A DNA stretch of 64,000 nt from an uncultured Clostridia bacterium (GTDB lineage Bacteria; Bacillota; Clostridia; TANB77; CAG-508). Both the position numbers and the translations under genes were made by a program. Where the stretch lies: positions 18,352 through 82,351 of the forward strand of contig CAKPLQ010000002.1 of assembly GCA_934167685.1 (NCBI GenBank), written 5' to 3'. Positions 1 through 64,000 of the stretch are shown here, in pieces. The first letter of the stretch is position 1. Each line of letters opens with the position of its first letter. A model generated the notes under the pieces. The model worked only from the letters and a program-made list of their open reading frames with translations, was not told the DNA's origin and ran no database searches.

Positions 1-3000
1 TACGTAAAACCAGAATTCACATACAATAAAATGGATACAACAATAGTACATGGAAATGGCGAGAAAGTAGAAGTAACATTTGACGTAACAGATAAGTACT
101 TTGACAAAACAACATTAACCAAAACAGATGGCACATATGATGCAAGCCAGATAACAGTAAGTATTGATGATTATGATGTAACAGCATTAAATAAATCAAT
201 CAAAAAAGAATTGACTAAGGTTGAAGATATAACAGCAACAGTAAATGGCGAAGAGCGTAAGGTTGGAGAAAGATACCAATTAACAATCACAGGATTAGAC
301 CAAAAAGATGAAAATGGAGTTGGAGACGGTTTTAAATATAGTGGATATATGACATTATTATTTAAAGCCGGAGCAATCTCCGATAAATCTGGAAATACAA
401 GTGATGCAACATCAATAACAATAGGAAGAAATGAGCCAGGAGGTTCAGATAGCGATAAAGAAATAGTTGATGTAGTAGACCCAGTATGGTCAGTAAGTAA
501 TGCTGATACAACAGAAGGAACAATTAAACTAAGAGTATCAGATAAATTCTTGATAAAAGATAAGAGTACATTTAAGTTGACAGCTGATGATATTACAGTA
601 TTAACAAACGGAGTAGCTTCAACAGAAATAACAAAACAATTAACAGGTCCAGAGGAGATTGTTGCAGACCAAGTTTACGAATATACATTAAAGCTTGGAA
701 ATATAACTCCAGAAATTGAAGGCTATACAGAATTTACGCCTACAGAGCCAATAGTTGGTGGAACTGCTAAGTACAAAAACGAAAATGGTGGAAACATCGA
801 CATCAAGATTTCTGCAGGAACAGTAATAGATGCGTACACTAATGCAACAAATGAGCAAACACTAGCAATTGGTAATATCGACGGAACAGGACCAGAGGTG
901 TACTTGGTACAAAAAACACAAGATGCAGACGCAAGTAAAGATACAATTATATTTAACGTAACTGATAAAAACTATAACCCAGAAGACCCAGTAACACTTG
1001 ATGAAATTTCAATATGGGTTGATGGAAAACAAGTTGATGACGAAATTACAAAAACTATATTAAGTACAGTTCCAATCAAAGCAATGATTGACGGAAGCGA
1101 GAGAACAGTAGGTCATCAATATACAGTAGAAATTGCTGATATTGTTGAAACTGATGAGGAGTTTGTGGCTACAGGCAAAGCATACAGAGAGCTAAGTGGT
1201 ACTTTAGAACTTAGAATAAAAGCAGAAGCTTCTAGAGATATTGCAGGAAATACAATAAATCCAGCAACAACAACACTTTCTGATTTTGTTGATTATATAA
1301 AACCAGAGGCTAGATATAAATATAGCGAATCAGATATAGATTACAATGGTAAGACATTCAAAATGGAATTTGATATTGCTGATAAATATCTAAATACAAT
1401 CAATTTGCCACTTGAAAACTTGAATATCTTAATTGATGGCGAAGAACCAAATTGGGATAACACAGGAGTCCACGGAGTGGTTAAAGAGCTAGAGTCAACT
1501 GACATAACAGCTATTATTAATGGAAAAACTAAAGTAGTTGGCAAACATTATACTTTAACATTATCTCATCTAGAACAATTGGAAAAACTTGCAGGAAAAG
1601 ATACTATGGATTACAGTGGTGTAATTACAGTTGCAATTCCAGCAAATGTAGCAGTTGATACTTCTACAAAAGGTAATGATGCTACAACTATTACTTCTGG
1701 TATTGATATTTTAAGCGGGAATGTTAATACTGAGGCAAAAGTTGTTGACGTGGTTGACCCAATCTGGGAGAGAGTTAGCTCAACAGCTAGCGCAGCTAAC
1801 CAAACAGCTACAATTACTGTTAAAGGTACTGATAAATACTTTAAGAGCAGTAGCTTAACTGCTGATAAGATTAAGGTTCTTGTTAATGGAGCTGAGGTTT
1901 CTACTAATGTTAATGTAGAAGTTGGTTCTCAAGTTACTGATGTAATGTCTTCTGGCGGAAAGTCTAAAATTGGTGAACAATACACTGTTAAAGTTAGTGG
2001 AACTGGCTTACCTAAAGATGCTAATCAAATTAAAATTCAAATTCAGCCTAATACTTTACTTGATAATTCTAATAATACTAATAAGGCTACGGATTTGGTA
2101 GTATATAATACTTTAAAGAATACTGCTAATGAAAATAGGTCAGACAGTGGATTTTTAGGAAGTGCAAATAGTACAAATGCAAATGTAAAAGCAATTCAAA
2201 GAGCTAAAATTGATAATGTAACATTTGTAAATGAGATACCTTCTACAGTGTTCGACAAATCAGCTAAAAAGATTGTTGATGAAAACAATACTTGGGATGT
2301 ATCTGCACAACAAGATGAATCTATATTAGCTTGGTATGAAACAAATGCTAATGGAAGCTTAAAAGTTTATATTGGTAGTGATTACGAGATATTTGGAAAT
2401 TATGATTCAAGTCATTTGTTTGGATATGTTGGAAATACAAGTATATGTACTTCTACAGAAACAATAACAAATATAAACTTATTGAATGTAAGCAGTGTAC
2501 AAAGTATGTATGCAATGTTTGATGGAACTGGTTGGTATTCAATGACCAAATTAGATTTAGGAGATAATTTTGACACAAGTAATGTAACAAATATGAATTC
2601 TATGTTCTGGGCAACCGGAAGAAATGCAATGACAACATTAAATTTAGGAAGTAAATTTGATACAAGTAATGTAACCAATATGGGGAGTATGTTCTACTAT
2701 ACAGGATATAATAAATTAACTGAATTAGATTTAGGCAGTAAGTTTAATACAAGTAATGTAACTAGCATGGTTCATATGTTTGAAAAACTTGGACATGAAT
2801 CAATGGAAACTTTAAATTTAGGAGATAAATTTGATACAACTAAAGTTACCGATATGAATAGTATGTTTAATGAAACTGGTCAAAAGAAATTAAATAACTT
2901 GGAATTAGGTGATAAGTTTGATACAAGAAATGTAACAGATATGGTTAGTATGTTTAAGTGGATACCTTTAAAACAACTAGATTTAAAGGATAAGTTTAAT

Positions 3001-6000
3001 ACAAGTAAAGTAACTGATATGAGGGATATGTTTAGAGGGTTAGGAAGCAATGAAATGGCATTGTTAGATTTGGGAGACAAATTTTATACAACTAATGTTA
3101 CAGATATGACAGAAATGTTCTCATATATCAAAACTGATGTATTAGATTTGGGACCAGCATTTACTAAAATTGCTGATACAAATACAGATATGTTTGATGG
3201 TGTTAGTACTAAATTAAATACAATTTACGCATCAGAACAAATTTATCTAGACAAAAATAACTTTAAGTTAAACACAGATGCAACCGAATCTGCGGTAGAA
3301 TACACAAGAGGAACAATAAATCCAAAATACAGAACAGAATGGGCAAAAGAAAGTTCAAAAATCACAATAGACAGCACAGACCTAAACAAGAGCACTATAT
3401 CAATCACATTAAGAGGAAGGACAAATGCAGAAGCGGGAGTAGACTTCACAAGTGATGTAGCAAGCACATTAACAGCAGACAAGATACATGTATACTTTGA
3501 TGGAGAAGAAGCATCAAGTGTAACAAAAGCAATTGGAGCAGTAAGCACAGCAAAGAATGCAATAACAGGAGCAAATGATGTAATACAAGTATTAACATTA
3601 TCAGACTTCGAGCAAGCATTAAGACAACAAGGAAAAGAATACAAAGAGTGGAGTGGACACATTTCGCTAAAAATCGACAAAAAGACCTTAAAAGACACAA
3701 CATATAGCAACCAAAACTTACAAGCAATAGACACAACGGGAGAGATGCTAGACATAGTATTAAAAGAAACAGACGAAGTTGAGAATAAAACAAACTCAAA
3801 CACAGATGGCACAATGTTTACAGACTACATAAGACCAGAGTTCACATATGAATACTCAGATACAGAAATAAATTATACAGACAAAAACGTAAAAGTAGTA
3901 TTTTCTGCAACAGATAAATACTTTGAACAATCAGGAGTATCATTAGACAACATGGAATTATTGGTAGATGGAGTTGAACCAGACTGGACAAAAGTAGAAA
4001 AAACATTAAAGAAAAAGACATTAGATGAAGACATAACAGATGGAACAACAATATACAAAGCAAATGGAGACATTTATACAATAGTAAATGGCAAAGAGCA
4101 AAAAATTGGCGAAAGATATGAGCTAAAAATAGACAAATTAGAAACCAAAAATGCAGAAGGATACAGTGGTCCATTAACAATAGCATTTAAAGAAAACATA
4201 ATAACAGATAAATCTGGAAATGGAAACTTTGCAAAAACAATTACAATAGGTATAGATGACCCAGGACATCACGAAGACCATAAAGACCCAGTAATAGTCG
4301 ACGTAGTAAATCCACAATGGAGCTATGGAACAAGTGCAATAAACAGAATAAGAGATGGAGAGCAAGCAGATACAGTAACACTTACAATAATAGGTAGTGA
4401 TAAGTATTATAGCTCAAACTCATTAACAGAAGACAAAATTAAAGTATATGTAGATGACAATCTAGAAAGTTCAATAACAAAACAATTAACACAAATAACA
4501 GATACATCTATATTAAAAACTTTAGCAACAAAACAGAAATTAGCAGATGTAGACAATCTAAAATTTGTTGGATATAAATTAACACTAGGCAACTTCAACA
4601 AAATAAATGGAGTTACAAAAATCGTAATAGATGCAGGAACAATACAAGATGAGAGTGGAAACAAAAACATAGAAACCACAATATTTGTAGGAAATCCAGA
4701 ATGGGTAGAAAGTGGAGATAGTACTACAAACCCAATTTACCCAGCATTTAGAGATAGCATAGTAGACTTTAATAGTCCAACAATTAAATACACATATTCA
4801 ACAGTAGAAGGAACACAAAATCCAGAAATTGATTATGTAGCAAAAACATTAACAGTTAAATTTACTGTAACAGATAAATATATTAGAGATGACTCAATAA
4901 TGAATGCAGATGGAAGCTTAAATTCAGATAATATACGAATCAAAGTTGCAGGAACAGACTTAACTGAACAATTACACACAACTGTAAAATCTAAAGCAAT
5001 AGACGAAGGAACAGAATATACATTTGTAGTATCAAACTTCGAGTTAGTATATAACGAAGCAGAAAAATACAAAGACTATAGTGGTGCAGTGGATTTCGTA
5101 TTCTCAGCAGACAAAGTTGATGATACATCTGGAAACAAAAACAAAGCAACAACTATAACATTAGATTATGATGATGGTGATGATACAGATAACTCAATAA
5201 TAGTCGATGTAATAGACCCAGTAATAGAAAAAACAGAGGACAATTTAAGTAAACTAAATGTAAGCAATGGAATTGACAGAGACCTAACAAACGAAACTGG
5301 TACAGTATCTGTAAGAATTCAAGCAACAGATAAATACTTAGATAGAGGAATTTTACAAGATGCAGAAAATGTTGCAAAAATAAAAGTAAAGGTTGTAAAA
5401 CCTGATGGAGAAACAGTATATCCAGACACAATAACAAAACAAGTTTCTCAAATAAGCAAACAAGCAACTTCAATTACATATCAGATAACCTTAGGAAACT
5501 TTGGCGAAAATGAAGGTGTAACAAGTGTTATTATTCCAGAAGGAGTAATACTAGACAAATATGGAAATACAAACAGAGAGACCGAAGTTTTAGTTGGAAA
5601 TTCAACTTGGACAGAGTCTGGAGATGCTAATGGAGAATATACCGCATTCAGAGAAAGTATTGTAGACTTTACAAGACCTGTTTGGGAATATTCAACAAGT
5701 AGCATAACCAGAGATAGAGCTGGCGAAACAGGAACAGTAACAATTAAAATTTTAGGTAGAGATAAGTATTATCTAAAAGATACATTAACAGAAAAGAATG
5801 TGTCAGTATATGTCGAAAATTCTGCAAACCCAGACAAACCAATAAGTACAATTACTAAAACATTAACAAAGATAACAGACACTGCAGAATTAAATGGAGC
5901 AGATACAGGATATATCTTAACCTTAGGCAACTTTGGCACATATGACGGAGCTGTTAAGATTACACTTTCTGATAATACAATTAGGGATACTTCTGGAAAT

Positions 6001-9000
6001 GGAAATATAATAACCGAAATTCCAGTAGGAAATCCAAATTGGGTTGAAACTGACATTAGCGATAGTGCTGATAATCCTAAATATACAGCATTTAGAAACA
6101 ATATTGTAGACTTTATAAAACCAACAATTAAATATCAATATTCAGAAAATGCTAATCCAGTAATAGACCGAGAAAACAAACAAGTAAAAATTACATTTGA
6201 CGCAGTTGATACAAACTTCTTAGAAAGTAACATATTATCTGTAGATGATATTAAACAAATACTTGTTGATGATTATGATGTAACAGAAACTATAACTAAA
6301 GAATTAACAAAATCTGATATTACAGATGGTTCTGGAAATGGAATTAGATATACATTAACATTATCTAATTTCGAGCTAAATAGTAATTTAGAAGATGAAA
6401 TTTTCAGAAGACATAGTGGTAAAATAGAATTTGTAATTGCAGAAGGAATGGTTAAAGATACATCTGGAAATACGAACATTGAAACAAAAATAATAGTTGA
6501 TAATGACAATGGTGACGACAAAGATAATTATATAAGAGCAGACTTTATTAAACCTAAATTATTCTACAAAGATAAATTTATTAGTTGGGCCAAAAGATAT
6601 GCAACGGTTACAATTTCTGGTACAGATAGATTTTACAATTTTGATACTACATTAACTGCTGATGATATCTTAATTTATCAATTAAATAGAGACGGACAAT
6701 ATATACAAAGAACTGATTTACCAGTTACAGTAACACCTGTAAAAACAAAATATGGTTATGATTTTGTGGTTAGATTAGATGAGTTCGAAGAAGAGTTTAA
6801 ACAGCTTAAATTTACTATTCCAGCAGGAAAGATTAGTGATTTAGATGGAAACCTAAATGACGAAACAGACATTATAGTAGACCTAGATAATAAGAAGCCC
6901 GTTTGGAAATATGTAGATACTGATACTTCTGCATTCTCATCAGATGGTAAGATTACTTTTGATGTTAAAGGTCAAGATACTTTCTTAGATTTAGAAAATA
7001 GTAATTTAACATCAAGTGATATAAAAATCCTAAAAGATGGTACAGACATTACTGCTTCATCAAGCATTACTGTTACAAATACAGGCTCTGATGAGGCAGA
7101 GGTCTCTAAATCTTATAAAATTGAGGTTACTAACTTAAATGATATTGGTATTTACTCTTTAGTAATTGCAAAAGATACTTTAATTGATGAGTTTAGCAAC
7201 AAGAGTGCTACAACTACAATTAGTTTTTCTCAATCTGCTATAAATAGTAATACAGATAATTATAAGATGATTACTTATCATGTAACACCAGATTTTAAAG
7301 AAACACATCAAGCTTATGTTCACGAATTGATGAGTATAAATAGGTCTGGTACAAATGCAGAAAGTACAACATACCAAGCAAGTTCAATTGGAGAAATTTA
7401 TGGTAATGGAGAAAATACATTATTTGCAGAACCATTTACGTATGAGAATGGAGTTCAAAAAGCATACAGCTTCAAAGGCTGGGCGGTAGCTAATGAAAAA
7501 GGATTCTCTGCTGATGATGCTACAATTTATAATTTATACGAAGAAATACCAAATACAGTAACACACCTAAATGCTGTATGGCAAGAGGCAACTGTAATCT
7601 TTGTATCTAATAAGGGCAATAATTCTAATGATGGTAAATCTCCTACATCTCCAGTTAAAGATTTGCAAACTGCATATTCTAAGTTGGATGCAGATGGAAA
7701 AGATTCAACAAATATTGTTGTAATTATGGATGCAATTGAATGGAATAGTAGTGATACTTTAACAGGCAATGCTACAATTACAAGCTTATATGCAGGTGTA
7801 GATTATAGAACACAAGGTGCAGAATTAAAGGTTTCTTCTAATATAAATGTAAATGGAGATATAATCTTTGATAATATTAAATTGTATTCTTCTTCTTCAA
7901 CTGTTAACGATGGTAGCGATTATCTTGCTAATGGCGATTATTCTAATGTATTAGTTACTAATTATGGTGATGTAATTCTTGGTAGAGGTATTTCTACACC
8001 AGATGATAAATATACATTTGGAGCTGTTGTTGGTGGAAATTATAAAGAGGAAACTACTAAAAATACAATTGGTCTTCATATTTTCATAGTTGAGGCTGGT
8101 AGATATAATGACCTTATTGTTGGTAGTAGCTTAAGTAACCAAACAACAAATAGAAAATATGTTACTCATCAAATTATAATTGGTACTATGAAAGAGGCTG
8201 TAATACAACACCAGACTGCAATACAGACAAGAGGAGCTAGAAAAACTTATGCAGGAAATCCAGAAATTACAGGATATTTAGCTATGGGAGAAGTAGAAGA
8301 TAGATGTTACCCATATAATCGCGATGGTGCACAAGATACTACATTAGGTTATTCAAGATATTATGCAATAACTAGATTATACAGTGGAACATTTACAGGT
8401 GATAATTCGTTTAATAAAGCAGACGAAAATGCAAGTATATATCTAAGGTCTATAAACGGATTTAATGATGGTATAATTAAATTAGATATGTATTATGGAT
8501 TGGTAAACGGAAATATTTATGGTGGTTCTAGAATGGCAACTACTAAGGATAAGAATGATGCAGGACAACCAGATGTTAATATACTAAACTTCTATGGAGG
8601 ATATGCTTATGGAAATGTATTTGGACATGGAGATAATGATACATCAACAGGAAACTCTGTAATTACGGCAACAGGAGAAGCTAATGTTGGTGGAGGTATA
8701 TTTGGAGGTTCAAATGCAACTACAGTGGCTCAAGGAAAAATTACAGGAAATACAAATATTGTTGTAGAAGGAAGCGCAAGTGTTCAACAAATTTATGGTG
8801 GAAGTTTGGGAGTAATAGACGGTACAAATATTAATACTAATACAGGTCTAATCACAGGTGATACTAATATAACATTTAGTTCATTGATGGGAACTAATGC
8901 GATATATGGCGGTGGTTATAACTGTGGTGTTAGAGGAAGTTCTAATATTAATTATGAAGTCGGAAAGACTAATACTATTTATGGTGGAGCTTATCAAAAT

Positions 9001-12000
9001 CAAGTACAAACTGCTACAAACATTAATATATATAGCGGAGAAGTAAATGATGTATCTGGTGGAAATGAATTAACTACTCAAAACCAATTAAATACAGATA
9101 ATGCAAGTCAAAATACTAATATAGTAATTGGAGAGGCTGATAAAAATACAACTCCAACAATTACTGGAACAATATATGGTGGTGGTAAATATGACAGAGT
9201 AGGAACTACAGAAATAAGATTAGTAAAAACTGCAAAAATATTAGGTGCTGTGTATGGTGGTTCAGATTCTGCAGGTATCACAAATGAGGCTAACATCTAC
9301 TTAAATGGTATTACTGCAAACACAATATATGGTGGACCAAAAACTGATGGATTTGTTACAAATTCTAATATTTACTTACAAGTAGGAACTGTAACAGATG
9401 TTTACGGTGGAGGTTATGGTGGTACAACTACAACTTCTAATGTAAATGTTGATGGAACTTCTAAAGTTACAAATGTATTTGGAGGTTCAAATACAAATGG
9501 AACTGTAGAAAATTCTAATGTTGAATTAAAAACTGGTACTTTAAACAATGTTTATGGTGGTGGAAATTCAGCAAGTGTTGGTACTGCTAATGTGAATTTA
9601 GATGGTATGAAAATTGACTCAATCCATGGTGGATCAAAAACAGCTGGAGTATCTGGAACTACAAATGTAGTATTAAATTCTGGAAATGTAACAGATGTTT
9701 ATGGTGGAGGCTATGATGTTGGTGCTACAAATGCAAATGTAACTCAAAAAGGAGCTTCAGTAACTAATATTTATGGTGGTAACGAAGGTGGCTCTGGCGA
9801 TGGAGGAGAAACTACAGATGCAACTGTAAATATTGTTAATTCAAATGCTACTAATGTTTATGGCGGAAATAAAGATAAAGGAATTACTAGATATACAACT
9901 ATCAATATTTCTGGAAACTCTACAATATATAATCAATTATTTGGTGGAGGCTATAAAACTGATATTGGTAAATCTGGAGCAGAAGGCTCTACAACAATTA
10001 ATATTGCTGGAGGAAATATATTGCCTGAAGTTTACGGAGGTTCAAATAATGGAGTAGTATATGGAAACACAAATATTAATATTGGTAAAGATGCAGTAAC
10101 AGACCAGACTTTAACTGCTAGAGCAATAAACTTAAAAGCTAATATATTTGGAGCAGGTACTGTAGTAACAACAGATTATAGCGAAACTACTGTGAATGGT
10201 GAAACACATATTACTTTAGATAATAGTGCAGAATCTCCTATAACATTTAGTGGAAGTATTTATGGAAGTGGAAATGGAAATAATTATACTCCAAAAAGTG
10301 CAAAAGATGGTTCAACAATAAAAATTAAAGACTTTGGAAGTTCAGCTAAAACTCATATAATGAAATCAATTGAAAGAACTGGCAAATTGTGTATTCAAGA
10401 TTCATATTTAGAGTTGGAAGGTTCTCGAGACAAATATAATTATTATAAAAATACAAGCTATACTTTAAATAGAATTACAAATGGATTAACTTTACTTGAT
10501 AATTCAACACTATATACTCAGAGAGGGTTCAACATGGTTGGTGGATTCGAGAGTTTGGTTACTACAGAAGAGAATACAACAACTAAAGCAACTGCAACTA
10601 TTGCAGATGGTGTAGTAACAAGAAATGTAGATAATAGATTATATACATATGAGGGTATAAACCTAATCTTTGCAAAAGAAGAAGGAGATTTAGCTAATAA
10701 AGCAGGTCAAGACATTTGGGGAGATGTAAGTGGTATGGCATTTTTCGGAATGTATAGAACAAGCCGTACTACAGAAAACAAAGAATATGACATTTATGCA
10801 CCAAATTATGCAGGAACAGCTACAACTAATATGTTTGCAAATGGTACATATGTGGAAGGACGACACAAAGCAAATCATAACATTAATGTGGATGGTTTCT
10901 ATACAAATGTTAAAACAGATAGCGGAAAAGCTGAGCCACAAGTAATTGATGTTACAGATAATGGAACATATTATGATTGGATAGTAGGGGCTGAAATTGT
11001 AAATTATAATACTTCTTTAATTGCTTCAACTTATTCATCAGATTCAATGGCAGAATTATCACTTAACTTTAAAAAATTTGTTAAAGATGTTTCTTATAGT
11101 GGCACAACAATTTCTGTTGATAGAGTTAGTACTAATGCATTTAGTGTTAAAGCGCAGTTAATGAACAAATTGAATATACCAACATATGCGGATTCTAGTG
11201 AAAAGGCAAATTATCAGTTTGGTTTAACAATGCAAACAACAAACTCTGGTTGGATAACTAAAGGAATTACAAACTTGTATACAGATAACAATGGTTCATT
11301 TGATGGAGATACTGTTTATAAAACTGATAATTCTGGTGAACCAGGAAATATAATATTTAAATTATATAATTCTGTTAATGTTTCAACTAATGAGGATTTA
11401 GGAAATATGAATATTGTATTAACAGGAAAATCCAAAACAGGAGAAGATGCTACTGCTGGCAAAGTATTTAAGATAGTAATAGCAGTCAATATTCAAACAA
11501 GAGTTGAAGAGTTGAATAGTGATTATGCAGCAAGTTATGTACCAAGATTTACAGATAGTATAAAAACAGAATTAAATTACACAACAGATAGCTCTGTAGA
11601 TATTACATATGTACTATTGGAGAATTCTCTACAAGAAAATATATATACAACAGGAGATTATAGAGTATTATCAACTACAAGTCCATTACCAAAAGGAACT
11701 AAATTAACATTAAGAGATTTTGGACAAGGTGATGATTTAAATAAAGTTTATTATTATCAAATTGCTAGTGATACAGATTATGATGCAACAGATAATTCTA
11801 CGGGAAATACTAGATATTTGTATAAATTGTCTAAATTTATAGATATGGGTGGTACAAGTTCAAGTGGTAAATATGAAGACAATAATGACCAATATTACCA
11901 TAGTGGAACAGGTTATGCAATGGAAAAATACGAGCTTTCTATAGATTATATGGATACAGGTTTAAATACAAGTAAACTAGCACAAGAAACATATTTAGAA

Positions 12001-13041
12001 TTAAGAGATTCATCTGGAGCAGCTAAATATAATAATGGAGACAAAGTATTAAAATATAATTTATATAACCAAAATGCTACAATATCAGAAAAAGTTACAA
12101 CTACAGATGGAAAAACTGCATATTCAGTATATGAAAATCTATCAATACCATTCTCATTTAAGGGTGCATTGCAAGAACAAAAAACTGAAAATTCAGAAAT
12201 AATTCAAGATACTAAATATTATGACAAAATTACAGGTTTAGCAGTAGAAATTACTGACGAACATGGAGAAAGAATAAAAGCTCCAGAAGTTCAAAACTTA
12301 AAACTTGTAGACAACACAGAAGTCACAGAATATACACCAGGTGCAGATGGAGTAATAAGAGTTCCACTTGCTGATGGATTATCAAAATTGCAGAATTCAT
12401 ATACATTGTCACTAAGTCAAAATAGTGTTCCAGCAGGACAGTATATAGCTAAAGTTTATTTCTTCTCATCATATGATGGAAAATACTATGGAGGAGAAGA
12501 AAAAGAAACACAAGAAATTTATATAACATTTATAAATAAGTTGCTAGGTTTAGCTGGTCTAGAATCAGTAGATGGTAGCAGAATTATAAGTAAAAATACT
12601 CGTTTAAATTTAGACGGTGGAGATGGATTAGACTTAACAGTAAAAGTTGGTTCACCTACATATGATACTAATATAAGAGTAGAGTTATATAAACGTAATC
12701 CAACATATACAGTTTCTGATGATGGAACAACAACTTATAGTTCAATAAGTTATACAAAAGTAGATTTAAAAGATTATCTACAAAGCTTAGATGGAAGTAC
12801 GTATAAGACTCCAGAAGAGTGTGAAGGACAGAATTTGGTTACTTCTGATGGATGTAAAGAGTACATGATAATGGAGAAAAAGGAACACCCAGAAACTACA
12901 GAGCAAAATGTAGAAACAATAAGTTATGAAAATGCTATAAAAGAAAATATCAACACAGGCGAGTACAAGTTAGTGTTTAAAGCATATTATAACAATACTT
13001 TAATACAAACAATAAGGAAAACATTTATAGTAACACCTTAA
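1..13041 (+). CDS. Giant repetitive cell-surface protein / putative adhesin (5'-partial, >4346 aa in window)
   Basis: The frame is open from nt 1. YVKPEFTYNK.. matches the internal 'D(Y/F)I(K/R)PExxYxYS' module junction, so the gene continues upstream. Stop TAA is at 13039-13041. Many modules are marked by 'VDVVDP(V/I)W' or 'DFxxPxxxYxYS' junctions and '(T/S)DKY(F/Y)' strands. It also carries an LRR block and a Gly-rich beta-helix block. No LPXTG or C-terminal hydrophobic anchor was seen. Confidence 0.85.
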   Translation, partial: YVKPEFTYNKMDTTIVHGNGEKVEVTFDVTDKYFDKTTLTKTDGTYDASQITVSIDDYDVTALNKSIKKELTKVEDITATVNGEERKVGERYQLTITGLDQKDENGVGDGFKYSGYMTLLFKAGAISDKSGNTSDATSITIGRNEPGGSDSDKEIVDVVDPVWSVSNADTTEGTIKLRVSDKFLIKDKSTFKLTADDITVLTNGVASTEITKQLTGPEEIVADQVYEYTLKLGNITPEIEGYTEFTPTEPIVGGTAKYKNENGGNIDIKISAGTVIDAYTNATNEQTLAIGNIDGTGPEVYLVQKTQDADASKDTIIFNVTDKNYNPEDPVTLDEISIWVDGKQVDDEITKTILSTVPIKAMIDGSERTVGHQYTVEIADIVETDEEFVATGKAYRELSGTLELRIKAEASRDIAGNTINPATTTLSDFVDYIKPEARYKYSESDIDYNGKTFKMEFDIADKYLNTINLPLENLNILIDGEEPNWDNTGVHGVVKELESTDITAIINGKTKVVGKHYTLTLSHLEQLEKLAGKDTMDYSGVITVAIPANVAVDTSTKGNDATTITSGIDILSGNVNTEAKVVDVVDPIWERVSSTASAANQTATITVKGTDKYFKSSSLTADKIKVLVNGAEVSTNVNVEVGSQVTDVMSSGGKSKIGEQYTVKVSGTGLPKDANQIKIQIQPNTLLDNSNNTNKATDLVVYNTLKNTANENRSDSGFLGSANSTNANVKAIQRAKIDNVTFVNEIPSTVFDKSAKKIVDENNTWDVSAQQDESILAWYETNANGSLKVYIGSDYEIFGNYDSSHLFGYVGNTSICTSTETITNINLLNVSSVQSMYAMFDGTGWYSMTKLDLGDNFDTSNVTNMNSMFWATGRNAMTTLNLGSKFDTSNVTNMGSMFYYTGYNKLTELDLGSKFNTSNVTSMVHMFEKLGHESMETLNLGDKFDTTKVTDMNSMFNETGQKKLNNLELGDKFDTRNVTDMVSMFKWIPLKQLDLKDKFNTSKVTDMRDMFRGLGSNEMALLDLGDKFYTTNVTDMTEMFSYIKTDVLDLGPAFTKIADTNTDMFDGVSTKLNTIYASEQIYLDKNNFKLNTDATESAVEYTRGTINPKYRTEWAKESSKITIDSTDLNKSTISITLRGRTNAEAGVDFTSDVASTLTADKIHVYFDGEEASSVTKAIGAVSTAKNAITGANDVIQVLTLSDFEQALRQQGKEYKEWSGHISLKIDKKTLKDTTYSNQNLQAIDTTGEMLDIVLKETDEVENKTNSNTDGTMFTDYIRPEFTYEYSDTEINYTDKNVKVVFSATDKYFEQSGVSLDNMELLVDGVEPDWTKVEKTLKKKTLDEDITDGTTIYKANGDIYTIVNGKEQKIGERYELKIDKLETKNAEGYSGPLTIAFKENIITDKSGNGNFAKTITIGIDDPGHHEDHKDPVIVDVVNPQWSYGTSAINRIRDGEQADTVTLTIIGSDKYYSSNSLTEDKIKVYVDDNLESSITKQLTQITDTSILKTLATKQKLADVDNLKFVGYKLTLGNFNKINGVTKIVIDAGTIQDESGNKNIETTIFVGNPEWVESGDSTTNPIYPAFRDSIVDFNSPTIKYTYSTVEGTQNPEIDYVAKTLTVKFTVTDKYIRDDSIMNADGSLNSDNIRIKVAGTDLTEQLHTTVKSKAIDEGTEYTFVVSNFELVYNEAEKYKDYSGAVDFVFSADKVDDTSGNKNKATTITLDYDDGDDTDNSIIVDVIDPVIEKTEDNLSKLNVSNGIDRDLTNETGTVSVRIQATDKYLDRGILQDAENVAKIKVKVVKPDGETVYPDTITKQVSQISKQATSITYQITLGNFGENEGVTSVIIPEGVILDKYGNTNRETEVLVGNSTWTESGDANGEYTAFRESIVDFTRPVWEYSTSSITRDRAGETGTVTIKILGRDKYYLKDTLTEKNVSVYVENSANPDKPISTITKTLTKITDTAELNGADTGYILTLGNFGTYDGAVKITLSDNTIRDTSGNGNIITEIPVGNPNWVETDISDSADNPKYTAFRNNIVDFIKPTIKYQYSENANPVIDRENKQVKITFDAVDTNFLESNILSVDDIKQILVDDYDVTETITKELTKSDITDGSGNGIRYTLTLSNFELNSNLEDEIFRRHSGKIEFVIAEGMVKDTSGNTNIETKIIVDNDNGDDKDNYIRADFIKPKLFYKDKFISWAKRYATVTISGTDRFYNFDTTLTADDILIYQLNRDGQYIQRTDLPVTVTPVKTKYGYDFVVRLDEFEEEFKQLKFTIPAGKISDLDGNLNDETDIIVDLDNKKPVWKYVDTDTSAFSSDGKITFDVKGQDTFLDLENSNLTSSDIKILKDGTDITASSSITVTNTGSDEAEVSKSYKIEVTNLNDIGIYSLVIAKDTLIDEFSNKSATTTISFSQSAINSNTDNYKMITYHVTPDFKETHQAYVHELMSINRSGTNAESTTYQASSIGEIYGNGENTLFAEPFTYENGVQKAYSFKGWAVANEKGFSADDATIYNLYEEIPNTVTHLNAVWQEATVIFVSNKGNNSNDGKSPTSPVKDLQTAYSKLDADGKDSTNIVVIMDAIEWNSSDTLTGNATITSLYAGVDYRTQGAELKVSSNINVNGDIIFDNIKLYSSSSTVNDGSDYLANGDYSNVLVTNYGDVILGRGISTPDDKYTFGAVVGGNYKEETTKNTIGLHIFIVEAGRYNDLIVGSSLSNQTTNRKYVTHQIIIGTMKEAVIQHQTAIQTRGARKTYAGNPEITGYLAMGEVEDRCYPYNRDGAQDTTLGYSRYYAITRLYSGTFTGDNSFNKADENASIYLRSINGFNDGIIKLDMYYGLVNGNIYGGSRMATTKDKNDAGQPDVNILNFYGGYAYGNVFGHGDNDTSTGNSVITATGEANVGGGIFGGSNATTVAQGKITGNTNIVVEGSASVQQIYGGSLGVIDGTNINTNTGLITGDTNITFSSLMGTNAIYGGGYNCGVRGSSNINYEVGKTNTIYGGAYQNQVQTATNINIYSGEVNDVSGGNELTTQNQLNTDNASQNTNIVIGEADKNTTPTITGTIYGGGKYDRVGTTEIRLVKTAKILGAVYGGSDSAGITNEANIYLNGITANTIYGGPKTDGFVTNSNIYLQVGTVTDVYGGGYGGTTTTSNVNVDGTSKVTNVFGGSNTNGTVENSNVELKTGTLNNVYGGGNSASVGTANVNLDGMKIDSIHGGSKTAGVSGTTNVVLNSGNVTDVYGGGYDVGATNANVTQKGASVTNIYGGNEGGSGDGGETTDATVNIVNSNATNVYGGNKDKGITRYTTINISGNSTIYNQLFGGGYKTDIGKSGAEGSTTINIAGGNILPEVYGGSNNGVVYGNTNINIGKDAVTDQTLTARAINLKANIFGAGTVVTTDYSETTVNGETHITLDNSAESPITFSGSIYGSGNGNNYTPKSAKDGSTIKIKDFGSSAKTHIMKSIERTGKLCIQDSYLELEGSRDKYNYYKNTSYTLNRITNGLTLLDNSTLYTQRGFNMVGGFESLVTTEENTTTKATATIADGVVTRNVDNRLYTYEGINLIFAKEEGDLANKAGQDIWGDVSGMAFFGMYRTSRTTENKEYDIYAPNYAGTATTNMFANGTYVEGRHKANHNINVDGFYTNVKTDSGKAEPQVIDVTDNGTYYDWIVGAEIVNYNTSLIASTYSSDSMAELSLNFKKFVKDVSYSGTTISVDRVSTNAFSVKAQLMNKLNIPTYADSSEKANYQFGLTMQTTNSGWITKGITNLYTDNNGSFDGDTVYKTDNSGEPGNIIFKLYNSVNVSTNEDLGNMNIVLTGKSKTGEDATAGKVFKIVIAVNIQTRVEELNSDYAASYVPRFTDSIKTELNYTTDSSVDITYVLLENSLQENIYTTGDYRVLSTTSPLPKGTKLTLRDFGQGDDLNKVYYYQIASDTDYDATDNSTGNTRYLYKLSKFIDMGGTSSSGKYEDNNDQYYHSGTGYAMEKYELSIDYMDTGLNTSKLAQETYLELRDSSGAAKYNNGDKVLKYNLYNQNATISEKVTTTDGKTAYSVYENLSIPFSFKGALQEQKTENSEIIQDTKYYDKITGLAVEITDEHGERIKAPEVQNLKLVDNTEVTEYTPGADGVIRVPLADGLSKLQNSYTLSLSQNSVPAGQYIAKVYFFSSYDGKYYGGEEKETQEIYITFINKLLGLAGLESVDGSRIISKNTRLNLDGGDGLDLTVKVGSPTYDTNIRVELYKRNPTYTVSDDGTTTYSSISYTKVDLKDYLQSLDGSTYKTPEECEGQNLVTSDGCKEYMIMEKKEHPETTEQNVETISYENAIKENINTGEYKLVFKAYYNNTLIQTIRKTFIVTP
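2470..3205 (+). repeat. About 9 tandem BspA/DUF285-type leucine-rich repeats inside the giant protein
   Basis: A 25-29 aa unit recurs: L(D/N)LG(D/S)KF(D/N)TSNVT(N/D)MxxMF..., for example LDLGDNFDTSNVTNMNSMF, LNLGSKFDTSNVTNMGSMF, LDLGSKFNTSNVTSMVHMF, LNLGDKFDTTKVTDMNSMF. Confidence 0.7.
8500..10290 (+). repeat. Gly-rich 'xxYGG(S/G)' repeat block, predicted parallel beta-helix, inside the giant protein
   Basis: There are dozens of short units such as NIYGGSRM, QIYGGSLG, AIYGGGYNCG, TIYGGAYQNQ, DVYGGGYGGT, NVFGGSNTNG, NVYGGGNSAS, SIHGGSKTAG, NIYGGNEGGS, EVYGGSNNG. They are spaced about 18-25 aa apart with 'SN(I/V)' / 'TN(I/V)N' turns. Confidence 0.6.
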
Positions 13042-13106
13042 TAATAACTGATTAAACCGAGGGTTTGCAGGCTCTCGGTACAATCAGAATGTGAAAGGAG
13101 AAGAAA

Positions 13107-13974
13107 ATGAGTAAACGTAAAAATGGCAAAAAATTGAATAAAGTAAAAGTTAGTGTATGCATATTTCTTATTGTTCTTATTATTGCAATAGGAGTGTTTG
13201 GTAGATATGTTTATAATGGCATAAGAGAGGCGTATTTTACTTCAAAAGCATTTTATTTTACAAGTGATTTATTAACTCTTAATAATGCTACATATCAATA
13301 TGAAAACTGGGGTGGAGTTGATGCATATGAGATTAATTTCGATTTATACAGTTATGCAAATACTTTGCTTAGATTAAACTATGATTTGGAGTATTCGGTT
13401 TCTTGCGAAACTCCAGATACTGATAAAGTAACTCTACGGAATTAATTCTGTAGATGGTCCAACTTCTACAGATGGTATTATATATGCCAATACTGGAGAT
13501 ACTCCTAATAATGTTAGTAGATTAAAGATTGTGGTAACTCCTAAAAGTCAAATTCAGGAAAATGAAAAAATTACTGTAAAGATTAAGGCTAGTACACAAG
13601 AACCATATAAAAAACAGATTTCTTGTGAAATTACTTTAAGAGTAAAACAGTATACTTTAAATAGTTACATAATCGAAGACGTTCCTAATAGAAATTATGC
13701 AACTCTAAAAATAGTTAATGCACAAGCAACAGGTTTGCCTGTTACTTTGGAATTTGACCCTGATGTGGTAAGAATTGATTTGGCAGATGAGGCTTTTGTA
13801 AATAGAACTACAGGAAGTGAAGAAAAAAATGCAAATGGCTATATTAGAAAGTTTATTTTTACAATGGATAAAGAGTCGGTTAGAAATATTAAATTTTATA
13901 AAGTTGATATGTCTAAAGATTATACATTTCCTTCTGGAAGTGCAACATCTGTAATAAAAGTAATTAACGAATAA
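13107..13974 (+). pseudogene. Frameshifted gene for a secreted protein with a SipW-dependent-type N-terminus (two ORFs, 13107-13445 and 13432/13531-13974)
   Basis: RBS gaaaggag lies upstream. The N-terminus is basic, then hydrophobic, then 'GRYVYNGIREAYFTS'. Frame 0 stops at 13443-13445, and the +1 frame is open from 13432. Joining the two reads naturally: ..SCETPDTDKVT|LYGINSVDGPTSTDG... Confidence 0.6.
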
Positions 13975-14071
13975 TTTTTATTTTTTGGAACTCTAAAATA
14001 TGGCTCAAAATGCGGTATTTGTAGGGTTCCAATAAATAACATATATGTAAGAAATTTATTATAAAAAAGTA

Positions 14072-14100
14072 TAGACTTTTAAAAAAAGTTATGGTATAAA
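14072..14100 (+). promoter_or_regulatory. Candidate sigma-A promoter upstream of 14129
   Basis: -35 tagact (14072-77), 17-nt spacer, and extended -10 tg-g-tataaa (14092-14100). Confidence 0.4.
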
Positions 14101-14128
14101 ATATAGTAGGGAAAAAAGGAGGAAAAGA

Positions 14129-14572
14129 ATGAAAAAGGTAAGAAAAGGTAAAAAAATTTTAATATCTGCAATAGTTATATTTATTGCTATTATTGTACTA
14201 GTTGTGGTATTGGTAGTTAATAAAAGTAAAAACAAAAACGAAAACCAAACACCAACTGAAACAGATACGGTTATCTCATTACCAGATACAACTTATAGTG
14301 ACATGGAAGTTAGCAACATCAGTATGGAATATCTAGCTGACCAAGACAAAACTATGGTTTCATTGTCAATATTAAATACTACAAATGAAAACGTATCAAA
14401 CGAAAAATTAAATGCAATTTTAATTGGTTCTGATGAAAATGTTTTAGGACAAATGGAAACATATATCCAAACTTTAGATGCTGGTGACCAATACAATATA
14501 AGTGTGGTTTTAAAAGGAAATCTAACTGGAACAAAATTAATAAAATTAGAAAAAGTAACTGATAATCAATAG
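14129..14572 (+). CDS. Small N-terminally membrane-anchored extracytoplasmic protein (hypothetical)
   Basis: RBS aaaaggagga. The basic N-terminus is followed by one TM (ILISAIVIFIAIIVLVVVLVV) and a beta-rich ectodomain. It is the first gene of a tightly packed run of genes. Confidence 0.6.
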   Translation: MKKVRKGKKILISAIVIFIAIIVLVVVLVVNKSKNKNENQTPTETDTVISLPDTTYSDMEVSNISMEYLADQDKTMVSLSILNTTNENVSNEKLNAILIGSDENVLGQMETYIQTLDAGDQYNISVVLKGNLTGTKLIKLEKVTDNQ

Positions 14573-14620
14573 GTTTATAGGTAAAACCATATAAAAACCT
14601 AAATAAAATAGTAAGCAAGG

Positions 14621-15463
14621 ATGAAAAAAATGAAAAAAGTACTAGGAACTATATTATTTGTATTATATGCCATAATTGCAATAACTGTAACTGTTTTGCT
14701 ATTATCATATAATGATTATAACAATAGCCAAATCGGTGGCTACACTGTGTATATAGTTAAAGATGATTCTTTAGAACCAGAATATAAGCAAGGTTCTATA
14801 CTATTAATTAAAAGCACAAATGATAAAAATGTGCAAGTTGGTGACAAAATGTTCTTATACAAAGTTATAAATAGCCAAGAGTATGAGGTAATAGAAAGAA
14901 CTTTGGAAAGCAAAAAACAACAAGGAAGACATATAGTTTATTATGTAGAAAATGAAGAAACTTATGCTAATGACTATTTTATTGGCAAAACTAGCGATGT
15001 TGTTGTTATACAAGGATGGGGCTATGTTTTGAATTTGCTAGAATCTAAATGGGGATACTTATTCTGCGTTGTAGTTGTATCTTTACTTCTATTCTTACAA
15101 GAAGTATTTGAGTTAGCAATGGAAATTAAATATGGCGGAGGTAAGAAGAAATCAAAAGCTGTGGAAGCAGAGTTTGAAGAGGAGCCAGAAGATGAAAAAA
15201 ATGCAGGACGTGCTGAAGCGGTTGCACATAAGACTGCAGAGGGTGCGCATAAAACTGCAACAAAAACTACAACAAGGAAGCCTGCAACTAAGACTACTAC
15301 AAGAACTAGAACTACAAGTTCAGCAAGTGCAACAGGTACAGCAAAGCCTAGAACTAGAACTACAAGTTCAGCAAGTGCAGCAAAGAAAGCGGCAACAGCA
15401 ACTAAAACAACAAGTTCAGCCAAAGGAGCAAGTGCTAAAAAAACATCAAAAGAGGAAGAATAA
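14621..15463 (+). CDS. Divergent SipW-type signal peptidase I homologue with a long basic low-complexity C-terminal tail
   Basis: It has the same fold signature as the four clear SipW paralogues: N-terminal TM, 'GGYTVYIVKDDSLEPEYKQGSILLIK', 'VGDKM', and a C-terminal TM (YLFCVVVVSLLLFL). The Ser box is DSLEP rather than GSMEP, and the THR box is not conserved. The tail is T/A/K/S-rich with a duplicated ..RTRTTSSASA.. segment. The start may instead be the second ATG at 14630. Confidence 0.65.
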   Translation: MKKMKKVLGTILFVLYAIIAITVTVLLLSYNDYNNSQIGGYTVYIVKDDSLEPEYKQGSILLIKSTNDKNVQVGDKMFLYKVINSQEYEVIERTLESKKQQGRHIVYYVENEETYANDYFIGKTSDVVVIQGWGYVLNLLESKWGYLFCVVVVSLLLFLQEVFELAMEIKYGGGKKKSKAVEAEFEEEPEDEKNAGRAEAVAHKTAEGAHKTATKTTTRKPATKTTTRTRTTSSASATGTAKPRTRTTSSASAAKKAATATKTTSSAKGASAKKTSKEEE

Positions 15464-16105
15464 ATGAAGAAATTATTAACAGTTTTAGTATTAATAATGT
15501 TAATTATATCTTTGTTCCAAATAGCTAATACTTATGCATTATACAAAGAGCAACTAAGTGGAGATTATTCAAATCTATTAGGTATATGGGCAATAAAAGT
15601 AAATGGAGTAGATATATCGTCAGGTGGGGAAAATCTGACCTTTACAATGACAGAAGACAATCTAACATATTTAGATTCTGCTCATGTAAAGAGTCAAAAA
15701 ATTGCGCCAGGAACGCAGGCGTGTTTTGAGATTATAATTGACCCAACCAACACAGATGTATCTATTCTATATACGCTGGATATACAACTTAATAATGTAA
15801 CAACAGCAAGAATGAGTTTAGTAAGAGTTGAAAACTATTTCCAAAAAGATGGAGAAACAGAGCAAATTACTAATGCAGAAGTAAATACAGAAAATGAGCT
15901 TCATAAACATACTGCAATAATACCAGTAGACAAGATAAACAGCAAATATTTAAATCATGTTAAATTATATTTTGAATGGAATAATGTAGAAGAAAACAAT
16001 GAAGCAGATTCAACATTAGGACAAACCGAAAATGCCAAAATATCAATACCACTAGAAATAAATTTAAAACAATATACAGGAGAAGTGATTAGCAATGGAA
16101 CATAA
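15464..16105 (+). CDS. Secreted TasA-like protein with a SipW-dependent-type signal peptide (paralogue of 21646-22284)
   Basis: The ATG directly abuts the upstream stop. The N-terminus is MKKLLTVLVLIMLIISLFQIANTYALYKE. It shares 'W(A/L)IKVN' and C-terminal '(F)(E/R)WN..(E/D)..N..AD' motifs with 21646. Confidence 0.6.
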   Translation: MKKLLTVLVLIMLIISLFQIANTYALYKEQLSGDYSNLLGIWAIKVNGVDISSGGENLTFTMTEDNLTYLDSAHVKSQKIAPGTQACFEIIIDPTNTDVSILYTLDIQLNNVTTARMSLVRVENYFQKDGETEQITNAEVNTENELHKHTAIIPVDKINSKYLNHVKLYFEWNNVEENNEADSTLGQTENAKISIPLEINLKQYTGEVISNGT

Positions 16106-16616
16106 TAAAATATTTAAAATTGCAAAGAAATGCATAATAAATTTAGTAATATTTTTATTAATGTGCATTGCTATTTTTGCAATATGGGGTTTAATACAAA
16201 TAAATGTGCAGAATAAAGAATATATTAATATATTCGGATATTCAGTACTTAGCACAGAAACTGGAAGTATGGCGCCAACAATTCAAAAAGGTGACATTAT
16301 AATAATCAAAATAGGTGATGAAATAAAGGAAAACGATATTATAACATACAAAAAAGACAATGTGCTAATTACTCACAGAATAGTAAGCATTACAGGAGAC
16401 ACTATTATTGCAAGAGGAGATTACAACAACACTGATGATGAGCCAATAAAGAAAGATGCAGTTATAGGTAAAGAGGTTTTTGTTATAAAAAATGTCGAAA
16501 TATGGAAAAAAGTATTTTCTGATAAAAATGTAATAATACCAATAGTTATAACAGTAATTTTATTTATAATACTAGTTTCATACAAAGAAAGAACAGGTGA
16601 GGAAGATGTTAGATAA
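16095..16616 (+). CDS. sipW: SipW-type (archaeal/ER-type) signal peptidase I
   Basis: N-terminal TM, Ser box 'TETGSMAPTIQKGDIIIIK', His box 'LITHRIVSI', 'RGDYNNTDDEPI', and a C-terminal TM. It overlaps both neighbouring genes. Confidence 0.8.
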   Translation: MEHNKIFKIAKKCIINLVIFLLMCIAIFAIWGLIQINVQNKEYINIFGYSVLSTETGSMAPTIQKGDIIIIKIGDEIKENDIITYKKDNVLITHRIVSITGDTIIARGDYNNTDDEPIKKDAVIGKEVFVIKNVEIWKKVFSDKNVIIPIVITVILFIILVSYKERTGEEDVR

Positions 16617-17184
16617 AAAGAAACTAAAGAAAAGTTTTTTTGTGCTTTTGCTAATAGCAATAATAATAATAATAGCAATAATTTTAATAAGAAAAACATT
16701 ATCTAGATACGAAACAACAGCAAATTCAGACAAAGATGTGGACGTAGCATTTTGGATAATAAATGACGATTTTAAAGCTGGAAAAATCTTGATAAAAGAC
16801 ATCTATCCATCAACAAATTCATTTGACTACAAATTTACAGTATCAAACTTTAAAGCAAATGAAGATGGAAGCATCAGCAAAAGAGCAGAAACAGACTTAG
16901 AATATGGATTGACTTTTACAACTACAACAAATTTACCATTAGAATATCAAATAGAAAAAAATGGAACCATTTTAGATACGACACAAGAAATAATAACAGA
17001 TGAAGATGGAACTTATTATAGAAAAATATCTTTAGATACAGCGCAAATGGCACAAGGAACAGATGTTGTTGATAATTTTGTCATAAAAGTAATATTCCCA
17101 AAAGATAATGATATAAATGCAGAATATTCAGATTTAATAGAATATATAAAAATGGATTTAAATGCAAAGCAAATAGTGGAGTAA
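16606..17184 (+). CDS. Secreted TasA-like protein with a SipW-dependent-type signal peptide
   Basis: ATG 16606 is preferred, with ggtgagga 3-6 nt upstream; the ORF track starts at GTG 16597. The N-terminus is MLDKKKLKKSFFVLLLIAIIIIIAIILIRKTLSRYETT, followed by a beta-rich body. It overlaps the sipW stop codon. Confidence 0.6.
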   Translation: MLDKKKLKKSFFVLLLIAIIIIIAIILIRKTLSRYETTANSDKDVDVAFWIINDDFKAGKILIKDIYPSTNSFDYKFTVSNFKANEDGSISKRAETDLEYGLTFTTTTNLPLEYQIEKNGTILDTTQEIITDEDGTYYRKISLDTAQMAQGTDVVDNFVIKVIFPKDNDINAEYSDLIEYIKMDLNAKQIVE

Positions 17185-17201
17185 ATAGTAGAGTAATAGA
17201 C

Positions 17202-17281
17202 TGCACCGATGGGACCGGTTCTTAACGGTGCAGTAAACATAACGCAAAAATGCACCGTTAAGAACCGGTCCCAAACGTGCA
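17202..17281. repeat. Inverted pair of the 31-nt palindromic repeat (units 17202-17232 and 17251-17281, 18-nt spacer)
   Basis: tgcaccgatGGGACCGGTTCTtaacggtgca ... tgcaccgttaAGAACCGGTCCCaaacgtgca. The inner 22 nt of the two units are perfectly complementary. The pair ends 23 nt before ATG 17304. Confidence 0.85.
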
Positions 17282-17303
17282 AAATGGCTGAAAGGGGCAT
17301 AAA

Positions 17304-18347
17304 ATGAATAGTTTGATGGATTCGTATCTAAATTTTACAGAAAAGAAAATAAAGAAATATATGAAGATAATTTTTGCTACATATTATGATGAAGAGATTG
17401 TAGATGAGTTCTTAAGAACTTATATAAATGCAAGATATTATAATGTTCAAAATACAGACAAACCGGCAAGAGCTTTTTATTTAAGAATTTTAGATGAATT
17501 GGAATACAAAGAGGATTTGTTGATGGAAAAATGCGAAGAAGAGGCAGAAAGCCTAGACGAAAAGCAAGCCAAATTGAACAAGATTCATAAAGTTAAAGAA
17601 GTTTTTGGATATGTTTTATTTTTCGACAACGTTAGAAATATTGAAAATTTTAAAAGTATTGACAGTCTTAAAGAAATTATAGAGAAAATTATAGATTTAG
17701 TTAACTCTGATTACGAGATTAAAAATCCAAAAGATGTTGAGGACAAGCTTTACAAAGAAGTTAAAAGTAACATGATTGATAAAGATGTTTTTTTAGAAAA
17801 GTTCGAAACTGATGAGTTTTCATTAAGCTTTGAGGCTACAGAGTTTAATGAAGATTTGTATAATATTAAGTTACAACATAATGTTAAAATGCCAATGCAA
17901 TATAGTGAAAGGGCAATAGAGAAGGTATTTACAGAAGGAATTATTGCAGAGGATAAGTTACAAATTGAATATATTTTGCTAAGCACAATCGCTATAAGAG
18001 ATATTGTTAATAGCAATTTTAAAGATGCGTATATTGCAGAGTTTGAGCCTTCTTTGTTTAAGAAAAAACAAAAGTTGAATGGAATTTTAGATTTAATTAG
18101 TAATCAGGCTTTGCAGGAGAAAATTAATCTGAATATTAGTTATTCTGATTATAAGAAAAATCAAAAAAATGTGCTAGATTATACTAGCAAAGGCTACAAT
18201 TTTGTGATTACTTTAGATGAGGCTGTAAAAAGTGTTGAGGATGTAGAAAAATTGAAGATGTTTAAATTGGTTATTGCACCAAAAGATTTAGTATTATATA
18301 AACAAATTAAAGAAGATAACTCATTAACAAATGTAATGGTAAATTAA
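17304..18347 (+). CDS. Cytoplasmic hypothetical protein (347 aa, acidic/Lys-rich)
   Basis: RBS gaaagggg. No signal peptide or TM segment. It lies directly upstream of the McrB-like NTPase gene. No confident family assignment was possible. Confidence 0.6.
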   Translation: MNSLMDSYLNFTEKKIKKYMKIIFATYYDEEIVDEFLRTYINARYYNVQNTDKPARAFYLRILDELEYKEDLLMEKCEEEAESLDEKQAKLNKIHKVKEVFGYVLFFDNVRNIENFKSIDSLKEIIEKIIDLVNSDYEIKNPKDVEDKLYKEVKSNMIDKDVFLEKFETDEFSLSFEATEFNEDLYNIKLQHNVKMPMQYSERAIEKVFTEGIIAEDKLQIEYILLSTIAIRDIVNSNFKDAYIAEFEPSLFKKKQKLNGILDLISNQALQEKINLNISYSDYKKNQKNVLDYTSKGYNFVITLDEAVKSVEDVEKLKMFKLVIAPKDLVLYKQIKEDNSLTNVMVN

Positions 18348-18381
18348 CGAAATGATGTGATTTTCGAAAGGAAGAAAAAAT

Positions 18382-19935
18382 ATGGAAACATACGGAAGAT
18401 TTTTATTTGAATTTTTACACCAATTCTTTTCTGGATTTGGAGAGATTTTTGGTGGCTTATGGAGAGGAATACTTAGTATTTTTAATGTTCCAGGATATTA
18501 TTATATAATTCAAAATTATGCAAATGATTTTAAAGTATCAGAATGGTTTTTGACTGGATTAGCTATTATTTGTATGCTTGTTGTTATTGGAGGAATTGAT
18601 GGAATAATAGCATTTTTCTTGAAAAAGCATATAAAATGGAGAAAAAAGGTTCTTGACCAAGAAGAATTATTAAAACAAATTGATACTTTAAATGGGCAAG
18701 TTGAAGAATTGGTTGATGAAAAACTTAAATTGCTATCTATGAAAACTCCAGAATTGGGTGTAAATTCTAATGGAATAAGTACAGGAGCTGATAGAACTGC
18801 ACTTGCTGCTGCTCAGTCACAGGCTAATGATGAAGAACAAATTGACCCTAATAGTCAAAGTAGATTCTCTAAATTAACTTTAATAGACCAAGAATATGCA
18901 AAATATAAACAAAAAGATTATCACGATTCATTTACACTACCAGAATTTTGTTATAGATTTAGAAATTTTGCAGCTAGTAAGTTAAAATTGTATTATAGTG
19001 AAAAAATGATTAGATTATTCGTATCAGCTATAGCTTCAACAAAGCTAGTTATCCTACAGGGTATTTCTGGTACTGGTAAAACTTCTATATCTCTTGCTTG
19101 GGGTAACTTTGTAAAGCATCCTTCTTGTGTTGCTTCAGTACAGCCTTCTTGGAGGGATAGAACAGATATTTTTGGGTACTTAAACGAGTTCACTAAAAAG
19201 TTTAACGAAACAGATTTCTTAGCATATTTGTACGAAGCTGGATATACTGATGAAATTTTTACAGTAATCCTAGACGAGATGAACTTGGCGCGTGTTGAGT
19301 ACTATTTTGCAGAAATGTTGTCAATTCTAGAAATGCACAGTACAAAAGATTGGAAGATTGAGGTTGTGCAAAGCTCATGGCCAACAGACCCTAAAAAGTT
19401 AATAAGAGGTAAATTACAAATTCCACCAAATGCTTGGTACATAGGAACAATCAATAACGACGACTCTACATTCATGGTAACAGATAAGGTATACGATAGA
19501 GCTATGCCTATAGATATTAACGAAAAAGGTATTGAATTTGAACCTGATGATATTGATGCACTTGATGTTAATTATTCATATTTAAATGGTCTATTTGAAA
19601 AAGCTATGGTAGATTATGCAATTTCAACGGCTACTTTAAAGAAAATTGATGACATGGATAACTACACAATTAAGCACTTTAGAGTTGCTTTTGGTAACCG
19701 TATTGTAAAACATATGAGAAAATTCGTACCTGTTTATGTAGCTTGTGGAGGAGATGAAACTGAAGCTGTAGATTACTTTATGGCTAAAAAGGTTTTAAGA
19801 AAATTCGAAGCTCTTAACTTGGCATTAATTAGAGATGAAATTGACGGATATATAGAATTCTTAGATAAAAACTTTGGTAAAGGCAAAATGTCTGAATGTA
19901 TAGAATTCTTACTAAGATTGAAGAAGATGTCATAG
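18382..19935 (+). CDS. Membrane-anchored McrB-family (AAA_5) AAA+ NTPase
   Basis: Two N-terminal TM segments (GILSIFNVPGYYYII; FLTGLAIICMLVVIGGIDGIIAFFL) precede a coiled coil. Walker A is LQGISGTGKTS and Walker B is VILDEMNLARVEYYFAEMLSILE. 'PPNAWYIGTINNDDSTFMVTDKVYDRAMPIDI' parallels McrB 'PENVYIIGLMNTADRS..D.ALRRRF.FI'. Confidence 0.75.
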   Translation: METYGRFLFEFLHQFFSGFGEIFGGLWRGILSIFNVPGYYYIIQNYANDFKVSEWFLTGLAIICMLVVIGGIDGIIAFFLKKHIKWRKKVLDQEELLKQIDTLNGQVEELVDEKLKLLSMKTPELGVNSNGISTGADRTALAAAQSQANDEEQIDPNSQSRFSKLTLIDQEYAKYKQKDYHDSFTLPEFCYRFRNFAASKLKLYYSEKMIRLFVSAIASTKLVILQGISGTGKTSISLAWGNFVKHPSCVASVQPSWRDRTDIFGYLNEFTKKFNETDFLAYLYEAGYTDEIFTVILDEMNLARVEYYFAEMLSILEMHSTKDWKIEVVQSSWPTDPKKLIRGKLQIPPNAWYIGTINNDDSTFMVTDKVYDRAMPIDINEKGIEFEPDDIDALDVNYSYLNGLFEKAMVDYAISTATLKKIDDMDNYTIKHFRVAFGNRIVKHMRKFVPVYVACGGDETEAVDYFMAKKVLRKFEALNLALIRDEIDGYIEFLDKNFGKGKMSECIEFLLRLKKMS

Positions 19936-19952
19936 AAAGGATAGAAAAGTAA

Positions 19953-21077
19953 ATGGACTTAAATGTAATGAAACTTGCCAATATGGAAAGTGGACAATCA
20001 TCACAGGATTTTTTGAACAAGGTTGATTCTAAATTAATGATTGATGTTAACAAAAGTCAAATTGTAGAAAATGATGAATGGATTGATATGGTTGAGTTTT
20101 CACTTCCACATATAGAAAAGGCTTTGACAAAAGAGATTAAAAATATTGTTACTGAAGAGGAAATAATAAAAATTGAATTAATTAAAAAGGTAAGTGTTGA
20201 AAGTGTAAAACATTTGTCAAAAAACGTAAACTATGTTGATAAATTTAATCAGAAAACAGGAGAAGTAATTCCTAAAAAGATTTTGAATGCATATAAAGAA
20301 GAGACTTTTATTACATATGAAAATAGATTCTTATACAGCCTTATAAAATTGATTGAAGATTACATGTATTTGCGCGAAAAAGACCAACAAACCGAGTATA
20401 AAGGTAAGAATGAAGAAAAGGCAAATTATCAAGCTGAAGTTAAATACAAAAAAGAAAAAATTAAAGTTAACTTTGATTATTCATCAGAAAGCAATATTGG
20501 CGCTAAAAAGTCAGATGATACAGCTGAAAGAATTCAAGATATTAAAAAGAAAATTAAAGATTTAAAGACTACTAATGTATATCAATTATTACAATCAAAA
20601 AGGATTACTCTTGTAAAATCACCTTTAAAAATGACTAATGTATTGTTAAAAAATGTGCATTTTCAATATGCGGTCAAATTGTGGAATTATTTAAGCGAAC
20701 AAATAGAAATAAAAGATAAAGCAGTAAAAACAAATAAAGTCTATGAAGAAAATGGAATTGCAAAAAAACTTGTAGATGAAAATGTATTTTTAATGCATTT
20801 GATTTTTAAAAATCGTGATATAGAAGAGAAACTGAAAGGTCAAAAAAAGAGTGCATTAGAGGATAAAAAGGCAAGAAAAGAATTGACTGATGATTTGATA
20901 GAAAAAATAATTGAGTTAAATCCTGATATATCTGACAAGGATTTGAAGCAGATGATTGCAGATAAACTAATATTAATGAAAACTCGTAAGTTAATTTCTT
21001 TAAAACCTATTGAAGATAGATTTAAAGAGCGAATTAATAAATATATGGTACTAGCAAAAGAAGTGAGGTTAAAATAA
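19953..21077 (+). CDS. Cytoplasmic partner protein of the McrB-like NTPase; possibly McrC/DUF2357-like but with no recognisable nuclease motif
   Basis: It starts 18 nt after the NTPase gene and its stop is 2 nt before the next sipW. 'ITYENRFLYSLIKLIEDY' and 'TNVLLKNVHFQYAVKLWNYL' recall the N-terminal region of McrC-like partners. The C-terminus is Lys/Glu-rich with no PD-(D/E)xK pattern. Confidence 0.5.
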   Translation: MDLNVMKLANMESGQSSQDFLNKVDSKLMIDVNKSQIVENDEWIDMVEFSLPHIEKALTKEIKNIVTEEEIIKIELIKKVSVESVKHLSKNVNYVDKFNQKTGEVIPKKILNAYKEETFITYENRFLYSLIKLIEDYMYLREKDQQTEYKGKNEEKANYQAEVKYKKEKIKVNFDYSSESNIGAKKSDDTAERIQDIKKKIKDLKTTNVYQLLQSKRITLVKSPLKMTNVLLKNVHFQYAVKLWNYLSEQIEIKDKAVKTNKVYEENGIAKKLVDENVFLMHLIFKNRDIEEKLKGQKKSALEDKKARKELTDDLIEKIIELNPDISDKDLKQMIADKLILMKTRKLISLKPIEDRFKERINKYMVLAKEVRLK

Positions 21078-21079
21078 AA

Positions 21080-21649
21080 ATGAATGACGAAAGAGAAAAT
21101 GTGGGGAGAAAGTGTGTTCAAATTATTTGGAATATATTTTCTAGAATATTAACAATAGCTGTGATACTGGTATGTATAGTAATTATAGTACAAAAGGTAA
21201 GTAATAATAAGGAGTCATTTTTTGGATATAGAATATTCAGAGTTCAAACAGGAAGTATGATTCCGAAGTACCAAATAGGAGATGTTATTCTTGTAAAAGA
21301 GAAAGAGCCAAGCAAAATTAAAGTTGGTGATGACGTTACATATAATGGAGAAGCTAGTTCTGTTAAAGGACTGTTGATAACCCATAGAGTAATAAATATC
21401 GAAGAGATTGATGGTCAAAGAGTTTTCCATACCAAAGGTATTGCTAACAATTTGGAAGACCCTATTGTATATGAACATCAGATTAATGGAGTAGTTCAAA
21501 GCAAATTATATATTTTAACATTTATTTGTACTTTGTTTAATAATAAATATGTATTCTATTTTTGTGGAATCTTACCTTTATCTATATATGTAGTTTTTAG
21601 ATTTTTTAAAGGAAAGCGTTACGAAGATATTGAAAGGGAAAACAGATGA
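21080..21649 (+). CDS. sipW: SipW-type signal peptidase I
   Basis: N-terminal TM, 'FFGYRIFRVQTGSMIPKYQIGDVILVKE', 'IKVGDDVTY', 'LITHRVINI', 'HTKGIANNLEDP', and C-terminal TM(s). Confidence 0.85.
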   Translation: MNDERENVGRKCVQIIWNIFSRILTIAVILVCIVIIVQKVSNNKESFFGYRIFRVQTGSMIPKYQIGDVILVKEKEPSKIKVGDDVTYNGEASSVKGLLITHRVINIEEIDGQRVFHTKGIANNLEDPIVYEHQINGVVQSKLYILTFICTLFNNKYVFYFCGILPLSIYVVFRFFKGKRYEDIERENR

Positions 21650-22284
21650 GAAAAAAAAGGATAGTGTTTTTTTTAGAAATATTGTGTATTATTTCATTAT
21701 TGATTACAATGTTATCTATACAAAGAACTTATGCAAGATATTTTGAAATGGTTGATACAACATATGATACACATATTAAAAGATGGCTAATTAAAGTTAA
21801 TTCACACAATATACATGAAGAGCAGACTCTTACAGAAGTTATGCAACCTGTTTTAGTAGAAGATGAAAACAGAAATAGCAATGTTTTAGTTCCTGGTGGA
21901 ACTGGATATTTTGATATGGTATTAGATTACAATTATGTTGATGTGGCTTTTCAGTATGAATTTTCTATAGAACAGCTTAATACCAACCAATTAGCGGATT
22001 TTGAGTTATATGGATATGAAATAATTGATGGCGATACTTCAACTGTTACAGAAACAAATGAATTGAAGGGCGTAATTGAACCAGAGACTGATGTTAATAG
22101 TGCAGGAGAAAAGATTCGAGAAGTAAGGTTTTTGTTTAGATGGAATGATGGTGATGGTAGTACTATGAATAATCAAGCTGATACGCAGTTTAGAGGCGAA
22201 GCAAATACTAATCAGCAAGATTTACATACTATTTTAAACTATAGAGCGACTTTAAAGTTTAGTCAGTATATACCAACAACATAA
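21646..22284 (+). CDS. Secreted TasA-like protein with a SipW-dependent-type signal peptide (paralogue of 15464-16105)
   Basis: It overlaps the sipW stop (ATGA). The N-terminus is MRKKRIVFFLEILCIISLLITMLSIQRTYARYFE. It carries 'RWLIKVNSHNI' and 'FLFRWNDGDGSTMNNQAD'. Confidence 0.6.
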   Translation: MRKKRIVFFLEILCIISLLITMLSIQRTYARYFEMVDTTYDTHIKRWLIKVNSHNIHEEQTLTEVMQPVLVEDENRNSNVLVPGGTGYFDMVLDYNYVDVAFQYEFSIEQLNTNQLADFELYGYEIIDGDTSTVTETNELKGVIEPETDVNSAGEKIREVRFLFRWNDGDGSTMNNQADTQFRGEANTNQQDLHTILNYRATLKFSQYIPTT

Positions 22285-22302
22285 AAAGAGGGGTGAAAAT
22301 TG

Positions 22303-22440
22303 ATGGAAATTAAAAATATTAAAACATCAAAATTAGAAAATAAAGAATTATTAGATGTTCAAAAACAAGTTGAAAGTTTTTTAAAGTTTTTAAATACTGA
22401 ATATGATACTGTTAAAAAATTAGAGGAGGAAAATTCATGA
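22303..22440 (+). CDS. Small ORF (45 aa, MEIKNIKTSKLENKELLDVQKQVESFLKFLNTEYDTVKKLEEENS), not in the ORF track
   Basis: RBS aaagagggg lies 7 nt upstream. Its stop overlaps the next start (ATGA at 22437-22440). It carries the RBS gaggagga of the downstream gene. It is predicted helical and acidic. Confidence 0.35.
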   Translation: MEIKNIKTSKLENKELLDVQKQVESFLKFLNTEYDTVKKLEEENS

Positions 22441-24044
22441 AAGAATTAGTAGAAAATGTAGAAAAACAAATAGCAACAGATAAAGAGGTCATTTCAGTTT
22501 TACCAAGAAATGGTATAAAAGCTATAAAAACGTTGGCTCAAACAATACTAGAAATGCAAGAAAAATATGAGGCAGTTAATGAGACATTGGTAAAGGAAAT
22601 TAAAGCTAGATATAGCGAACTTACAGAGGTTGAGGCCAATAAAGAAATCCCTCAAATTGAAACTGAGATAATGAAATATGATGTAGCTGTTAAAAACACA
22701 GATACTCGCTCATCTTTTGAAAAAATGGGATTGGATAAAGTTACATATAATATTAATGGATATTATAAAAGCAATTTAGAAAGATTGAATAAAGAGTTAA
22801 TTGACTGTGTAAAACAGTTCGAAAGTGTTGGAATAAGGCTAGATGAGAACGATTTTGATTTGAGCGAATATTCTAAAAAATACATGTCTGTTTTATTAAA
22901 AGAGGCTTATGATGGCAATATCAATTCTGAAATAATTAAAAATACTTTTGAAAAGGTGTATTGGGAATGTTCTGATGTTGTTTCTCATTTGTATGCATGT
23001 GTAAGATACATTTATGACAAATATGAAAATGAGATTGATAAATTTTACGAAAACAAAGCAGAAGAGATATTGAAAAGCTTCAAACTAACTCCAGAGGAAG
23101 TTGAAGAAAAAAAGGCTGAGATGATTAAAAAGAAAAATAGAATTGAAGCTACCGATAATAAGATTATTTTAGATAAGTTTTTTACAGGTGCACTAAATAT
23201 AAATGATTATAAAGGTGATAACTATAAGAAGATTTATATAGAGCTAACTGATAAAGATGTTTCTGATATGTCTGATTCTGAAAAAGCAGAAATGGATGAG
23301 AATATTGAAAAGTTAAATGAAAATTTAGATGAATATGCTAAATATTCTGAATATAAATTCTTAGTTGATGAAATATTAAAGATAAGAGCTGAAGAAGAGA
23401 AAAAGCTTCAAGCCAAAAAAGATAAAAAAAGTAAAAATACAGATTATGATTTGACTAGAGAGAAACTTAAAAAATTGAAATCAGAAATTTTTAAGTTAAA
23501 TGGCAAAATTGCTAAACCTAAAAAAAGTCTTTTTGGAAAGAAAAATGACAAAAAAGATAGTTCTGCTATTTTACAAAGAAACAACTTGATTTTAGAATTG
23601 AAAAATACTTATATGGATTTAGACAATGAAATTTTAAGAAAGAAAATAGTTGAAAATATTGATGATACATCATCTTTACTTGATGTACTTAAACTTGCAA
23701 GTAGTTATTATTGGTTTATGGCCAAATCTATGATTGCTAAAAATGAAGAGATAACAGATAAAGAGATTGGCGATACTGCTAAAAAGATTAGAGATTTTAT
23801 TAATTTTTCTAATTTTTCTGTAATAAATTATATCAAAATTAGTGATACCAAGGAATTGGCAGTTATAATTAAAGATAAATATAAATTGTTTGATATGCAA
23901 GTTTCTAAAGAGAATTTTCAAGAAGACAATATTGAGGATTTGATTAAGAAGGTTAAGATTGTAAGCAATTATAATAATATACAAAAAAGTAAATTTTCTG
24001 TTGAGGATTTAGAGTATATTACAACAGTAAAAGAAATGAAATAA
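22437..24044 (+). CDS. Cytoplasmic Lys/Glu-rich coiled-coil protein (535 aa, hypothetical)
   Basis: Strong RBS gaggagga. No TM or signal peptide. It has long heptad-like K/E/L stretches and sits between sipW/TasA-like gene pairs. Confidence 0.6.
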   Translation: MKELVENVEKQIATDKEVISVLPRNGIKAIKTLAQTILEMQEKYEAVNETLVKEIKARYSELTEVEANKEIPQIETEIMKYDVAVKNTDTRSSFEKMGLDKVTYNINGYYKSNLERLNKELIDCVKQFESVGIRLDENDFDLSEYSKKYMSVLLKEAYDGNINSEIIKNTFEKVYWECSDVVSHLYACVRYIYDKYENEIDKFYENKAEEILKSFKLTPEEVEEKKAEMIKKKNRIEATDNKIILDKFFTGALNINDYKGDNYKKIYIELTDKDVSDMSDSEKAEMDENIEKLNENLDEYAKYSEYKFLVDEILKIRAEEEKKLQAKKDKKSKNTDYDLTREKLKKLKSEIFKLNGKIAKPKKSLFGKKNDKKDSSAILQRNNLILELKNTYMDLDNEILRKKIVENIDDTSSLLDVLKLASSYYWFMAKSMIAKNEEITDKEIGDTAKKIRDFINFSNFSVINYIKISDTKELAVIIKDKYKLFDMQVSKENFQEDNIEDLIKKVKIVSNYNNIQKSKFSVEDLEYITTVKEMK

Positions 24045-24050
24045 TATAGG

Positions 24051-24659
24051 GTGAGGACAAAATTGGAATATGATGTTGAAAAACTTTCTAACAAAATTAG
24101 AAAGAAAAAAAGGACAAAGAGGCTATTTAAAATTATAATACTTGTTTGTTTGATTATACTTTTTCTGATTAATTTGATTTTATCATTTGAAGAACATACT
24201 CATATTTTGGGAATATATATGTTTAATATTGTTTCCGAGAGTATGGAGCCAACATTTTATAAAAATGATTTGGCTGTTGTAGGAAAATGTCAACTGAGTG
24301 AGTTGAAAAAGGGTGATATTATAACATTTAAACAGGATGATAGAATTATTTCACACAGAATATTACAAATTACTAAAGAAAAAGGTGATATTAGATTTAT
24401 TACTAAAGGCGATAATAATGAAGTTGCAGATAAAGACGCAGTACTACCAAATGATGTTTATGGAAAAGTCTGCTTCATTATTCCTAAATTAGGAATTGCA
24501 GTTCATTATATACAAAATGCGCGAGGCTTGATTAATGTATTTATTTTTATGTTTATTTTATATTTTTTGGTTAGCCTTAAAGATAATCAGAAAAATAGCA
24601 GAAAAATTAAAAGGAAGAAATATGAAATTAAGAAGCTTAGGGATAATTACAATGTATAA
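24051..24659 (+). CDS. sipW: SipW-type signal peptidase I
   Basis: 'IVSESMEPTFYKNDLAVVGK', 'KKGDIITF', 'IISHRILQI', 'ITKGDNNEVADKD', a C-terminal TM, and a basic tail (KIKRKKYEIKKLRD). The start is uncertain: GTG 24051, or TTG 24063 with gggtgagga upstream. Confidence 0.8.
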   Translation: MRTKLEYDVEKLSNKIRKKKRTKRLFKIIILVCLIILFLINLILSFEEHTHILGIYMFNIVSESMEPTFYKNDLAVVGKCQLSELKKGDIITFKQDDRIISHRILQITKEKGDIRFITKGDNNEVADKDAVLPNDVYGKVCFIIPKLGIAVHYIQNARGLINVFIFMFILYFLVSLKDNQKNSRKIKRKKYEIKKLRDNYNV

Positions 24660-24673
24660 AAGAGGTATGAAAT

Positions 24674-25315
24674 ATGGAGAAAAAGATATTTCGAATAGTA
24701 TTTAAAGTAATATATCAAATAATTGTTATAATATGCTTGATATTAGCTGCTGTGATTATAATGCAAAAGGTCACTGATAGCAACAGGTCAATTGCAGGAT
24801 ACAGAATATTTAGGGTCATTACAGGAAGTATGGAGCCAGAATATGACGTTGGCGAAGTTGTTATTAGCAAAGAAGTTCCTACTAAAGATATTAAGGTTGG
24901 AAACGATATTGTATACATTGGAAGAAATGGTGAATATAGTGGAAAGATTATCATGCACAGTGTTATTGCAATTGATAAAGACGAAAATGGTAATTATAAT
25001 TTCCATGCCAAAGGTTTACACAGCAGTAGTGTGGAGGATCCTCAAATTAAAGAAAACCAAATTTATGGAGTTGTTAAATACAAATCAAAAATATTAACTG
25101 TATTATACAAATTAGCAACTAATATATACACGGTATTTGTCATCATTTTAGTTTTAGTATTAAATGTGTTTATTGCTTTTACTGGAAATAGAAAAGACAA
25201 AGTACAAAAACTTAGTGAGTCAACTTATATTGATGAAGATGAAGAAGTTGATGAGGACGAAGACGTTATCGACGAGGATTCGGGGAATGTAGAAAATACT
25301 GACGAAGAAGAGTAA
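24674..25315 (+). CDS. sipW: SipW-type signal peptidase I with an acidic C-terminal tail
   Basis: 'IAGYRIFRVITGSMEPEYDVGEVVISKE', 'IKVGNDIVY', 'IIMHSVIAI', a C-terminal TM, and then the tail DEDEEVDEDEDVIDEDSGNVENTDEEE. Confidence 0.8.
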   Translation: MEKKIFRIVFKVIYQIIVIICLILAAVIIMQKVTDSNRSIAGYRIFRVITGSMEPEYDVGEVVISKEVPTKDIKVGNDIVYIGRNGEYSGKIIMHSVIAIDKDENGNYNFHAKGLHSSSVEDPQIKENQIYGVVKYKSKILTVLYKLATNIYTVFVIILVLVLNVFIAFTGNRKDKVQKLSESTYIDEDEEVDEDEDVIDEDSGNVENTDEEE

Positions 25316-25342
25316 ATTTACAAAAGAAGGAATGGAGGATTT

Positions 25343-26041
25343 ATGAATATATTACGTGAATTCAGACGAGTAAAAAAGCGAAGTATGTCGTCAAGGATTA
25401 GATTAGTTTTGATTTTTGCTGTAATATTAATAGTAAATACTTATGCATGGTTTAGTACAGAGCGAGCCATTAGCACCAAGGGGCTAGAGGCTTCGATAAC
25501 ACCATGGGATATTAAATATTATGTTGATGGAAAAGAAGTTTTGGACGAAGATGTTACTTTTACAATTGACGAATTATATCCAGGAATGCCTAGCAGAGAG
25601 GATAATGTTCATGTTTATAACATGAGCACAACCAGTTCTGCTATAAGTTATGAATTAATATCGGTTAAAGTTTTTGGGCAAGAAGTATTAAGTCAATTAA
25701 AAGAAGATGGAGAAATCCAATCTGATGGTAACACCGTCAGGATTTTTGCCAATAACAATTCATATCCTTTTGATATAAGTTATACATATGACAAAACAAG
25801 AATTGATGGGGAATACAAAGATGATGAATCGACTCCAAATGCAGGTGCCAAGTTTTCGCTTAACGTAAATTGGGATTATAAAGGAAACGGTACTGAAGAT
25901 GAAAATTTAGCCAAAGATGTTTTAGACACAAAGTTTGGAAAAGATGCATACAAATATTACCAAAATGGAGAAAATGATTCATCTAAAGCAATTGAAATTG
26001 TTGTAAAGATAACAACATCAATGATTAAGGAAAAGAAATAA
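25343..26041 (+). CDS. Secreted TasA-like protein with a SipW-dependent-type signal peptide
   Basis: RBS ggaggat. The N-terminus ..RLVLIFAVILIVNTYAWFSTERAIS can be compared with TasA ..GGGTWAAFND. The body is beta-rich and ends in 'FSLNVNWDYKGNGTEDE'. Confidence 0.7.
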   Translation: MNILREFRRVKKRSMSSRIRLVLIFAVILIVNTYAWFSTERAISTKGLEASITPWDIKYYVDGKEVLDEDVTFTIDELYPGMPSREDNVHVYNMSTTSSAISYELISVKVFGQEVLSQLKEDGEIQSDGNTVRIFANNNSYPFDISYTYDKTRIDGEYKDDESTPNAGAKFSLNVNWDYKGNGTEDENLAKDVLDTKFGKDAYKYYQNGENDSSKAIEIVVKITTSMIKEKK

Positions 26042-26081
26042 CTTGTAATAAAAATGTAATAAAAATGTAATATTAAATTCA

Positions 26082-26110
26082 TTGACAATAAAATTAAGAC
26101 TGAGTATAAT
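26082..26110 (+). promoter_or_regulatory. Consensus sigma-A promoter inside the locus
   Basis: TTGACA (26082-87), 17-nt spacer, and TATAAT (26105-10). It is preceded by the 11-nt tandem gtaataaaaat x2. Confidence 0.55.
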
Positions 26111-26160
26111 GTTAATAGAATTGTTGAAAAAAAATATTTTTTGAAGAACCAGGTGAGATT

Positions 26161-26949
26161 ATGGCGAATAAAGTAGATGAAACAAAAAATGAACCTACAC
26201 TTGAAGAACAAATTGATGAAAAAACAGCTAGTACACGACTGGAAGAAAAGGCAAAAAAAGAAAAAAGAAAGCGAACCAGAAGAATTGCATTTAGAGTTCT
26301 GTTAGGGCTTATAGTAATATTTATGATTAATGTATATATTATTTTATCAATATTTTATAGAGGCGAAAATTTTACTGTAACACTTGACAGTGAGTACGGA
26401 AGAGAGAGTGGATTAGTTATATACGAAGACAGAAATCAAAAGTATACAAGAACTTTTTTAAGATCTAAAGATATTGACTTTTTTACAGATATATCAGTCA
26501 ACTGGCTACCAGAAAATATCGACAATGAGGGCGATGGCTCACACAATGGAAGAAACTACATTGCTTATACTTTTTATGCAGAAAATATGGGACAAGATAC
26601 AATTAACTATTGGACAACCATAAAAATTGATGACATTGTAAAGAATGTAGATGAAGCTATTAGGGTCATGGTTTTTAAAAATGGTAATAAGGTTATTTAT
26701 GCAAAGAATAACAGAGAAACAGAGCTACCTGAACCAGATACAGTGCCATTTAAAAATGAAGATACTGTAATGTTAGAGTTATCAGAGAACTTCAAAGTGG
26801 GAGATATTGATAAATGGACTGTTGTTGTTTGGGTAGAGGGGGATGATCCAGAGTGCAAAGATGATTTAATTGGTGGAGAAATTAAAATGCATATGACTCT
26901 TACCGAAGAACATATATTGCAGGATGATGAAATTCCACAAAACCAATAA
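26161..26949 (+). CDS. Signal-anchored TasA-like paralogue (charged N-terminus, one TM, beta-rich ectodomain)
   Basis: The TM is IAFRVLLGLIVIFMINVYIILSIF. The C-terminal motif 'VVVWVEGDDPECKDDLIGGEIKMHMTL' parallels 'VYVWIEGQDPDCINYASLGQGLTLNLGL' of 27027-28226. It contains a single Cys. Confidence 0.6.
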   Translation: MANKVDETKNEPTLEEQIDEKTASTRLEEKAKKEKRKRTRRIAFRVLLGLIVIFMINVYIILSIFYRGENFTVTLDSEYGRESGLVIYEDRNQKYTRTFLRSKDIDFFTDISVNWLPENIDNEGDGSHNGRNYIAYTFYAENMGQDTINYWTTIKIDDIVKNVDEAIRVMVFKNGNKVIYAKNNRETELPEPDTVPFKNEDTVMLELSENFKVGDIDKWTVVVWVEGDDPECKDDLIGGEIKMHMTLTEEHILQDDEIPQNQ

Positions 26950-27026
26950 AAGAAAAACAAAAGACAAAAAATGTTTATAAAATTTACCAATAAAAAGAAA
27001 ATAAAAGAAAAGGAAGGAAAGAAAAA

Positions 27027-28226
27027 ATGAGAGAAAAAAATCAAAAAGATTCAAGAAAAAGATTAAATGCTTTAATTTTATTAGTAGCATTTACAGCCGT
27101 ATTGTTGATTGTTTCAACATATGCATGGTTCTCTACACAGAGAAATGTAGTATTAAATGGACTTAGTGGTCAAGTAAACGTGGCAGAAGGACTACAAGTA
27201 TCATTAGATGCAAAACACTGGGTAAACTCAATAAATTTTAGTGATTTTACTCAAACAAGTGCAACATCATGGACTGTAAAAGATTCTGCAACAACAACAT
27301 ATTTAGATGCAGGAAAAACATTCCAAGCACCAGCAGAAGGAATTACAAATGTAGTTCCAACAGAATATTTACCAGTTTCAACAACAGCTCAACAAGATGA
27401 AGGAATAGGAAAAACAGGACTTATAATGTATAATGGTACATATACAGATTCTGAAGGTTTAAAAGGTATAGATATAGCGACAGAAGCATCAGATTCAGGA
27501 TTCTTTGCATTTGATTTATATTTAATGAATACTACATCTGGTGAGTCAACAACAGACAAACTTCAATTGGATTCAGTTTCAGATGTAATTGGTACAAATG
27601 AAGCAACAGGTATCCAAAATACTGTAAGAGTAGGTTTAGCGTTATATGGAAATTCTGGAGCTGCAATGAAAATTGGACAAACTACAGAACCAGATCAAGC
27701 AGCTATTATAGCAGGAACATCTACAGAGAAAAATATAACAGATGTTGCAATTTGGGAACCAAATGCTGATGCACATGCTGATACTATAGTAAACTCAAAA
27801 TCTAACTCACTAAAATTATTAGATAATGATAATACTACATATCAATTAACAGCTAATGCAGCAGGAATTTCAACTTTTGCTAATGGAAAAAAATTACCTA
27901 CATATGCTTTAACAGCAACTTCAAAAACAACTGGAACAATTAAAGATGTATATGATTGGAAAAATAATCCTACTACAACAGGCTTAACAAAACAAAATAC
28001 AACACAAACAGTTGCTCAAACAGGTACAGATGATGCAAGACCTGCTCCAATTGACTTAATGAGCGCTGCAAATGGAACTACTCCTGTTACAATTATAGCA
28101 AATCAATATCAAAAAATGAGAGTTTATGTTTGGATTGAAGGTCAAGACCCTGACTGTATCAACTATGCTTCTTTAGGACAAGGCTTAACTTTAAATCTTG
28201 GATTAAGCAAACCAGAAAATACTTAA
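27027..28226 (+). CDS. Predicted major TasA-like fibre subunit with a SipW-dependent-type signal peptide
   Basis: RBS aaggaaggaaag. The N-terminus is ..LNALILLVAFTAVLLIVSTYAWFSTQRNV. The composition is T/A/G/N/S-rich with a single Cys in the WIEGQDPDC motif. It is the last gene of the run and is followed by a strong terminator. Confidence 0.7.
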   Translation: MREKNQKDSRKRLNALILLVAFTAVLLIVSTYAWFSTQRNVVLNGLSGQVNVAEGLQVSLDAKHWVNSINFSDFTQTSATSWTVKDSATTTYLDAGKTFQAPAEGITNVVPTEYLPVSTTAQQDEGIGKTGLIMYNGTYTDSEGLKGIDIATEASDSGFFAFDLYLMNTTSGESTTDKLQLDSVSDVIGTNEATGIQNTVRVGLALYGNSGAAMKIGQTTEPDQAAIIAGTSTEKNITDVAIWEPNADAHADTIVNSKSNSLKLLDNDNTTYQLTANAAGISTFANGKKLPTYALTATSKTTGTIKDVYDWKNNPTTTGLTKQNTTQTVAQTGTDDARPAPIDLMSAANGTTPVTIIANQYQKMRVYVWIEGQDPDCINYASLGQGLTLNLGLSKPENT

Positions 28227-28258
28227 GATGATAACTAATAAGAAATATATAAGAACAG

Positions 28259-28289
28259 AAGAGACTACATATTAAGCGTAGTCTCTTTT
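28259..28289 (+). terminator. Rho-independent terminator closing the fibre locus
   Basis: aagagactac / gtagtctctt form a 10-bp stem with a 9-nt loop, followed by a T-run. Confidence 0.8.
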
Positions 28290-28317
28290 CGATGTGTGAA
28301 CAAACATTGACCGGTCT
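28287..28317. repeat. Degenerate single unit of the 31-nt repeat
   Basis: tgaacaaacattGACCGGTCTctgcggtgca. The right half is identical to the consensus and the left half is decayed. Confidence 0.5.
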
Positions 28318-28357
28318 CTGCGGTGCAATTTTTTTCGTGAATTTTTTATAAATAAAT

Positions 28358-28386
28358 CTTGACAACATCAAAATGAGAATGTATAA
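28358..28386 (+). promoter_or_regulatory. Consensus sigma-A promoter upstream of 28518
   Basis: TTGACA (28358-63), 17-nt spacer, and TATAAT (28381-86). Confidence 0.6.
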
Positions 28387-28517
28387 TGTACTCAAATTTT
28401 TTATATAGCATTATTTATATTCAAAACATTTATTAATTTTTCAAAGGAGTTTTTACTTCATATTAATAATTAAATCTATTTTTAGATTAAATCAAAATTT
28501 TTAAGGAGGATGGTAAG

Positions 28518-28928
28518 ATGAGTGAAGCCAACGAAAACAACAGTAGCAATAATGAGTTGTTGCTACAAATTTTGCAAACATTAAATATGTTTCAACTACA
28601 AACTACAGCTTCTTTTAATGAATTAAGAGCTGAAATAAAAGAAAATAAAAAAGAGATACAAAAGAGTAGAGAAATTGAAAATGCACATTGGGAAGAGAAC
28701 AAAAGGCTTTGGGCAGAAAACAAAAAACGTTGGGAAGAGAATGACAAACGCTGGGAAGAGAATAACAAACGCTGGGAAGAGAATGACAAACGTTGGGAAC
28801 AAAATGAAAAAACAAGAGAAAAAGAGCATCAAGAATTGTTGGATATTCTTTTACAGTTTGACATTACGATATCAACAAAATTAGGAGACCCAAATGTAGA
28901 AAAAATGAAAAAAGTGCTAGGAATGTAA
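28518..28928 (+). CDS. Small cytoplasmic protein with six tandem heptads WE(E/Q)N(D/N/K)KR (hypothetical)
   Basis: RBS aaggagga. HWEENKRLWAENKKRWEENDKRWEENNKRWEENDKRWEQNEKT is encoded by a 21-nt periodic DNA repeat at about 28688-28810. Confidence 0.6.
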   Translation: MSEANENNSSNNELLLQILQTLNMFQLQTTASFNELRAEIKENKKEIQKSREIENAHWEENKRLWAENKKRWEENDKRWEENNKRWEENDKRWEQNEKTREKEHQELLDILLQFDITISTKLGDPNVEKMKKVLGM

Positions 28929-28948
28929 GGTTACATAAGGTTGAACAC

Positions 28949-28977
28949 TTGACAATTTATACTGAATTTGTTATAAT
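28949..28977 (+). promoter_or_regulatory. Consensus sigma-A promoter with a leader of about 270 nt before rnj
   Basis: TTGACA (28949-54), 17-nt spacer, and TATAAT (28972-77). Confidence 0.6.
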
Positions 28978-29252
28978 CTATATCAGATTGCCAAAGGGGC
29001 AAAGAAGAGATTTTATTTTAATGTATTAAAGAGAGAGAAAAAGTGAATAATTAAAAGGGCGGAAATAAGCGGGAATAAATAGAAGAATTTAAATATGCAT
29101 GAATACTTTAAAAATATTCATGTGTATTAGTGAACTCTATATTTAAAGTTTTGAAGAATTATTGTTAGCCCACTATTGTTCTAATTATTAATTATGTACG
29201 TAAAATGAAATTTAATAGTAAAATTAGAGATAGAGAGGAGAAAAATTAGATT

Positions 29253-31148
29253 ATGACAGATGAAAACAATGCTTTAAAAGATAAAGAGCAAGTAAAAAAA
29301 GCAAAAAGTGTTTCAAAAACTACAGCAGAAAAAAGAAAGAACACAACAAGAAAGAGTACAACAAGAAGAAATTATAGTAAAAATGAAGAGAAAGACTTAA
29401 AAGAAGTAAAAGTCGAAGAAAAACCAGAAAAAAAGAGAACAGCAAAAACAAGAAATACAAGAGGAACAAAAAAGGCAGATATATTCAAAAAATCAAAATT
29501 AAAAATAATTCCATTAGGTGGATTACATGAAATCGGAAAAAATATAACAGTATTTGAATATGAAGATGAAATAATAATAGTAGATTGTGGTATATCATTC
29601 CCAGAAGATGACATGTTAGGGGTTGATTTGGTAATACCAGATGTAACATATTTAATAAAAAATCAAGAGAAAATAAAAGGAATGGTTATAACTCATGGAC
29701 ATGAGGATCACATAGGCGGAATTCCATATTTCCTAAAACAAATTAATGTGCCAATTTATGCAACAAGATTAACTGTAGGGTTGATTAATAATAAATTGGA
29801 AGAACATAAACTATTAAGAAGTACAGAAATGCATACTGTAAATCAAGGAGATACAATCAAACTTGGACAAAATTTTAAAGTAGAATTTATTAGAAGTTCT
29901 CATAGTATACCAGATTCAGTAATGTTAGCAATTACGACACCAGCTGGAACAGTGTTACACACAGGAGACTTTAAAGTAGATTATACACCAATTGATGGAC
30001 AAATTATGGACTTTGGTAGAATTGCAGAATTAGGACAACAAGGAATTTTAGCATTAATGGCAGATAGTACAAATGCTGAAAGAAGAGGATTCACAATGTC
30101 TGAAAGTTCTGTTGGAGAAGTATTTGAAAAATTATTTCTAAATTGTACCAAAAGAATTGTTGTTGCAACATTTGCTTCAAATGTGCACAGAATTCAACAA
30201 ATTGTAAATTCAGCAGTAAAATATGGAAGAAAAATAGCTGTATGTGGTAGAAGTATGATAAATATGATATCTACAGCAATTGAACTTGGGTATATAGACT
30301 GTCCAGAAAATTTATTTATTGATATAGATATGATTGGAAGCTATACAGATGACCAACTTGTAATTATTACAACAGGTAGTCAAGGGGAACCAATGTCAGC
30401 TTTAACAAGAATGGCAGCAGGGGACCATAGAAAAGTAAAAATTACACCAAATGACTTAATTATAATATCAGCGACACCTATTCCAGGTAATGAAAAATAT
30501 GTTTCTAAGGTAATTGATGATTTAATGCAATTAGGTGCAGAGGTTGTATATAGTGCATTAGCTGATGTTCATGTTTCTGGACATGCTTGCCAAGAAGAAC
30601 AAAAATTGATATTAGCTTTAGCTAAACCAAAATATTTTATACCAGTTCATGGTGAATATAGACAATTAAGGGCTCATCAAGAAACAGCAGAATTAATGGG
30701 AATAGATAAAGACAATATATTCATGTTAACAAATGGTAGAGTTCTAGAAATGAATGAAGAAGAAGCAAGATTTAATGGCTCAGTACCAAGTGGAAGAGTA
30801 TTAGTAGACGGCTTAGGTGTTGGGGATGTTGGAAATATAGTTTTAAGAGATAGACAACATCTTGCACAAGACGGTCTTATAGTTATTGTATTAACAATGG
30901 ATTCTCAAACAGGAGAAGTTGTTGCAGGTCCTGATGTAATTTCAAGAGGATTTGTATATGTTAGAGAATCAGAAAATTTAATGGATGATGTAAAGAGTGT
31001 TGTGAGACATGAGGTTTCTAAATGTGAAGAAAGAGGAGTTCGTGACTGGTCAACAATTAAGTCAACTGTTAAAGAAAATTTACGTGATTACTTGTTTATT
31101 AAAACAAAGAGAAATCCAATGATTATACCAATAATAATGGAAGTGTAA
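29253..31148 (+). CDS. rnj: Ribonuclease J (metallo-beta-lactamase/beta-CASP) with a basic N-terminal extension of about 75 aa
   Basis: 'KIIPLGGLHEIGKNITVFEY', 'ITHGHEDHIGGIPY', 'HTGDFKVD', 'HVSGHACQEE', 'IPVHGEYR'. Confidence 0.93.
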   Translation: MTDENNALKDKEQVKKAKSVSKTTAEKRKNTTRKSTTRRNYSKNEEKDLKEVKVEEKPEKKRTAKTRNTRGTKKADIFKKSKLKIIPLGGLHEIGKNITVFEYEDEIIIVDCGISFPEDDMLGVDLVIPDVTYLIKNQEKIKGMVITHGHEDHIGGIPYFLKQINVPIYATRLTVGLINNKLEEHKLLRSTEMHTVNQGDTIKLGQNFKVEFIRSSHSIPDSVMLAITTPAGTVLHTGDFKVDYTPIDGQIMDFGRIAELGQQGILALMADSTNAERRGFTMSESSVGEVFEKLFLNCTKRIVVATFASNVHRIQQIVNSAVKYGRKIAVCGRSMINMISTAIELGYIDCPENLFIDIDMIGSYTDDQLVIITTGSQGEPMSALTRMAAGDHRKVKITPNDLIIISATPIPGNEKYVSKVIDDLMQLGAEVVYSALADVHVSGHACQEEQKLILALAKPKYFIPVHGEYRQLRAHQETAELMGIDKDNIFMLTNGRVLEMNEEEARFNGSVPSGRVLVDGLGVGDVGNIVLRDRQHLAQDGLIVIVLTMDSQTGEVVAGPDVISRGFVYVRESENLMDDVKSVVRHEVSKCEERGVRDWSTIKSTVKENLRDYLFIKTKRNPMIIPIIMEV

Positions 31149-31186
31149 GAGTTTGTTCAAAATAAGTAATACAGAAGGAGAATAAA

Positions 31187-32848
31187 ATGGATTACAAAGA
31201 TTTAGCAAATTTAATCTTTCCAGACGTGGAAGAAATATCATATTATGAAGAAAAATACCCAGAAAGAGATTTACCAGAAGGAGCAATAGTTACAAGATTT
31301 GCTCCTAGTCCAACTGGGTTTGTGCACATAGGTGGTTTGTATCAGGCCTTGGTAGCAAGAACTGTTGCAGAGCAAACAGGAGGAGTATTCTTTTTAAGAG
31401 TTGAAGATACAGACCAAAAAAGAGAAGTAGAAAATGGAGTAACAGGAATAGTAAATTCTTTAAAAGATTTTGATATGGCACCAGATGAAGGAATGATTTC
31501 TGATACAGAAGAAATTGGAAATTATGGACCATATAAACAAAGTTTAAGAAAAGAAATATATCAAGCTTATGCAAAATATATGTTAGAACAAGGAAGGGCA
31601 TATCCATGTTTTTGCACACCAGAAGACTTAGATGAAATAAGAAGCAAGCAAGAATCAGCTAAATTAAGAACTGGATATTATGGAGTTTGGGCAAAATGCA
31701 GAAATTTATCTGTTGAAGAAATGGCAGAAAAAATAAAAGCTGGAGAACCTTACATAATTAGATTTAAATCACCAGGAAGAGAAGATAGAAAGATTAAGCA
31801 CAAAGATGTTATCAAGGGAAATGTAGATTTTCCAGAAAATGACCAAGACATTGTAATAATAAAGGCAGATGGACTTCCAACATATCACTTTGCACATGCA
31901 GTTGATGACCACTTAATGCACACAACACATGTAATAAGAAGTGATGAATGGTTATCATCAGTTCCATTACATTTGCAATTATTCCATGAATTAGGATTTA
32001 AAGCACCAAAATATGCACATATTTCACCAATTATGAAAAATGATAATGGTGGAAAACGTAAATTGAGTAAAAGAAAAGACCCAGAAGCAGCAGTTTCATA
32101 TTACAAAGAACAAGGTGTTCCTACAGATGCAGTAAAAGAATATCTATTAAATATTGCAAATTCTACATTCGAAAATTGGAGAAGAGCAAATCCAGATAAG
32201 AAAATGGAAGAATTTGATTTTCAATTAAACAAGATGAGTGTGAGTGGAGCATTATTTGATATGGTTAAATTATTAGATATTGGTAAAACAGTAATATCTA
32301 AAATGACTGCAGAAGATGTATACGAAAACGCTTTAGAATGGGCAAAAGAGTATAATAGCGAACTTGAAACTTTATTGCAAGACAAAGAATATGCTTTAAA
32401 AGTTTTCGGAATAGAAAGAGGAAATAAAAAGCCAAGAAAAGATATTGCAAAATGGTCAGATGTAAAAGAAAATATTGACTATATGTATGATTCTGAATTT
32501 TACAACAATGCTCAAGAATATCCATATCAACCAGCAATTTCAGACAAAGAAGATATTTCTAAAATATTAGATTTATATATTGAAAAATATTATGATGAAA
32601 ATGATGATAAACAAACTTGGTTTGATAAAATCAAAGAGGTTGCAGGAAAGATGGGATATGCTAAAGAAGTAAAAGAATTTAAAGCAAACCCAGGAATGTA
32701 TAAGGCTCATGTTGGAGATGTTAGTACAGTTTTAAGAGTTGCATTAACTTCTAGAACTAATACTCCTGATATGTACGAAATTATGCAAATTCTTGGAAAA
32801 GATAGAATTGCTAAACGTTTCGAAGTTGCTAAGGAAAATTTAAAATAG
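31187..32848 (+). CDS. gltX: Glutamate--tRNA ligase (long form)
   Basis: 'TRFAPSPTGFVHIGG' (HIGH), 'FLRVEDTDQKR', 'KLSKRKD' (KMSKS). Confidence 0.92.
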   Translation: MDYKDLANLIFPDVEEISYYEEKYPERDLPEGAIVTRFAPSPTGFVHIGGLYQALVARTVAEQTGGVFFLRVEDTDQKREVENGVTGIVNSLKDFDMAPDEGMISDTEEIGNYGPYKQSLRKEIYQAYAKYMLEQGRAYPCFCTPEDLDEIRSKQESAKLRTGYYGVWAKCRNLSVEEMAEKIKAGEPYIIRFKSPGREDRKIKHKDVIKGNVDFPENDQDIVIIKADGLPTYHFAHAVDDHLMHTTHVIRSDEWLSSVPLHLQLFHELGFKAPKYAHISPIMKNDNGGKRKLSKRKDPEAAVSYYKEQGVPTDAVKEYLLNIANSTFENWRRANPDKKMEEFDFQLNKMSVSGALFDMVKLLDIGKTVISKMTAEDVYENALEWAKEYNSELETLLQDKEYALKVFGIERGNKKPRKDIAKWSDVKENIDYMYDSEFYNNAQEYPYQPAISDKEDISKILDLYIEKYYDENDDKQTWFDKIKEVAGKMGYAKEVKEFKANPGMYKAHVGDVSTVLRVALTSRTNTPDMYEIMQILGKDRIAKRFEVAKENLK

Positions 32849-32928
32849 TAGAATAGAATGAACTTAATGACATAATAAGCAAATATTTATAAAAAAATAA
32901 TTGCTAAAATTAGAAGGAGGAAATCAAT

Positions 32929-33123
32929 ATGGATTACAATATTGGAGATATAGTTAGAACTAAAAAGCCACATCCATGTGGGAGCAAACTATGGGAAATA
33001 ACCAGAGTTGGCGTTGATTTTAAACTAAAATGCCAAGGTTGTGGACATATTGTAGTTCTTGAAAGACCAAAAGCTTTAAAGGCAATAACTAAAATAGAAA
33101 AGAAAGCTGAAGAAAACACATAG
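32929..33123 (+). CDS. DUF951-family small protein
   Basis: 'GDIVRTKKPHPCGS..WEI.R.G.D...KC.GCGH.V...R' is the pattern typical of DUF951. RBS aggagga. Confidence 0.7.
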   Translation: MDYNIGDIVRTKKPHPCGSKLWEITRVGVDFKLKCQGCGHIVVLERPKALKAITKIEKKAEENT

Positions 33124-33147
33124 AAAGAATTAGAAATATAAATAAAA

Positions 33148-33196
33148 TGAACTTAAATTATTAAATTAGCTCTTAATAATTTGAGTTCATTTTTTT
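33148..33196. terminator. Bidirectional terminator between convergent genes
   Basis: tgaacttaaattatt / aataatttgagttca arms form about 15 bp with one mismatch. An A-run lies 5' and T7 lies 3'. Confidence 0.6.
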
Positions 33197-33201
33197 ATAG
33201 A

Positions 33202-33786
33202 TTATGACAAATAAGATTCAATAACATTCCAAGCTTCATCGCTATAAATTTTTCGTTCAGAAGAAAATGGAAGAGTAGTAATATCACCGATAGGATTTAG
33301 TTGTTTTTGAATATTTTTAGTAGCATCATCTACTTTAGTTTTAGCTATTTTATCAGCTTTATTAGCTATAATCATACAAGGAAGCCCACTTCTTATAACA
33401 TAATCATACATCAAAAAGTCATTAGAAGTAGGGTCATGTCTAATATCAACTAAAAATATAATAAGACAGATTTCTTGGCGATGTTTTAGGTAATATTCAA
33501 TAAACTCACCAACTTTAACTTGTTCTTGCTTAGACATTTTGCTATAACCATAACCAGGTAAATCAACAAAATAAAATTTGTCGTCCATGTTATAAAAATT
33601 TAATTGACGAGTTTTTCCTGGTTCGCTACTTGTACGAGCTAATTTTTTTCTATTAATCATTGTATTTATAAAACTTGATTTCCCAACATTAGATTTTCCA
33701 ACTAAAACTACTTCTGGTAGGCCGTTTTTTGGATATTGATTTTCTCTTACTGCTGAGATTTCAAATTTTGGATTTTTTATTATCAT
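33202..33786 (-). CDS. engB: Ribosome-biogenesis GTPase EngB/YsxC
   Basis: 'VGKSNVGKSSFIN', 'SEPGKTRQLNFY', 'VDLPGYGY', 'NKADK'. The start is placed at M13 of the ORF (MIIKNPKF), with aaggaat upstream; the longer ORF runs into the repeat. Confidence 0.9.
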   Translation of the reverse strand: MIIKNPKFEISAVRENQYPKNGLPEVVLVGKSNVGKSSFINTMINRKKLARTSSEPGKTRQLNFYNMDDKFYFVDLPGYGYSKMSKQEQVKVGEFIEYYLKHRQEICLIIFLVDIRHDPTSNDFLMYDYVIRSGLPCMIIANKADKIAKTKVDDATKNIQKQLNPIGDITTLPFSSERKIYSDEAWNVIESYLS

Positions 33787-33817
33787 AATATATAATTCCT
33801 TTCTTTTTGGCACTGAC

Positions 33818-33899
33818 TGCACCGATGGGACCGGTTCTCAACGGTGCAAAAATGCATCATTTTGAAACTGCACCGCAGAGAACCGGTCCCAAACGTGCA
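33818..33899. repeat. Inverted pair of the 31-nt repeat (33818-33848 and 33869-33899, 20-nt spacer)
   Basis: tgcaccgatGGGACCGGTTCTcaacggtgca ... tgcaccgcagAGAACCGGTCCCaaacgtgca. It lies 32 nt upstream of the engB start. Confidence 0.85.
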
Positions 33900-33914
33900 A
33901 ATTTTAATAAAGTA

Positions 33915-33935
33915 AAAGGCTCAAATAGAGCCTTT
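33915..33935 (-). terminator. Likely purA terminator
   Basis: aaaggctc / gagccttt form an 8-bp stem with a 5-nt loop. The sequence is T-rich downstream on the minus strand. Confidence 0.5.
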
Positions 33936-34014
33936 AGTGGTAAGTTTTTGTAACGTGTTTGATATTGGCCTTTTATTAATTTATTAATATTAAATCAAAT
34001 AAAATAATTAAGGT

Positions 34015-35334
34015 CTAAGGTCTAATAAGAGTATCTTTCTCATCAGGTCCAATTCCGATAAATTTTACAGGGATGCCGGTATAATGTTCTATAAAATTAA
34101 TAAAATTCATAGCATTTTCAGGCAAGTCAGCAAAAGTTTTGCAATTGCTTAAATCCCAACCGCCGAGAAATGTTGTATACACTGGGGTACATGCTTCGGC
34201 ATGAACGGGAACATAAGTGATTTCAGTATTGGTACCATTATAAACATAAAAGTATGATGTGCAAACATTGATATAACCTAATTCCAGACCAATTTTACCA
34301 ATTGTATCAAGGTGGTTAAGGCATAAAGCCGTGACTCCGTTGATTGTAATAGCGTTTTTTAATCGAACCAAGTCGAGCCAACCACATCGGCGTGGACGTT
34401 TGGTTGTTGTACCATATTCATGTCCAAGTTCTCGAATAAGTTCACCAGTTTCATCTAATAATTCGGTATTAAATGGACCTTCGCCAACCCGTGAACAATA
34501 GGCCTTGATGATGCCATATACATTTTTAATGTATTTTGGACCGATTCCTGCAGCTGAAGCTGTGCCGGCTGTTGATGGATTAGAAGATGTTACATAAGGG
34601 TAATCACCAGAATCTAAATCCAGGTATAAAGACTGGGCTCCTTCAATTACGATTTTTTTGTTTTGCTCAAGTGCTGGAAAAATAATTTCTCTTTCATCTC
34701 TAATAAACTGAGATAAGAGCTTTCTGTATTTTTCACAATAAGTGAACGAGTTTTTTATAATTGTTCCTAAAGGCTCCTTGAGTTCTTCGCAAAGGTATTT
34801 TTCGGAGTTCAATAGCAAATCAACTGGCTCAGTTGCTAATTGAATTTTCGAAACTAATTCTTCATCAGAACAAGTTACTAAATCTCCCATTCTAATTCCA
34901 ACACGATTGATTTTATCGGCATAACATGGTCCGATGCCTCTGAGGGTTGTTCCAATTTTTTTATCACCTTTTAAGGTTTCATAAAATTTGTCCATTTTGA
35001 TGTGATATGGAAAAATAATATGTGCTCTAGGGCTGATAATCAGATTATCTGATGTGATAGAAATTCCACAATCTTGTAATGTTTGAATTTCATCAGCCAA
35101 AACTGCTAAATCGATTACAACTCCTGGAGCAATGATTGAAATGGTGTTAGGTTTGATGATTGACGCAGGGAGTAAGTGCAGTGCAAATTTTCTACCATTT
35201 GCTACTACAGTATGTCCTGCATTGTTTCCACCAGTTGCCCGAATACAAATTGCATTATCGGAAATAAAGTGAGAAACGCGACCTTTTCCTTCGTCGCCCC
35301 ATTGAAGTCCTACAATAATTGATACGTTACTCAT
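34015..35334 (-). CDS. purA: Adenylosuccinate synthase
   Basis: 'GLQWGDEGKG', 'GGNNAGHTV', 'GTTLRGIGPCY', 'TTKRPRRCGWLD'. Confidence 0.95.
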   Translation of the reverse strand: MSNVSIIVGLQWGDEGKGRVSHFISDNAICIRATGGNNAGHTVVANGRKFALHLLPASIIKPNTISIIAPGVVIDLAVLADEIQTLQDCGISITSDNLIISPRAHIIFPYHIKMDKFYETLKGDKKIGTTLRGIGPCYADKINRVGIRMGDLVTCSDEELVSKIQLATEPVDLLLNSEKYLCEELKEPLGTIIKNSFTYCEKYRKLLSQFIRDEREIIFPALEQNKKIVIEGAQSLYLDLDSGDYPYVTSSNPSTAGTASAAGIGPKYIKNVYGIIKAYCSRVGEGPFNTELLDETGELIRELGHEYGTTTKRPRRCGWLDLVRLKNAITINGVTALCLNHLDTIGKIGLELGYINVCTSYFYVYNGTNTEITYVPVHAEACTPVYTTFLGGWDLSNCKTFADLPENAMNFINFIEHYTGIPVKFIGIGPDEKDTLIRP

Positions 35335-35399
35335 TCTTTTCCTCCTTTATTGTCTAAAGTTTTAGTGAAATAAAGTTACATAAAAACTATACCGCCAAT

Positions 35400-35428
35400 A
35401 TTATAACATATATTTAAGCCTAGAGCAA
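35400..35428 (-). promoter_or_regulatory. Candidate purA promoter (minus strand)
   Basis: On the minus strand: TTGCTC, 17 nt, then TGtTATAAT (extended -10). Confidence 0.5.
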
Positions 35429-35457
35429 TATGTTAACTTTATTTTTTAAACTCTGGT

Positions 35458-36747
35458 CTATTTTTTTACTGGTGTTAATTTTTCTGTTCCACCCATATAA
35501 GGTCTTAAAACTTCTGGAACAGTGATAGTTCCATCTTCATTATAATTGTTTTCTATAACAGCAATTAAACCTCTAGGTGTAGCAACAACAGTGTTGTTTA
35601 AAGTGTGAACGAAATAGTTGCCTTTTTCACCTTTTGCACGAATTCCTAAACGTCTTGCTTGTGCATCACCTAATGTAGAGCAACTGCAAACTTCGAAATA
35701 TTTTTGTTGACGTGGGCTCCAAGCCTCGATGTCACATGATTTTACTTTTAAATCAGCCAAGTCTCCAGAACAGCAGTCAAGTTGTCTAACTGGAACATTA
35801 AAGCTTCTAAATAAATCAACACTTAATTTCCACATTTTGTTATACCAATTCATAGAATCTTCTGGTTCGCAAAGAACAATCATTTCTTGTTTTTCAAATT
35901 GATGAACACGGTATAAACCTCTTTCTTCTAGCCCATGAGAACCAATTTCTTTTCTAAAACATGGTGAATATGATGTCATTGTTATTGGTAAGTCTGATTT
36001 TTTGATGATTTGGTCCTTGAATCTTCCGATCATAGAGTGTTCAGAAGTACCAATTAAGAATAAATCTTCACCTTCAATTTTATACATCATAGCATCCATT
36101 TCTTCGAAACTCATTACACCTGTAACAACATCAGAACGAATCATAAATGGGGGAATGCAGTAGGTAAAGCCATTGTTTATCATGTAATCTCTGGCATATG
36201 CTAACATTGCCTCATGTAATCTAGCGATGTCGCCAATTAGGTAGTAGAATCCCATACCGCTTGTTCTGCCAGCACTTTCTTTATCTAAACCATTAAATGT
36301 ATTTATTATGTCAGCATGATGTGGAATTTCATAGCTTGGAACTGTAGGGTCTCCAAATTTTTGAACTTCTACATTTTCGCTGTCATCTTTTCCAATTGGA
36401 ACACTTGCGTCCATGATGTTTGGAATTTTCATCATTCTTGTTTTTATTTCTTCTGAATATTTTTCTTCAAGTGCTTCGTTTTCTTCAAGTGCAGAATTGA
36501 TTTTTTGTACTTCTTGTCTTAATTTTTCTGCTTCGTCTTTTTGGCCTGCTTTCATAAGTTGACCAATTTGTTCACTTGTTTTTTTTCTGTCAGCTCTTAA
36601 ATTGTCTCCATTTAGTTTAGCTTCTCTATTTTTTTTATCTAATTCTAAAACTTCATCAACTAAAACAAGTTTCTGGTCTTGAAATTTTTTCTTGATATTG
36701 TCTTTTACCAATTCTGGATTTTCTCTAATTAATTTTATATCTATCAT
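35458..36747 (-). CDS. serS: Serine--tRNA ligase
   Basis: N-terminal coiled-coil arm 'MIDIKLIRENPELV' and class II core 'FRKE.G..G...RGLYRVHQFEK.E', 'TLNNT'. Confidence 0.95.
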   Translation of the reverse strand: MIDIKLIRENPELVKDNIKKKFQDQKLVLVDEVLELDKKNREAKLNGDNLRADRKKTSEQIGQLMKAGQKDEAEKLRQEVQKINSALEENEALEEKYSEEIKTRMMKIPNIMDASVPIGKDDSENVEVQKFGDPTVPSYEIPHHADIINTFNGLDKESAGRTSGMGFYYLIGDIARLHEAMLAYARDYMINNGFTYCIPPFMIRSDVVTGVMSFEEMDAMMYKIEGEDLFLIGTSEHSMIGRFKDQIIKKSDLPITMTSYSPCFRKEIGSHGLEERGLYRVHQFEKQEMIVLCEPEDSMNWYNKMWKLSVDLFRSFNVPVRQLDCCSGDLADLKVKSCDIEAWSPRQQKYFEVCSCSTLGDAQARRLGIRAKGEKGNYFVHTLNNTVVATPRGLIAVIENNYNEDGTITVPEVLRPYMGGTEKLTPVKK

Positions 36748-36861
36748 TTTTACCAGTCCTTTCCTTTCACATTAATGCTGATATTATATAACAAAAGTCA
36801 AGAAATATCAATAAAATTTGAGGAATTTGTAAATAATAAGCTTGTTAAAGGAGAGATGATT

Positions 36862-37698
36862 ATGGAATTGTTATGGGAGATAGTTCAGTTCGCTTTTTAT
36901 TCTGGATTGATTGTCTTAATTTCAAAATATATATTAGTTAGAACACTAAGAAGTTTGGCAGAAAATCTGAATTTAAAACCAAAGACTGTTGGCGATATTG
37001 CGGGAGTTGCAACATCTGTGCCAGAATTGCTGACAATTGGTGCTGCAAGTATTAACGGACTGTTGGGAGCGAGCATTTATAATGTGTTGAGTTCTAATGT
37101 GATAAATTTAATTCAGTATAGTGGCGCGATTGCGTTAAATAAAAATCAAAGTGCTATAAAAAATAAGGCTATTAAAATAGATATATTTCTAGTTATAATA
37201 ACAATTATTATACCAATATTTTTTAGTATTTTAAAAAGTGAGTTTCAATTGGCGATGGTGCCAGTTTTTATTATATTGTATTGGGGATTTAAAAAGATTA
37301 ATAATAATGTGCATAAATTGTATCTTCCGATAGATGAAGATGTAGAAGATTCTGCAACGCAAAAGAATTCTAATAAATTTAGACTTTTTAGAGATATAGT
37401 TATTTTGATTATTACTGGTATACTTTTATTTGTGATAGGCGATTGGCTTGGAAATACTTTAGAGGTCCTTTGTAGAAGGTTTAATGTTCCAGAATTGGTG
37501 GTTGGAATTGTTTTAGGATTTATTACAAGTATTCCAGAATTGATTACTTTTTTTGAGGCACAACGTCACCATAAAAAGGCTGAAAATGAGATGTTGGGCG
37601 TTGTTGAGGCTACTAATAATTTGCTTATGTCTAATATGATGAATTTGTTTGTTATTCAATCTATAGGAATTCTATTATTCCAGTTTTTTGGTTCTTAA
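36862..37698 (+). CDS. Na+/Ca2+ exchanger-family (CaCA/YrbG-like) membrane protein
   Basis: Two alpha-repeat motifs, 'GVATSVPELLT' and 'GFITSIPELITF', and multiple TMs. The start is placed at ATG 36862, 6 nt after aaaggagag; the ORF track extends to 36775. Confidence 0.7.
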   Translation: MELLWEIVQFAFYSGLIVLISKYILVRTLRSLAENLNLKPKTVGDIAGVATSVPELLTIGAASINGLLGASIYNVLSSNVINLIQYSGAIALNKNQSAIKNKAIKIDIFLVIITIIIPIFFSILKSEFQLAMVPVFIILYWGFKKINNNVHKLYLPIDEDVEDSATQKNSNKFRLFRDIVILIITGILLFVIGDWLGNTLEVLCRRFNVPELVVGIVLGFITSIPELITFFEAQRHHKKAENEMLGVVEATNNLLMSNMMNLFVIQSIGILLFQFFGS

Positions 37699-37764
37699 AA
37701 TATGGATAATAATGTAAATGCGCGCATATAATATATATATCAGGACAAGAAATGGGGGAAGAAT

Positions 37765-38061
37765 ATGGGAGAGGAATTTTGGCTGGAACAATTGAGCAGA
37801 AGTAAAAGTGATGATGAGCTAGAAGCGGAACTTTTAAAGAATATTGTAGAAACTAAAAATGTGTTGGAGACTGCAAGACGTAATTTTGAGTATGCTGAGG
37901 ACGAGTTGATAGATTATTATACTTATCAGATAAAAGCTCATCAATCTAAGTTGGATTATTTGATTAAAATTGCAAAGGTTAAAGGTATACAGATTAGCAG
38001 GGCTCAAGATTTGAAAACTAAATTGTATAATAAATTAAATAAAAATAATATTGCAGGATAG
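37765..38061 (+). CDS. yaaL: YaaL/DUF2508-like small protein
   Basis: 'DELIDYYTYQIKAHQSKLDYLIKIAKVKG' fits the DUF2508 pattern. It lies immediately upstream of bofA, as in Bacillus. Confidence 0.55.
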   Translation: MGEEFWLEQLSRSKSDDELEAELLKNIVETKNVLETARRNFEYAEDELIDYYTYQIKAHQSKLDYLIKIAKVKGIQISRAQDLKTKLYNKLNKNNIAG

Positions 38062-38100
38062 TGAATATTTGTCCAGTATTGCACATACAAAATAATAGAG

Positions 38101-38374
38101 GTGAATGCTGTGAATATAAATGTTTTGATAATTATATCTTGTATATGTATGTTTTTTGTTATTGGTAGAATTTTTATTATTCCGTTAAAGAAGATTTTGA
38201 AGCTTGTTTTTAATTCGATTATTGGCGGAATTTTGATTTGGCTAATTAATTTGATAGGTGGCATCTGGAGCTTTCATATTGGATTGAATTTTTTTACTTC
38301 TATTTGGGTGCGGAGTTCTGGGCGTCCCAGGTGCTGTGCTACTTATAATTCTTAAGTTGATTTTTAACATATAA
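38101..38374 (+). pseudogene. bofA: bofA (pro-sigma-K processing inhibitor) with a +1 frameshift at a T7 run
   Basis: Frame 1 gives ..NSIIGGILIWLINLIGGIWSFHIGLNFF and then a nonsense tail to 38355. The +1 frame, open from 38288, gives ..GCGVLGVPGAVLLIILKLIFNI* (stop 38372-74), which matches the BofA C-terminus 'GILGIPG.A.LV'. The T7 run is at 38289-38295. Confidence 0.65.
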
Positions 38375-38380
38375 AAGAAT

Positions 38381-38408
38381 ACCCAGAGTCAATTTGACTC
38401 TGGGTTTT
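38381..38408. terminator. Bidirectional terminator
   Basis: acccagagtc / gactctgggt form a 10-bp perfect stem with a 5-nt loop. T4 lies 3' and an A-run lies 5'. Confidence 0.75.
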
Positions 38409-38435
38409 AGGAGCTTGGAGCTCTCTGTTAGCAGA

Positions 38436-38681
38436 TTAGCAATCTATTCGATTGAAATCCATTATCTGCTGCAGGGCTTTACTAGCCGCTGGTACAAGCT
38501 CAAAAGCTGTTGCCTTTGGAAAGGCAGACTTAAACTTATTGAAAAAATCCATCTGGTACTTATAAAAGCACCCTCTGAATTCTGAATCAGGTATTGTTAC
38601 CTGCTCTTCTTTGCCATTGTGTGTTCCAATTAATATGAAACTGTTTTGCCCCCGGGTTACTCTTACGATGTTGTTACTCAT
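38436..38681 (-). CDS. Small hypothetical protein (81 aa) in a G+C-richer patch
   Basis: RBS aggagga lies 8 nt upstream on the minus strand. By eye the composition is clearly richer in G+C than the flanks. Confidence 0.6.
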   Translation of the reverse strand: MSNNIVRVTRGQNSFILIGTHNGKEEQVTIPDSEFRGCFYKYQMDFFNKFKSAFPKATAFELVPAASKALQQIMDFNRIDC

Positions 38682-38758
38682 TTTCGCATCCTCCTAAAAA
38701 TTTGATATTTTAATTATAGCACAAAAAATGATAATGTGCAAATTTTATTAAAATAATA

Positions 38759-38787
38759 TTGCGATAATTATTAAGTTAGTGTAAAAT
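38759..38787 (+). promoter_or_regulatory. Candidate sigma-A promoter upstream of 38856
   Basis: TTGCGA, 17 nt, then TAAAAT preceded by TG. Confidence 0.45.
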
Positions 38788-38855
38788 ATAGATGGATAAT
38801 AAAAACAAAAGAAAAATGTCGAAAAAGAACGAAAGAAGGGAGCACAAAATAAAAC

Positions 38856-40505
38856 GTGAAAAATTTATTACGTAAACATAGAAAATCAAACAAAAAGAAT
38901 CGATTTCAAAAATATGTGTTAGTTATTTTTGCCCTTATAATGTCAACCTTTGCATGGCTTGCTTATTCCAAAATATTAAATACTCATTTAAATATACATG
39001 TTGCAGCATGGGACATGGAGTATTTTATAGAGGGTGAGAAAAAGGAAAATCCAATAGGCATCGAGTTTCCAACGTTATATCCGCAAATGCCGGAACAAAC
39101 GGTAACTGTGGATATTTTGAATAATGGAGAGGCATTGGTAGATTTAAGTTATGATGTTAAAGCAATATCAATAGCAGGAGTAACTTATGAACTAGTAAGG
39201 ACAGGAGAACAGCCAACAACTGAAAATTATATAAATATAGCTGACCCCGTAACAGCTACTAATCAAGAGACAGGGGAAGAAATATCTAAAGGCGAAATTA
39301 TAAACGATATAACAAAATTTCCGTTTACATTAACTATAGAACATTCTTTGCAAGTGGCTTCGAAAGATACGGCATATCTAAAAGTCACAGCTAATTGGCT
39401 TGGAGATAATGATGATTTAGATTCGCAATGGGGCTATATTGTAGGAAAGTATTTTATGGATAACCCAGATGCAACTTCTGCAATTAGCATTACTCTAAGC
39501 ATCGATTCTTATCAAGCAAATGACGAGATTAAGGCCGATAAGAATACTACTGCTGGAACGTATCTTCCAACAGGATTTACTCAAGTGGAAGGCACTACTT
39601 TAGATAATGGCTTAACAATTCAAGATAGTAAAGGCAATCAATATGTGTGGGTCGAAGTCCCTAAAACAGCTGAAGTTTACCCAACTGCAGGCCTAAATGT
39701 TACTGCTTTTTCTGATGATGATTATACTAAAATAGAAAATGATTTGCATACATATACGAGTGTGTATAGAAATGGAACAAGTTATAAAGATGAATATTAT
39801 TCAGATGCAGCAACAGGATTGACAAAAGACCAGTATGCAGAATTAAAGAAAAAGATGTTAAAAAGTGTATACAAAAATGGAGGATTTTATGTTGGAAAAT
39901 ATGAAACAGGAATAGAAAATGCGCCAAAAACATCTGGTTCATCATCAACAGCACCAACAGAAATACCAGTAATAAAGCAAAATGCATATCCATATAATTG
40001 GGTAACATGTAGTCAAGCACAAACATTAGCAAGTAGTATGGAATCTGGAAGTTATACAAGTAGTTTGATGTTTGGAGTACAATGGGATTTAGTATTAAAA
40101 TATTTAGAGACAAAAGGAACAGCACAAGCTGATTTAAAAACAGATAGTACAAGTTGGGGAAATTACTATAATAATTTATGGAATATAACAAATGCAAATT
40201 CTAAGTATTATTATTATGTTAATTCAAAATGGACAAGTGGAGCATATGGAAAAAAAGCTTCAGTTGAAACTATATTATTATCAACAGGAGCAAGTGAAGA
40301 ATTTAGTAAACAAGGAATATATGATATAGCTGGAAATGTAATGGAATGGACATTAGAATATGCTTTTAATTCGAGGTGGTCTTGTGCTAATCGTGGCGGC
40401 TCTTACAATACCAATGGCAGCCTCTCTTATCAAGCTAGCACCCGCGACGACGGTGGTACGGATGTTTACGATAACAACCTCGGCTTCCGTGTAGCACTTT
40501 ATTAA
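38856..40505 (+). CDS. Secreted fusion protein: TasA-like N-terminal domain with a SipW-dependent-type signal, plus a C-terminal FGE-sulfatase (SUMF1-like, C-type-lectin fold) domain
   Basis: GTG start. The N-terminus is ..YVLVIFALIMSTFAWLAYSKILNT, with 'LKVTANWLGDNDDLD'. The C-terminal part has 'GGFYVGKYE', 'MFGVQWD', 'GIYDIAGNVMEWTLE', and 'RGGSY......R.......NLGFRVALY'. Confidence 0.7.
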   Translation: MKNLLRKHRKSNKKNRFQKYVLVIFALIMSTFAWLAYSKILNTHLNIHVAAWDMEYFIEGEKKENPIGIEFPTLYPQMPEQTVTVDILNNGEALVDLSYDVKAISIAGVTYELVRTGEQPTTENYINIADPVTATNQETGEEISKGEIINDITKFPFTLTIEHSLQVASKDTAYLKVTANWLGDNDDLDSQWGYIVGKYFMDNPDATSAISITLSIDSYQANDEIKADKNTTAGTYLPTGFTQVEGTTLDNGLTIQDSKGNQYVWVEVPKTAEVYPTAGLNVTAFSDDDYTKIENDLHTYTSVYRNGTSYKDEYYSDAATGLTKDQYAELKKKMLKSVYKNGGFYVGKYETGIENAPKTSGSSSTAPTEIPVIKQNAYPYNWVTCSQAQTLASSMESGSYTSSLMFGVQWDLVLKYLETKGTAQADLKTDSTSWGNYYNNLWNITNANSKYYYYVNSKWTSGAYGKKASVETILLSTGASEEFSKQGIYDIAGNVMEWTLEYAFNSRWSCANRGGSYNTNGSLSYQASTRDDGGTDVYDNNLGFRVALY

Positions 40506-40582
40506 AGCGTAGACCTGTATCCAATACAGCGATACACTAGAATGGACTCAACCAAAGAATTAAATATAAAAATTAGAACGAG

Positions 40583-40654
40583 TGCACCGCAGGGATCGGT
40601 TCTCTGCGGTGCAAAATAAAAAATGCACGGCAGAGAACCGGTCCCAAACGTGCA
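40583..40654. repeat. Inverted pair of the 31-nt repeat (40583-40613 and 40624-40654, 10-nt spacer)
   Basis: tgcaccgcaGGGATCGGTTCTctgcggtgca ... tgcacggcagAGAACCGGTCCCaaacgtgca. It ends 21 nt before ATG 40675. Confidence 0.85.
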
Positions 40655-40674
40655 AAATGAAAGAGAGGTAAAAA

Positions 40675-41991
40675 ATGAGAAAATTACCAAATGGAGTAAG
40701 TAACTATGAAAAAATAGTGAAGGAAAATATGATATATGTAGATAAAACGATGTATATAGAGAAAATGGAAAATTTATCAGATAGTACAATAATGTTTTTG
40801 CGCCCAAGAAAATTTGGAAAGACATTATTTACAAGTACGTTGGAGTGTTATTATGATAAAAACAGAGCTGATAAATTTGATGAGTTATTTGGAAAAACAT
40901 ATATAGGAAAAAATCCCACTCCTAATAAAAATAGATATTGTGTATTAAGATTTAATTTTTCTGGAATAAGTACAAATACAGTAGAAGAAGCAATGAGAGG
41001 ATTTAGAGAAAAGGTTAATATAGGCATAAATGGATTTGTGACAGATTATGGACTAGAGTTTTATAATAATCCTGAGCAAAGCACAGAAGGAATATTAGGG
41101 AGTATATTTGAAGCATTTAGAACACAAAGAAGAGGCGAAAAAATATATGTAATAATAGATGAATACGACCATTTTGCAAATGAGTTATTGGGATTTAAAA
41201 CAGACGAATTCAAAGATTTAGTTGCTAAAAATGGAAAAGTAAGAAAATGGTACGAAATATTAAAAGAAGGAACAGAAACAGTAGTTGATAGGATATTTAT
41301 TACAGGAGTAGCACCAATAACGTTAGATAGTACAACAAGTGGGTTTAATATAGCAAGAGATATAACAAAAAATATAATGTTTAATGATATGCTAGGATTT
41401 AGTAAAGAAGATGTAAAATATTTAATGACAGAAATTGATGTACCAGAAGAGTTATTGCCAATAATAAAAGAAAATTATGATGGATACATATTTTCTAATA
41501 TGATAAAAGGCGATTATGAAAAATACAAAATATACAACTCAAATATGACTTTATATTTTTTAAATGCATATCAAGAACAACAGAAAGTGCCAGAAGAGCT
41601 TGTAGATGTAAACATATTAAGTGACTATGGAAAAATAGAAGCATTTATGGATTTATGCCAAAATATGAATAAAATAGAATTGCTAGAAAAGATTGTGGCA
41701 GAAGAACCAGTAGAAAGTGGATTGACAGAAAAGTTTAATGCAGAGATAAGCTTTGGAGAAAAAGAGCTAATTTCATTGCTATTTTATTTGGGATATTTAA
41801 CAATAAAAGAAAATGAATTTGGAGTGTTAAAATTTGTAACACCAAATGAAGTGATAAGAACAATTTATAGTAATTATTTTCTAGAATATATAAAAAGAAA
41901 AGCCGGCATCAAAGAAGAAATAAAAAATGCACGGCATAGAACCTGTCCCATCGGTGCAGTTAAGTTTTTGCTAAAGGGGGAACAAAAATGA
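40675..41991 (+). CDS. AAA-ATPase_like (PF09820-type) protein, apparently C-terminally truncated
   Basis: '[29 protein letters not shown]...[21 protein letters not shown]' is the hallmark N-terminus of this family. The last ~21 codons (..[20 protein letters not shown]) are read from a repeat unit and the uvrA RBS region. The usual C-terminal PD-(D/E)XK_9 domain seems to be absent. Confidence 0.7.
41928..41958. repeat. Single, slightly degenerate unit of the 31-nt repeat
   Basis: tgcacggcatAGAACCTGTCCCatcggtgca. It ends 30 nt before the uvrA ATG. Confidence 0.7.
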
Positions 41992-52683: not shown

Positions 52684-52704
52684 AAACGCCGACGAGGCGT
52701 TTTT
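52684..52704 (+). terminator. rpmF terminator
   Basis: aaacgcc / ggcgttt stem, 5-nt loop, and T5. Confidence 0.75.
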
Positions 52705-52856
52705 GTGCTGAAATTCATTATTATTTGATATTGTTTGAAATTACTCAAATTCGAAAAAACTAAAATGTGAAAGGCTATTGTATTGCAGGAATGTATAAAA
52801 CATTGCCCAGAATGGTATAATAGCAATAATTGTAAAAATTTAAGGAGGAATTTAAA

Positions 52857-54290
52857 GTGAAAAATTTAAGAAAAACTAAAATTGTAGGAACAATCGGTCC
52901 AGCAAGTGAAAACAAATTAGAAGAATTATTTGATGCAGGGTTAAATGTATGCAGAATTAATTATTCACATGGTAGCTGGGATGAACAATCAGAAAAAACA
53001 GAAACAATAATTAGACTAAGAGAAGAAAAAGATTTACCAATTGCTTTGCTATTAGATATGAAAGGTCCGGAAATTAGAACAGGAATGTTGTATACAGGAA
53101 AAAATACAAAAATCCAATTAAAAGATGGACAAAAATTCACATTAGTTAATGAAGATATTACAGGAGACGAAGAAAAAGTTTCTGTAACATATAAAGAATT
53201 ATATAAAGATGTTCAACCAGGTACAAAAATCTTAATCGATGATGGTGCAATTGAATTAAAAGTTGACGAAGTTGTAGGAAAAGACATTGTTACAACAGTT
53301 GTTCATGGAAATGGATTAGGAAGTAGAAAAACTATGAACTTACCAGGAACAATCATCAGATTACCAGGTTTAGCAGAAAAAGATATTGCAGATTTAAAAA
53401 CAGCTTGTGAACATGAGTATGACTTTGTTGCAATCTCATTTGCAAGAAACTTAGATGATATAAGACAAGTAAGAAAAGTATTAGACGAAAATGGTGGAAA
53501 AGATATCCAAATAATAACAAAAATTGAAAATGTTGAAGGATTAGCAAACTTAGATGATATTCTAAACGAAGCTGATGCTCAAATGATAGCTCGTGGAGAT
53601 ATGGCTACAGAAACTGACTTTACAGAACCACCAGTTGTTCAAAAGAGAATTATTAGAACAGCAAATAAATTATTTAAACCAGCTATAACAGCTACACAAA
53701 TGTTGGAATCAATGACACATCAACCATTACCAACAAGAGCTGAAGCAAGTGATGTTGCAAATGCTATTTATGATAGAACAAGTGCAATAATGCTTTCAGG
53801 AGAATGTGCTCAAGGTGATTATCCAGTTGAATGTGTAAAGACAATGGTTAAAATAGCTAACAGAGTTGAACCAGAAATCCATTACTGGAAGAGATTTGAC
53901 AATAATGAGTATTTAGATTTATCAGATGATGAAGCTAAAATTGCTTATTCTTCATGTGTAACAGCTAAAAACTTTAATGCTGATGCAATTGTTGTATACA
54001 CACATACAGGAGATTCTGCTAGAACATTAGCTGGTCTTGGAGCTGGATGCCCAATCTTAGCTGTAACAGATAACAAGAGAACATTCCATCAATTAGCTTT
54101 AGCTTGGAACGTAACTCCAGTATTTGTTGAAGGTGAAGAAACAATTGAAGAAACAGTTGAAAAAGGAATTCAAAAATTAAGAGAAAAAGAAATCCTTGAA
54201 AAAGGTGATGTTGTAGTTCTTTTAGGTGGAGCTCAAACATTTACTAAAGGTATAGATAAAAAAGTTCTTGGAGGAATCGTAAGAATTTAG
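52857..54290 (+). CDS. pyk: Pyruvate kinase
   Basis: GTG start after aaggagga. 'KTKIVGTIGPAS', 'NYSHG', 'LLDMKGPEIRTG', 'ISFARN', 'IITKIEN.EG', 'MIARGDM', 'ATQMLESM', 'MLSGE'. Confidence 0.95.
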   Translation: MKNLRKTKIVGTIGPASENKLEELFDAGLNVCRINYSHGSWDEQSEKTETIIRLREEKDLPIALLLDMKGPEIRTGMLYTGKNTKIQLKDGQKFTLVNEDITGDEEKVSVTYKELYKDVQPGTKILIDDGAIELKVDEVVGKDIVTTVVHGNGLGSRKTMNLPGTIIRLPGLAEKDIADLKTACEHEYDFVAISFARNLDDIRQVRKVLDENGGKDIQIITKIENVEGLANLDDILNEADAQMIARGDMATETDFTEPPVVQKRIIRTANKLFKPAITATQMLESMTHQPLPTRAEASDVANAIYDRTSAIMLSGECAQGDYPVECVKTMVKIANRVEPEIHYWKRFDNNEYLDLSDDEAKIAYSSCVTAKNFNADAIVVYTHTGDSARTLAGLGAGCPILAVTDNKRTFHQLALAWNVTPVFVEGEETIEETVEKGIQKLREKEILEKGDVVVLLGGAQTFTKGIDKKVLGGIVRI

Positions 54291-54343
54291 TTATAAAATA
54301 ATATTTTTAGCCATCATCTTGTTTTGACGAAATGCTAAACATA

Positions 54344-54389
54344 AAATATCACAATTTTGATAGAAATATCATTGTTGTGATATTTTTTT
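54344..54389 (+). terminator. pyk terminator
   Basis: aaatatcacaa / ttgtgatattt form an 11-bp stem with a 20-nt loop, followed by T7. Confidence 0.65.
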
Positions 54390-54408
54390 ACTTGACTATT
54401 CAGTCTAA

Positions 54409-54437
54409 TTGATAAAAATTTCTTAAAAATATATAAT
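54409..54437 (+). promoter_or_regulatory. Candidate sigma-A promoter for accD-accA
   Basis: TTGATA, 17 nt, TATAAT. Confidence 0.5.
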
Positions 54438-54462
54438 ATCAAAAGATTGAAGAGGAGAGCGA

Positions 54463-56172
54463 GTGAGGGCAAAAATGATTATAGATAAGATAAAAAAGAT
54501 GAATAAAGTAGAGAAAAGAAGTAAAAATGAAAAAGCTTCTGATATGTTGATTGGAAAATGGATTAAATGTGATAATTGTAAGGAGATATTGTATAAAGAA
54601 GACGTACACAATAATTTTAGTGTGTGTCCTAATTGTGGCAAACATTTTAGGATTTCTGCAAGAAGGAGAATTAGACAAATTGCAGATGATGATACTTTTG
54701 TAGAAATTGGAGCAGAAATACAGACAAAAGACCCATTAAAATTTGAAGGATATTTAAAAAAAGTTGAACTGTTGAAACAGAAAACTCAAATTGATGAAGC
54801 TGTGAAATGTGGTGTCTGTAAAATTAATGGAGAGAGTGCAGTTATTGCAGTTATGGATGGTAATTTTATGATGGGAAGTATGGGAAGTGCTGTTGGAGAG
54901 AGAATAACTTTAGCAATAGAAACTTCGATTGAAAAAAGGCTTCCTTTAATAATATTTTGCGTATCAGGTGGGGCAAGGATGCAAGAAGGAATTATATCAC
55001 TTATGCAAATGGCAAAAACCTCAGCAGCATTAGCTAAACATGATAAAGAGGGGCTATTATATATATCTGTTTTAACTGACCCAACTACAGGTGGAGTTAC
55101 GGCAAGTTTTGCGAGCCTAGGTGACATAATAATCGCTGAGCCTAATGCTTTAATAGGGTTTGCGGGTCCTAGAGTAATAGAACAAACTATAAGAGAAAAG
55201 TTACCAGAGGGTTTCCAAAGGTCTGAGTTCTTGCTTGAGCATGGGTTTGTGGATATGATTGTTGAAAGAAAAGACATGAAAGAGACTTTATATAGGATAT
55301 TGAAGATGCATAAAGTTGGATTGAAATGCGATAAAGATATAAAAATATTGAATGAGGAAAGGACTGATGCAAAGGCTAAAACTGCATGGGAAAAAGTTTG
55401 CTTAGCAAGAATGGCTGATAGACCTAAAGCATTAGATTATATAAATAAAATATTTACAGATTTTGTAGAATTACATGGAGATAGAAGCTTTGGAGATGAT
55501 AAATCAATAATTGGTGGCCTGGCATTATTGAATACTGTTCCGGTTACAGTGATTGGAGAACAAAAAGGAAAAAATGTAAAAGAAAATATGGATAGAAATT
55601 TCGGGATGCCAAATCCAGAAGGATATAGAAAAGCTTTGCGATTGATGAAGCAAGCAGAAAAATTTAATAGGCCGATAATAACTTTTATAGATACTCCAGG
55701 AGCATATCCGGGTATTGGGGCTGAAGAGAGAGGCCAAGGGGAAGCGATTGCAAGAAATATGTTTGAGATGTCAAAAATTAAAGTTCCAATCATATGTGTG
55801 GTAATAGGCGAAGGTTCAAGCGGAGGAGCTTTGGCTATTGCTGTAGGGGATAGGATTGTGATGCTTGAAAATGCAGTATATTCGATACTTTCGCCAGAGG
55901 GATTTGCTAGCATTTTGTATAAGGATTCGAGCAAAGCTCAAGAGGCTGCTGAAAATATGAAGTTGACAGCACAAGATTTAATGGATTTAGGTGTTATAGA
56001 TAAAATTGTTGAAGAACCAGAAGAAGGTGCTCAAGCAAATTTTAAGATGGTGGCTGATGAGTTGAAGTCTTATATTGCGAAGTCTATAGATGAGCTTAGT
56101 TCAATTGCGTGTATTTCGAAGGATGAGTTGATTGAGGAAAGATATAAAAAATTTAGAAAAATGCACGGATGA
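54463..56172 (+). CDS. accDA: Acetyl-CoA carboxylase carboxyltransferase, fused beta (AccD) and alpha (AccA) subunits
   Basis: The AccD Zn ribbon '[29 protein letters not shown]' and 'GGARMQEG' are followed in the same ORF by AccA '[19 protein letters not shown]', '[11 protein letters not shown]', '[22 protein letters not shown]', '[10 protein letters not shown]'. The GTG start lies 5-6 nt after gaggag. The stop lies inside a repeat unit. Confidence 0.9.
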
Positions 56173-56258
56173 GAACCGGTCCCAACGGTGCACTTTTTAC
56201 ATAGTTTTGCATAGTTGAAGGCTGTTTTGCACCGTTGGGACCGGTTCTCATCCGTGCA
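56162..56258. repeat. Perfect inverted pair of the 31-nt repeat (56162-56192 and 56228-56258, 35-nt spacer)
   Basis: tgcacggatgAGAACCGGTCCCaacggtgca and its exact reverse complement. The spacer contains catagtttt-gcatagtt. The pair overlaps the accDA stop and ends 27 nt before the fabI ATG. Confidence 0.9.
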
Positions 56259-56284
56259 AGAATTAAATATGGAGGTAAAATTAA

Positions 56285-57055
56285 ATGATTTTAAATAACA
56301 AAAAAATAGTAATAATGGGGATAAGAAATAAATGGAGTATTGCTTGGGGAGCGGCGAAGTCTGCTAATGAGCAGGGCGCACAGGTGATTTTTACATGTGG
56401 TTCAAAAGAAAAGATTGAGAAAATAAAAGAATTAACAGACGAAATTCCTAATTCAGATGTTTTTGCATGTGATGCAAGTTCTGATATAAGTATTCAAGAA
56501 TGTTTTGAAGAAATTAAAAACAAATATGGAAAAGTAGATGGAATTCTTCATGCGATTGCTCATGCTAATACAGAAGATTTACGAAATGATTTTATTTTGA
56601 CATCAAGAAGTGGATACGCTCATGCATGTGATGTAAGCGCTTATTCATTGATTGCAGTGGCACAAATAGCCAAGAAAATAAATCTATTAAGTGAAGGTGC
56701 AAGTATTGTTTCATATACATATTATGGGGCAGAGAAAGTAGTTGAAGGATATAATGTAATGGGAGCAGCAAAAGCAGCATTAGAAGCTAATATTAGGTAT
56801 CTGGCAAATGATTTGGGAAAATATAAAATACGAATTAATGGTATTTCTGCAGGCCCAATAAAGACATTATCTGCTAAAGGAATAAAAGATTTTAATATAA
56901 TATTAGATGAGGTGGAAAATAAAGCACCATTACACCAAAATGTAACGCCAAAGCAGGTTGGCGATGCTACAAGTTTTTTATTTAGCGATATGTCTTCTGC
57001 TATTACTGGCGAAATCATTCATGTCGATAATGGTTTTTCAATTATTGGGGCATAA
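56285..57055 (+). CDS. fabI: Enoyl-[acyl-carrier-protein] reductase (NADH) FabI
   Basis: 'KKIVIMGIRNKWSIAWGAA', 'HAIAHA', 'YNVMGAAKAALEA..RYLA.DLG', 'INGISAGPIKTLSAKGI', 'GEIIHVDNGF'. Confidence 0.92.
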   Translation: MILNNKKIVIMGIRNKWSIAWGAAKSANEQGAQVIFTCGSKEKIEKIKELTDEIPNSDVFACDASSDISIQECFEEIKNKYGKVDGILHAIAHANTEDLRNDFILTSRSGYAHACDVSAYSLIAVAQIAKKINLLSEGASIVSYTYYGAEKVVEGYNVMGAAKAALEANIRYLANDLGKYKIRINGISAGPIKTLSAKGIKDFNIILDEVENKAPLHQNVTPKQVGDATSFLFSDMSSAITGEIIHVDNGFSIIGA

Positions 57056-57059
57056 AAAC

Positions 57060-57126
57060 TGCACGTTTGGGACCGGTTCTCTGCGGTGCAAAATTTGCAC
57101 CGCAGAGAACCGGTCCCAAACGTGCA
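57060..57126. repeat. Perfect inverted pair of the 31-nt repeat (57060-57090 and 57096-57126, 5-nt spacer)
   Basis: tgcacgtttGGGACCGGTTCTctgcggtgca aaatt tgcaccgcagAGAACCGGTCCCaaacgtgca. It can form a hairpin of about 31 bp starting 5 nt after the fabI stop. Confidence 0.9.
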
Positions 57127-57151
57127 AACATCAAAAAATTTCCATAAATGC

Positions 57152-57180
57152 TTGATTTTTTCGATAAAGTATAGTACAAT
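57152..57180 (+). promoter_or_regulatory. Candidate rpsO promoter
   Basis: TTGATT, 17 nt, TACAAT. Confidence 0.45.
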
Positions 57181-57276
57181 AGTTATGTAAAAAAATGTTC
57201 CTTAAACTTAGCACAATAAAAAACACCTATTATTGTAGCTCGGTATAAGGAGAAAAAGGAAATAGGAGGTGTTATT

Positions 57277-57540
57277 ATGACAACAGAAAGAAAACAACAA
57301 ATCATTAATGAATATAGAAGAGACGAAAAGGATACTGGTTCTTCAGAAGTTCAAATCGCTCTTTTAACAGAAAGAATTAATGAATTAACAGAGCATTTAA
57401 AAGTTCATAAGAAAGACAACCATTCTAGAAGAGGTCTTTTAAAGATGGTTGGTAAAAGAAGAAATTTATTAAACTACTTAGCTAAAAAAGATGAAGAAGC
57501 TTATAAAGAACTAGTTAAAAAATTAGGACTAAGAAAATAG
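57277..57540 (+). CDS. rpsO: 30S ribosomal protein S15
   Basis: '[45 protein letters not shown]'. Confidence 0.95.
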
Positions 57541-57827
57541 TTGATAAGTTGTATGTAGAAGGGCGTTTGCAACATGCGACGTCTTTTTATTAGGTAAAAA
57601 GTAGGTATAGGCAAATTATGAGTAGAAAGGTAGCTTGTATAATGTTTTAAATAGCAGTGCTTAAAATTTAAGATATTATAGAGGTTACAATCTACAGATG
57701 GTTTGCAGTATACTTCGTTATCTTTAATAAAGTATTGAAGATTAATAAAGAGATAGGTGTAAAGTAAAACGAATTGGCGAGATGTGATAAAAACGCTTTT
57801 GCCAGAAAAAAGAAAGGTAGGAAAATT

Positions 57828-59981
57828 ATGTTTAAAAGTTATGAAACAGAATTAGCAGGAAGAAAACTTGTAATAGAAACAGGCAAACTATGTGGATTAG
57901 CAAATGGAAGTGTAGTTGTAAAATATGGAGATACTGTAGTAATGGTAAATGTTACAGCATCAAAAGAACCAAGAGATGGAATCGATTTCTTCCCATTATC
58001 AGTAGATTATGAAGAAAAATTATATTCAGTTGGAAAGATTCCAGGATCTTATCAAAAAAGAGAAGGTAAGCCAAGTGATAAAGCAATATTGACATCAAGA
58101 GCAATTGACAGACCTTTAAGACCACTATTCCCAAAAGATTTTAGAAACGATGTTGTAGTTGTTGCAACAGTTCTATGTGTAGAGCAAGACAATTCACCAG
58201 AAGTAGCAGCAATGATAGGAGCTTCAGCAGCTTTATCAATTTCTGACATTCCATTTGGTGGACCAACAGCAGCAGTAAATGTAGGTTTGGTTGATGGAGA
58301 AATAGTTATAAACCCAACAGAATCTCAAAGAGAAAAAAGTGATTTGACTTTAACAGTTGCAGGAACAGCCGAAAAAGTAGCAATGATTGAAGCAGGAGCT
58401 AATGAAGTTCCAGATGATGTAATGCTAGAAGCAATTAAAAAAGGACATGCTGAAATTAAAAAGATATGTGAATTTATTCAAAAAATGAAAGATGAAATTG
58501 GAAAACCAAAATTTGAATACAAATCATTTGCAGTTGACCATGATTTATATGAATTTTTAGAAAACAATTTCACAGAAAAAATGAAAATTGCTGTTCAAGA
58601 AGTTGATAAAGAAACTAGAGACAACAATGTAGCAGCATTATCAGACGAAATAACAGCAGCTGTTACAGAAAAATTAGGAGAAGAAGCTGTAGCAGAAAGA
58701 GCTCAAGAAATTGGAGAAGCTATTTATAAGTTAGAGAAAAAATGTGTAAGAGATATGATATTCTATGAGCACAAAAGAGTTGACGGAAGAGCAATTGACG
58801 AAATAAGACCATTATCATGCGAAGCTGGAGTATTACCTCGTACACATGGAAGTGCTATATTTACAAGAGGTCAAACTCAAGTAATGTCAATAGTAACACT
58901 TGGAATGTTAAGTGAAGAACAAGACTTAGATGGTATTGATACAGAAACATCAAAAAGATATATGCATCAATATAATTTCCCTGCATACAGTGTTGGAGAA
59001 GCTAGACCATCAAGAGGTCCTGGAAGAAGAGAAATTGGGCATGGGGCTTTAGCAGAAAAAGCATTAGTTCCAGTACTTCCATCAAAAGAAGAATTCCCTT
59101 ATGCTATAAGAGTTGTATCAGAAGTATTATCTTCAAATGGTTCAACATCTCAAGCAAGTATTTGTGGAAGCACATTATCTTTAATGGATGCAGGTGTTCC
59201 AATTAAAAGACCAGTTGCTGGTATTTCTACAGGTTTAGTAACAAATCCAAATGACCCAGATGATTATGTAATGCTAACAGATATTCAAGGACTTGAAGAT
59301 TTCTTCGGAGATATGGATTTCAAAGTTGGTGGTACAGAAAAAGGTATTACAGCTATTCAAGTAGATATAAAAGTTGATGGATTATCATATAAGATAATTG
59401 AAGAGGCTTTTGCTAGAACTAGAAAAGCAAGACAATATATTTTAGATGATATTATGAAACCTGTTATTGCTGAACCAAGAGAAGAACTTTCTCCATATGC
59501 ACCTCAAATAGTTACTACTCAAATTAAAGTTGAAAAAATTAAAGATGTAATTGGTAAAGGTGGAGAAACAATTAATAAGATAATCGATGCAACTGGTGTT
59601 AAAATTGATATCGAAGAAGATGGACAAGTTATGATTTATTCTCCAGACCAAGATAAAGCTTACCAAGCTTTAGATATGATAGAAGATATTGTTAGAGAAT
59701 TTGAAGTTGGACAAATCTATTATGGAACTGTTACTAGAACAACTTCATTTGGAGCTTTTGTTGATATCGGCGGAGGTAAAGAAGGTTTGGTTCATATTTC
59801 TAAAATTGCTAAGGAAAGAGTTAATAAGGTAGAGGATTATGTTAAACCTGGAGATAAGGTTCCTGTAAAAGTTATTGGAATTGATGACCAAGGTAAAATT
59901 AATCTTACTATGAAAGATTTAGTGGACTTGAGTCAAGAGAAAATTTTAGAAGATGAAATTAAAGATGAAAATAATGAATAA
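57828..59981 (+). CDS. pnp: Polyribonucleotide nucleotidyltransferase (PNPase)
   Basis: The start is at M19 of the ORF (aaaggtagga RBS). 'GR.L..ETGK.A..A.GSV', 'R.DGR..DEIRP', two RNase PH domains, KH 'GKGGETINKI', and S1 'G.IY.G.V.R...FGAFV'. Confidence 0.95.
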   Translation: MFKSYETELAGRKLVIETGKLCGLANGSVVVKYGDTVVMVNVTASKEPRDGIDFFPLSVDYEEKLYSVGKIPGSYQKREGKPSDKAILTSRAIDRPLRPLFPKDFRNDVVVVATVLCVEQDNSPEVAAMIGASAALSISDIPFGGPTAAVNVGLVDGEIVINPTESQREKSDLTLTVAGTAEKVAMIEAGANEVPDDVMLEAIKKGHAEIKKICEFIQKMKDEIGKPKFEYKSFAVDHDLYEFLENNFTEKMKIAVQEVDKETRDNNVAALSDEITAAVTEKLGEEAVAERAQEIGEAIYKLEKKCVRDMIFYEHKRVDGRAIDEIRPLSCEAGVLPRTHGSAIFTRGQTQVMSIVTLGMLSEEQDLDGIDTETSKRYMHQYNFPAYSVGEARPSRGPGRREIGHGALAEKALVPVLPSKEEFPYAIRVVSEVLSSNGSTSQASICGSTLSLMDAGVPIKRPVAGISTGLVTNPNDPDDYVMLTDIQGLEDFFGDMDFKVGGTEKGITAIQVDIKVDGLSYKIIEEAFARTRKARQYILDDIMKPVIAEPREELSPYAPQIVTTQIKVEKIKDVIGKGGETINKIIDATGVKIDIEEDGQVMIYSPDQDKAYQALDMIEDIVREFEVGQIYYGTVTRTTSFGAFVDIGGGKEGLVHISKIAKERVNKVEDYVKPGDKVPVKVIGIDDQGKINLTMKDLVDLSQEKILEDEIKDENNE

Positions 59982-59988
59982 TAATGAA

Positions 59989-60015
59989 AAGAGGAGCTAT
60001 ATTATAGCTCCTCTT
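59989..60015. terminator. Hairpin between convergent pnp and 60047-60400
   Basis: aagaggagcta / tagctcctctt form a stem of about 11 bp. An A-run lies on the 5' side, so it is the better terminator for the minus-strand gene. Confidence 0.55.
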
Positions 60016-60046
60016 AGTCAGTTATTGACATGTGGGTAGGACAGAG

Positions 60047-60400
60047 TTAACCAAAAATGTCAAATTTCTGAACTGCCCCCTTTGTTATGTAGATGCAATC
60101 AGCAGATACACCTGTCAGACGTTCCAAATTTCTTCGGAACTCCTGGTCGGGTATCTTTTCCAACCTATCATAGTCGGAGAGCGATGTAAACACATCCACA
60201 TCTAACCGACATATGGTGCGGCTTCCTACTTTGAGTTTCTGAAGAAGTAATACTTGATTGTAGCACTTATCTTCAGGGACGAAGTTTTCATCTTCGTCCT
60301 CATCAATACTGATGATGGGACTTGCCAGGCAATACTGGCCTTCCTTTGCATTTTTAAATCTGTCAATAACTGTCATTCCTCTATATGTTTTCTTTTTCAT
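60047..60400 (-). CDS. Hypothetical protein (117 aa) in a G+C-richer patch
   Basis: RBS aaggagga lies 7 nt upstream on the minus strand. It has an acidic central stretch (IDEDEDENFVPED). No family was recognised. Confidence 0.6.
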   Translation of the reverse strand: MKKKTYRGMTVIDRFKNAKEGQYCLASPIISIDEDEDENFVPEDKCYNQVLLLQKLKVGSRTICRLDVDVFTSLSDYDRLEKIPDQEFRRNLERLTGVSADCIYITKGAVQKFDIFG

Positions 60401-60544
60401 ATAGGTTCCTCCTTAGTATGTGACCACTCTAATCCAAGTGGCGATTTATTGTTTAACTAATACGATTGTAACATATTTATGTAAATAAGTCAAATCAGAG
60501 ATTTTAATCCGTAATATAAGTAATGCTTATGATAAAAATGGAAT

Positions 60545-60586
60545 AAAAAAAGAGAAGAAAAACTAAAAATAAAATTTTTCTTCTCT
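60545..60586 (-). terminator. Terminator of 60614-60865 (minus strand)
   Basis: agagaagaaaaa / tttttcttctct form a 12-bp perfect stem with a 12-nt loop, followed by a T-run on the minus strand. Confidence 0.7.
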
Positions 60587-60613
60587 AAAATTTCATAATA
60601 TAGAAAGAACTAA

Positions 60614-60865
60614 TTACAATACGTTAGTTCTTCTATAGACCGGTTCCTCAACATACAGTATAGAATGACCAACAATTTTGGCACATTCAGCTAATGCAGA
60701 AGCAAAAGGTTCCTTATCATGTCCGATATTAGCAGGAAATTCCTTTAATACCATATTAGAACCGTTTCGATATTCTTCTAAAATCCAACAGTTTTCCTGT
60801 TTCCGAAGAATATAACGTGCTGTTTTAGGTGCATCCAAATATGAATTTACATATATATGTCTCAT
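60614..60865 (-). CDS. Hypothetical protein (83 aa) in a G+C-richer patch
   Basis: The start is at M21 of the ORF (MRHIYV..), with aaaggag 9 nt upstream. No family was recognised. Confidence 0.55.
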   Translation of the reverse strand: MRHIYVNSYLDAPKTARYILRKQENCWILEEYRNGSNMVLKEFPANIGHDKEPFASALAECAKIVGHSILYVEEPVYRRTNVL

Positions 60866-61104
60866 AATGGAAAACTCCTTTCGATGAAATATCCCTTTAT
60901 CAAGGGATGTGTTTACTTGTAACAAATACTATTATAGCACGTATTCTACATAAAATCAATACATAAATAGAAAAAAGTTGTAAATTTAATATTGATTAAA
61001 CTATTTAATATTAAAAACTATACTTTTATAGCTTCATATGATAAAATGCGATAGAGGTAAGGAAACAATTAGAATCGAGCAACAAGAGAGAAAGGAGACT
61101 GACT

Positions 61105-64000: not shown

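What the first reader, a model, noticed from the sequence alone, without database searches (positions are those of the whole stretch)
13107..28289. Fibre-type locus with five SipW signal-peptidase paralogues interleaved with seven or more TasA-like substrates
**Seen in the sequence**
- In 15 kb there are five SipW-type peptidase genes: 14621, 16095, 21080, 24051 and 24674.
- Each sits next to, and is often translationally coupled with (abutting or overlapping stop/start), a secreted protein whose N-terminus is basic, then a hydrophobic helix, then (T/R)(Y/F)Ax(F/Y).
- The N-terminal motifs are NTYALYKE, KTLSRYET, RTYARYFE, NTYAWFST and STYAWFST. GRYVYNG..AYFTS occurs in the frameshifted first gene, and STFAWLAYS occurs in a distal gene at 38856.
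- The substrates also share a C-terminal 'strand-W-acidic/Asn-rich' signature: EWNNVEENNEAD, RWNDGDGSTMNNQAD, NWDYKGNGTEDE, WVEGDDPEC, WIEGQDPDC.
- The peptidases differ mainly in their cytoplasmic C-terminal tails: basic low-complexity, Lys-rich, or poly-acidic.

**Established knowledge**
- The characterised systems I know use one SipW per operon: B. subtilis tapA-sipW-tasA and C. perfringens sipW-bsaA.
- TasA polymerises by donor-strand exchange.

**Inference**
- This is a multi-subunit (major plus minor/tip/anchor) TasA-superfamily fibre, with subunit-dedicated peptidases.
- It may display the giant adhesin encoded immediately upstream, 65 nt away.
Basis: partly seen in the sequence, partly recalled or inferred. 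Interest (0 to 1): 0.8.

Follow-up and report, generated by a model that had tools for sequence, protein, structure and literature searches.

The report
McrB-GTPase-linked multi-peptidase surface-fibre locus (CoCoPALM)
This is a conserved gene cluster of uncultured gut Firmicutes that joins four active and one dead SipW-type signal peptidase, about eight pilin-like secreted proteins, a giant adhesin and a membrane-anchored McrB-type GTPase; it fits a system class named in 2024 (CoCoPALM) that nobody has described in detail or tested.

Summary

**Peptidases.** Four of the five are predicted-active S26B (SipW/Sec11-type) enzymes. The fifth (14621) belongs to a conserved family that lacks the catalytic His and Asp box.

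**Secreted proteins.** The "TasA-like" label is only weakly supported.
- No Peptidase_M73 hit, even among 107 diverse relatives.
- TIGR04088 is sub-threshold for one protein.
- The major subunit's confident model matches nothing in PDB.
- The small class-A model ranks the TasA fibre second, but with low TM-score.

The locus centres on a membrane-anchored McrB-like GTPase (92% mean identity across species, like RNase J), a nuclease-less McrC-like DUF2357 partner and two paralogous helical proteins.

**Conservation.** Gene order is kept in 20 species genomes. A core is kept in 28 distant metagenome loci, usually next to a homologous giant surface protein.

**Closest match.** This fits "CoCoPALM" (Bell et al. 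2024), named in three sentences and never characterised.

**Best reading.** A GTPase-coupled assembly machine for a surface fibre and adhesin display.

**Side finding.** The "frameshifted" first gene carries a +1 shift at a rare CGG codon, conserved in 16 sequences.

The parts
1..13041 (+). C-terminal 4,346 codons of a giant surface protein; the ORF is open at the window start
   Evidence: There is no stop codon in bases 1-30. Pfam finds DUF285 at 2.8e-24. There is no LPXTG motif and no C-terminal TM segment. Its last roughly 1,000-1,500 residues are homologous (25-31% identity, up to 316 bits) to large ORFs flanking the system in at least 16 distant loci. Visible N-termini of such homologues have a basic stretch, a TM segment and a 'TTYF(K/R/A)(S/T)YG' motif.
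13107..13974 (+). Pilin-like subunit gene split by a conserved +1 frameshift. Frame 0 runs 13107-13445. The +1 frame continues from GGA at 13438 to 13974. The shift site is CTA(13434-36) CGG(13437-39).
   Evidence: Frames are shown. Intact orthologues of 285-288 aa exist in L015, L020 and L023. The same YTR-CGG-WAT junction occurs in 16 sequences, and 15 distant loci are intact. CGG accounts for 3 of 17,602 codons. The N-terminus has a TM segment and GRYVYN...FYFTSD, conserved across lineages.
14129..14572 (+). Small N-terminally anchored protein found only in close relatives
   Evidence: TM segment at residues 12-30. There is no significant family hit. It is present in L007-L026 at a mean of 56% identity, but in only 1 of 28 distant loci.
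14621..15463 (+). S26B-derived pseudo-peptidase with a long basic low-complexity cytoplasmic tail
   Evidence: TIGR02228 scores 38.9 bits, below the 51.85 cut-off. It reads IERT where the paralogues have (T/S/M)H(R/S). Across the family, His is present in 0 of 51 members, Ser in 21 of 51, and the Asp box is deleted. It is present in 25 of 28 distant loci.
15464..16105 (+). Class-A small secreted subunit (NTYA|LY); its start abuts the stop of 14621
   Evidence: Gap of 0 nt. It is a full-length paralogue of 21646 (blastp 2e-15; hhalign 98.3%). Orthologues carry TYA(L/V/I)F.
16095..16616 (+). Active S26B (SipW/Sec11-type) signal peptidase
   Evidence: TIGR02228 scores 67.3 bits. Across the family, Ser is present in 52 of 53 members (one gap), His in 53 of 53 and the two Asp in 53 of 53. 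It has two TM segments. It overlaps 15464 by 11 nt.
16597..17184 (+). Secreted subunit with a 'xxA(K/R)Y(E/R)S'-type N-terminus (KTLSRYET)
   Evidence: It overlaps 16095 by 20 nt. The motif is conserved in distant orthologues. Only the N-terminal part resembles 21646.
17304..18347 (+). Cytoplasmic helical protein, paralogue of 22437
   Evidence: No TM segment. Blastp to 22437 gives 3e-8. It lies directly upstream of the GTPase in 25 of 28 distant loci.
18382..19935 (+). Membrane-anchored McrB-like AAA+ GTPase. It has an invariant N-terminal METYGRFLFEFL segment, a TM segment at residues 62-80, a heptad-rich stretch, Walker A GISGTGKTS, Walker B ILDEMN, and the signature INNDD.
   Evidence: It matches the E. 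coli McrB AAA+ domain (6hz4) at E=9e-5. PADLOC PDC-M26A scores 1.8e-36. The invariant columns are and the TM segment. Mean identity across species is 92%, against 91.7% for RNase J.
19953..21077 (+). McrC-like partner with the DUF2357 N-terminal domain and a Lys/Glu-rich helical C-terminal half; no nuclease detected
   Evidence: PF09823 scores 4.6e-8 at 33 bits, above the 23.3 cut-off. The whole protein has no PDB sequence match, and Pfam finds only sub-threshold matches in the C-terminal half. It always follows the GTPase, in 28 of 28 distant loci.
21080..21649 (+). Active S26B signal peptidase of the 21080/24674 subtype
   Evidence: TIGR02228 scores 86.8 bits. Ser and His are each present in 66 of 67 family members and the second Asp in 67 of 67. 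This subtype follows the McrC-like gene in 28 of 28 distant loci.
21646..22284 (+). Class-A small secreted subunit (RTYA|RYFE)
   Evidence: ATGA overlap with 21080. The family has 1,571 50%-cluster representatives. The AF2 model has pLDDT 73. In Foldseek, the TasA fibre 8aur_A ranks second (E=1.9e-3, prob 0.99, TM 0.31) and AbpA 7ueg_A ranks 16th. Sequence-based tests for a TasA link found nothing.
22303..22440 (+). Conserved 45-aa helical ORF overlapping the start of 22437
   Evidence: It is called as a gene on same-species contigs. It is 78-96% identical in other species' genomes and related contigs.
22437..24044 (+). Cytoplasmic helical, coiled-coil-like protein, paralogue of 17304
   Evidence: No TM segment. 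The paralogy is shown. It is present at either end of the cluster in 12 of 28 distant loci.
24051..24659 (+). Active S26B signal peptidase, the one closest to canonical SipW/Sec11
   Evidence: TIGR02228 scores 111.2 bits and NF046067 93.4 bits. SEC11C scores 1e-12. The catalytic residues are conserved. In distant loci this subtype lies right after the giant protein gene.
24674..25315 (+). Active S26B signal peptidase with a poly-acidic tail, paralogue of 21080
   Evidence: TIGR02228 scores 62.7 bits. It is 38% identical to 21080. Ser and His are each present in 31 of 31 family members.
25343..26041 (+). Class-B small secreted subunit (NTYA|WFST); the same module forms the N-terminal part of 38856
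   Evidence: Blastp to 38856 gives 4e-14, and to the N-terminus of 27027 gives 1e-7. The NTYAWF motif is conserved in distant loci. It is present in 27 of 28 distant loci.
26161..26949 (+). Type-II anchored protein: a cytoplasmic Lys-rich N-terminus, a TM segment, then an extracellular domain ending in WVEGDDPEC. It is a candidate membrane base or anchor.
   Evidence: TM segment at residues 46-64. It has no TYA motif. It is the second most conserved protein of the locus, at a mean of 83% identity. It has a weak C-terminal similarity to 27027. A consensus promoter lies at 26082-26110.
27027..28226 (+). Candidate major subunit (STYA|WFST)
   Evidence: More than 1,100 homologues, none with a name or Pfam domain. 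It is the most variable protein of the locus, 38-76% identical. Residues 1-60 and the last 40 residues are conserved (0.8-0.93) while the middle is variable. The AF2 model has pLDDT 88 and pTM 0.86, with no PDB or BFVD match. TIGR04088 is the top hit on its N-terminus, at 14.2 bits against a cut-off of 19. Distant loci carry one or two copies.
28259..28287 (+). Terminator-like hairpin that closes the cluster
   Evidence: The T-run after the stem is short.
38856..40505 (+). Displaced member: a 25343-like N-terminal module (STFA|WLAY) fused to an FGE-sulfatase/lectin-like C-terminal domain
   Evidence: The Pfam FGE-sulfatase hit is sub-threshold, at 5.7e-4 and 20.1 bits against a 23.3 cut-off. 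Blastp to 25343 gives 4e-14. Full-length orthologues lie directly after the 27027 orthologue in eight species.

Best explanation
[quoted passage not shown] I read it as a cell-envelope machine of a monoderm gut bacterium that builds a multi-subunit surface fibre and probably displays the giant adhesin encoded next to it.

**Shown**
- Seven or eight pre-proteins share a conserved basic + hydrophobic + T-[YF]-A|x-[FY] N-terminus.
- Four paralogous S26B peptidases keep the Ser/His/Asp catalytic residues.
- A fifth paralogue is a conserved dead enzyme.
- A membrane-anchored McrB-type GTPase and a nuclease-less McrC-type partner sit in the middle of the cluster and are the most constrained proteins in it.
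- The whole set co-occurs across many lineages.

**Inferred**
- The pre-proteins are inserted by Sec and held in the membrane by their unusually conserved signal helices.
- The paralogous peptidases, each encoded next to a client, cleave after the TYA-type site.
- The pseudo-peptidase acts as a non-cleaving holder or chaperone.
- The freed N-terminal segment, the most conserved part of the mature subunit and of low confidence in monomer models, inserts into the neighbouring subunit as in TasA and BsaA.
- 27027 forms the variable shaft, 26161 forms the membrane base, and the small proteins and 38856 are minor or tip subunits.
- The GTPase ring, its McrC-like activator, the two helical paralogues and the peptidases' cytoplasmic tails form a cytoplasmic-face module. 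That module gates or powers subunit release, or pushes the polymer through the wall.
For: - **Peptidase identity and catalytic census:**
- **Signal motif conserved across lineages:**. TasA matures after TWA|AF. TIGR04088 is the top, sub-threshold hit for 27027.
- **Filament-subunit-like conservation of 27027:**. It is also the most variable protein of the locus.
- **Low pLDDT just after the predicted cleavage sites:**
- **Class-A model:** it ranks TasA fibre and AbpA pilus chains among its best PDB matches.
- **GTPase and partner:** McrB homology and PADLOC hit; DUF2357.
- **GTPase conservation:** 92% mean identity, equal to RNase J.
- **Conservation of the locus:** complete synteny in 20 species genomes. 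In distant loci, the GTPase, the McrC-like gene and the 21080-type peptidase are present in 28 of 28, with most subunits in 20-27 of 28.
- **Giant protein:** homologues are linked to the system and carry the same signal type.
- **Published description of CoCoPALM:**
- **BsaA precedent:** signal-anchored monomers, strand exchange, then SipW cleavage, with extra machinery needed to cross the peptidoglycan.
Against: - No HMM links any subunit to TasA/Peptidase_M73.
- The 27027 model matches no solved pilin or fibre.
- The TasA match of 21646 has a TM-score of only about 0.3, E>0.001, and sits among generic jelly-roll hits.
- Cleavage, polymerisation and any role of the GTPase are untested.
- The FtsB-like fusion reported for CoCoPALM gave no Pfam hit here.
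- The McrB family and the PADLOC hit come from a defence context.
Confidence: 0.6

Rival explanations
1. One reading: an ordinary TasA-superfamily fibre operon, expanded to several subunits that each have their own SipW. The fibre is assembled outside the cell with no energy input. The McrB/McrC-like genes are unrelated passengers, for example an inserted defence cassette.
For: - SipW-type peptidases lie next to proteins with TasA-like cleavage motifs.
- The class-A model ranks the TasA fibre second.
- TasA and BsaA fibres need only Sec and SipW to polymerise.
Against: - The GTPase and McrC-like genes are present at the same position in 20 of 20 species loci and 28 of 28 distant loci.
- They are the most conserved genes of the cluster. 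That is the opposite of an inserted, variable defence cassette.
- One 'SipW' is catalytically dead.
- TasA family membership fails by HMM.
Confidence: 0.12
2. A dedicated export and anchoring apparatus for the giant adhesin rather than a long fibre. The small TYA-type proteins would form a short pseudopilus-like or collar structure that carries the protein of more than 4,300 residues through the peptidoglycan and holds it on the surface. The GTPase would supply the work.
For: - The giant protein lacks LPXTG and a C-terminal TM segment.
- Homologues are linked to the system in at least 16 distant loci and carry the same N-terminal signal type.
- A 24051-type peptidase lies right after the giant gene in distant loci.
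- In C. perfringens, crossing the wall needs extra pilus-type machinery.
Against: - About 15 of 35 distant loci with upstream sequence show no large ORF upstream; it may lie elsewhere.
- 27027 is duplicated and hypervariable, like an abundant exposed shaft subunit.
Confidence: 0.2
3. A conflict or defence system derived from McrBC: a membrane-associated sensor and effector whose secreted or membrane proteins act in abortive infection or exclusion, not in adhesion.
For: - The GTPase belongs to the McrB family and hits the PADLOC candidate PDC-M26A at 1.8e-36.
- CoCoPALM was defined as a relative of the CoCoNuT defence systems.
Against: - No nuclease was detected in the McrC-like protein.
- There is no DNA-binding N-domain on the GTPase; it has a TM segment instead.
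- The chromosomal position next to RNase J and GltX is fixed, and gene order is kept in all 20 related species genomes.
- Its sequence conservation matches that of RNase J.
- It is present in genomes of about 1.5-1.7 Mb.
Confidence: 0.08

Closest known systems
[quoted passage not shown]
   Same: - An McrB-type GTPase carries an N-terminal transmembrane plus coiled-coil extension.
- The McrC (DUF2357) partner has a helical extension and no evident nuclease.
- Both are encoded together with signal-peptidase-family proteins.
   Different: - The published description is three sentences long; details were deferred to a paper I could not find.
- The following features are described here, not there:
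  - four active peptidases plus one dead one;
  - the TYA-type subunit families;
  - the 26161 anchor;
  - the linked giant protein;
  - the conserved frameshift.
- The FtsB similarity was not reproduced with Pfam.
B. subtilis tapA-sipW-tasA and C. perfringens sipW-bsaA-bsaB-bsaC
   Same: - An S26B peptidase is encoded next to secreted proteins.
- The cleavage context is T-aromatic-A|x-F (TasA matures after TWA|AFND).
- Subunits are beta-rich with an N-terminal extension.
- The class-A model's best matches include the TasA fibre.
   Different: - One peptidase per operon there; five paralogues here, one of them dead.
- No Peptidase_M73 or TIGR04088 membership here.
- The major subunit's fold is unmatched.
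- Those operons contain no GTPase, McrC-like or coiled-coil module.
Canonical McrBC type IV restriction enzyme
   Same: The AAA+ GTPase core has Walker A, Walker B and an N-x-(x)-D signature. A DUF2357 partner is encoded immediately downstream.
   Different: - There is no DNA-binding N-domain; a membrane anchor takes its place.
- No PD-(D/E)xK nuclease was detected.
- It is embedded in an envelope-protein operon.
- Conservation and synteny are those of a housekeeping gene.
Type IV pili and type II secretion pseudopili (functional analogy only)
   Same: Membrane-anchored pre-subunits have highly conserved N-terminal hydrophobic helices, are processed by a dedicated peptidase, and are assembled with a cytoplasmic hexameric NTPase. 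There are one major and several minor subunits.
   Different: - The peptidase type differs: S26B acting on the outer face, not an aspartic prepilin peptidase.
- Cleavage is predicted after the helix, not before it.
- The NTPase belongs to the McrB family, not the PilB family.
- No PilC-like platform is present.

Membership tests
S26B signal peptidase I (SipW / Sec11 / archaeal type; TIGR02228) | HMM score above the curated cut-off (51.85 bits) | tested here: met
   16095 scores 67.3, 21080 scores 86.8, 24051 scores 111.2 and 24674 scores 62.7 bits. 14621 scores 38.9 bits and is not met for that gene.
S26B signal peptidase I (SipW / Sec11 / archaeal type; TIGR02228) | Catalytic Ser and His (plus Asp) conserved | tested here: met
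   Ser, His and the second Asp are invariant or nearly so in the 16095, 21080, 24051 and 24674 families. It is NOT met for the 14621 family: His in 0 of 51 members, Ser in 21 of 51, Asp box deleted.
S26B signal peptidase I (SipW / Sec11 / archaeal type; TIGR02228) | N-terminal and C-terminal membrane segments flanking the catalytic domain | tested here: met
   Hydropathy finds two segments in each of the five proteins.
Bacillus SipW equivalog (NF046067) | Score above the equivalog cut-off (190 bits) | tested here: not met
   The best score is 93.4 bits, for 24051. These are SipW-like proteins, not SipW orthologues.
TasA / camelysin (Pfam PF12389 Peptidase_M73) | Pfam or profile match to the family | tested here: not met
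   No window protein hits the family. None of 107 diverse class-A relatives hits it. Family profiles against PDB sequences find nothing. hhalign against TasA gives 0.2-0.5% probability.
TasA / camelysin (Pfam PF12389 Peptidase_M73) | TasA-type jelly-roll fold | tested here: inconclusive
   For the 21646 model (pLDDT 73), 8aur_A ranks second (E=1.9e-3, prob 0.99, TM 0.31/0.28) and 7ueg_A ranks 16th, among generic jelly rolls. The 27027 model (pLDDT 88) has no match with E<0.3.
TasA / camelysin (Pfam PF12389 Peptidase_M73) | Polymerisation by donor-strand exchange | not testable with these tools
   Only single-chain models could be made. Indirect hints are a conserved N-terminal mature segment and low pLDDT there.
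SipW-dependent-type signal peptide (TIGR04088) | Score above the curated cut-off (19 bits) | tested here: not met
   It is the top hit for the 27027 N-terminus, but at 14.2 bits and E=0.038. The other six N-termini give no hit. The motif resembles TasA's TWA|AF.
CoCoPALM (Bell et al. 2024) | McrB-family GTPase of the NxD branch | tested here: inconclusive
   McrB homology is met (6hz4 at E=9e-5; PDC-M26A at 1.8e-36). The signature reads I-N-N-D-D. That fits 'NxD followed by D' but also NxxD. No phylogeny was made.
CoCoPALM (Bell et al. 2024) | FtsB-like transmembrane plus coiled-coil domain fused to the GTPase N-terminus | tested here: inconclusive
   A TM segment at residues 62-80 is followed by a heptad-rich stretch (QEELLKQIDTLNGQVEELVDEKLKLL). 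Pfam finds no DivIC/FtsB match, even at E<=10.
CoCoPALM (Bell et al. 2024) | McrC homologue (DUF2357) encoded with the GTPase | tested here: met
   PF09823 scores 33 bits against a 23.3 cut-off. The gene starts 17 nt downstream of the GTPase gene and is present in 28 of 28 distant loci.
CoCoPALM (Bell et al. 2024) | Association with signal-peptidase-family proteins | tested here: met
   The window has five paralogues. A 21080-type peptidase directly follows the McrC-like gene in 28 of 28 distant loci.
Canonical McrBC restriction system | PD-(D/E)xK nuclease domain in McrC and a DNA-binding domain on McrB | tested here: not met
   Nothing beyond DUF2357 is detected in 19953. The GTPase N-terminus is a membrane segment. 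A structure-based check for a degenerate nuclease fold was not possible.

The most novel reading that the evidence does not exclude
This would be a previously uncharacterised pilus and adhesin assembly pathway of monoderm bacteria.
- A membrane-anchored McrB-type GTPase ring is activated by a nuclease-less McrC partner. It works from the cytoplasmic face to gate or power the release, cleavage and polymerisation of signal-anchored subunits.
- Paralogous S26B peptidases are each specialised for a client, and a dead paralogue holds a client without cleaving it.
- A giant adhesin rides on the structure.
- A conserved programmed +1 frameshift at a starved CGG codon sets the dose of one minor subunit.
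Probability: 0.35. Interest if true: 0.9.

Novelty: new member of a known kind. Interest (0 to 1): 0.72.

Why it matters
- **A new use for a restriction-enzyme motor.** If the mechanism holds, a motor best known from a restriction enzyme has been recruited to build a cell-surface structure. That would add a new route to the known Gram-positive fibre pathways (sortase pili, type IV pili, TasA-type fibres).
- **Abundance.** The system is common in uncultured gut and other metagenome-derived Firmicutes:
  - all 8,000 scored GTPase candidates passed E<=0.001;
  - the major subunit has more than 1,100 relatives;
  - the class-A family has 1,571 cluster representatives.
- **Cost to the cell.** Together with the adhesin it occupies about 28 kb of genomes of roughly 1.5-1.7 Mb, so it is probably central to how these bacteria attach in the gut.
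- **Concrete targets.** The parts list turns a three-sentence mention in the literature into testable items. It covers the active and dead peptidases, the subunit classes, the anchor, the variable shaft and the linked adhesin.
- **Frameshift.** The conserved CGG shift is a candidate bacterial example of hungry-codon +1 frameshifting.

Tried and rejected
- **Pfam and NCBIfam on all locus proteins.** No TasA/Peptidase_M73, TIGR04087, TIGR04089 or TIGR04090 hit.
- **TIGR04088 on isolated N-termini.** Sub-threshold for 27027 and absent for the rest.
- **Family profiles against PDB sequences.** Nothing for 27027 or class A.
- **hhalign against the verified TasA sequence.** Class-A profiles with 23 and 107 sequences gave 0.2% and 0.5% probability.
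- **'Bridge' test.** 107 diverse class-A relatives scanned with Pfam gave no Peptidase_M73 hit.
- **Foldseek of the 27027 model.** Nothing significant against PDB or BFVD.
- **FtsB/DivIC and nuclease searches.** Pfam at E<=10 on the GTPase N-terminus and the McrC-like C-terminal half found nothing useful. A PDB sequence search with the whole McrC-like protein also found nothing.
- **Literature.** I found no CoCoPALM follow-up paper and nothing in the held supplements. A 'McrB' mention in the C. perfringens BsaA paper is only an E. coli strain genotype.
- **Promoter scan.** It is not informative overall: 90 sites found against 97 expected by chance.
- **Sequencing error as the cause of the split first gene.** Rejected, because the same junction recurs in 16 independent assemblies.
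- **Inserted defence cassette as the origin of the McrBC-like pair.** Rejected on synteny and conservation.
- **Not achieved.**
  - The N-terminus of the window's own giant protein, which lies outside the window.
  - A GTDB lineage name; the records say only uncultured Clostridia, Bacilli or Eubacteriales, Clostridium sp. CAG:356 and 28_12.

Full report
**1. What is in the sequence**

The interval 13107-28289 is one same-strand gene array in a window of about 30% G+C. It lies between the 3' end of a giant ORF and the housekeeping genes for RNase J and GltX.
- The giant ORF has 4,346 codons in the window and is still open at base 1. It carries DUF285.
- Junctions are tight or overlapping: 0, -11, -20, +2 and -4 nt.
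- A hairpin at 28259-28287 closes the array.

**2. The peptidases**

All five hit TIGR02228 and the SipW model. The best one also matches human SEC11A and SEC11C, so the S26B assignment is sound.
- Four exceed the curated cut-off.
- In a census of 234 family members from all fetched loci, Ser, His and the second Asp are invariant or nearly so in the 16095, 21080, 24051 and 24674 families.
- The 14621 family never has the His (0 of 51). It keeps the Ser in only 21 of 51 and has lost the Asp box.
- Even so, the 14621 family is retained in 25 of 28 distant loci. It is therefore a conserved pseudo-peptidase, not a decaying gene.
- Each peptidase has two membrane segments, which would put the C-terminal tail on the cytoplasmic side. 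The tails vary greatly in length between species.

**3. The secreted proteins**

Seven proteins share a basic stretch, one hydrophobic segment and a T-[YF]-A-x-[FY]-type motif: 13107/13531, 15464, 16597, 21646, 25343, 27027 and 38856.

The motif is family-specific and conserved in distant lineages:

| Family | Conserved N-terminal motif |
|---|---|
| 27027 | STYAWF(T/S)AN |
| 25343 | NTYAWF |
| 21646 | TYAKY |
| 15464 | TYA(L/V)F |
| 16597 | xxA(K/R)Y(E/R)S |
| 13107 | (G/A)(R/K)Y(V/I)...FYFxSDKL |

TasA matures after TWA|AFND. My recalled sequence matched PDB 8aur exactly, so the motif class is plausible for SipW-type cleavage.

Family membership, however, fails.
- There is no Peptidase_M73 hit in the window or in 107 diverse class-A relatives.
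- No family profile hits PDB sequences.
- hhalign against TasA gives at most 0.5% probability.
- TIGR04088 is the top hit only for 27027, at 14.2 bits against a cut-off of 19.

The structural evidence is mixed.
- The 27027 model is confident (pLDDT 88, pTM 0.86) but matches nothing in PDB or BFVD.
- The 21646 model is moderate (pLDDT 73). It ranks the TasA fibre second (E=1.9e-3, prob 0.99) and the archaeal TasA homologue AbpA 16th.
- Those matches have TM-scores near 0.3 and sit among generic jelly rolls.

Paralogy is limited.
- 15464~21646 is full-length.
- 25343~38856 covers the full length of 25343.
- 25343~27027 covers only the first 45 residues or so.
- 26161~27027 is a weak match at the C-terminus.
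- 26161 lacks the motif altogether. It is a type-II anchored protein and the second most conserved protein of the locus (83% mean identity).

**4.

- 18382 is a McrB-family AAA+ GTPase. It matches 6hz4 at E=9e-5 and PADLOC PDC-M26A at 1.8e-36.
- It has an invariant N-terminal segment, a TM segment at residues 62-80 and a heptad-rich stretch.
- 19953 carries the McrC N-terminal domain DUF2357 above threshold, and no nuclease was detected.
- 17304 and 22437 are paralogous cytoplasmic helical proteins.
- This fits the description by Bell et al. (eLife 2024) of 'CoCoPALM' systems.
  - The McrB-like GTPase is fused to an FtsB-like TM and coiled-coil domain.
  - The McrC homologue carries coiled coils.
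- I found no later paper on them.

**5. Conservation**

- The whole order, from the giant gene to 27027, is kept in 20 species-representative genomes.
- Those records are uncultured Clostridia, Bacilli or Eubacteriales MAGs. One is a complete 1.55-Mb chromosome.
- Mean identity to the window is 92% for the GTPase, the same as RNase J at 91.7%. It is 83% for 26161 and 65-77% for most other proteins (56% for 14129). It is 46% for 27027, the most variable.
- A metagenome scan with the GTPase returned 80 loci, most of them 55-63% identical to the window's GTPase and a few near-identical.
- In the 28 distant loci with enough flank:

| Component | Loci with it (of 28) |
|---|---|
| GTPase | 28 |
| McrC-like | 28 |
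| 21080-type peptidase | 28 |
| 13107-like | 27 |
| 21646-like | 27 |
| 25343-like | 27 |
| Pseudo-peptidase (14621-like) | 25 |
| 17304-like | 25 |
| 26161-like | 23 |
| 27027-like | 23 |

- The usual order in these loci is as follows:
  1. [giant protein]
  2. [24051-type peptidase]
  3. pseudo-peptidase
  4. 15464-like
  5. 16095-like
  6. 16597-like
  7. 13107-like
  8. 17304-like
  9. GTPase
  10. McrC-like
  11. 21080-type peptidase
  12. 25343-like
  13. 21646-like, on the opposite strand
  14. 26161-like
  15. 27027-like, in one or two copies
  16. [22437-like]
- The window's arrangement is therefore a derived, expanded version. It has an extra 21080/24674 duplication, 21646 moved next to 21080, and 38856 moved 10 kb away.
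- 38856 sits directly after 27027 in eight species.

**6. The giant protein**

- It has no LPXTG motif and no C-terminal anchor.
- Its C-terminal roughly 1,000-1,500 residues are homologous to large ORFs flanking the system in at least 16 distant loci.
- Where such an ORF starts inside a locus, it begins with a basic stretch, a TM segment and 'TTYF(K/R/A)(S/T)YG(E/D)'. That is the same signal class.

**7. How it probably works**

The shown and inferred steps are listed under the best explanation. These features argue for polymerising, signal-anchored subunits:
- The signal helix and the first roughly 30 mature residues of 27027 are its most conserved parts (column identity 0.85-0.93), together with the last 40 residues (0.8). 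The middle is variable (0.37-0.7).
- The residues just after the predicted cleavage sites have low pLDDT in both monomer models.
- In the BsaA model for C. perfringens, monomers stay anchored by the signal, exchange strands, and are then cut by SipW. Additional machinery is needed to pass the wall.

What the GTPase does is inference. It may gate or power release, or push the polymer through the wall. That inference rests only on its invariant linkage, its membrane anchoring and its extreme conservation.

**8. Rivals**

- A dedicated export and anchoring device for the giant adhesin.
- A McrBC-derived defence system.

The first and third fit poorly with the position, universality and housekeeping-like conservation of the GTPase pair. 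The second overlaps with my preferred reading and cannot be separated from it with these tools.

**9. Side finding**

The 'frameshifted' first gene is not an accident.
- The window and 15 other sequences share the junction YTR-CGG-WAT at the same site. These are 13 species genomes and 2 metagenome contigs.
- Reading the Leu or Ile codon and then skipping one base restores '(L/I)-G-I-N-x-x-D-G-P-T'. That has the same length as the intact orthologue L015; two further close-relative loci (L020, L023) and 12 distant loci are also intact.
- CGG is the rarest Arg codon in the window, at 3 of 17,602 codons.
- This looks like programmed +1 frameshifting at a starved codon. That comparison rests on my own knowledge of the yeast Ty1/Ty3 sites, not on a tool result.

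**10. Verdict**

The locus is best filed as a detailed new member of the CoCoPALM class, which has been named but not characterised.

Noticed in passing
window 13434-13445 (CTA CGG AAT TAA); also L007-L013, L016-L018, L022, L025, L026, L029, L030: The split of the first subunit gene is a conserved +1 frame change at YTR-CGG-WAT, seen in 16 independent sequences. Fifteen other loci have an intact gene: three close relatives (L015, L020, L023) and 12 distant loci. CGG is the rarest Arg codon in the window (3 of 17,602). This is a candidate programmed +1 ribosomal frameshift at a hungry codon.
   Followed up: yes
window 22303-22440 (+): A 45-aa helical ORF overlaps the start of 22437 by 4 nt. It is 78-96% identical in the other species' genomes and related contigs and has a weak counterpart upstream of 22437-like genes in L072 and L073. 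It is missed at ORF cut-offs of 80 aa or more.
   Followed up: partly
L023 18240-20578: One related genome carries a second, divergent copy (about 30% identity) of the four-gene module: pseudo-peptidase, 15464-like, 16095-like and 16597-like. It lies downstream of its main locus, so that module duplicates as a unit.
   Followed up: no
window 28518-28928 (+): A small cytoplasmic protein has repeated 'W(E/A)ENxKRWEEN' units and its own consensus promoter at 28359-28387. It is conserved downstream of 27027 in close relatives. It gives an odd PADLOC hit to a model labelled diadenylate cyclase (1.4e-8), probably a coiled-coil or low-complexity artefact.
   Followed up: no
window 38856-40505 (+): A 25343-like pilin module is fused to a C-terminal FGE-sulfatase/lectin-like domain (sub-threshold Pfam hit, 20.1 bits against a 23.3 cut-off). 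In the window it sits among housekeeping genes, but in eight related species it lies directly after the major subunit gene. L102 has the C-terminal domain in a different 688-aa protein inside its locus.
   Followed up: partly
window 18382-18540 (first ~53 codons of the GTPase gene): The N-terminal segment before the TM helix (METYGRFLFEFLxQFFSGF...) is nearly invariant even among homologues only 72-77% identical overall. It is aromatic-rich and may be a second membrane-embedded or interaction element.
   Followed up: no
window 40675-41991 (+): This ORF of 438 aa starts inside a region overlapped by a minus-strand ORF and runs straight into uvrA (41988) with an ATGA-type overlap. It was not analysed.
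   Followed up: no

What the first reader, a model, noticed from the sequence alone, without database searches (positions are those of the whole stretch)
17202..57126. Dispersed 31-nt quasi-palindromic repeat family (TGCAC-N4-GGGACCGGTTCT-N5-GTGCA) with an ACCGGT core
**Seen in the sequence**
- There are 14 units at 8 loci: 17202/17251, 28287 (decayed), 33818/33869, 40583/40624, 41928, 51933/51969, 56162/56228 and 57060/57096.
- The 12-nt core and the TGCAC/GTGCA termini are nearly invariant.
- The N4/N5 positions vary among a small set: cgat, gttt, cgtt, cgca and taacg, caacg, ctgcg, ctgcc, catcc, caaac.
- Each unit is itself an imperfect palindrome.
- Five loci are inverted pairs, and two of those are perfect (56162/56228 and 57060/57096), with spacers of 5-35 nt. 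These can form very long hairpins.
- Placement is non-random. Five loci end 21-32 nt upstream of a start codon, immediately 5' of the RBS (17304, engB, 40675, uvrA, fabI). Two touch stop codons (accDA, fabI). One lies inside a CDS (asnB).

**Inference**
- This behaves like a REP/BIME- or MITE-like element, or an RNA processing/stability module.
- I do not recognise the sequence as a described family.
- No RAYT or transposase gene lies in the window.
Basis: seen in the sequence. Interest (0 to 1): 0.7.

Follow-up and report, generated by a model that had tools for sequence, protein, structure and literature searches.

The report
REP-like repeats with their own transposase
The 31-nt repeats are real and are a REP/BIME-like family of small intergenic repeats in uncultured gut Clostridia; in related genomes the same repeats flank a single-copy transposase gene, which makes this an undescribed member of a known class of bacterial repeat rather than a new kind of element.

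Summary
The window has 13 intact units plus one decayed unit of TGCAC-N4-GGGACCGGTTCT-N5-GTGCA at 8 unrelated loci, against a chance expectation of 0.

The exact pattern occurs in only 4 of about 185,000 species genomes, all uncultured Clostridia. There it forms singles, inverted doublets and direct tandem arrays, and it fills many intergenic gaps.

The decisive result is a 262-aa HUH/Tyr (Y1) transposase gene in a close relative.
- It hits Pfam Y1_Tnp and NCBIfam "REP-associated tyrosine transposase".
- Its best structural match is E. coli TnpA_REP bound to a REP hairpin.
- It is flanked by inverted arrays of these units.

Homologues at 63-97% identity sit in the same syntenic slot and are always flanked the same way.
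- The repeat core changes as the protein diverges.
- One homologue (P0023) is flanked by units with exactly the window's arm variants.

The system is therefore REPtron/TIRtron-like, with the repeats most likely mobilised in trans. It departs from classic REPs in four ways:
- there is no GTAG tag;
- a conserved linear core sits between fast-changing, genome-specific arms;
- the units form direct tandem arrays;
- the transposase carries an extra C-terminal domain.

One array splits asnB in the window, while some relatives carry units in frame at the same site. No transposase gene lies in the window itself.

The parts
17202..17281 (.). Inverted doublet (REPIN/BIME-like): unit 17202-17232 (+), 18-nt spacer, unit 17251-17281 (-). 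Heads face outward. It ends 22 nt before the ATG at 17304.
   Evidence: As ssDNA it folds at -33.4 kcal/mol, z -11.
28298..28327 (+). Decayed single unit with a 1-nt deletion in the core and an intact right arm CTGCGGTGCA. It lies between a terminator-like hairpin and a promoter-like site.
33818..33899 (.). Inverted doublet: 33818-33848 (+), 20-nt spacer, 33869-33899 (-). It lies between purA and engB, both on the - strand.
40583..40654 (.). Inverted doublet: 40583-40613 (+, core GGGATCGGTTCT), 10-nt spacer, 40624-40654 (-). It ends 20 nt before the ATG at 40675.
41928..41958 (-). Single unit with core GGGACAGGTTCT. It forms the 3' end of the AAA-ATPase_like ORF (40675-41991) and ends 29 nt before the uvrA start.
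51933..51999 (+). Direct tandem pair with a 36-nt period, inserted in the variable loop of asnB (- strand). It splits the gene into an N-terminal fragment (51918-52250) and a C-terminal fragment (50300-51973).
56162..56258 (.). Perfect inverted doublet in the rare '-+' arrangement: 56162-56192 (-), 35-nt spacer, 56228-56258 (+). It contains the accDA stop codon and ends 26 nt before the fabI start.
   Evidence: I15, 100% complementary. Folds at -41.2 kcal/mol.
57060..57126 (.). Perfect inverted doublet: 57060-57090 (+), 5-nt spacer, 57096-57126 (-). It starts 4 nt after the fabI stop. Its right-hand unit corresponds to the single unit kept at this site in the relative genome CAKPDZ.
   Evidence: (I12). 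Folds at -45.3 kcal/mol, z -15.6.

Best explanation
The repeats are the non-autonomous part of a REP/RAYT-type system (a REPtron or TIRtron) in a clade of uncultured, low-GC, small-genome gut Clostridia.

**Shown.**
- The unit has an invariant core, (T)TTGGGACCGGTTCT, between two variable arms that end in short inverted termini (TGCAC...GTGCA in this genome).
- Units occur as singles, as inverted doublets with the GGG ('head') ends outward, and in relatives as direct tandem arrays with 32- or 36-37-nt periods.
- A single-copy 262-aa Y1 HUH transposase gene is itself bracketed by inverted arrays of the units. It is vertically inherited, sitting in a conserved slot next to the hydrogenase operon in relatives. 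It is not inside this window.

**Inferred by homology with E. coli TnpA_REP and IS608 TnpA.**
- The enzyme binds the conserved core on single-stranded DNA, probably at replication forks. Hairpins formed by self-complementary units or by doublets present the core.
- It cuts and rejoins DNA through a 5'-phosphotyrosine made by the invariant Tyr119, with His60/His62 holding the metal.
- This spreads, replaces and deletes units in trans.
- Slippage and recombination between units then change array length and arm type.
- Selection leaves copies only where they are tolerated: between a stop codon and the next ribosome-binding site, or in a permissive protein loop.
- Any effect on mRNA stability or termination is secondary and untested.
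For: **The repeat family**
- It is real and non-random.
- The exact pattern occurs only in 4 related MAG species out of 185,579.
- There are 175 units in 97 arrays across 349 kb of window plus loci. They are overwhelmingly intergenic and abut gene ends: head-to-start distances peak at 17-24 nt, and head-to-stop distances are 0-9 nt.
- Inverted pairs are '+-' 16 times and '-+' twice.

**The transposase**
- L005 1244-2047(-) hits Pfam Y1_Tnp (E 1.8e-9, 38 bits, cutoff 23) and NCBIfam NF047646 'REP-associated tyrosine transposase' (E 1.5e-16, full-length).
- The HUH histidines and the catalytic Tyr are invariant in 33 homologues.
- The AlphaFold model (pLDDT 81) best matches 4er8_A, TnpA_REP bound to a REP hairpin (E 1.4e-6, TM 0.72). 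IS608, ISDra2 and IS200 TnpA follow.

**The association**
- The gene is flanked by inverted arrays with heads outward in L005, L040, L042, L044, L046, L048, L055, L057, L049 and L051.
- Synteny (SipL-YunB-RAYT-NuoE-like) is conserved down to 63% protein identity.
- Only one copy is found in the 349 kb held (window plus L001-L038).

**Co-variation**
- The core is GGGACCGGTTCT where the protein is at least 72% identical.
- It is GGGACCGGGTAT at 63-66% identity.
- It is CATTTGGGGACGGGATTG, as a perfect 27-nt TIR, at 58% identity.
- L055 (P0023) is flanked by units with the window's own arms.

**Dynamics**
- At orthologous intergenic sites, copy number and arm type differ while the flanks stay more than 90% identical.
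- Presence/absence differences exist between the window and CAKPDZ.
- One array disrupts asnB in the window, and units lie in frame at the same site in relatives.
Against: - The transposase gene is not in the window. Its presence in the window's own genome is inferred from L055's matching arm variants, not shown on one contig.
- The NCBIfam score (60.6 bits) is below the equivalog cutoff (80), and identity to E. coli RayT is only about 16%.
- No GTAG or CGTC tag is present.
- Many units do not fold on their own, and in distant relatives the central ACCGGT palindrome is lost. Recognition may therefore be of a linear motif rather than a REP-type hairpin.
- No clean empty-versus-filled site pair with well-aligned flanks was found. 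No excision or insertion event has been seen directly, so mobility is inferred.
- Most arrays occupy orthologous positions across species. Turnover may therefore be mostly in situ (conversion or slippage) rather than transposition.
Confidence: 0.8

Rival explanations
1. The units are primarily host cis-elements acting in RNA. They would be intercistronic or 3'-UTR hairpins that stabilise, process or terminate transcripts, or tune translation of the downstream gene. The transposase link would be incidental or ancestral.
For: - Units sit almost only in transcribed gaps between co-directional or convergent genes and are rarer between divergent genes (13-15 against 2-6).
- Heads lie a fixed 17-24 nt from start codons.
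- Doublets make very stable hairpins.
- Occupancy of orthologous gaps is retained across species.
- Tandem arrays of at least 2 units are oriented antisense to the flanking co-directional genes 23 times against 8.
Against: - Single units are sense or antisense 13 against 13.
- Many units have no stable fold.
- No T-tract terminators or promoters coincide with units.
- Some copies lie between a terminator and the next promoter (28298; L004).
- Copy number at a given site varies from 1 to 4 between close relatives.
- One array breaks asnB.
- There is no Rfam match.
- The invariant part is the core that tracks the transposase, not the pairing.
Confidence: 0.12
2. The units are MITEs: deletion derivatives of a conventional insertion sequence, moved by a DDE transposase that recognises the TGCAC/GTGCA terminal inverted repeats.
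For: The elements are short, have inverted termini and differ in presence between relatives.
Against: - No target-site duplications flank any of the 8 window loci.
- The termini are the most variable part between genomes (TGCAC, GGTAC, TGCGC, TGTGTC, GGGAC), whereas the internal core is invariant.
- No IS with these ends was seen in about 440 kb.
- The only associated gene is a Y1 HUH enzyme.
Confidence: 0.04
3. The core is a double-stranded-DNA binding site for an abundant host protein, such as a nucleoid-associated protein, a global regulator or a DNA-uptake receptor. Arrays would be phased (32 nt is about 3 helical turns) for cooperative binding.
For: - The 12-nt core is invariant across species while the flanks drift.
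- Arrays have 32-nt phasing.
- The transposase carries a C-terminal helical domain with a faint HTH_23 resemblance (E 0.09-0.2).
Against: - The core is asymmetric and is not a dyad in distant relatives.
- Copies avoid coding sequence almost completely, unlike uptake sequences.
- The only protein demonstrably linked to the motif is the flanked Y1 transposase.
- The 36-37-nt and other spacings are as common as 32 nt.
Confidence: 0.04

Closest known systems
REPtron: REP/BIME (REPIN) sequences with a RAYT (TnpA_REP), as in E. coli and Pseudomonas (Nunvar 2010; Ton-Hoang 2012; Bertels & Rainey 2011; PMC5581495)
   Same: - Short, abundant extragenic repeats occur as singles, inverted doublets and clusters.
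- A single-copy, vertically inherited Y1 HUH transposase is flanked by the repeats in inverted orientation.
- The repeat sequence is specific to its transposase and co-varies with it.
- The closest solved structure is TnpA_REP (4er8).
   Different: - There is no GTAG or CGTC tag.
- The conserved part is a linear core in the middle of the unit rather than the stem.
- Many units are not palindromic.
- Direct tandem arrays with 32-37-nt periods are common.
- The transposase has an extra C-terminal domain of about 115 aa and only about 16% identity to E. coli RayT.
- The host is a Firmicute. The papers read here state that only Group 2/3 RAYTs, analysed there in Escherichia, Pseudomonas and Neisseria, are associated with REPINs (PMC5581495; bioRxiv 10.1101/2021.07.10.451892).
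TIRtron: TIRYT genes flanked by GGGGWSAS-type terminal inverted repeats (Di Nocera 2013, PMC3733652), equated with subclass 2.1 of TnpA_REP-like proteins that carry a C-terminal HTH domain (Quentin 2018, PMC6006769)
   Same: - The RAYT-like protein is longer and has a C-terminal helical extension.
- The flanking inverted repeats contain a GGG(G)AC motif.
- The 58%-identical homologue in L060 is flanked by a perfect 27-nt TIR, CATTTGGGGACGGGATTGAAATGCCGG, whose GGGGACGG fits GGGGWSAS at 7 of 8 positions and aligns with the window core.
- Di Nocera et al. already noted that some TIR families are moderately abundant and organised in dimers or clusters.
   Different: - Here the TIR has expanded into a dense genome-wide family: about 0.2 units per kb in the window and up to about 1.5 per kb in relatives' loci.
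- Quentin et al. found no REP-like sequences near subclass 2.1 genes.
- Assignment of this protein to subclass 2.1 was not tested against reference sequences.
IS200/IS605 family (IS608, ISDra2) and their derived palindrome-associated elements
   Same: They share the Y1 HUH fold and recognition of subterminal structures, presumably on ssDNA.
   Different: - The gene here is single-copy, sits at a fixed syntenic position and has no tnpB.
- Its flanks are identical inverted arrays rather than distinct left and right ends.
- The gene itself does not appear to move.
Rickettsia palindromic elements (RPE)
   Same: Units can sit in frame inside protein-coding genes and be translated as an extra loop. 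AsnB in relatives carries 'KKEPVPNCTF' twice.
   Different: There is no sequence relation. This is a resemblance recalled from memory, not tested.

Membership tests
REP/RAYT system (REPtron) | Short (about 20-40 nt) repeat, high copy number, essentially extragenic | tested here: met
   - The unit is 31 nt.
- There are 14 units at 8 loci in 64 kb, and 7 of the 8 loci lie outside gene bodies although about 93% of the window is ORF.
- There are 175 units in 349 kb of window plus related loci.
REP/RAYT system (REPtron) | Each unit is an imperfect palindrome that can form a hairpin | tested here: inconclusive
   - Units with complementary arms fold (-7.1 kcal/mol, z -2.4). Others do not beat shuffles.
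- The terminal 5-6 bp pair in 70-99% of unique units, with some covariation (pair 6-26: 0.84 observed against 0.48 shuffled).
- That covariation is confounded by genome-specific subfamilies.
REP/RAYT system (REPtron) | Inverted doublets (BIME/REPIN) are a common arrangement | tested here: met
   Five of 8 window loci are inverted doublets. Overall there are 16 '+-' and 2 '-+' pairs. Doublet hairpins fold at -33 to -45 kcal/mol.
REP/RAYT system (REPtron) | A Y1 (HUH + Tyr) transposase gene flanked by the same repeats in inverted orientation | tested here: met
   - This holds in relatives, not in the window: L005, L040, L042, L044, L046, L048, L055, L057, L049 and L051.
- L055's flanking units carry the window's own arm variants.
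- No Y1 gene lies in the window.
REP/RAYT system (REPtron) | The transposase is single-copy and vertically inherited rather than multi-copy like an IS | tested here: met
   - There is one copy in the 349 kb held.
- The SipL-YunB-RAYT-NuoE-like neighbourhood is the same from 97% down to 63% identity.
- Whole genomes were not available, so a second copy elsewhere is not excluded.
REP/RAYT system (REPtron) | A conserved GTAG (or CGTC) tetranucleotide at the 5' foot of the hairpin | tested here: not met
   Unit ends are TGCAC, GGTAC, TGCGC, TGTGTC or GGGAC depending on the genome. No GTAG or CGTC tag is present.
REP/RAYT system (REPtron) | The protein scores as a RAYT by curated models or by structure | tested here: inconclusive
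   - NCBIfam REP_Tyr_transpos gives 60.6 bits, full-length but below the cutoff of 80.
- Pfam Y1_Tnp is above its cutoff.
- The top Foldseek hit is 4er8 TnpA_REP.
- A sequence search of the PDB finds nothing.
REP/RAYT system (REPtron) | The transposase binds and cleaves or rejoins its repeat on ssDNA | not testable with these tools
   This needs biochemistry.
TIRtron / TIRYT (TnpA_REP-like subclass 2.1) | A RAYT-like protein with a C-terminal HTH-type extension | tested here: inconclusive
   - A helical extension of about 115 aa is present and modelled with good confidence.
- The HTH_23 hits are not significant (E 0.09-0.2).
- No comparison with reference subclass 2.1 sequences was made.
TIRtron / TIRYT (TnpA_REP-like subclass 2.1) | The gene is flanked by terminal inverted repeats with a GGGGWSAS-like motif | tested here: inconclusive
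   - The window-type core TGGGACCG fits 6 of 8 positions.
- The L060 TIR GGGGACGG fits 7 of 8 and aligns with the window core.
- This was a comparison by eye against the published consensus (PMC3733652).
MITE | Target-site duplications and a parent IS with matching TIRs | tested here: not met
   There are no direct repeats flanking the 8 window loci. No such IS occurs in the sequence examined.
CRISPR array | Repeats separated by unique spacers of similar length, with cas genes nearby | tested here: not met
   Units abut each other with spacers of 1-6 nt in tandem arrays, and loci hold only 1-4 units. They are dispersed through housekeeping operons.
Known structured RNA family (Rfam) | A match to a curated covariance model | tested here: not met
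   There are no matches at gathering thresholds in the whole window.

The most novel reading that the evidence does not exclude
A TIRYT-type Y1 transposase with a C-terminal helical domain may here have given rise to a dense, REPIN-like repeat population in a Gram-positive gut lineage. The literature read here describes that class as not associated with REPs. The population would be inherited vertically with its transposase and partly co-opted by the host. Four observations fit this reading:
- arrays keep the same intergenic slots across species while their arms are rewritten to the genome-specific variant;
- tandem arrays face downstream ribosome-binding sites in a preferred orientation;
- units are translated in frame within AsnB in some species;
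- one perfect-armed unit is kept identical across four species.
Probability: 0.25. Interest if true: 0.6.

Novelty: new member of a known kind. Interest (0 to 1): 0.4.

Why it matters
- According to the papers read here, REP/RAYT systems have been studied almost entirely in Proteobacteria, and only two RAYT groups are accepted as REPIN-associated.
- This is a clear case in uncultured gut Clostridia, with a divergent transposase that carries an extra domain.
- It also offers a graded series of related species in which the repeat core, the arms and the transposase change together. That gives a natural data set for asking which part of the repeat the enzyme reads, and how repeat populations are homogenised at fixed genomic sites.
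- Practically, these repeats fill a large share of intergenic DNA in these small genomes.
  - They will fragment metagenome assemblies.
  - They can mislead gene callers, producing extended or split ORFs such as asnB, the accDA stop codon and the AAA-ATPase C-terminus.
  - They coincide with the two gene-content differences seen between close relatives.

Tried and rejected
- **Rfam and tRNA scans of the whole window:** nothing found.
- **Full-text search for the core on both strands, as DNA and RNA:** no paper.
- **E. coli RayT as a phmmer probe against all six-frame ORFs:** only a marginal hit (E 0.096). That hit later proved to be the real gene once Pfam and NCBIfam were run on ORFs flanked by units on both sides.
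- **Sequence search of the PDB with the transposase:** no hit. Structure prediction plus Foldseek was needed.
- **Target-site duplications:** none seen at the window loci.
- **Clean empty-site comparison:** not obtained. The sites where the window and CAKPDZ differ are too diverged or involve whole-gene differences. Most arrays are orthologous across species.
- **Promoter and terminator consensus scan over 40000-58000:** no unit is flagged.
- **C-terminal domain of the transposase:** only insignificant HTH_23 hits.
- **Source names for the transposase clusters:** none given.
- **Considered and rejected:**
  - CRISPR: there are no spacers.
  - Integron attC: the neighbouring genes are housekeeping genes on both strands, and no integrase was seen.
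  - LexA, CIRCE or cre-type operators: the motifs do not fit and the density is far too high.
  - DNA uptake sequence: copies are excluded from coding DNA.

Full report
**1. The observation**

The pattern TGCAC-N4-GGGACCGGTTCT-N5-GTGCA matches 13 times in the window with at most one mismatch. Dinucleotide-preserving shuffles give 0.00 matches for the full pattern and 0.45 for the 12-mer core with up to two mismatches.

The 'decayed' fourteenth copy is real. It lies at about 28298-28327, with a perfect right arm and a 1-nt deletion in the core. ACCGGT occurs 13 times in this 30%-GC window, and 12 of those are inside units.

The eight loci have unrelated flanks, so this is a dispersed family and not one duplicated segment.

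Two details need correcting.
- Only units whose two arms happen to be complementary fold on their own (-7 kcal/mol, z about -2.4). Units such as TGCACGTTT...CTGCGGTGCA fold no better than shuffles. The strong structures are the inverted doublets (-33 to -45 kcal/mol, z -11 to -15).
- The asnB copy splits that gene (section 6).

**2. Distribution and architecture**

The exact pattern was scanned against one genome for each of 185,579 species. It occurs in only four, all 'uncultured Clostridia' MAGs from human gut: CAKPDZ, CAKPHD, CAKOYU and the complete 1.55-Mb OV788638. The window belongs to none of them. Its closest relative is CAKPDZ, at roughly 73-93% nucleotide identity depending on the gene.

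Anchoring on the core gives 175 units in 97 arrays across 349 kb of window plus loci. Three arrangements occur:
- singles;
- inverted doublets, almost always with the GGG ('head') ends outward (16 '+-' against 2 '-+');
- direct tandem arrays of 2-4 units, with a period of 32 nt or 36-37 nt.

The 12-nt core is identical in 135 of 175 units across all genomes. The arms are genome-specific:
- TGCAC-CGTT/CGAT/GTTT in the window;
- TGCAC/TGCGC-ATTT with GTTTTG-CTCA or CTGCT-GTGCA in CAKPDZ and CAKOYU;
- GGTAC/GTTAC...GTACC in CAKPHD.

In relatives the 9-nt head arm can itself be repeated. Arrays there also end in 22-nt partial units such as AAGACTGGTTCTTTTTTGCGCA.

**3. Genomic context**

Units are almost entirely intergenic. 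They are mostly found between co-directional genes, less often between convergent genes, and rarely between divergent ones. They are packed tightly against gene ends. Head ends lie 17-24 nt from a start codon, which is just the ribosome-binding site, or 0-9 nt from a stop codon.

Tandem arrays are antisense to the flanking co-directional genes 23 times and sense 8 times. Single units show no bias, at 13 against 13. These counts include orthologous loci from several genomes, so they are not independent.

No unit is flagged as terminator-like or promoter-like. Some units lie between a terminator hairpin and the next promoter (28298 in the window; L004).

**4. The transposase**

I listed ORFs that have units within 250 nt on both sides and ran Pfam on ten of them. 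One of them, L005 1244-2047(-) in CAKPDZ, is a Y1_Tnp (IS200-like) protein (E 1.8e-9, above the curated cutoff).

- NCBIfam's 'REP-associated tyrosine transposase' model aligns over its full length (E 1.5e-16, 60.6 bits), but the score is below the equivalog cutoff of 80.
- The protein has the HUH motif (H-I/V-H) and the YxHxNPE tyrosine motif. H60, H62 and Y119 are invariant in 33 homologues.
- An AlphaFold model (mean pLDDT 81) has 4er8, E. coli TnpA_REP bound to a REP hairpin, as its best PDB match (E 1.4e-6, target TM 0.72). The IS608, ISDra2 and IS200 transposases follow.
- About 115 C-terminal residues form an extra helical domain. It shows only a faint, non-significant HTH_23 resemblance.

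**5. Association and co-variation**

In CAKPDZ the gene is bracketed by the repeats. Upstream lies an array in '+' orientation and downstream an array in '-' orientation, so heads face outward and partial units face the gene. This is a doublet with the gene in the middle.

The protein family has more than 550 homologues. I fetched the encoding contigs for eleven of them.
- Ten homologues, at 63-97% identity, sit in the same SipL-YunB-(sigma factor)-RAYT-NuoE-like/hydrogenase neighbourhood. Every one with enough flanking DNA has the same bracketing by inverted arrays.
- The repeat changes as the protein diverges. The core is GGGACCGGTTCT while identity is at least 72%, with termini ranging from TGCAC to TGTGTC. 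It is GGGACCGGGTAT at 63-66%.
- The eleventh, a 58% homologue in a different neighbourhood, is flanked by a perfect 27-nt inverted repeat, CATTTGGGGACGGGATTGAAATGCCGG. There are few other copies nearby.
- The homologue P0023 (L055) is flanked by TGCACCGTT...TAACGGTGCA, TGCACGTTT...CTGCCGTGCA and TGCACGGAT...CATCCGTGCA. These are the arm variants seen in the window. It is therefore very probably the transposase of the window's species, or of a very close one.
- Only one copy of the gene is present in the 349 kb held (window plus L001-L038), and none is in the window.

A single-copy, syntenically fixed Y1 gene flanked by its own abundant repeat, with repeat and protein co-varying, is the defining picture of a REPtron (Nunvar 2010; Ton-Hoang 2012; Bertels et al. 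2017, PMC5581495; summarised in Quentin et al. 2018, PMC6006769).

**6. Dynamics**

Nearly all arrays occupy orthologous intergenic sites in the different species. Unit number and arm type nevertheless differ while the immediate flanks are more than 90% identical.
- After the same stop codon there are three 32-nt-period units in CAKPDZ, two in CAKOYU, and two 36-nt-period units with different arms in CAKPHD.
- At another shared locus, CAKPDZ has CTGCT-type units and CAKOYU has GTTTTG-type units.

The arrays are therefore being rewritten in place, by transposase action, gene conversion or slippage. The data do not say which.

Presence/absence differences between the window and CAKPDZ also exist.
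- A unit after a stop codon is present only in CAKPDZ.
- The two gene-content differences in the 20 kb that can be compared both end at units. The accDA-fabI segment (window 54303-57094) is replaced by a single unit in CAKPDZ. The AAA-ATPase_like gene (40675-41991) is likewise absent there, and a unit stands at that position.

In asnB, the tandem pair at 51933-51999 lies in the variable loop between GGKQPM and IVYNGQIYN and shifts the frame.
- It leaves an N-terminal fragment that carries the catalytic Cys (ORF 51918-52250) and a 557-aa C-terminal ORF.
- The same split allele is recorded in many samples (P0134, 98% identical, 57 member sequences), so it is not a sequencing error.
- Some relatives have two or three units in frame at the same place, translated as for example 'KKEPVPNCTF...KREPVPNCTF' (P0133, P0135 and P0137; DNA confirmed in L059). 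Others have none.

**7. Mechanism**

What is shown: the family, its abundance and context, its physical and evolutionary link to a Y1 HUH transposase, and its turnover.

What is inferred by homology with TnpA_REP and IS608 TnpA:
- the enzyme recognises the conserved core on single-stranded DNA, presented by hairpins of self-complementary units or of doublets;
- it cuts and rejoins through a phosphotyrosine intermediate;
- it thereby spreads or replaces units in trans.

The core loses its central palindrome in distant relatives, and many units do not fold. Recognition of a linear motif, as proposed for TIRYT-type inverted repeats, is therefore at least as likely as classic hairpin recognition.

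Effects on RNA (stabilisation, processing, termination) are plausible side effects but untested, and several observations argue against them as the primary role. No insertion or excision event was observed directly.

**8. Comparison with what is known, and novelty**

The system works like a REP/RAYT system and meets most of its defining features. It fails the GTAG/CGTC tag, and the unit-hairpin criterion is met only in part.

It also resembles the 'TIRtrons' of Di Nocera et al. 2013 (PMC3733652). These are longer RAYT-like proteins flanked by inverted repeats with a GGGGWSAS motif, and some of those repeats form moderately abundant families in dimers or clusters. Quentin et al. 2018 equate these proteins with TnpA_REP-like subclass 2.1. 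That subclass has a C-terminal HTH-type domain, and they found no REP-like sequences near its genes. The L060 repeat (GGGGACGG) links the window's core to that motif. I did not test the subclass assignment against reference sequences.

The sequence is not in Rfam or in any searchable paper, and the source databases give the transposase no name. According to the papers read, only Group 2/3 RAYTs, studied mainly in Gammaproteobacteria and Neisseria, are accepted as REPIN-associated. Group 1 is merely noted as 'also found in the Clostridia'.

This is therefore an undescribed member of a known kind of system, in a new host lineage and with some unusual anatomy.

**9. Verdict**

Interest is moderate at 0.4. 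The finding is solid and tidy and is useful for work on REP/RAYT evolution and for annotating these gut genomes, but it is not a new principle.

Noticed in passing
window 50300-52250 (- strand); L059: asnB is split into two out-of-frame ORFs by the two-unit array. The same split allele is present in many samples (P0134, 57 member sequences). In some related species 2-3 units sit in frame in the same loop and are translated (P0133, P0135, P0137). Others have no insert.
   Followed up: yes
window 54303-57126 versus L034 (CAKPDZ): The accDA-fabI segment, with its own promoter-like site at 54409-54437, is absent from the orthologous site in CAKPDZ. There, pyruvate-kinase-side sequence joins the rpsO-side sequence through a terminator and a single unit. 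Whether this is an insertion or a deletion, and whether CAKPDZ has these genes elsewhere, is unknown.
   Followed up: partly
window 40583-41991 versus L032 (CAKPDZ): The AAA-ATPase_like (PF09820) gene is absent in CAKPDZ, which has one unit at that position. In the window the gene is bracketed by a doublet and a single unit, and its last approximately 20 codons run through unit 41928.
   Followed up: partly
window 56162-56172: The last three sense codons and the TGA stop of accDA lie inside unit 56162-56192, so the repeat supplies the end of the reading frame.
   Followed up: yes
L001 2971, L016 5427, L036 374; L002 5568, L024 4492: A single unit with perfectly complementary arms (TGCACATTTGGGACCGGTTCTTAAATGTGCA) is identical at each of two separate orthologous loci: one shared by CAKOYU, CAKPHD and CAKPDZ (L001/L016/L036) and the other by CAKPDZ and OV788638 (L002/L024). 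This holds even in CAKPHD, whose other units have different arms. It may be under a different constraint from the arrays.
   Followed up: no
L004, L005, L010, L015, L036, L038 (array ends): Arrays in relatives are modular. The 9-nt head arm (KGYACATTT) can be repeated 2-3 times at the head end. At the tail end there are 22-nt partial units (AAGAMTGGTWCTKTTTTGNNCA).
   Followed up: partly
L060 3835-3884 and 5066-5092: A 58%-identical homologue of the transposase lies in a different neighbourhood (VWA-RAYT-MutL). It is flanked by a perfect 27-nt inverted repeat, CATTTGGGGACGGGATTGAAATGCCGG, with one degenerate extra copy in a nearby intergenic region. This looks like the low-copy TIRtron state of the same system.
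   Followed up: partly
window 31-13041: A giant 4336-aa ORF contains DUF285 (PF03382) repeats, 87-nt internal repeats and larger repeated modules of about 430-470 nt. It is probably a surface protein.
   Followed up: partly
window 28668-28832: A 21-nt tandem repeat (heptad W-E/A-E-N-x-K-R) lies inside the 136-aa ORF 28518-28928, which has no Pfam match.
   Followed up: no

What the first reader, a model, noticed from the sequence alone, without database searches (positions are those of the whole stretch)
17304..21077. Membrane-anchored McrB-type AAA+ NTPase with a nuclease-less partner embedded in the secretion/fibre operon
**Seen in the sequence**
- ORF 18382-19935 has unmistakable McrB-family motifs: GISGTGKTS; VILDEMNLARVEYYFAEMLSILE; IGTINNDDST..D..YDRA.PIDI.
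- Unlike restriction McrB, it starts with two TM helices and a coiled coil in place of a DNA-binding domain.
- The downstream 374-aa protein has N-terminal similarity to McrC/DUF2357-type partners (YENRFLY.., ..HFQYAVKLWNYL), judged from memory, but shows no PD-(D/E)xK pattern.
- A 347-aa cytoplasmic protein precedes the pair.
- The trio sits between sipW/TasA-like pairs. Its last stop is 2 nt from the next sipW start, and its 5' side is marked by a palindromic repeat pair.

**Inference, two competing readings**
- (a) It is a membrane NTPase motor or checkpoint for export or assembly of the fibre or giant adhesin. That would be a new role for the McrB clade.
- (b) It is a nuclease-less McrBC-like defence module that inserted into the operon.

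Either reading is unusual.
Basis: partly seen in the sequence, partly recalled or inferred. Interest (0 to 1): 0.8.

Follow-up and report, generated by a model that had tools for sequence, protein, structure and literature searches.

The report
Membrane McrBC-like GTPase in pilus operon
A restriction-enzyme-type motor (McrB/McrC) that has lost its nuclease, gained a membrane anchor and is wired to signal peptidases in a surface-fibre and giant-adhesin operon of a gut bacterium; the type was named "CoCoPALM" in 2024 but has never been studied experimentally.

Summary
ORF 18382-19935 is a McrB-type AAA+ GTPase with one strong N-terminal TM helix. ORF 19953-21077 carries the McrC N-terminal domain (DUF2357) and no detectable nuclease. 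A 347-aa cytoplasmic protein precedes the pair, and SipW-type signal peptidases flank all three.

It is not a one-off insertion.
- In 80 species-level genomes (RF39-type Bacilli and Oscillospirales, 48-96% identity), B and C are adjacent in 78.
- A SipW-like gene lies within 7 kb on the same strand in 78.
- In 9 genomes protein A is fused to the C-terminus of a SipW peptidase. In one genome C is fused to a SipW domain.

The window flanks are housekeeping genes, not a defence island.

[quoted passage not shown] It was described there in three sentences and deferred. The locus meets the criteria tested: NxD motif, TM fusion, McrC homologue and signal-peptidase association.

One lead may be new. 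Protein A's model resembles degenerate EAL (c-di-GMP-binding) domains, and Oscillospirales loci lack A but often carry a true EAL gene.

Verdict: new member of a known but uncharacterised kind. Reading (a) is favoured.

The parts
18382..19935 (+). B: membrane-anchored McrB-type AAA+ GTPase. It has an N-terminal hydrophobic segment, a TM helix at about residues 55-80, a coiled-coil/linker and an AAA+ domain at about residues 190-517. Motifs: Walker A GISGTGKT, Walker B LDEMN, signature N358-N-D360-D (NxD type).
19953..21077 (+). C: McrC homologue reduced to the DUF2357 (McrC N-terminal) domain plus a poorly conserved, helical, charged C-terminal third. No nuclease domain is detectable.
17304..18347 (+). 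A: cytoplasmic protein with an N-terminal helical bundle (residues 4-164) and a C-terminal beta/alpha region (residues 243-346). The model resembles degenerate EAL domains. In 9 other genomes this domain is the C-terminal half of a SipW peptidase.
21080..21649 (+). SipW-type (archaeal/ER-type) signal peptidase I, starting 2 nt after the stop of C.
   Evidence: (TIGR02228 86.8 bits > 51.85)
16095..16616 (+). SipW-type signal peptidase paralogue (two TM helices).
   Evidence: (Peptidase_S24/S26 above cut-off)
14621..15463 (+). SipW-like peptidase paralogue with a long basic Thr/Ser/Ala-rich C-terminal tail after its second TM helix.
24051..24659 (+). SipW-like peptidase paralogue.
24674..25315 (+). 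SipW-like peptidase paralogue with an acidic C-terminal tail.
15464..16105 (+). Small secreted protein with a signal-anchor + TYALY motif. Putative SipW substrate or fibre subunit; 'TasA-like' is unproven.
   Evidence: negative profile searches
16597..17184 (+). Small secreted protein with a signal-anchor. Putative SipW substrate.
21646..22284 (+). Small secreted protein with a signal-anchor + TYARY motif. Putative SipW substrate.
25343..26041 (+). Small secreted protein with a signal-anchor + NTYAWF motif. It is the substrate-like family most often conserved next to B/C.
26161..26949 (+). Single-pass membrane protein (charged cytoplasmic N-terminus, TM helix at residues 46-64, extracellular domain). 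It is conserved with SipW-B-C in both RF39 and Oscillospirales loci.
27027..28226 (+). 399-aa secreted protein with a signal-anchor + STYAWFST motif and a conserved C-terminal EGQDxDC motif. It is conserved in most loci.
22437..24044 (+). 535-aa highly charged cytoplasmic protein with no TM segment, predicted coiled-coil-like. It is present in some related loci.
1..13041 (+). Giant (>4346 aa) DUF285/BspA-type surface protein. The reading frame is open at base 1 of the window.
17202..17281 (.). REP-like inverted repeat between the upstream secreted-protein gene and A. It is a member of a dispersed intergenic family.

Best explanation
The trio is a CoCoPALM-type system. It is a McrBC-derived GTPase module that no longer acts on DNA. 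Instead it works at the cytoplasmic face of the membrane as part of a SipW-dependent machinery for surface fibres and a giant adhesin.

Shown here
- B is a McrB-type AAA+ protein with the NxD signature and a membrane anchor.
- C keeps only the McrC N-terminal domain. In McrBC that domain plugs into the McrB ring and stimulates GTP hydrolysis.
- No nuclease is detectable in A, B, C or their neighbours.
- B and C always travel with SipW-type peptidases. In some genomes A or C is covalently fused to a SipW peptidase on its cytoplasmic side.

Inferred
- B forms a ring tethered under the membrane by its TM helix and coiled-coil stalk.
- C activates GTP hydrolysis by B.
- Through A and the coiled coils, the GTPase cycle is coupled to the SipW peptidases. 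This would gate or power cleavage of the (S/T)YAWF-type signal-anchors and hand the subunits over for assembly.
- The logic parallels PilB/PilC/PilD in type IV pili.
- A, whose model resembles degenerate EAL domains, may act as a nucleotide or second-messenger sensing input, as FimX and LapD do.
For: - McrB homology.
- The NxD(D/E) motif and Walker motifs are present in all 84 homologues, and a TM segment in 83 of 83 full-length ones.
- C has DUF2357 above the Pfam cut-off. The same domain is precomputed for nearly all C homologues.
- Synteny in 80 species loci: C is adjacent in 78, and a SipW-like gene lies within 7 kb on the same strand in 78.
- Fusions: SipW-A in 9 loci and C-SipW in L084. 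Their topology puts A and C on the cytoplasmic side.
- An A-like ORF lies directly upstream of B in about 64 of 80 loci.
- The window flanks are housekeeping genes such as RNase J, GluRS and UvrA.
- The same architecture and proposal are published as CoCoPALM (PMC11090510).
- EAL lead for A: about 35 of the top 40 Foldseek hits are EAL domains. hhalign against a true-EAL profile gives E 0.0018. A true EAL gene sits upstream in 8 of the 12 loci that lack A.
Against: - No experiment exists for any member of this clade.
- GTPase activity, ring formation and the B-C interaction are inferred from McrBC.
- The closest characterised or predicted relatives (McrBC, CoCoNuT, PADLOC PDC-M26) are defence systems.
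- The secreted proteins could not be shown to be TasA- or pilin-like, so 'fibre' is an assumption.
- The model of C is poor (pLDDT 52), so absence of a nuclease fold rests on sequence evidence only.
- The EAL-like assignment of A is weak: no Pfam hit in 31 members, hhalign probability 14.6%, TM-scores 0.3-0.4, and the middle of the model has low confidence.
- In one more distant TM-type relative (L086), blastp with the window's proteins found no SipW-like gene among the five neighbouring genes tested; giant LRR proteins flank it.
Confidence: 0.7

Rival explanations
1. It is a nuclease-less defence or conflict system of the McrBC/CoCoNuT lineage. A membrane-tethered GTPase would sense phage attack at the surface structure, for example a pilus used as a receptor. 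It would then respond through an unlinked effector or by shutting down or shedding the structure.
For: - B's best profile hit is a PADLOC candidate-defence model (PDC-M26A, 1.8e-36).
- The NxD clade is otherwise made of predicted restriction-like systems.
- Many relatives of 600-840 aa have other N-termini.
Against: - PADLOC gives no hit for A, C or the 535-aa protein.
- No nuclease or other effector domain is detected.
- The position inside the SipW operon is conserved across 80 species of two classes. It does not show the patchy, island-like distribution typical of defence genes.
- Fusions to SipW exist.
- The flanks are housekeeping genes.
Confidence: 0.1
2. The real client is the giant surface protein (DUF285/BspA-type LRR), not the small SipW substrates. 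The B/C motor would help export, anchor or release the multi-thousand-residue adhesin. SipW and the A domain would then act like the LapD-LapG protease switch that controls the giant adhesin LapA.
For: - A giant protein is adjacent in the window (>4346 aa).
- 37 of 43 loci with at least 18 kb of sequence carry a same-strand ORF of at least 1000 aa.
- Distant TM-type B/C pairs sit next to 1670-2750-aa LRR_5 proteins, and in L086 blastp found no SipW-like gene among the genes tested.
- LapD EAL domains are among the structural matches of A.
Against: - SipW and the small signal-anchored proteins are the tightest and most constant neighbours in the close clade.
- The fusions are to SipW, not to the giant protein.
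- The N-terminus of the giant protein lies outside the window, so its signal type is unknown.
- This reading is compatible with the main explanation rather than exclusive of it.
Confidence: 0.3
3. It is a cell-division or envelope-remodelling factor. The FtsB-like TM and coiled-coil N-terminus would target the GTPase to the divisome, and the link to SipW genes would be incidental.
For: - Bell et al. report FtsB homology of the N-terminal region.
- One of 14 homologues hits Pfam DivIC (E 0.012) and one hits FtsL_2.
Against: - No division genes are in the neighbourhood.
- FtsB similarity is weak and is expected for any TM helix followed by a coiled coil.
- Synteny and fusions point to SipW.
Confidence: 0.03

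Closest known systems
[quoted passage not shown]
   Same: - NxD-motif McrB-like GTPase fused to a TM + coiled-coil N-terminus.
- Adjacent McrC (DUF2357) homologue.
- Association with signal-peptidase-family genes.
- Found in Bacillota.
   Different: No defining feature differs. The published description is three sentences long, with no experiments and no component list. Three things seen here are not mentioned in the text I could read:
- the A protein, its fusion to SipW and its EAL-like model;
- the true EAL genes in Oscillospirales loci;
- the link to giant DUF285/LRR proteins.
Canonical McrBC type IV restriction (E. coli McrB/McrC; PDB 6hz4, 6ut6)
   Same: AAA+ GTPase core with Walker A, Walker B and the Asn signature. 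The partner carries the McrC N-terminal domain, which in McrBC inserts into the ring and stimulates GTP hydrolysis.
   Different: - The signature is NxD instead of NxxD.
- A membrane anchor replaces the DNA-binding domain.
- The partner lacks the PD-(D/E)xK nuclease.
- The genomic context is a secretion operon rather than a restriction or defence locus.
CoCoNuT systems (NxD McrB + coiled coils + HEPN or other nucleases)
   Same: Same NxD GTPase branch. Coiled-coil extensions are present, and the McrC homologue often lacks an active PD-(D/E)xK domain.
   Different: CoCoNuTs always have an associated nuclease (HEPN or other) and no membrane anchor. Here no nuclease is found and B is membrane-anchored.
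Type IV pilus machinery with its c-di-GMP input (PilB ATPase, PilC platform, PilD prepilin peptidase; FimX-PilZ)
   Same: The logic is the same. A cytoplasmic hexameric NTPase is coupled at the membrane to a dedicated leader peptidase and to signal-anchored subunits. A degenerate EAL-type domain may serve as the regulatory input; FimX EAL is the top structural match of A.
   Different: There is no homology between the motors (McrB-type AAA+ vs PilB secretion ATPase) or between the peptidases (S26 SipW-type vs aspartic PilD). No platform protein has been identified. This is an analogy only.
LapD-LapG-LapA switch
   Same: A degenerate EAL receptor on the cytoplasmic side controls an extracytoplasmic protease that acts on a giant adhesin.
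   Different: The protease family and the receptor architecture are different, and LapD has no NTPase. The similarity of A to LapD EAL is only a weak structural match.
SipW-TasA/CalY/BsaA fibre operons of Bacillus and Clostridium
   Same: A dedicated SipW-type signal peptidase is encoded next to its signal-anchored secreted substrates.
   Different: Those operons have no NTPase. The substrates here show no detectable sequence similarity to TasA or camelysin. Five SipW paralogues occur in one operon here.

Membership tests
CoCoPALM (Bell et al. 2024) | McrB-like GTPase domain with the shortened NxD signature, usually followed by D/E | tested here: met
   N358-N-D360-D361-S-T. N, D, S and T are invariant across 14 diverse homologues. 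The motif is NNDDST or NNDEST in 84 of 84 locus homologues. McrB homology.
CoCoPALM (Bell et al. 2024) | GTPase fused to an N-terminal transmembrane + coiled-coil (FtsB-like) region | tested here: inconclusive
   The TM helix is clearly present (hydropathy 2.64 at residues 62-80; 83 of 83 homologues). Homology to FtsB itself is only hinted at: DivIC hit in 1 of 14 members at E 0.012. The coiled coil was not formally predicted.
CoCoPALM (Bell et al. 2024) | Adjacent McrC homologue (DUF2357 N-terminal domain) | tested here: met
   Pfam DUF2357 33 bits > 23.3. The gene is adjacent, within 130 nt, in 78 of 80 loci.
CoCoPALM (Bell et al. 2024) | Association with signal-peptidase-family genes | tested here: met
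   There are five SipW-like paralogues in the operon. TIGR02228 scores 86.8 bits > 51.85 for the gene at 21080. A SipW-like gene lies within 7 kb on the same strand in 78 of 80 loci. Fusions.
CoCoPALM (Bell et al. 2024) | Coiled-coil extension on the McrC homologue ('usually') | tested here: inconclusive
   The C-terminal third of C is helical in a low-confidence model. The longer C homologues (717-853 aa) give crescentin-type coiled-coil hits.
Canonical McrBC type IV restriction | NxxD GTPase signature | tested here: not met
   The conserved spacing in the family is N-x-D.
Canonical McrBC type IV restriction | N-terminal DNA-binding (modified-base reader) domain on McrB | tested here: not met
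   The N-terminus is a hydrophobic segment, a TM helix and a charged helical linker. No DNA-binding family is hit.
Canonical McrBC type IV restriction | PD-(D/E)xK nuclease domain in McrC | tested here: not met
   Only DUF2357 is hit. A profile of 39 homologues finds no PDB nuclease. No D...(D/E)xK residues are conserved downstream of residue 250. The structural test failed for lack of a confident model.
Canonical McrBC type IV restriction | GTP-dependent cleavage of modified DNA | not testable with these tools
   This needs biochemistry.
CoCoNuT | Closely associated HEPN or other nuclease gene | tested here: not met
   No nuclease family was found in the operon genes scanned: Pfam on 10 genes incl. 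A, B, C, Pfam on the giant ORF and the 399-aa protein, NCBIfam on the other small genes, PADLOC on A, B, C and the 535-aa protein.
PADLOC candidate system PDC-M26 | Match to all component models of the candidate system | tested here: not met
   Only B matches PDC-M26A. The best stretch covers the AAA+ core (residues 202-321, against model positions 314-434 of 724). A and C have no PADLOC hit.
EAL domain (for protein A) | Sequence-profile match to Pfam EAL (PF00563) | tested here: not met
   None of 31 A-family members hits EAL at E <= 1. A true EAL protein from L065 scores 1.4e-46 in the same library.
EAL domain (for protein A) | EAL-type TIM-barrel-like fold | tested here: inconclusive
   The AF2 model has pLDDT 69. 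About 35 of the top 40 Foldseek hits in the PDB are EAL domains, with E 7e-3 to 0.1 and TM-score 0.3-0.43. hhalign against a true-EAL profile gives E 0.0018 and probability 14.6% over residues 238-327.
EAL domain (for protein A) | Catalytic/metal-binding residues (EAL Glu, Asn, ExxE, DD, Lys, Glu) | tested here: not met
   The only invariant residues in the family are F172, Y200 and Y243. The near-invariant ones are Y40, Y45, S201, E216, K254, K257 and G297. If A is EAL-like, it is catalytically degenerate.
SipW-TasA type fibre operon | Substrates homologous to TasA/camelysin (Peptidase_M73) | tested here: not met
   Single-sequence Pfam (the four ~200-aa proteins; the 399-aa protein) and NCBIfam give no TasA/camelysin hit; family profiles were searched against PDB for the 232-aa and 399-aa families only and members against Pfam for the 399-aa family only. 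Only the signal-anchor motif resembles the SipW-cognate type. That resemblance is recalled from memory and was not tested.

The most novel reading that the evidence does not exclude
CoCoPALM is a new class of filament- or adhesin-assembly machine in monoderm gut bacteria. A restriction-enzyme-derived GTPase ring (B plus the McrC-finger protein C) would be physically docked to SipW signal peptidases through a degenerate EAL-type sensor domain (A). Nucleotide or second-messenger state and GTP hydrolysis would then gate cleavage of signal-anchored subunits and their hand-over into a surface fibre, or the display of the giant adhesin. The EAL-like A domain, its SipW fusions and its replacement by a true EAL gene in Oscillospirales would be the regulatory input. 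As far as I could find, that input has not been described.
Probability: 0.25. Interest if true: 0.85.

Novelty: new member of a known kind. Interest (0 to 1): 0.55.

Why it matters
McrBC is the textbook GTP-driven restriction motor. A branch that has shed its nuclease and DNA reader, moved to the membrane and become hard-wired to signal peptidases would be a clear case of a defence motor being exapted for cell-surface biogenesis.

How TasA-like and other signal-peptidase-dependent fibres, and multi-thousand-residue adhesins, are assembled in monoderm bacteria without a dedicated NTPase is an open question. This operon offers a compact, testable candidate.

The system is widespread and abundant in uncultured human and animal gut lineages (RF39, Oscillospirales), whose surface biology is essentially unknown. 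The closest cluster alone is indexed in 247 collection blocks.

The value here is not discovery of the class, which was named in 2024. The value is a concrete parts list, the fusion evidence and the possible second-messenger input.

Tried and rejected
1. AlphaFold2 of C. Only close homologues (68-87% identity) were accepted as the alignment. The model was poor (pLDDT 52) and its Foldseek search gave only noise. The structural test for a nuclease fold in C therefore failed.
3. Sequence and profile searches for A against Pfam and PDB found nothing. hhalign of A against a single EAL sequence was not significant. Only the profile-profile run gave a weak signal.
4. I tried to show that the small secreted proteins are TasA-, camelysin- or pilin-like. 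NCBIfam, Pfam and PDB profile searches were all negative. The 'TasA-like' label is left unproven.
5. FtsB homology of the N-terminus of B was only a 1-in-14 weak DivIC hit.
6. Rfam found nothing in the window, so the palindrome is not a known RNA.
7. The promoter and terminator scan was uninformative. Promoter-like sites are no more frequent than in shuffled sequence, and no convincing terminator lies inside the A-B-C-SipW block.
8. The idea that the palindromic repeat delimits an inserted module was rejected. It is a dispersed REP-like family, and the A-B-C block is syntenic in genomes of two bacterial classes.
9. A literature search for a follow-up on CoCoPALM, or for any McrB / signal-peptidase / pilus study, found none beyond the naming paper. 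Its supplementary text held no further detail.

Full report
**1. The observation**

The three ORFs are present as described: A at 17304-18347 (347 aa), B at 18382-19935 (517 aa) and C at 19953-21077 (374 aa). All are on the + strand, separated by 34 and 17 nt. The next gene starts 2 nt after the stop of C.

B aligns to the AAA+ domain of E. coli McrB (6hz4, E 9e-5). The alignment covers Walker A (GISGTGKT), Walker B (LDEMN) and the Asn signature. A 14-sequence family profile gives the same three McrB entries and nothing else. B also matches the PADLOC candidate model PDC-M26A (1.8e-36). The window protein itself misses Pfam AAA_5, but 13 of 14 diverse homologues hit it.

C hits Pfam DUF2357, the McrC N-terminal domain, above the gathering score.

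Hydropathy gives one strong TM helix in B (about residues 55-80), followed by KKHIKWRKK. That places the AAA+ domain in the cytoplasm. A weaker hydrophobic stretch lies at residues 6-35. A and C have no TM segment.

**2. Surroundings in the window**

The operon runs from a giant DUF285 protein, whose frame is open at base 1 and which exceeds 4346 aa, to about 28.2 kb. It contains:
- five SipW-type signal peptidases; the one after C scores 86.8 bits against TIGR02228 (cut-off 51.85);
- at least five secreted proteins whose N-terminal signal-anchor is followed by a (S/T)YAWF/TYALY-type motif;
- a conserved single-pass membrane protein (26161-26949);
- a 535-aa charged cytoplasmic protein.

I could not show that the secreted proteins are TasA-like.

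Downstream come RNase J, GluRS, AdSS, SerRS, UvrA and other housekeeping genes. This is not a defence island or a mobile element.

The palindrome upstream of A is real. It belongs to a REP-like family with a GAGAACCGGTCCCA core that occurs, mostly as inverted pairs, at four other intergenic sites in the window (9 matches against 0 expected). It has no Rfam match.

**3. Relatives**

B has thousands of relatives: 8236 representatives at E <= 1e-3. Those aligning over the full length share the hydrophobic and TM N-terminus down to about 33% identity.

A scan of one genome per species returned 80 loci at 48-96% identity. Most are RF39-type 'Bacilli/Tenericutes/Clostridium sp. CAG' MAGs. About a dozen are Acutalibacteraceae or Ruminococcus-type (Oscillospirales) genomes.

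Findings across these loci:
- C is adjacent to B in 78 of 80.
- A SipW-like gene lies within 7 kb on the same strand in 78 of 80.
- Homologues of the 232-aa, 262-aa and 399-aa proteins are frequent neighbours.
- All 84 B homologues keep GISGTGKT, [LV]DE[MIL]N and NND(D/E)ST. All 83 full-length ones have a TM segment.
- An HMM of A finds an A-like ORF directly upstream of B in about 64 of 80 loci.

**4. Fusions**

In nine loci (L061, L062, L068, L069, L072, L075, L077, L078, L080) the A domain is the C-terminal half of a 646-756-aa protein.
- The N-terminus of that protein is a complete SipW. The eight aligned show TM1, an S24/S26 catalytic domain with the GSM and HR motifs, and TM2.
- A long acidic linker follows TM2.
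- In L084 the C homologue is 998 aa and carries a Peptidase_S26 domain near its C-terminus.

These architectures place A and C on the cytoplasmic side of a SipW peptidase. Together with the invariant synteny, they are the strongest evidence that the GTPase module works with the peptidases rather than merely sitting among them.

**5. Nuclease question**

No nuclease family is hit by A, B, C or any of the neighbouring operon genes that were scanned, in Pfam, NCBIfam, PADLOC or PDB-sequence searches. This includes profile searches.

In a 39-sequence alignment of C, the conserved residues all lie in the DUF2357-type region: W43, K109, E117, Y122-E-N-R125, T228-N229, N234, F237 and W244. The last 120 residues or so are variable, charged and helical.

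In Oscillospirales the C homologue is 717-853 aa because of a long coiled coil, not a nuclease.

The structural test failed. Only close homologues were accepted for the alignment, and the model was poor.

**6. Protein A**

A has no sequence-detectable family.

Its AF2 model (pLDDT 69) has three parts:
- a confident helical bundle (residues 4-164);
- a weak middle section;
- a confident beta/alpha C-terminal region.

About 35 of the top 40 Foldseek hits in the PDB are EAL domains: FimX, LapD, MorA, RocR and BlrP1. E-values are 7e-3 to 0.1, and TM-scores normalised to the target are about 0.4. By contrast, the poor model of C gave only scattered noise.

hhalign of the A profile against a profile of true EAL proteins aligns A residues 238-327 with the core EAL strands (E 0.0018, probability 14.6%).

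Independently, the Oscillospirales-type loci lack A. Eight of those twelve carry a bona fide EAL gene (Pfam 1.4e-46) a few kb upstream in the same cluster.

A lacks the EAL catalytic residues. I treat 'degenerate EAL-like sensor domain' as a lead with roughly even odds, not as a finding.

**7. What is known**

Bell, Makarova, Wolf and Koonin (eLife 2024, PMC11090510) surveyed McrBC systems. They defined a branch whose GTPase has an NxD instead of an NxxD signature, usually followed by D/E. Within it they describe 'another large clade' in which:
- the GTPase is fused to an FtsB-like TM and coiled-coil domain;
[quoted passage not shown] They named these CoCoPALM and deferred them to 'a separate, forthcoming publication'. 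Full-text searches found no later work.

The window locus meets the NxD, TM-fusion, McrC-homologue and signal-peptidase criteria. FtsB homology and the coiled coil on C are only weakly supported here. It fails the defining features of canonical McrBC (NxxD, DNA reader, nuclease) and of CoCoNuT (associated nuclease).

**8. Mechanism**

Shown:
- a membrane-anchored McrB-type NTPase;
- a partner reduced to the ring-plugging, GTPase-stimulating McrC domain;
- no nuclease;
- obligate genomic coupling to SipW peptidases and, in some genomes, covalent coupling.

Inferred:
- B forms a ring held under the membrane by its TM helix and coiled-coil stalk.
- C activates GTP hydrolysis.
- Through A and the coiled coils, the cycle gates or powers SipW cleavage of signal-anchored subunits and their hand-over to an extracellular polymer, or the display of the giant adhesin.

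The nearest functional analogies are the PilB/PilC/PilD logic of type IV pili with its FimX EAL input, and the LapD-LapG-LapA switch. Neither is homologous.

Giant surface proteins are as constant a neighbour as SipW in wider relatives. 37 of 43 long loci carry an ORF of at least 1000 aa. Distant TM-type B/C pairs in L085 and L086 sit next to 1670-2750-aa LRR_5 proteins, and L085 has two tandem B/C pairs. The adhesin may therefore be the real client, or an additional one.

**9. Verdict**

The locus is a new member of a class that has been named but never characterised. The 'new role for McrB' has already been proposed in print, which lowers novelty. The class itself remains biologically surprising and experimentally open. 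The SipW fusions, the possible EAL-type input and the giant-adhesin link give concrete hypotheses to test.

Noticed in passing
window 17202-17281, 33826-33891, 51977-51996, 56165-56255, 57068-57118: A dispersed, GC-rich REP-like inverted-repeat family (core GAGAACCGGTCCCA) sits in intergenic regions of a 30% GC genome, mostly as hairpin-forming pairs. There are 9 matches against 0 expected. The copy at 17202 folds with -55.9 kcal/mol (z -8.6). It has no Rfam match.
   Followed up: partly
window 14621-15463: One SipW paralogue (280 aa) has a roughly 110-residue basic Thr/Ser/Ala-rich low-complexity tail after its second TM helix. That is the position where other genomes carry the fused A domain. 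Another paralogue (24674-25315) has an acidic tail.
   Followed up: no
L008:13992-14591 (-), L010:13992-14582 (-), L027:13897-14496 (-), L045:14093-14686 (-) and many other RF39 loci: A homologue of the window's 212-aa secreted protein (21646-22284) is encoded on the opposite strand, between the homologues of 25343-26041 and 26161-26949. In the window it is co-oriented. This could reflect an inversion or a separately regulated subunit gene.
   Followed up: partly
L065:5469-6224, L067:5390-6145, L071:5237-6061, L073:5300-6055, L079:3837-4577, L081:6374-7114, L084:5936-6694, L066:1-645: Bona fide EAL-domain genes (Pfam 1.4e-46 for L065) lie at the head of the Oscillospirales-type clusters, which lack the A protein.
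   Followed up: partly
L085:4692-12923: A distant relative carries two tandem B-like/C-like pairs (465+604 aa and 493+1141 aa), flanked by giant LRR_5 and other proteins of more than 1000 aa.
   Followed up: no
window 1-13041: The giant DUF285 protein's reading frame is open at the first base of the window, so its N-terminus and signal type are not in the window. Homologues are 4622-4642 aa.
   Followed up: partly
window 40675-41991: A 'Predicted AAA-ATPase' (PF09820, 4.4e-49) is encoded immediately upstream of uvrA and overlaps its start. It is unrelated to the finding.
   Followed up: no
window 13107-14572: Three small ORFs (112, 147 and 147 aa) lie between the giant protein and the first SipW. 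Two have N-terminal TM anchors. Homologues of the first two recur just upstream of A in other loci. Their function is unknown.
   Followed up: no
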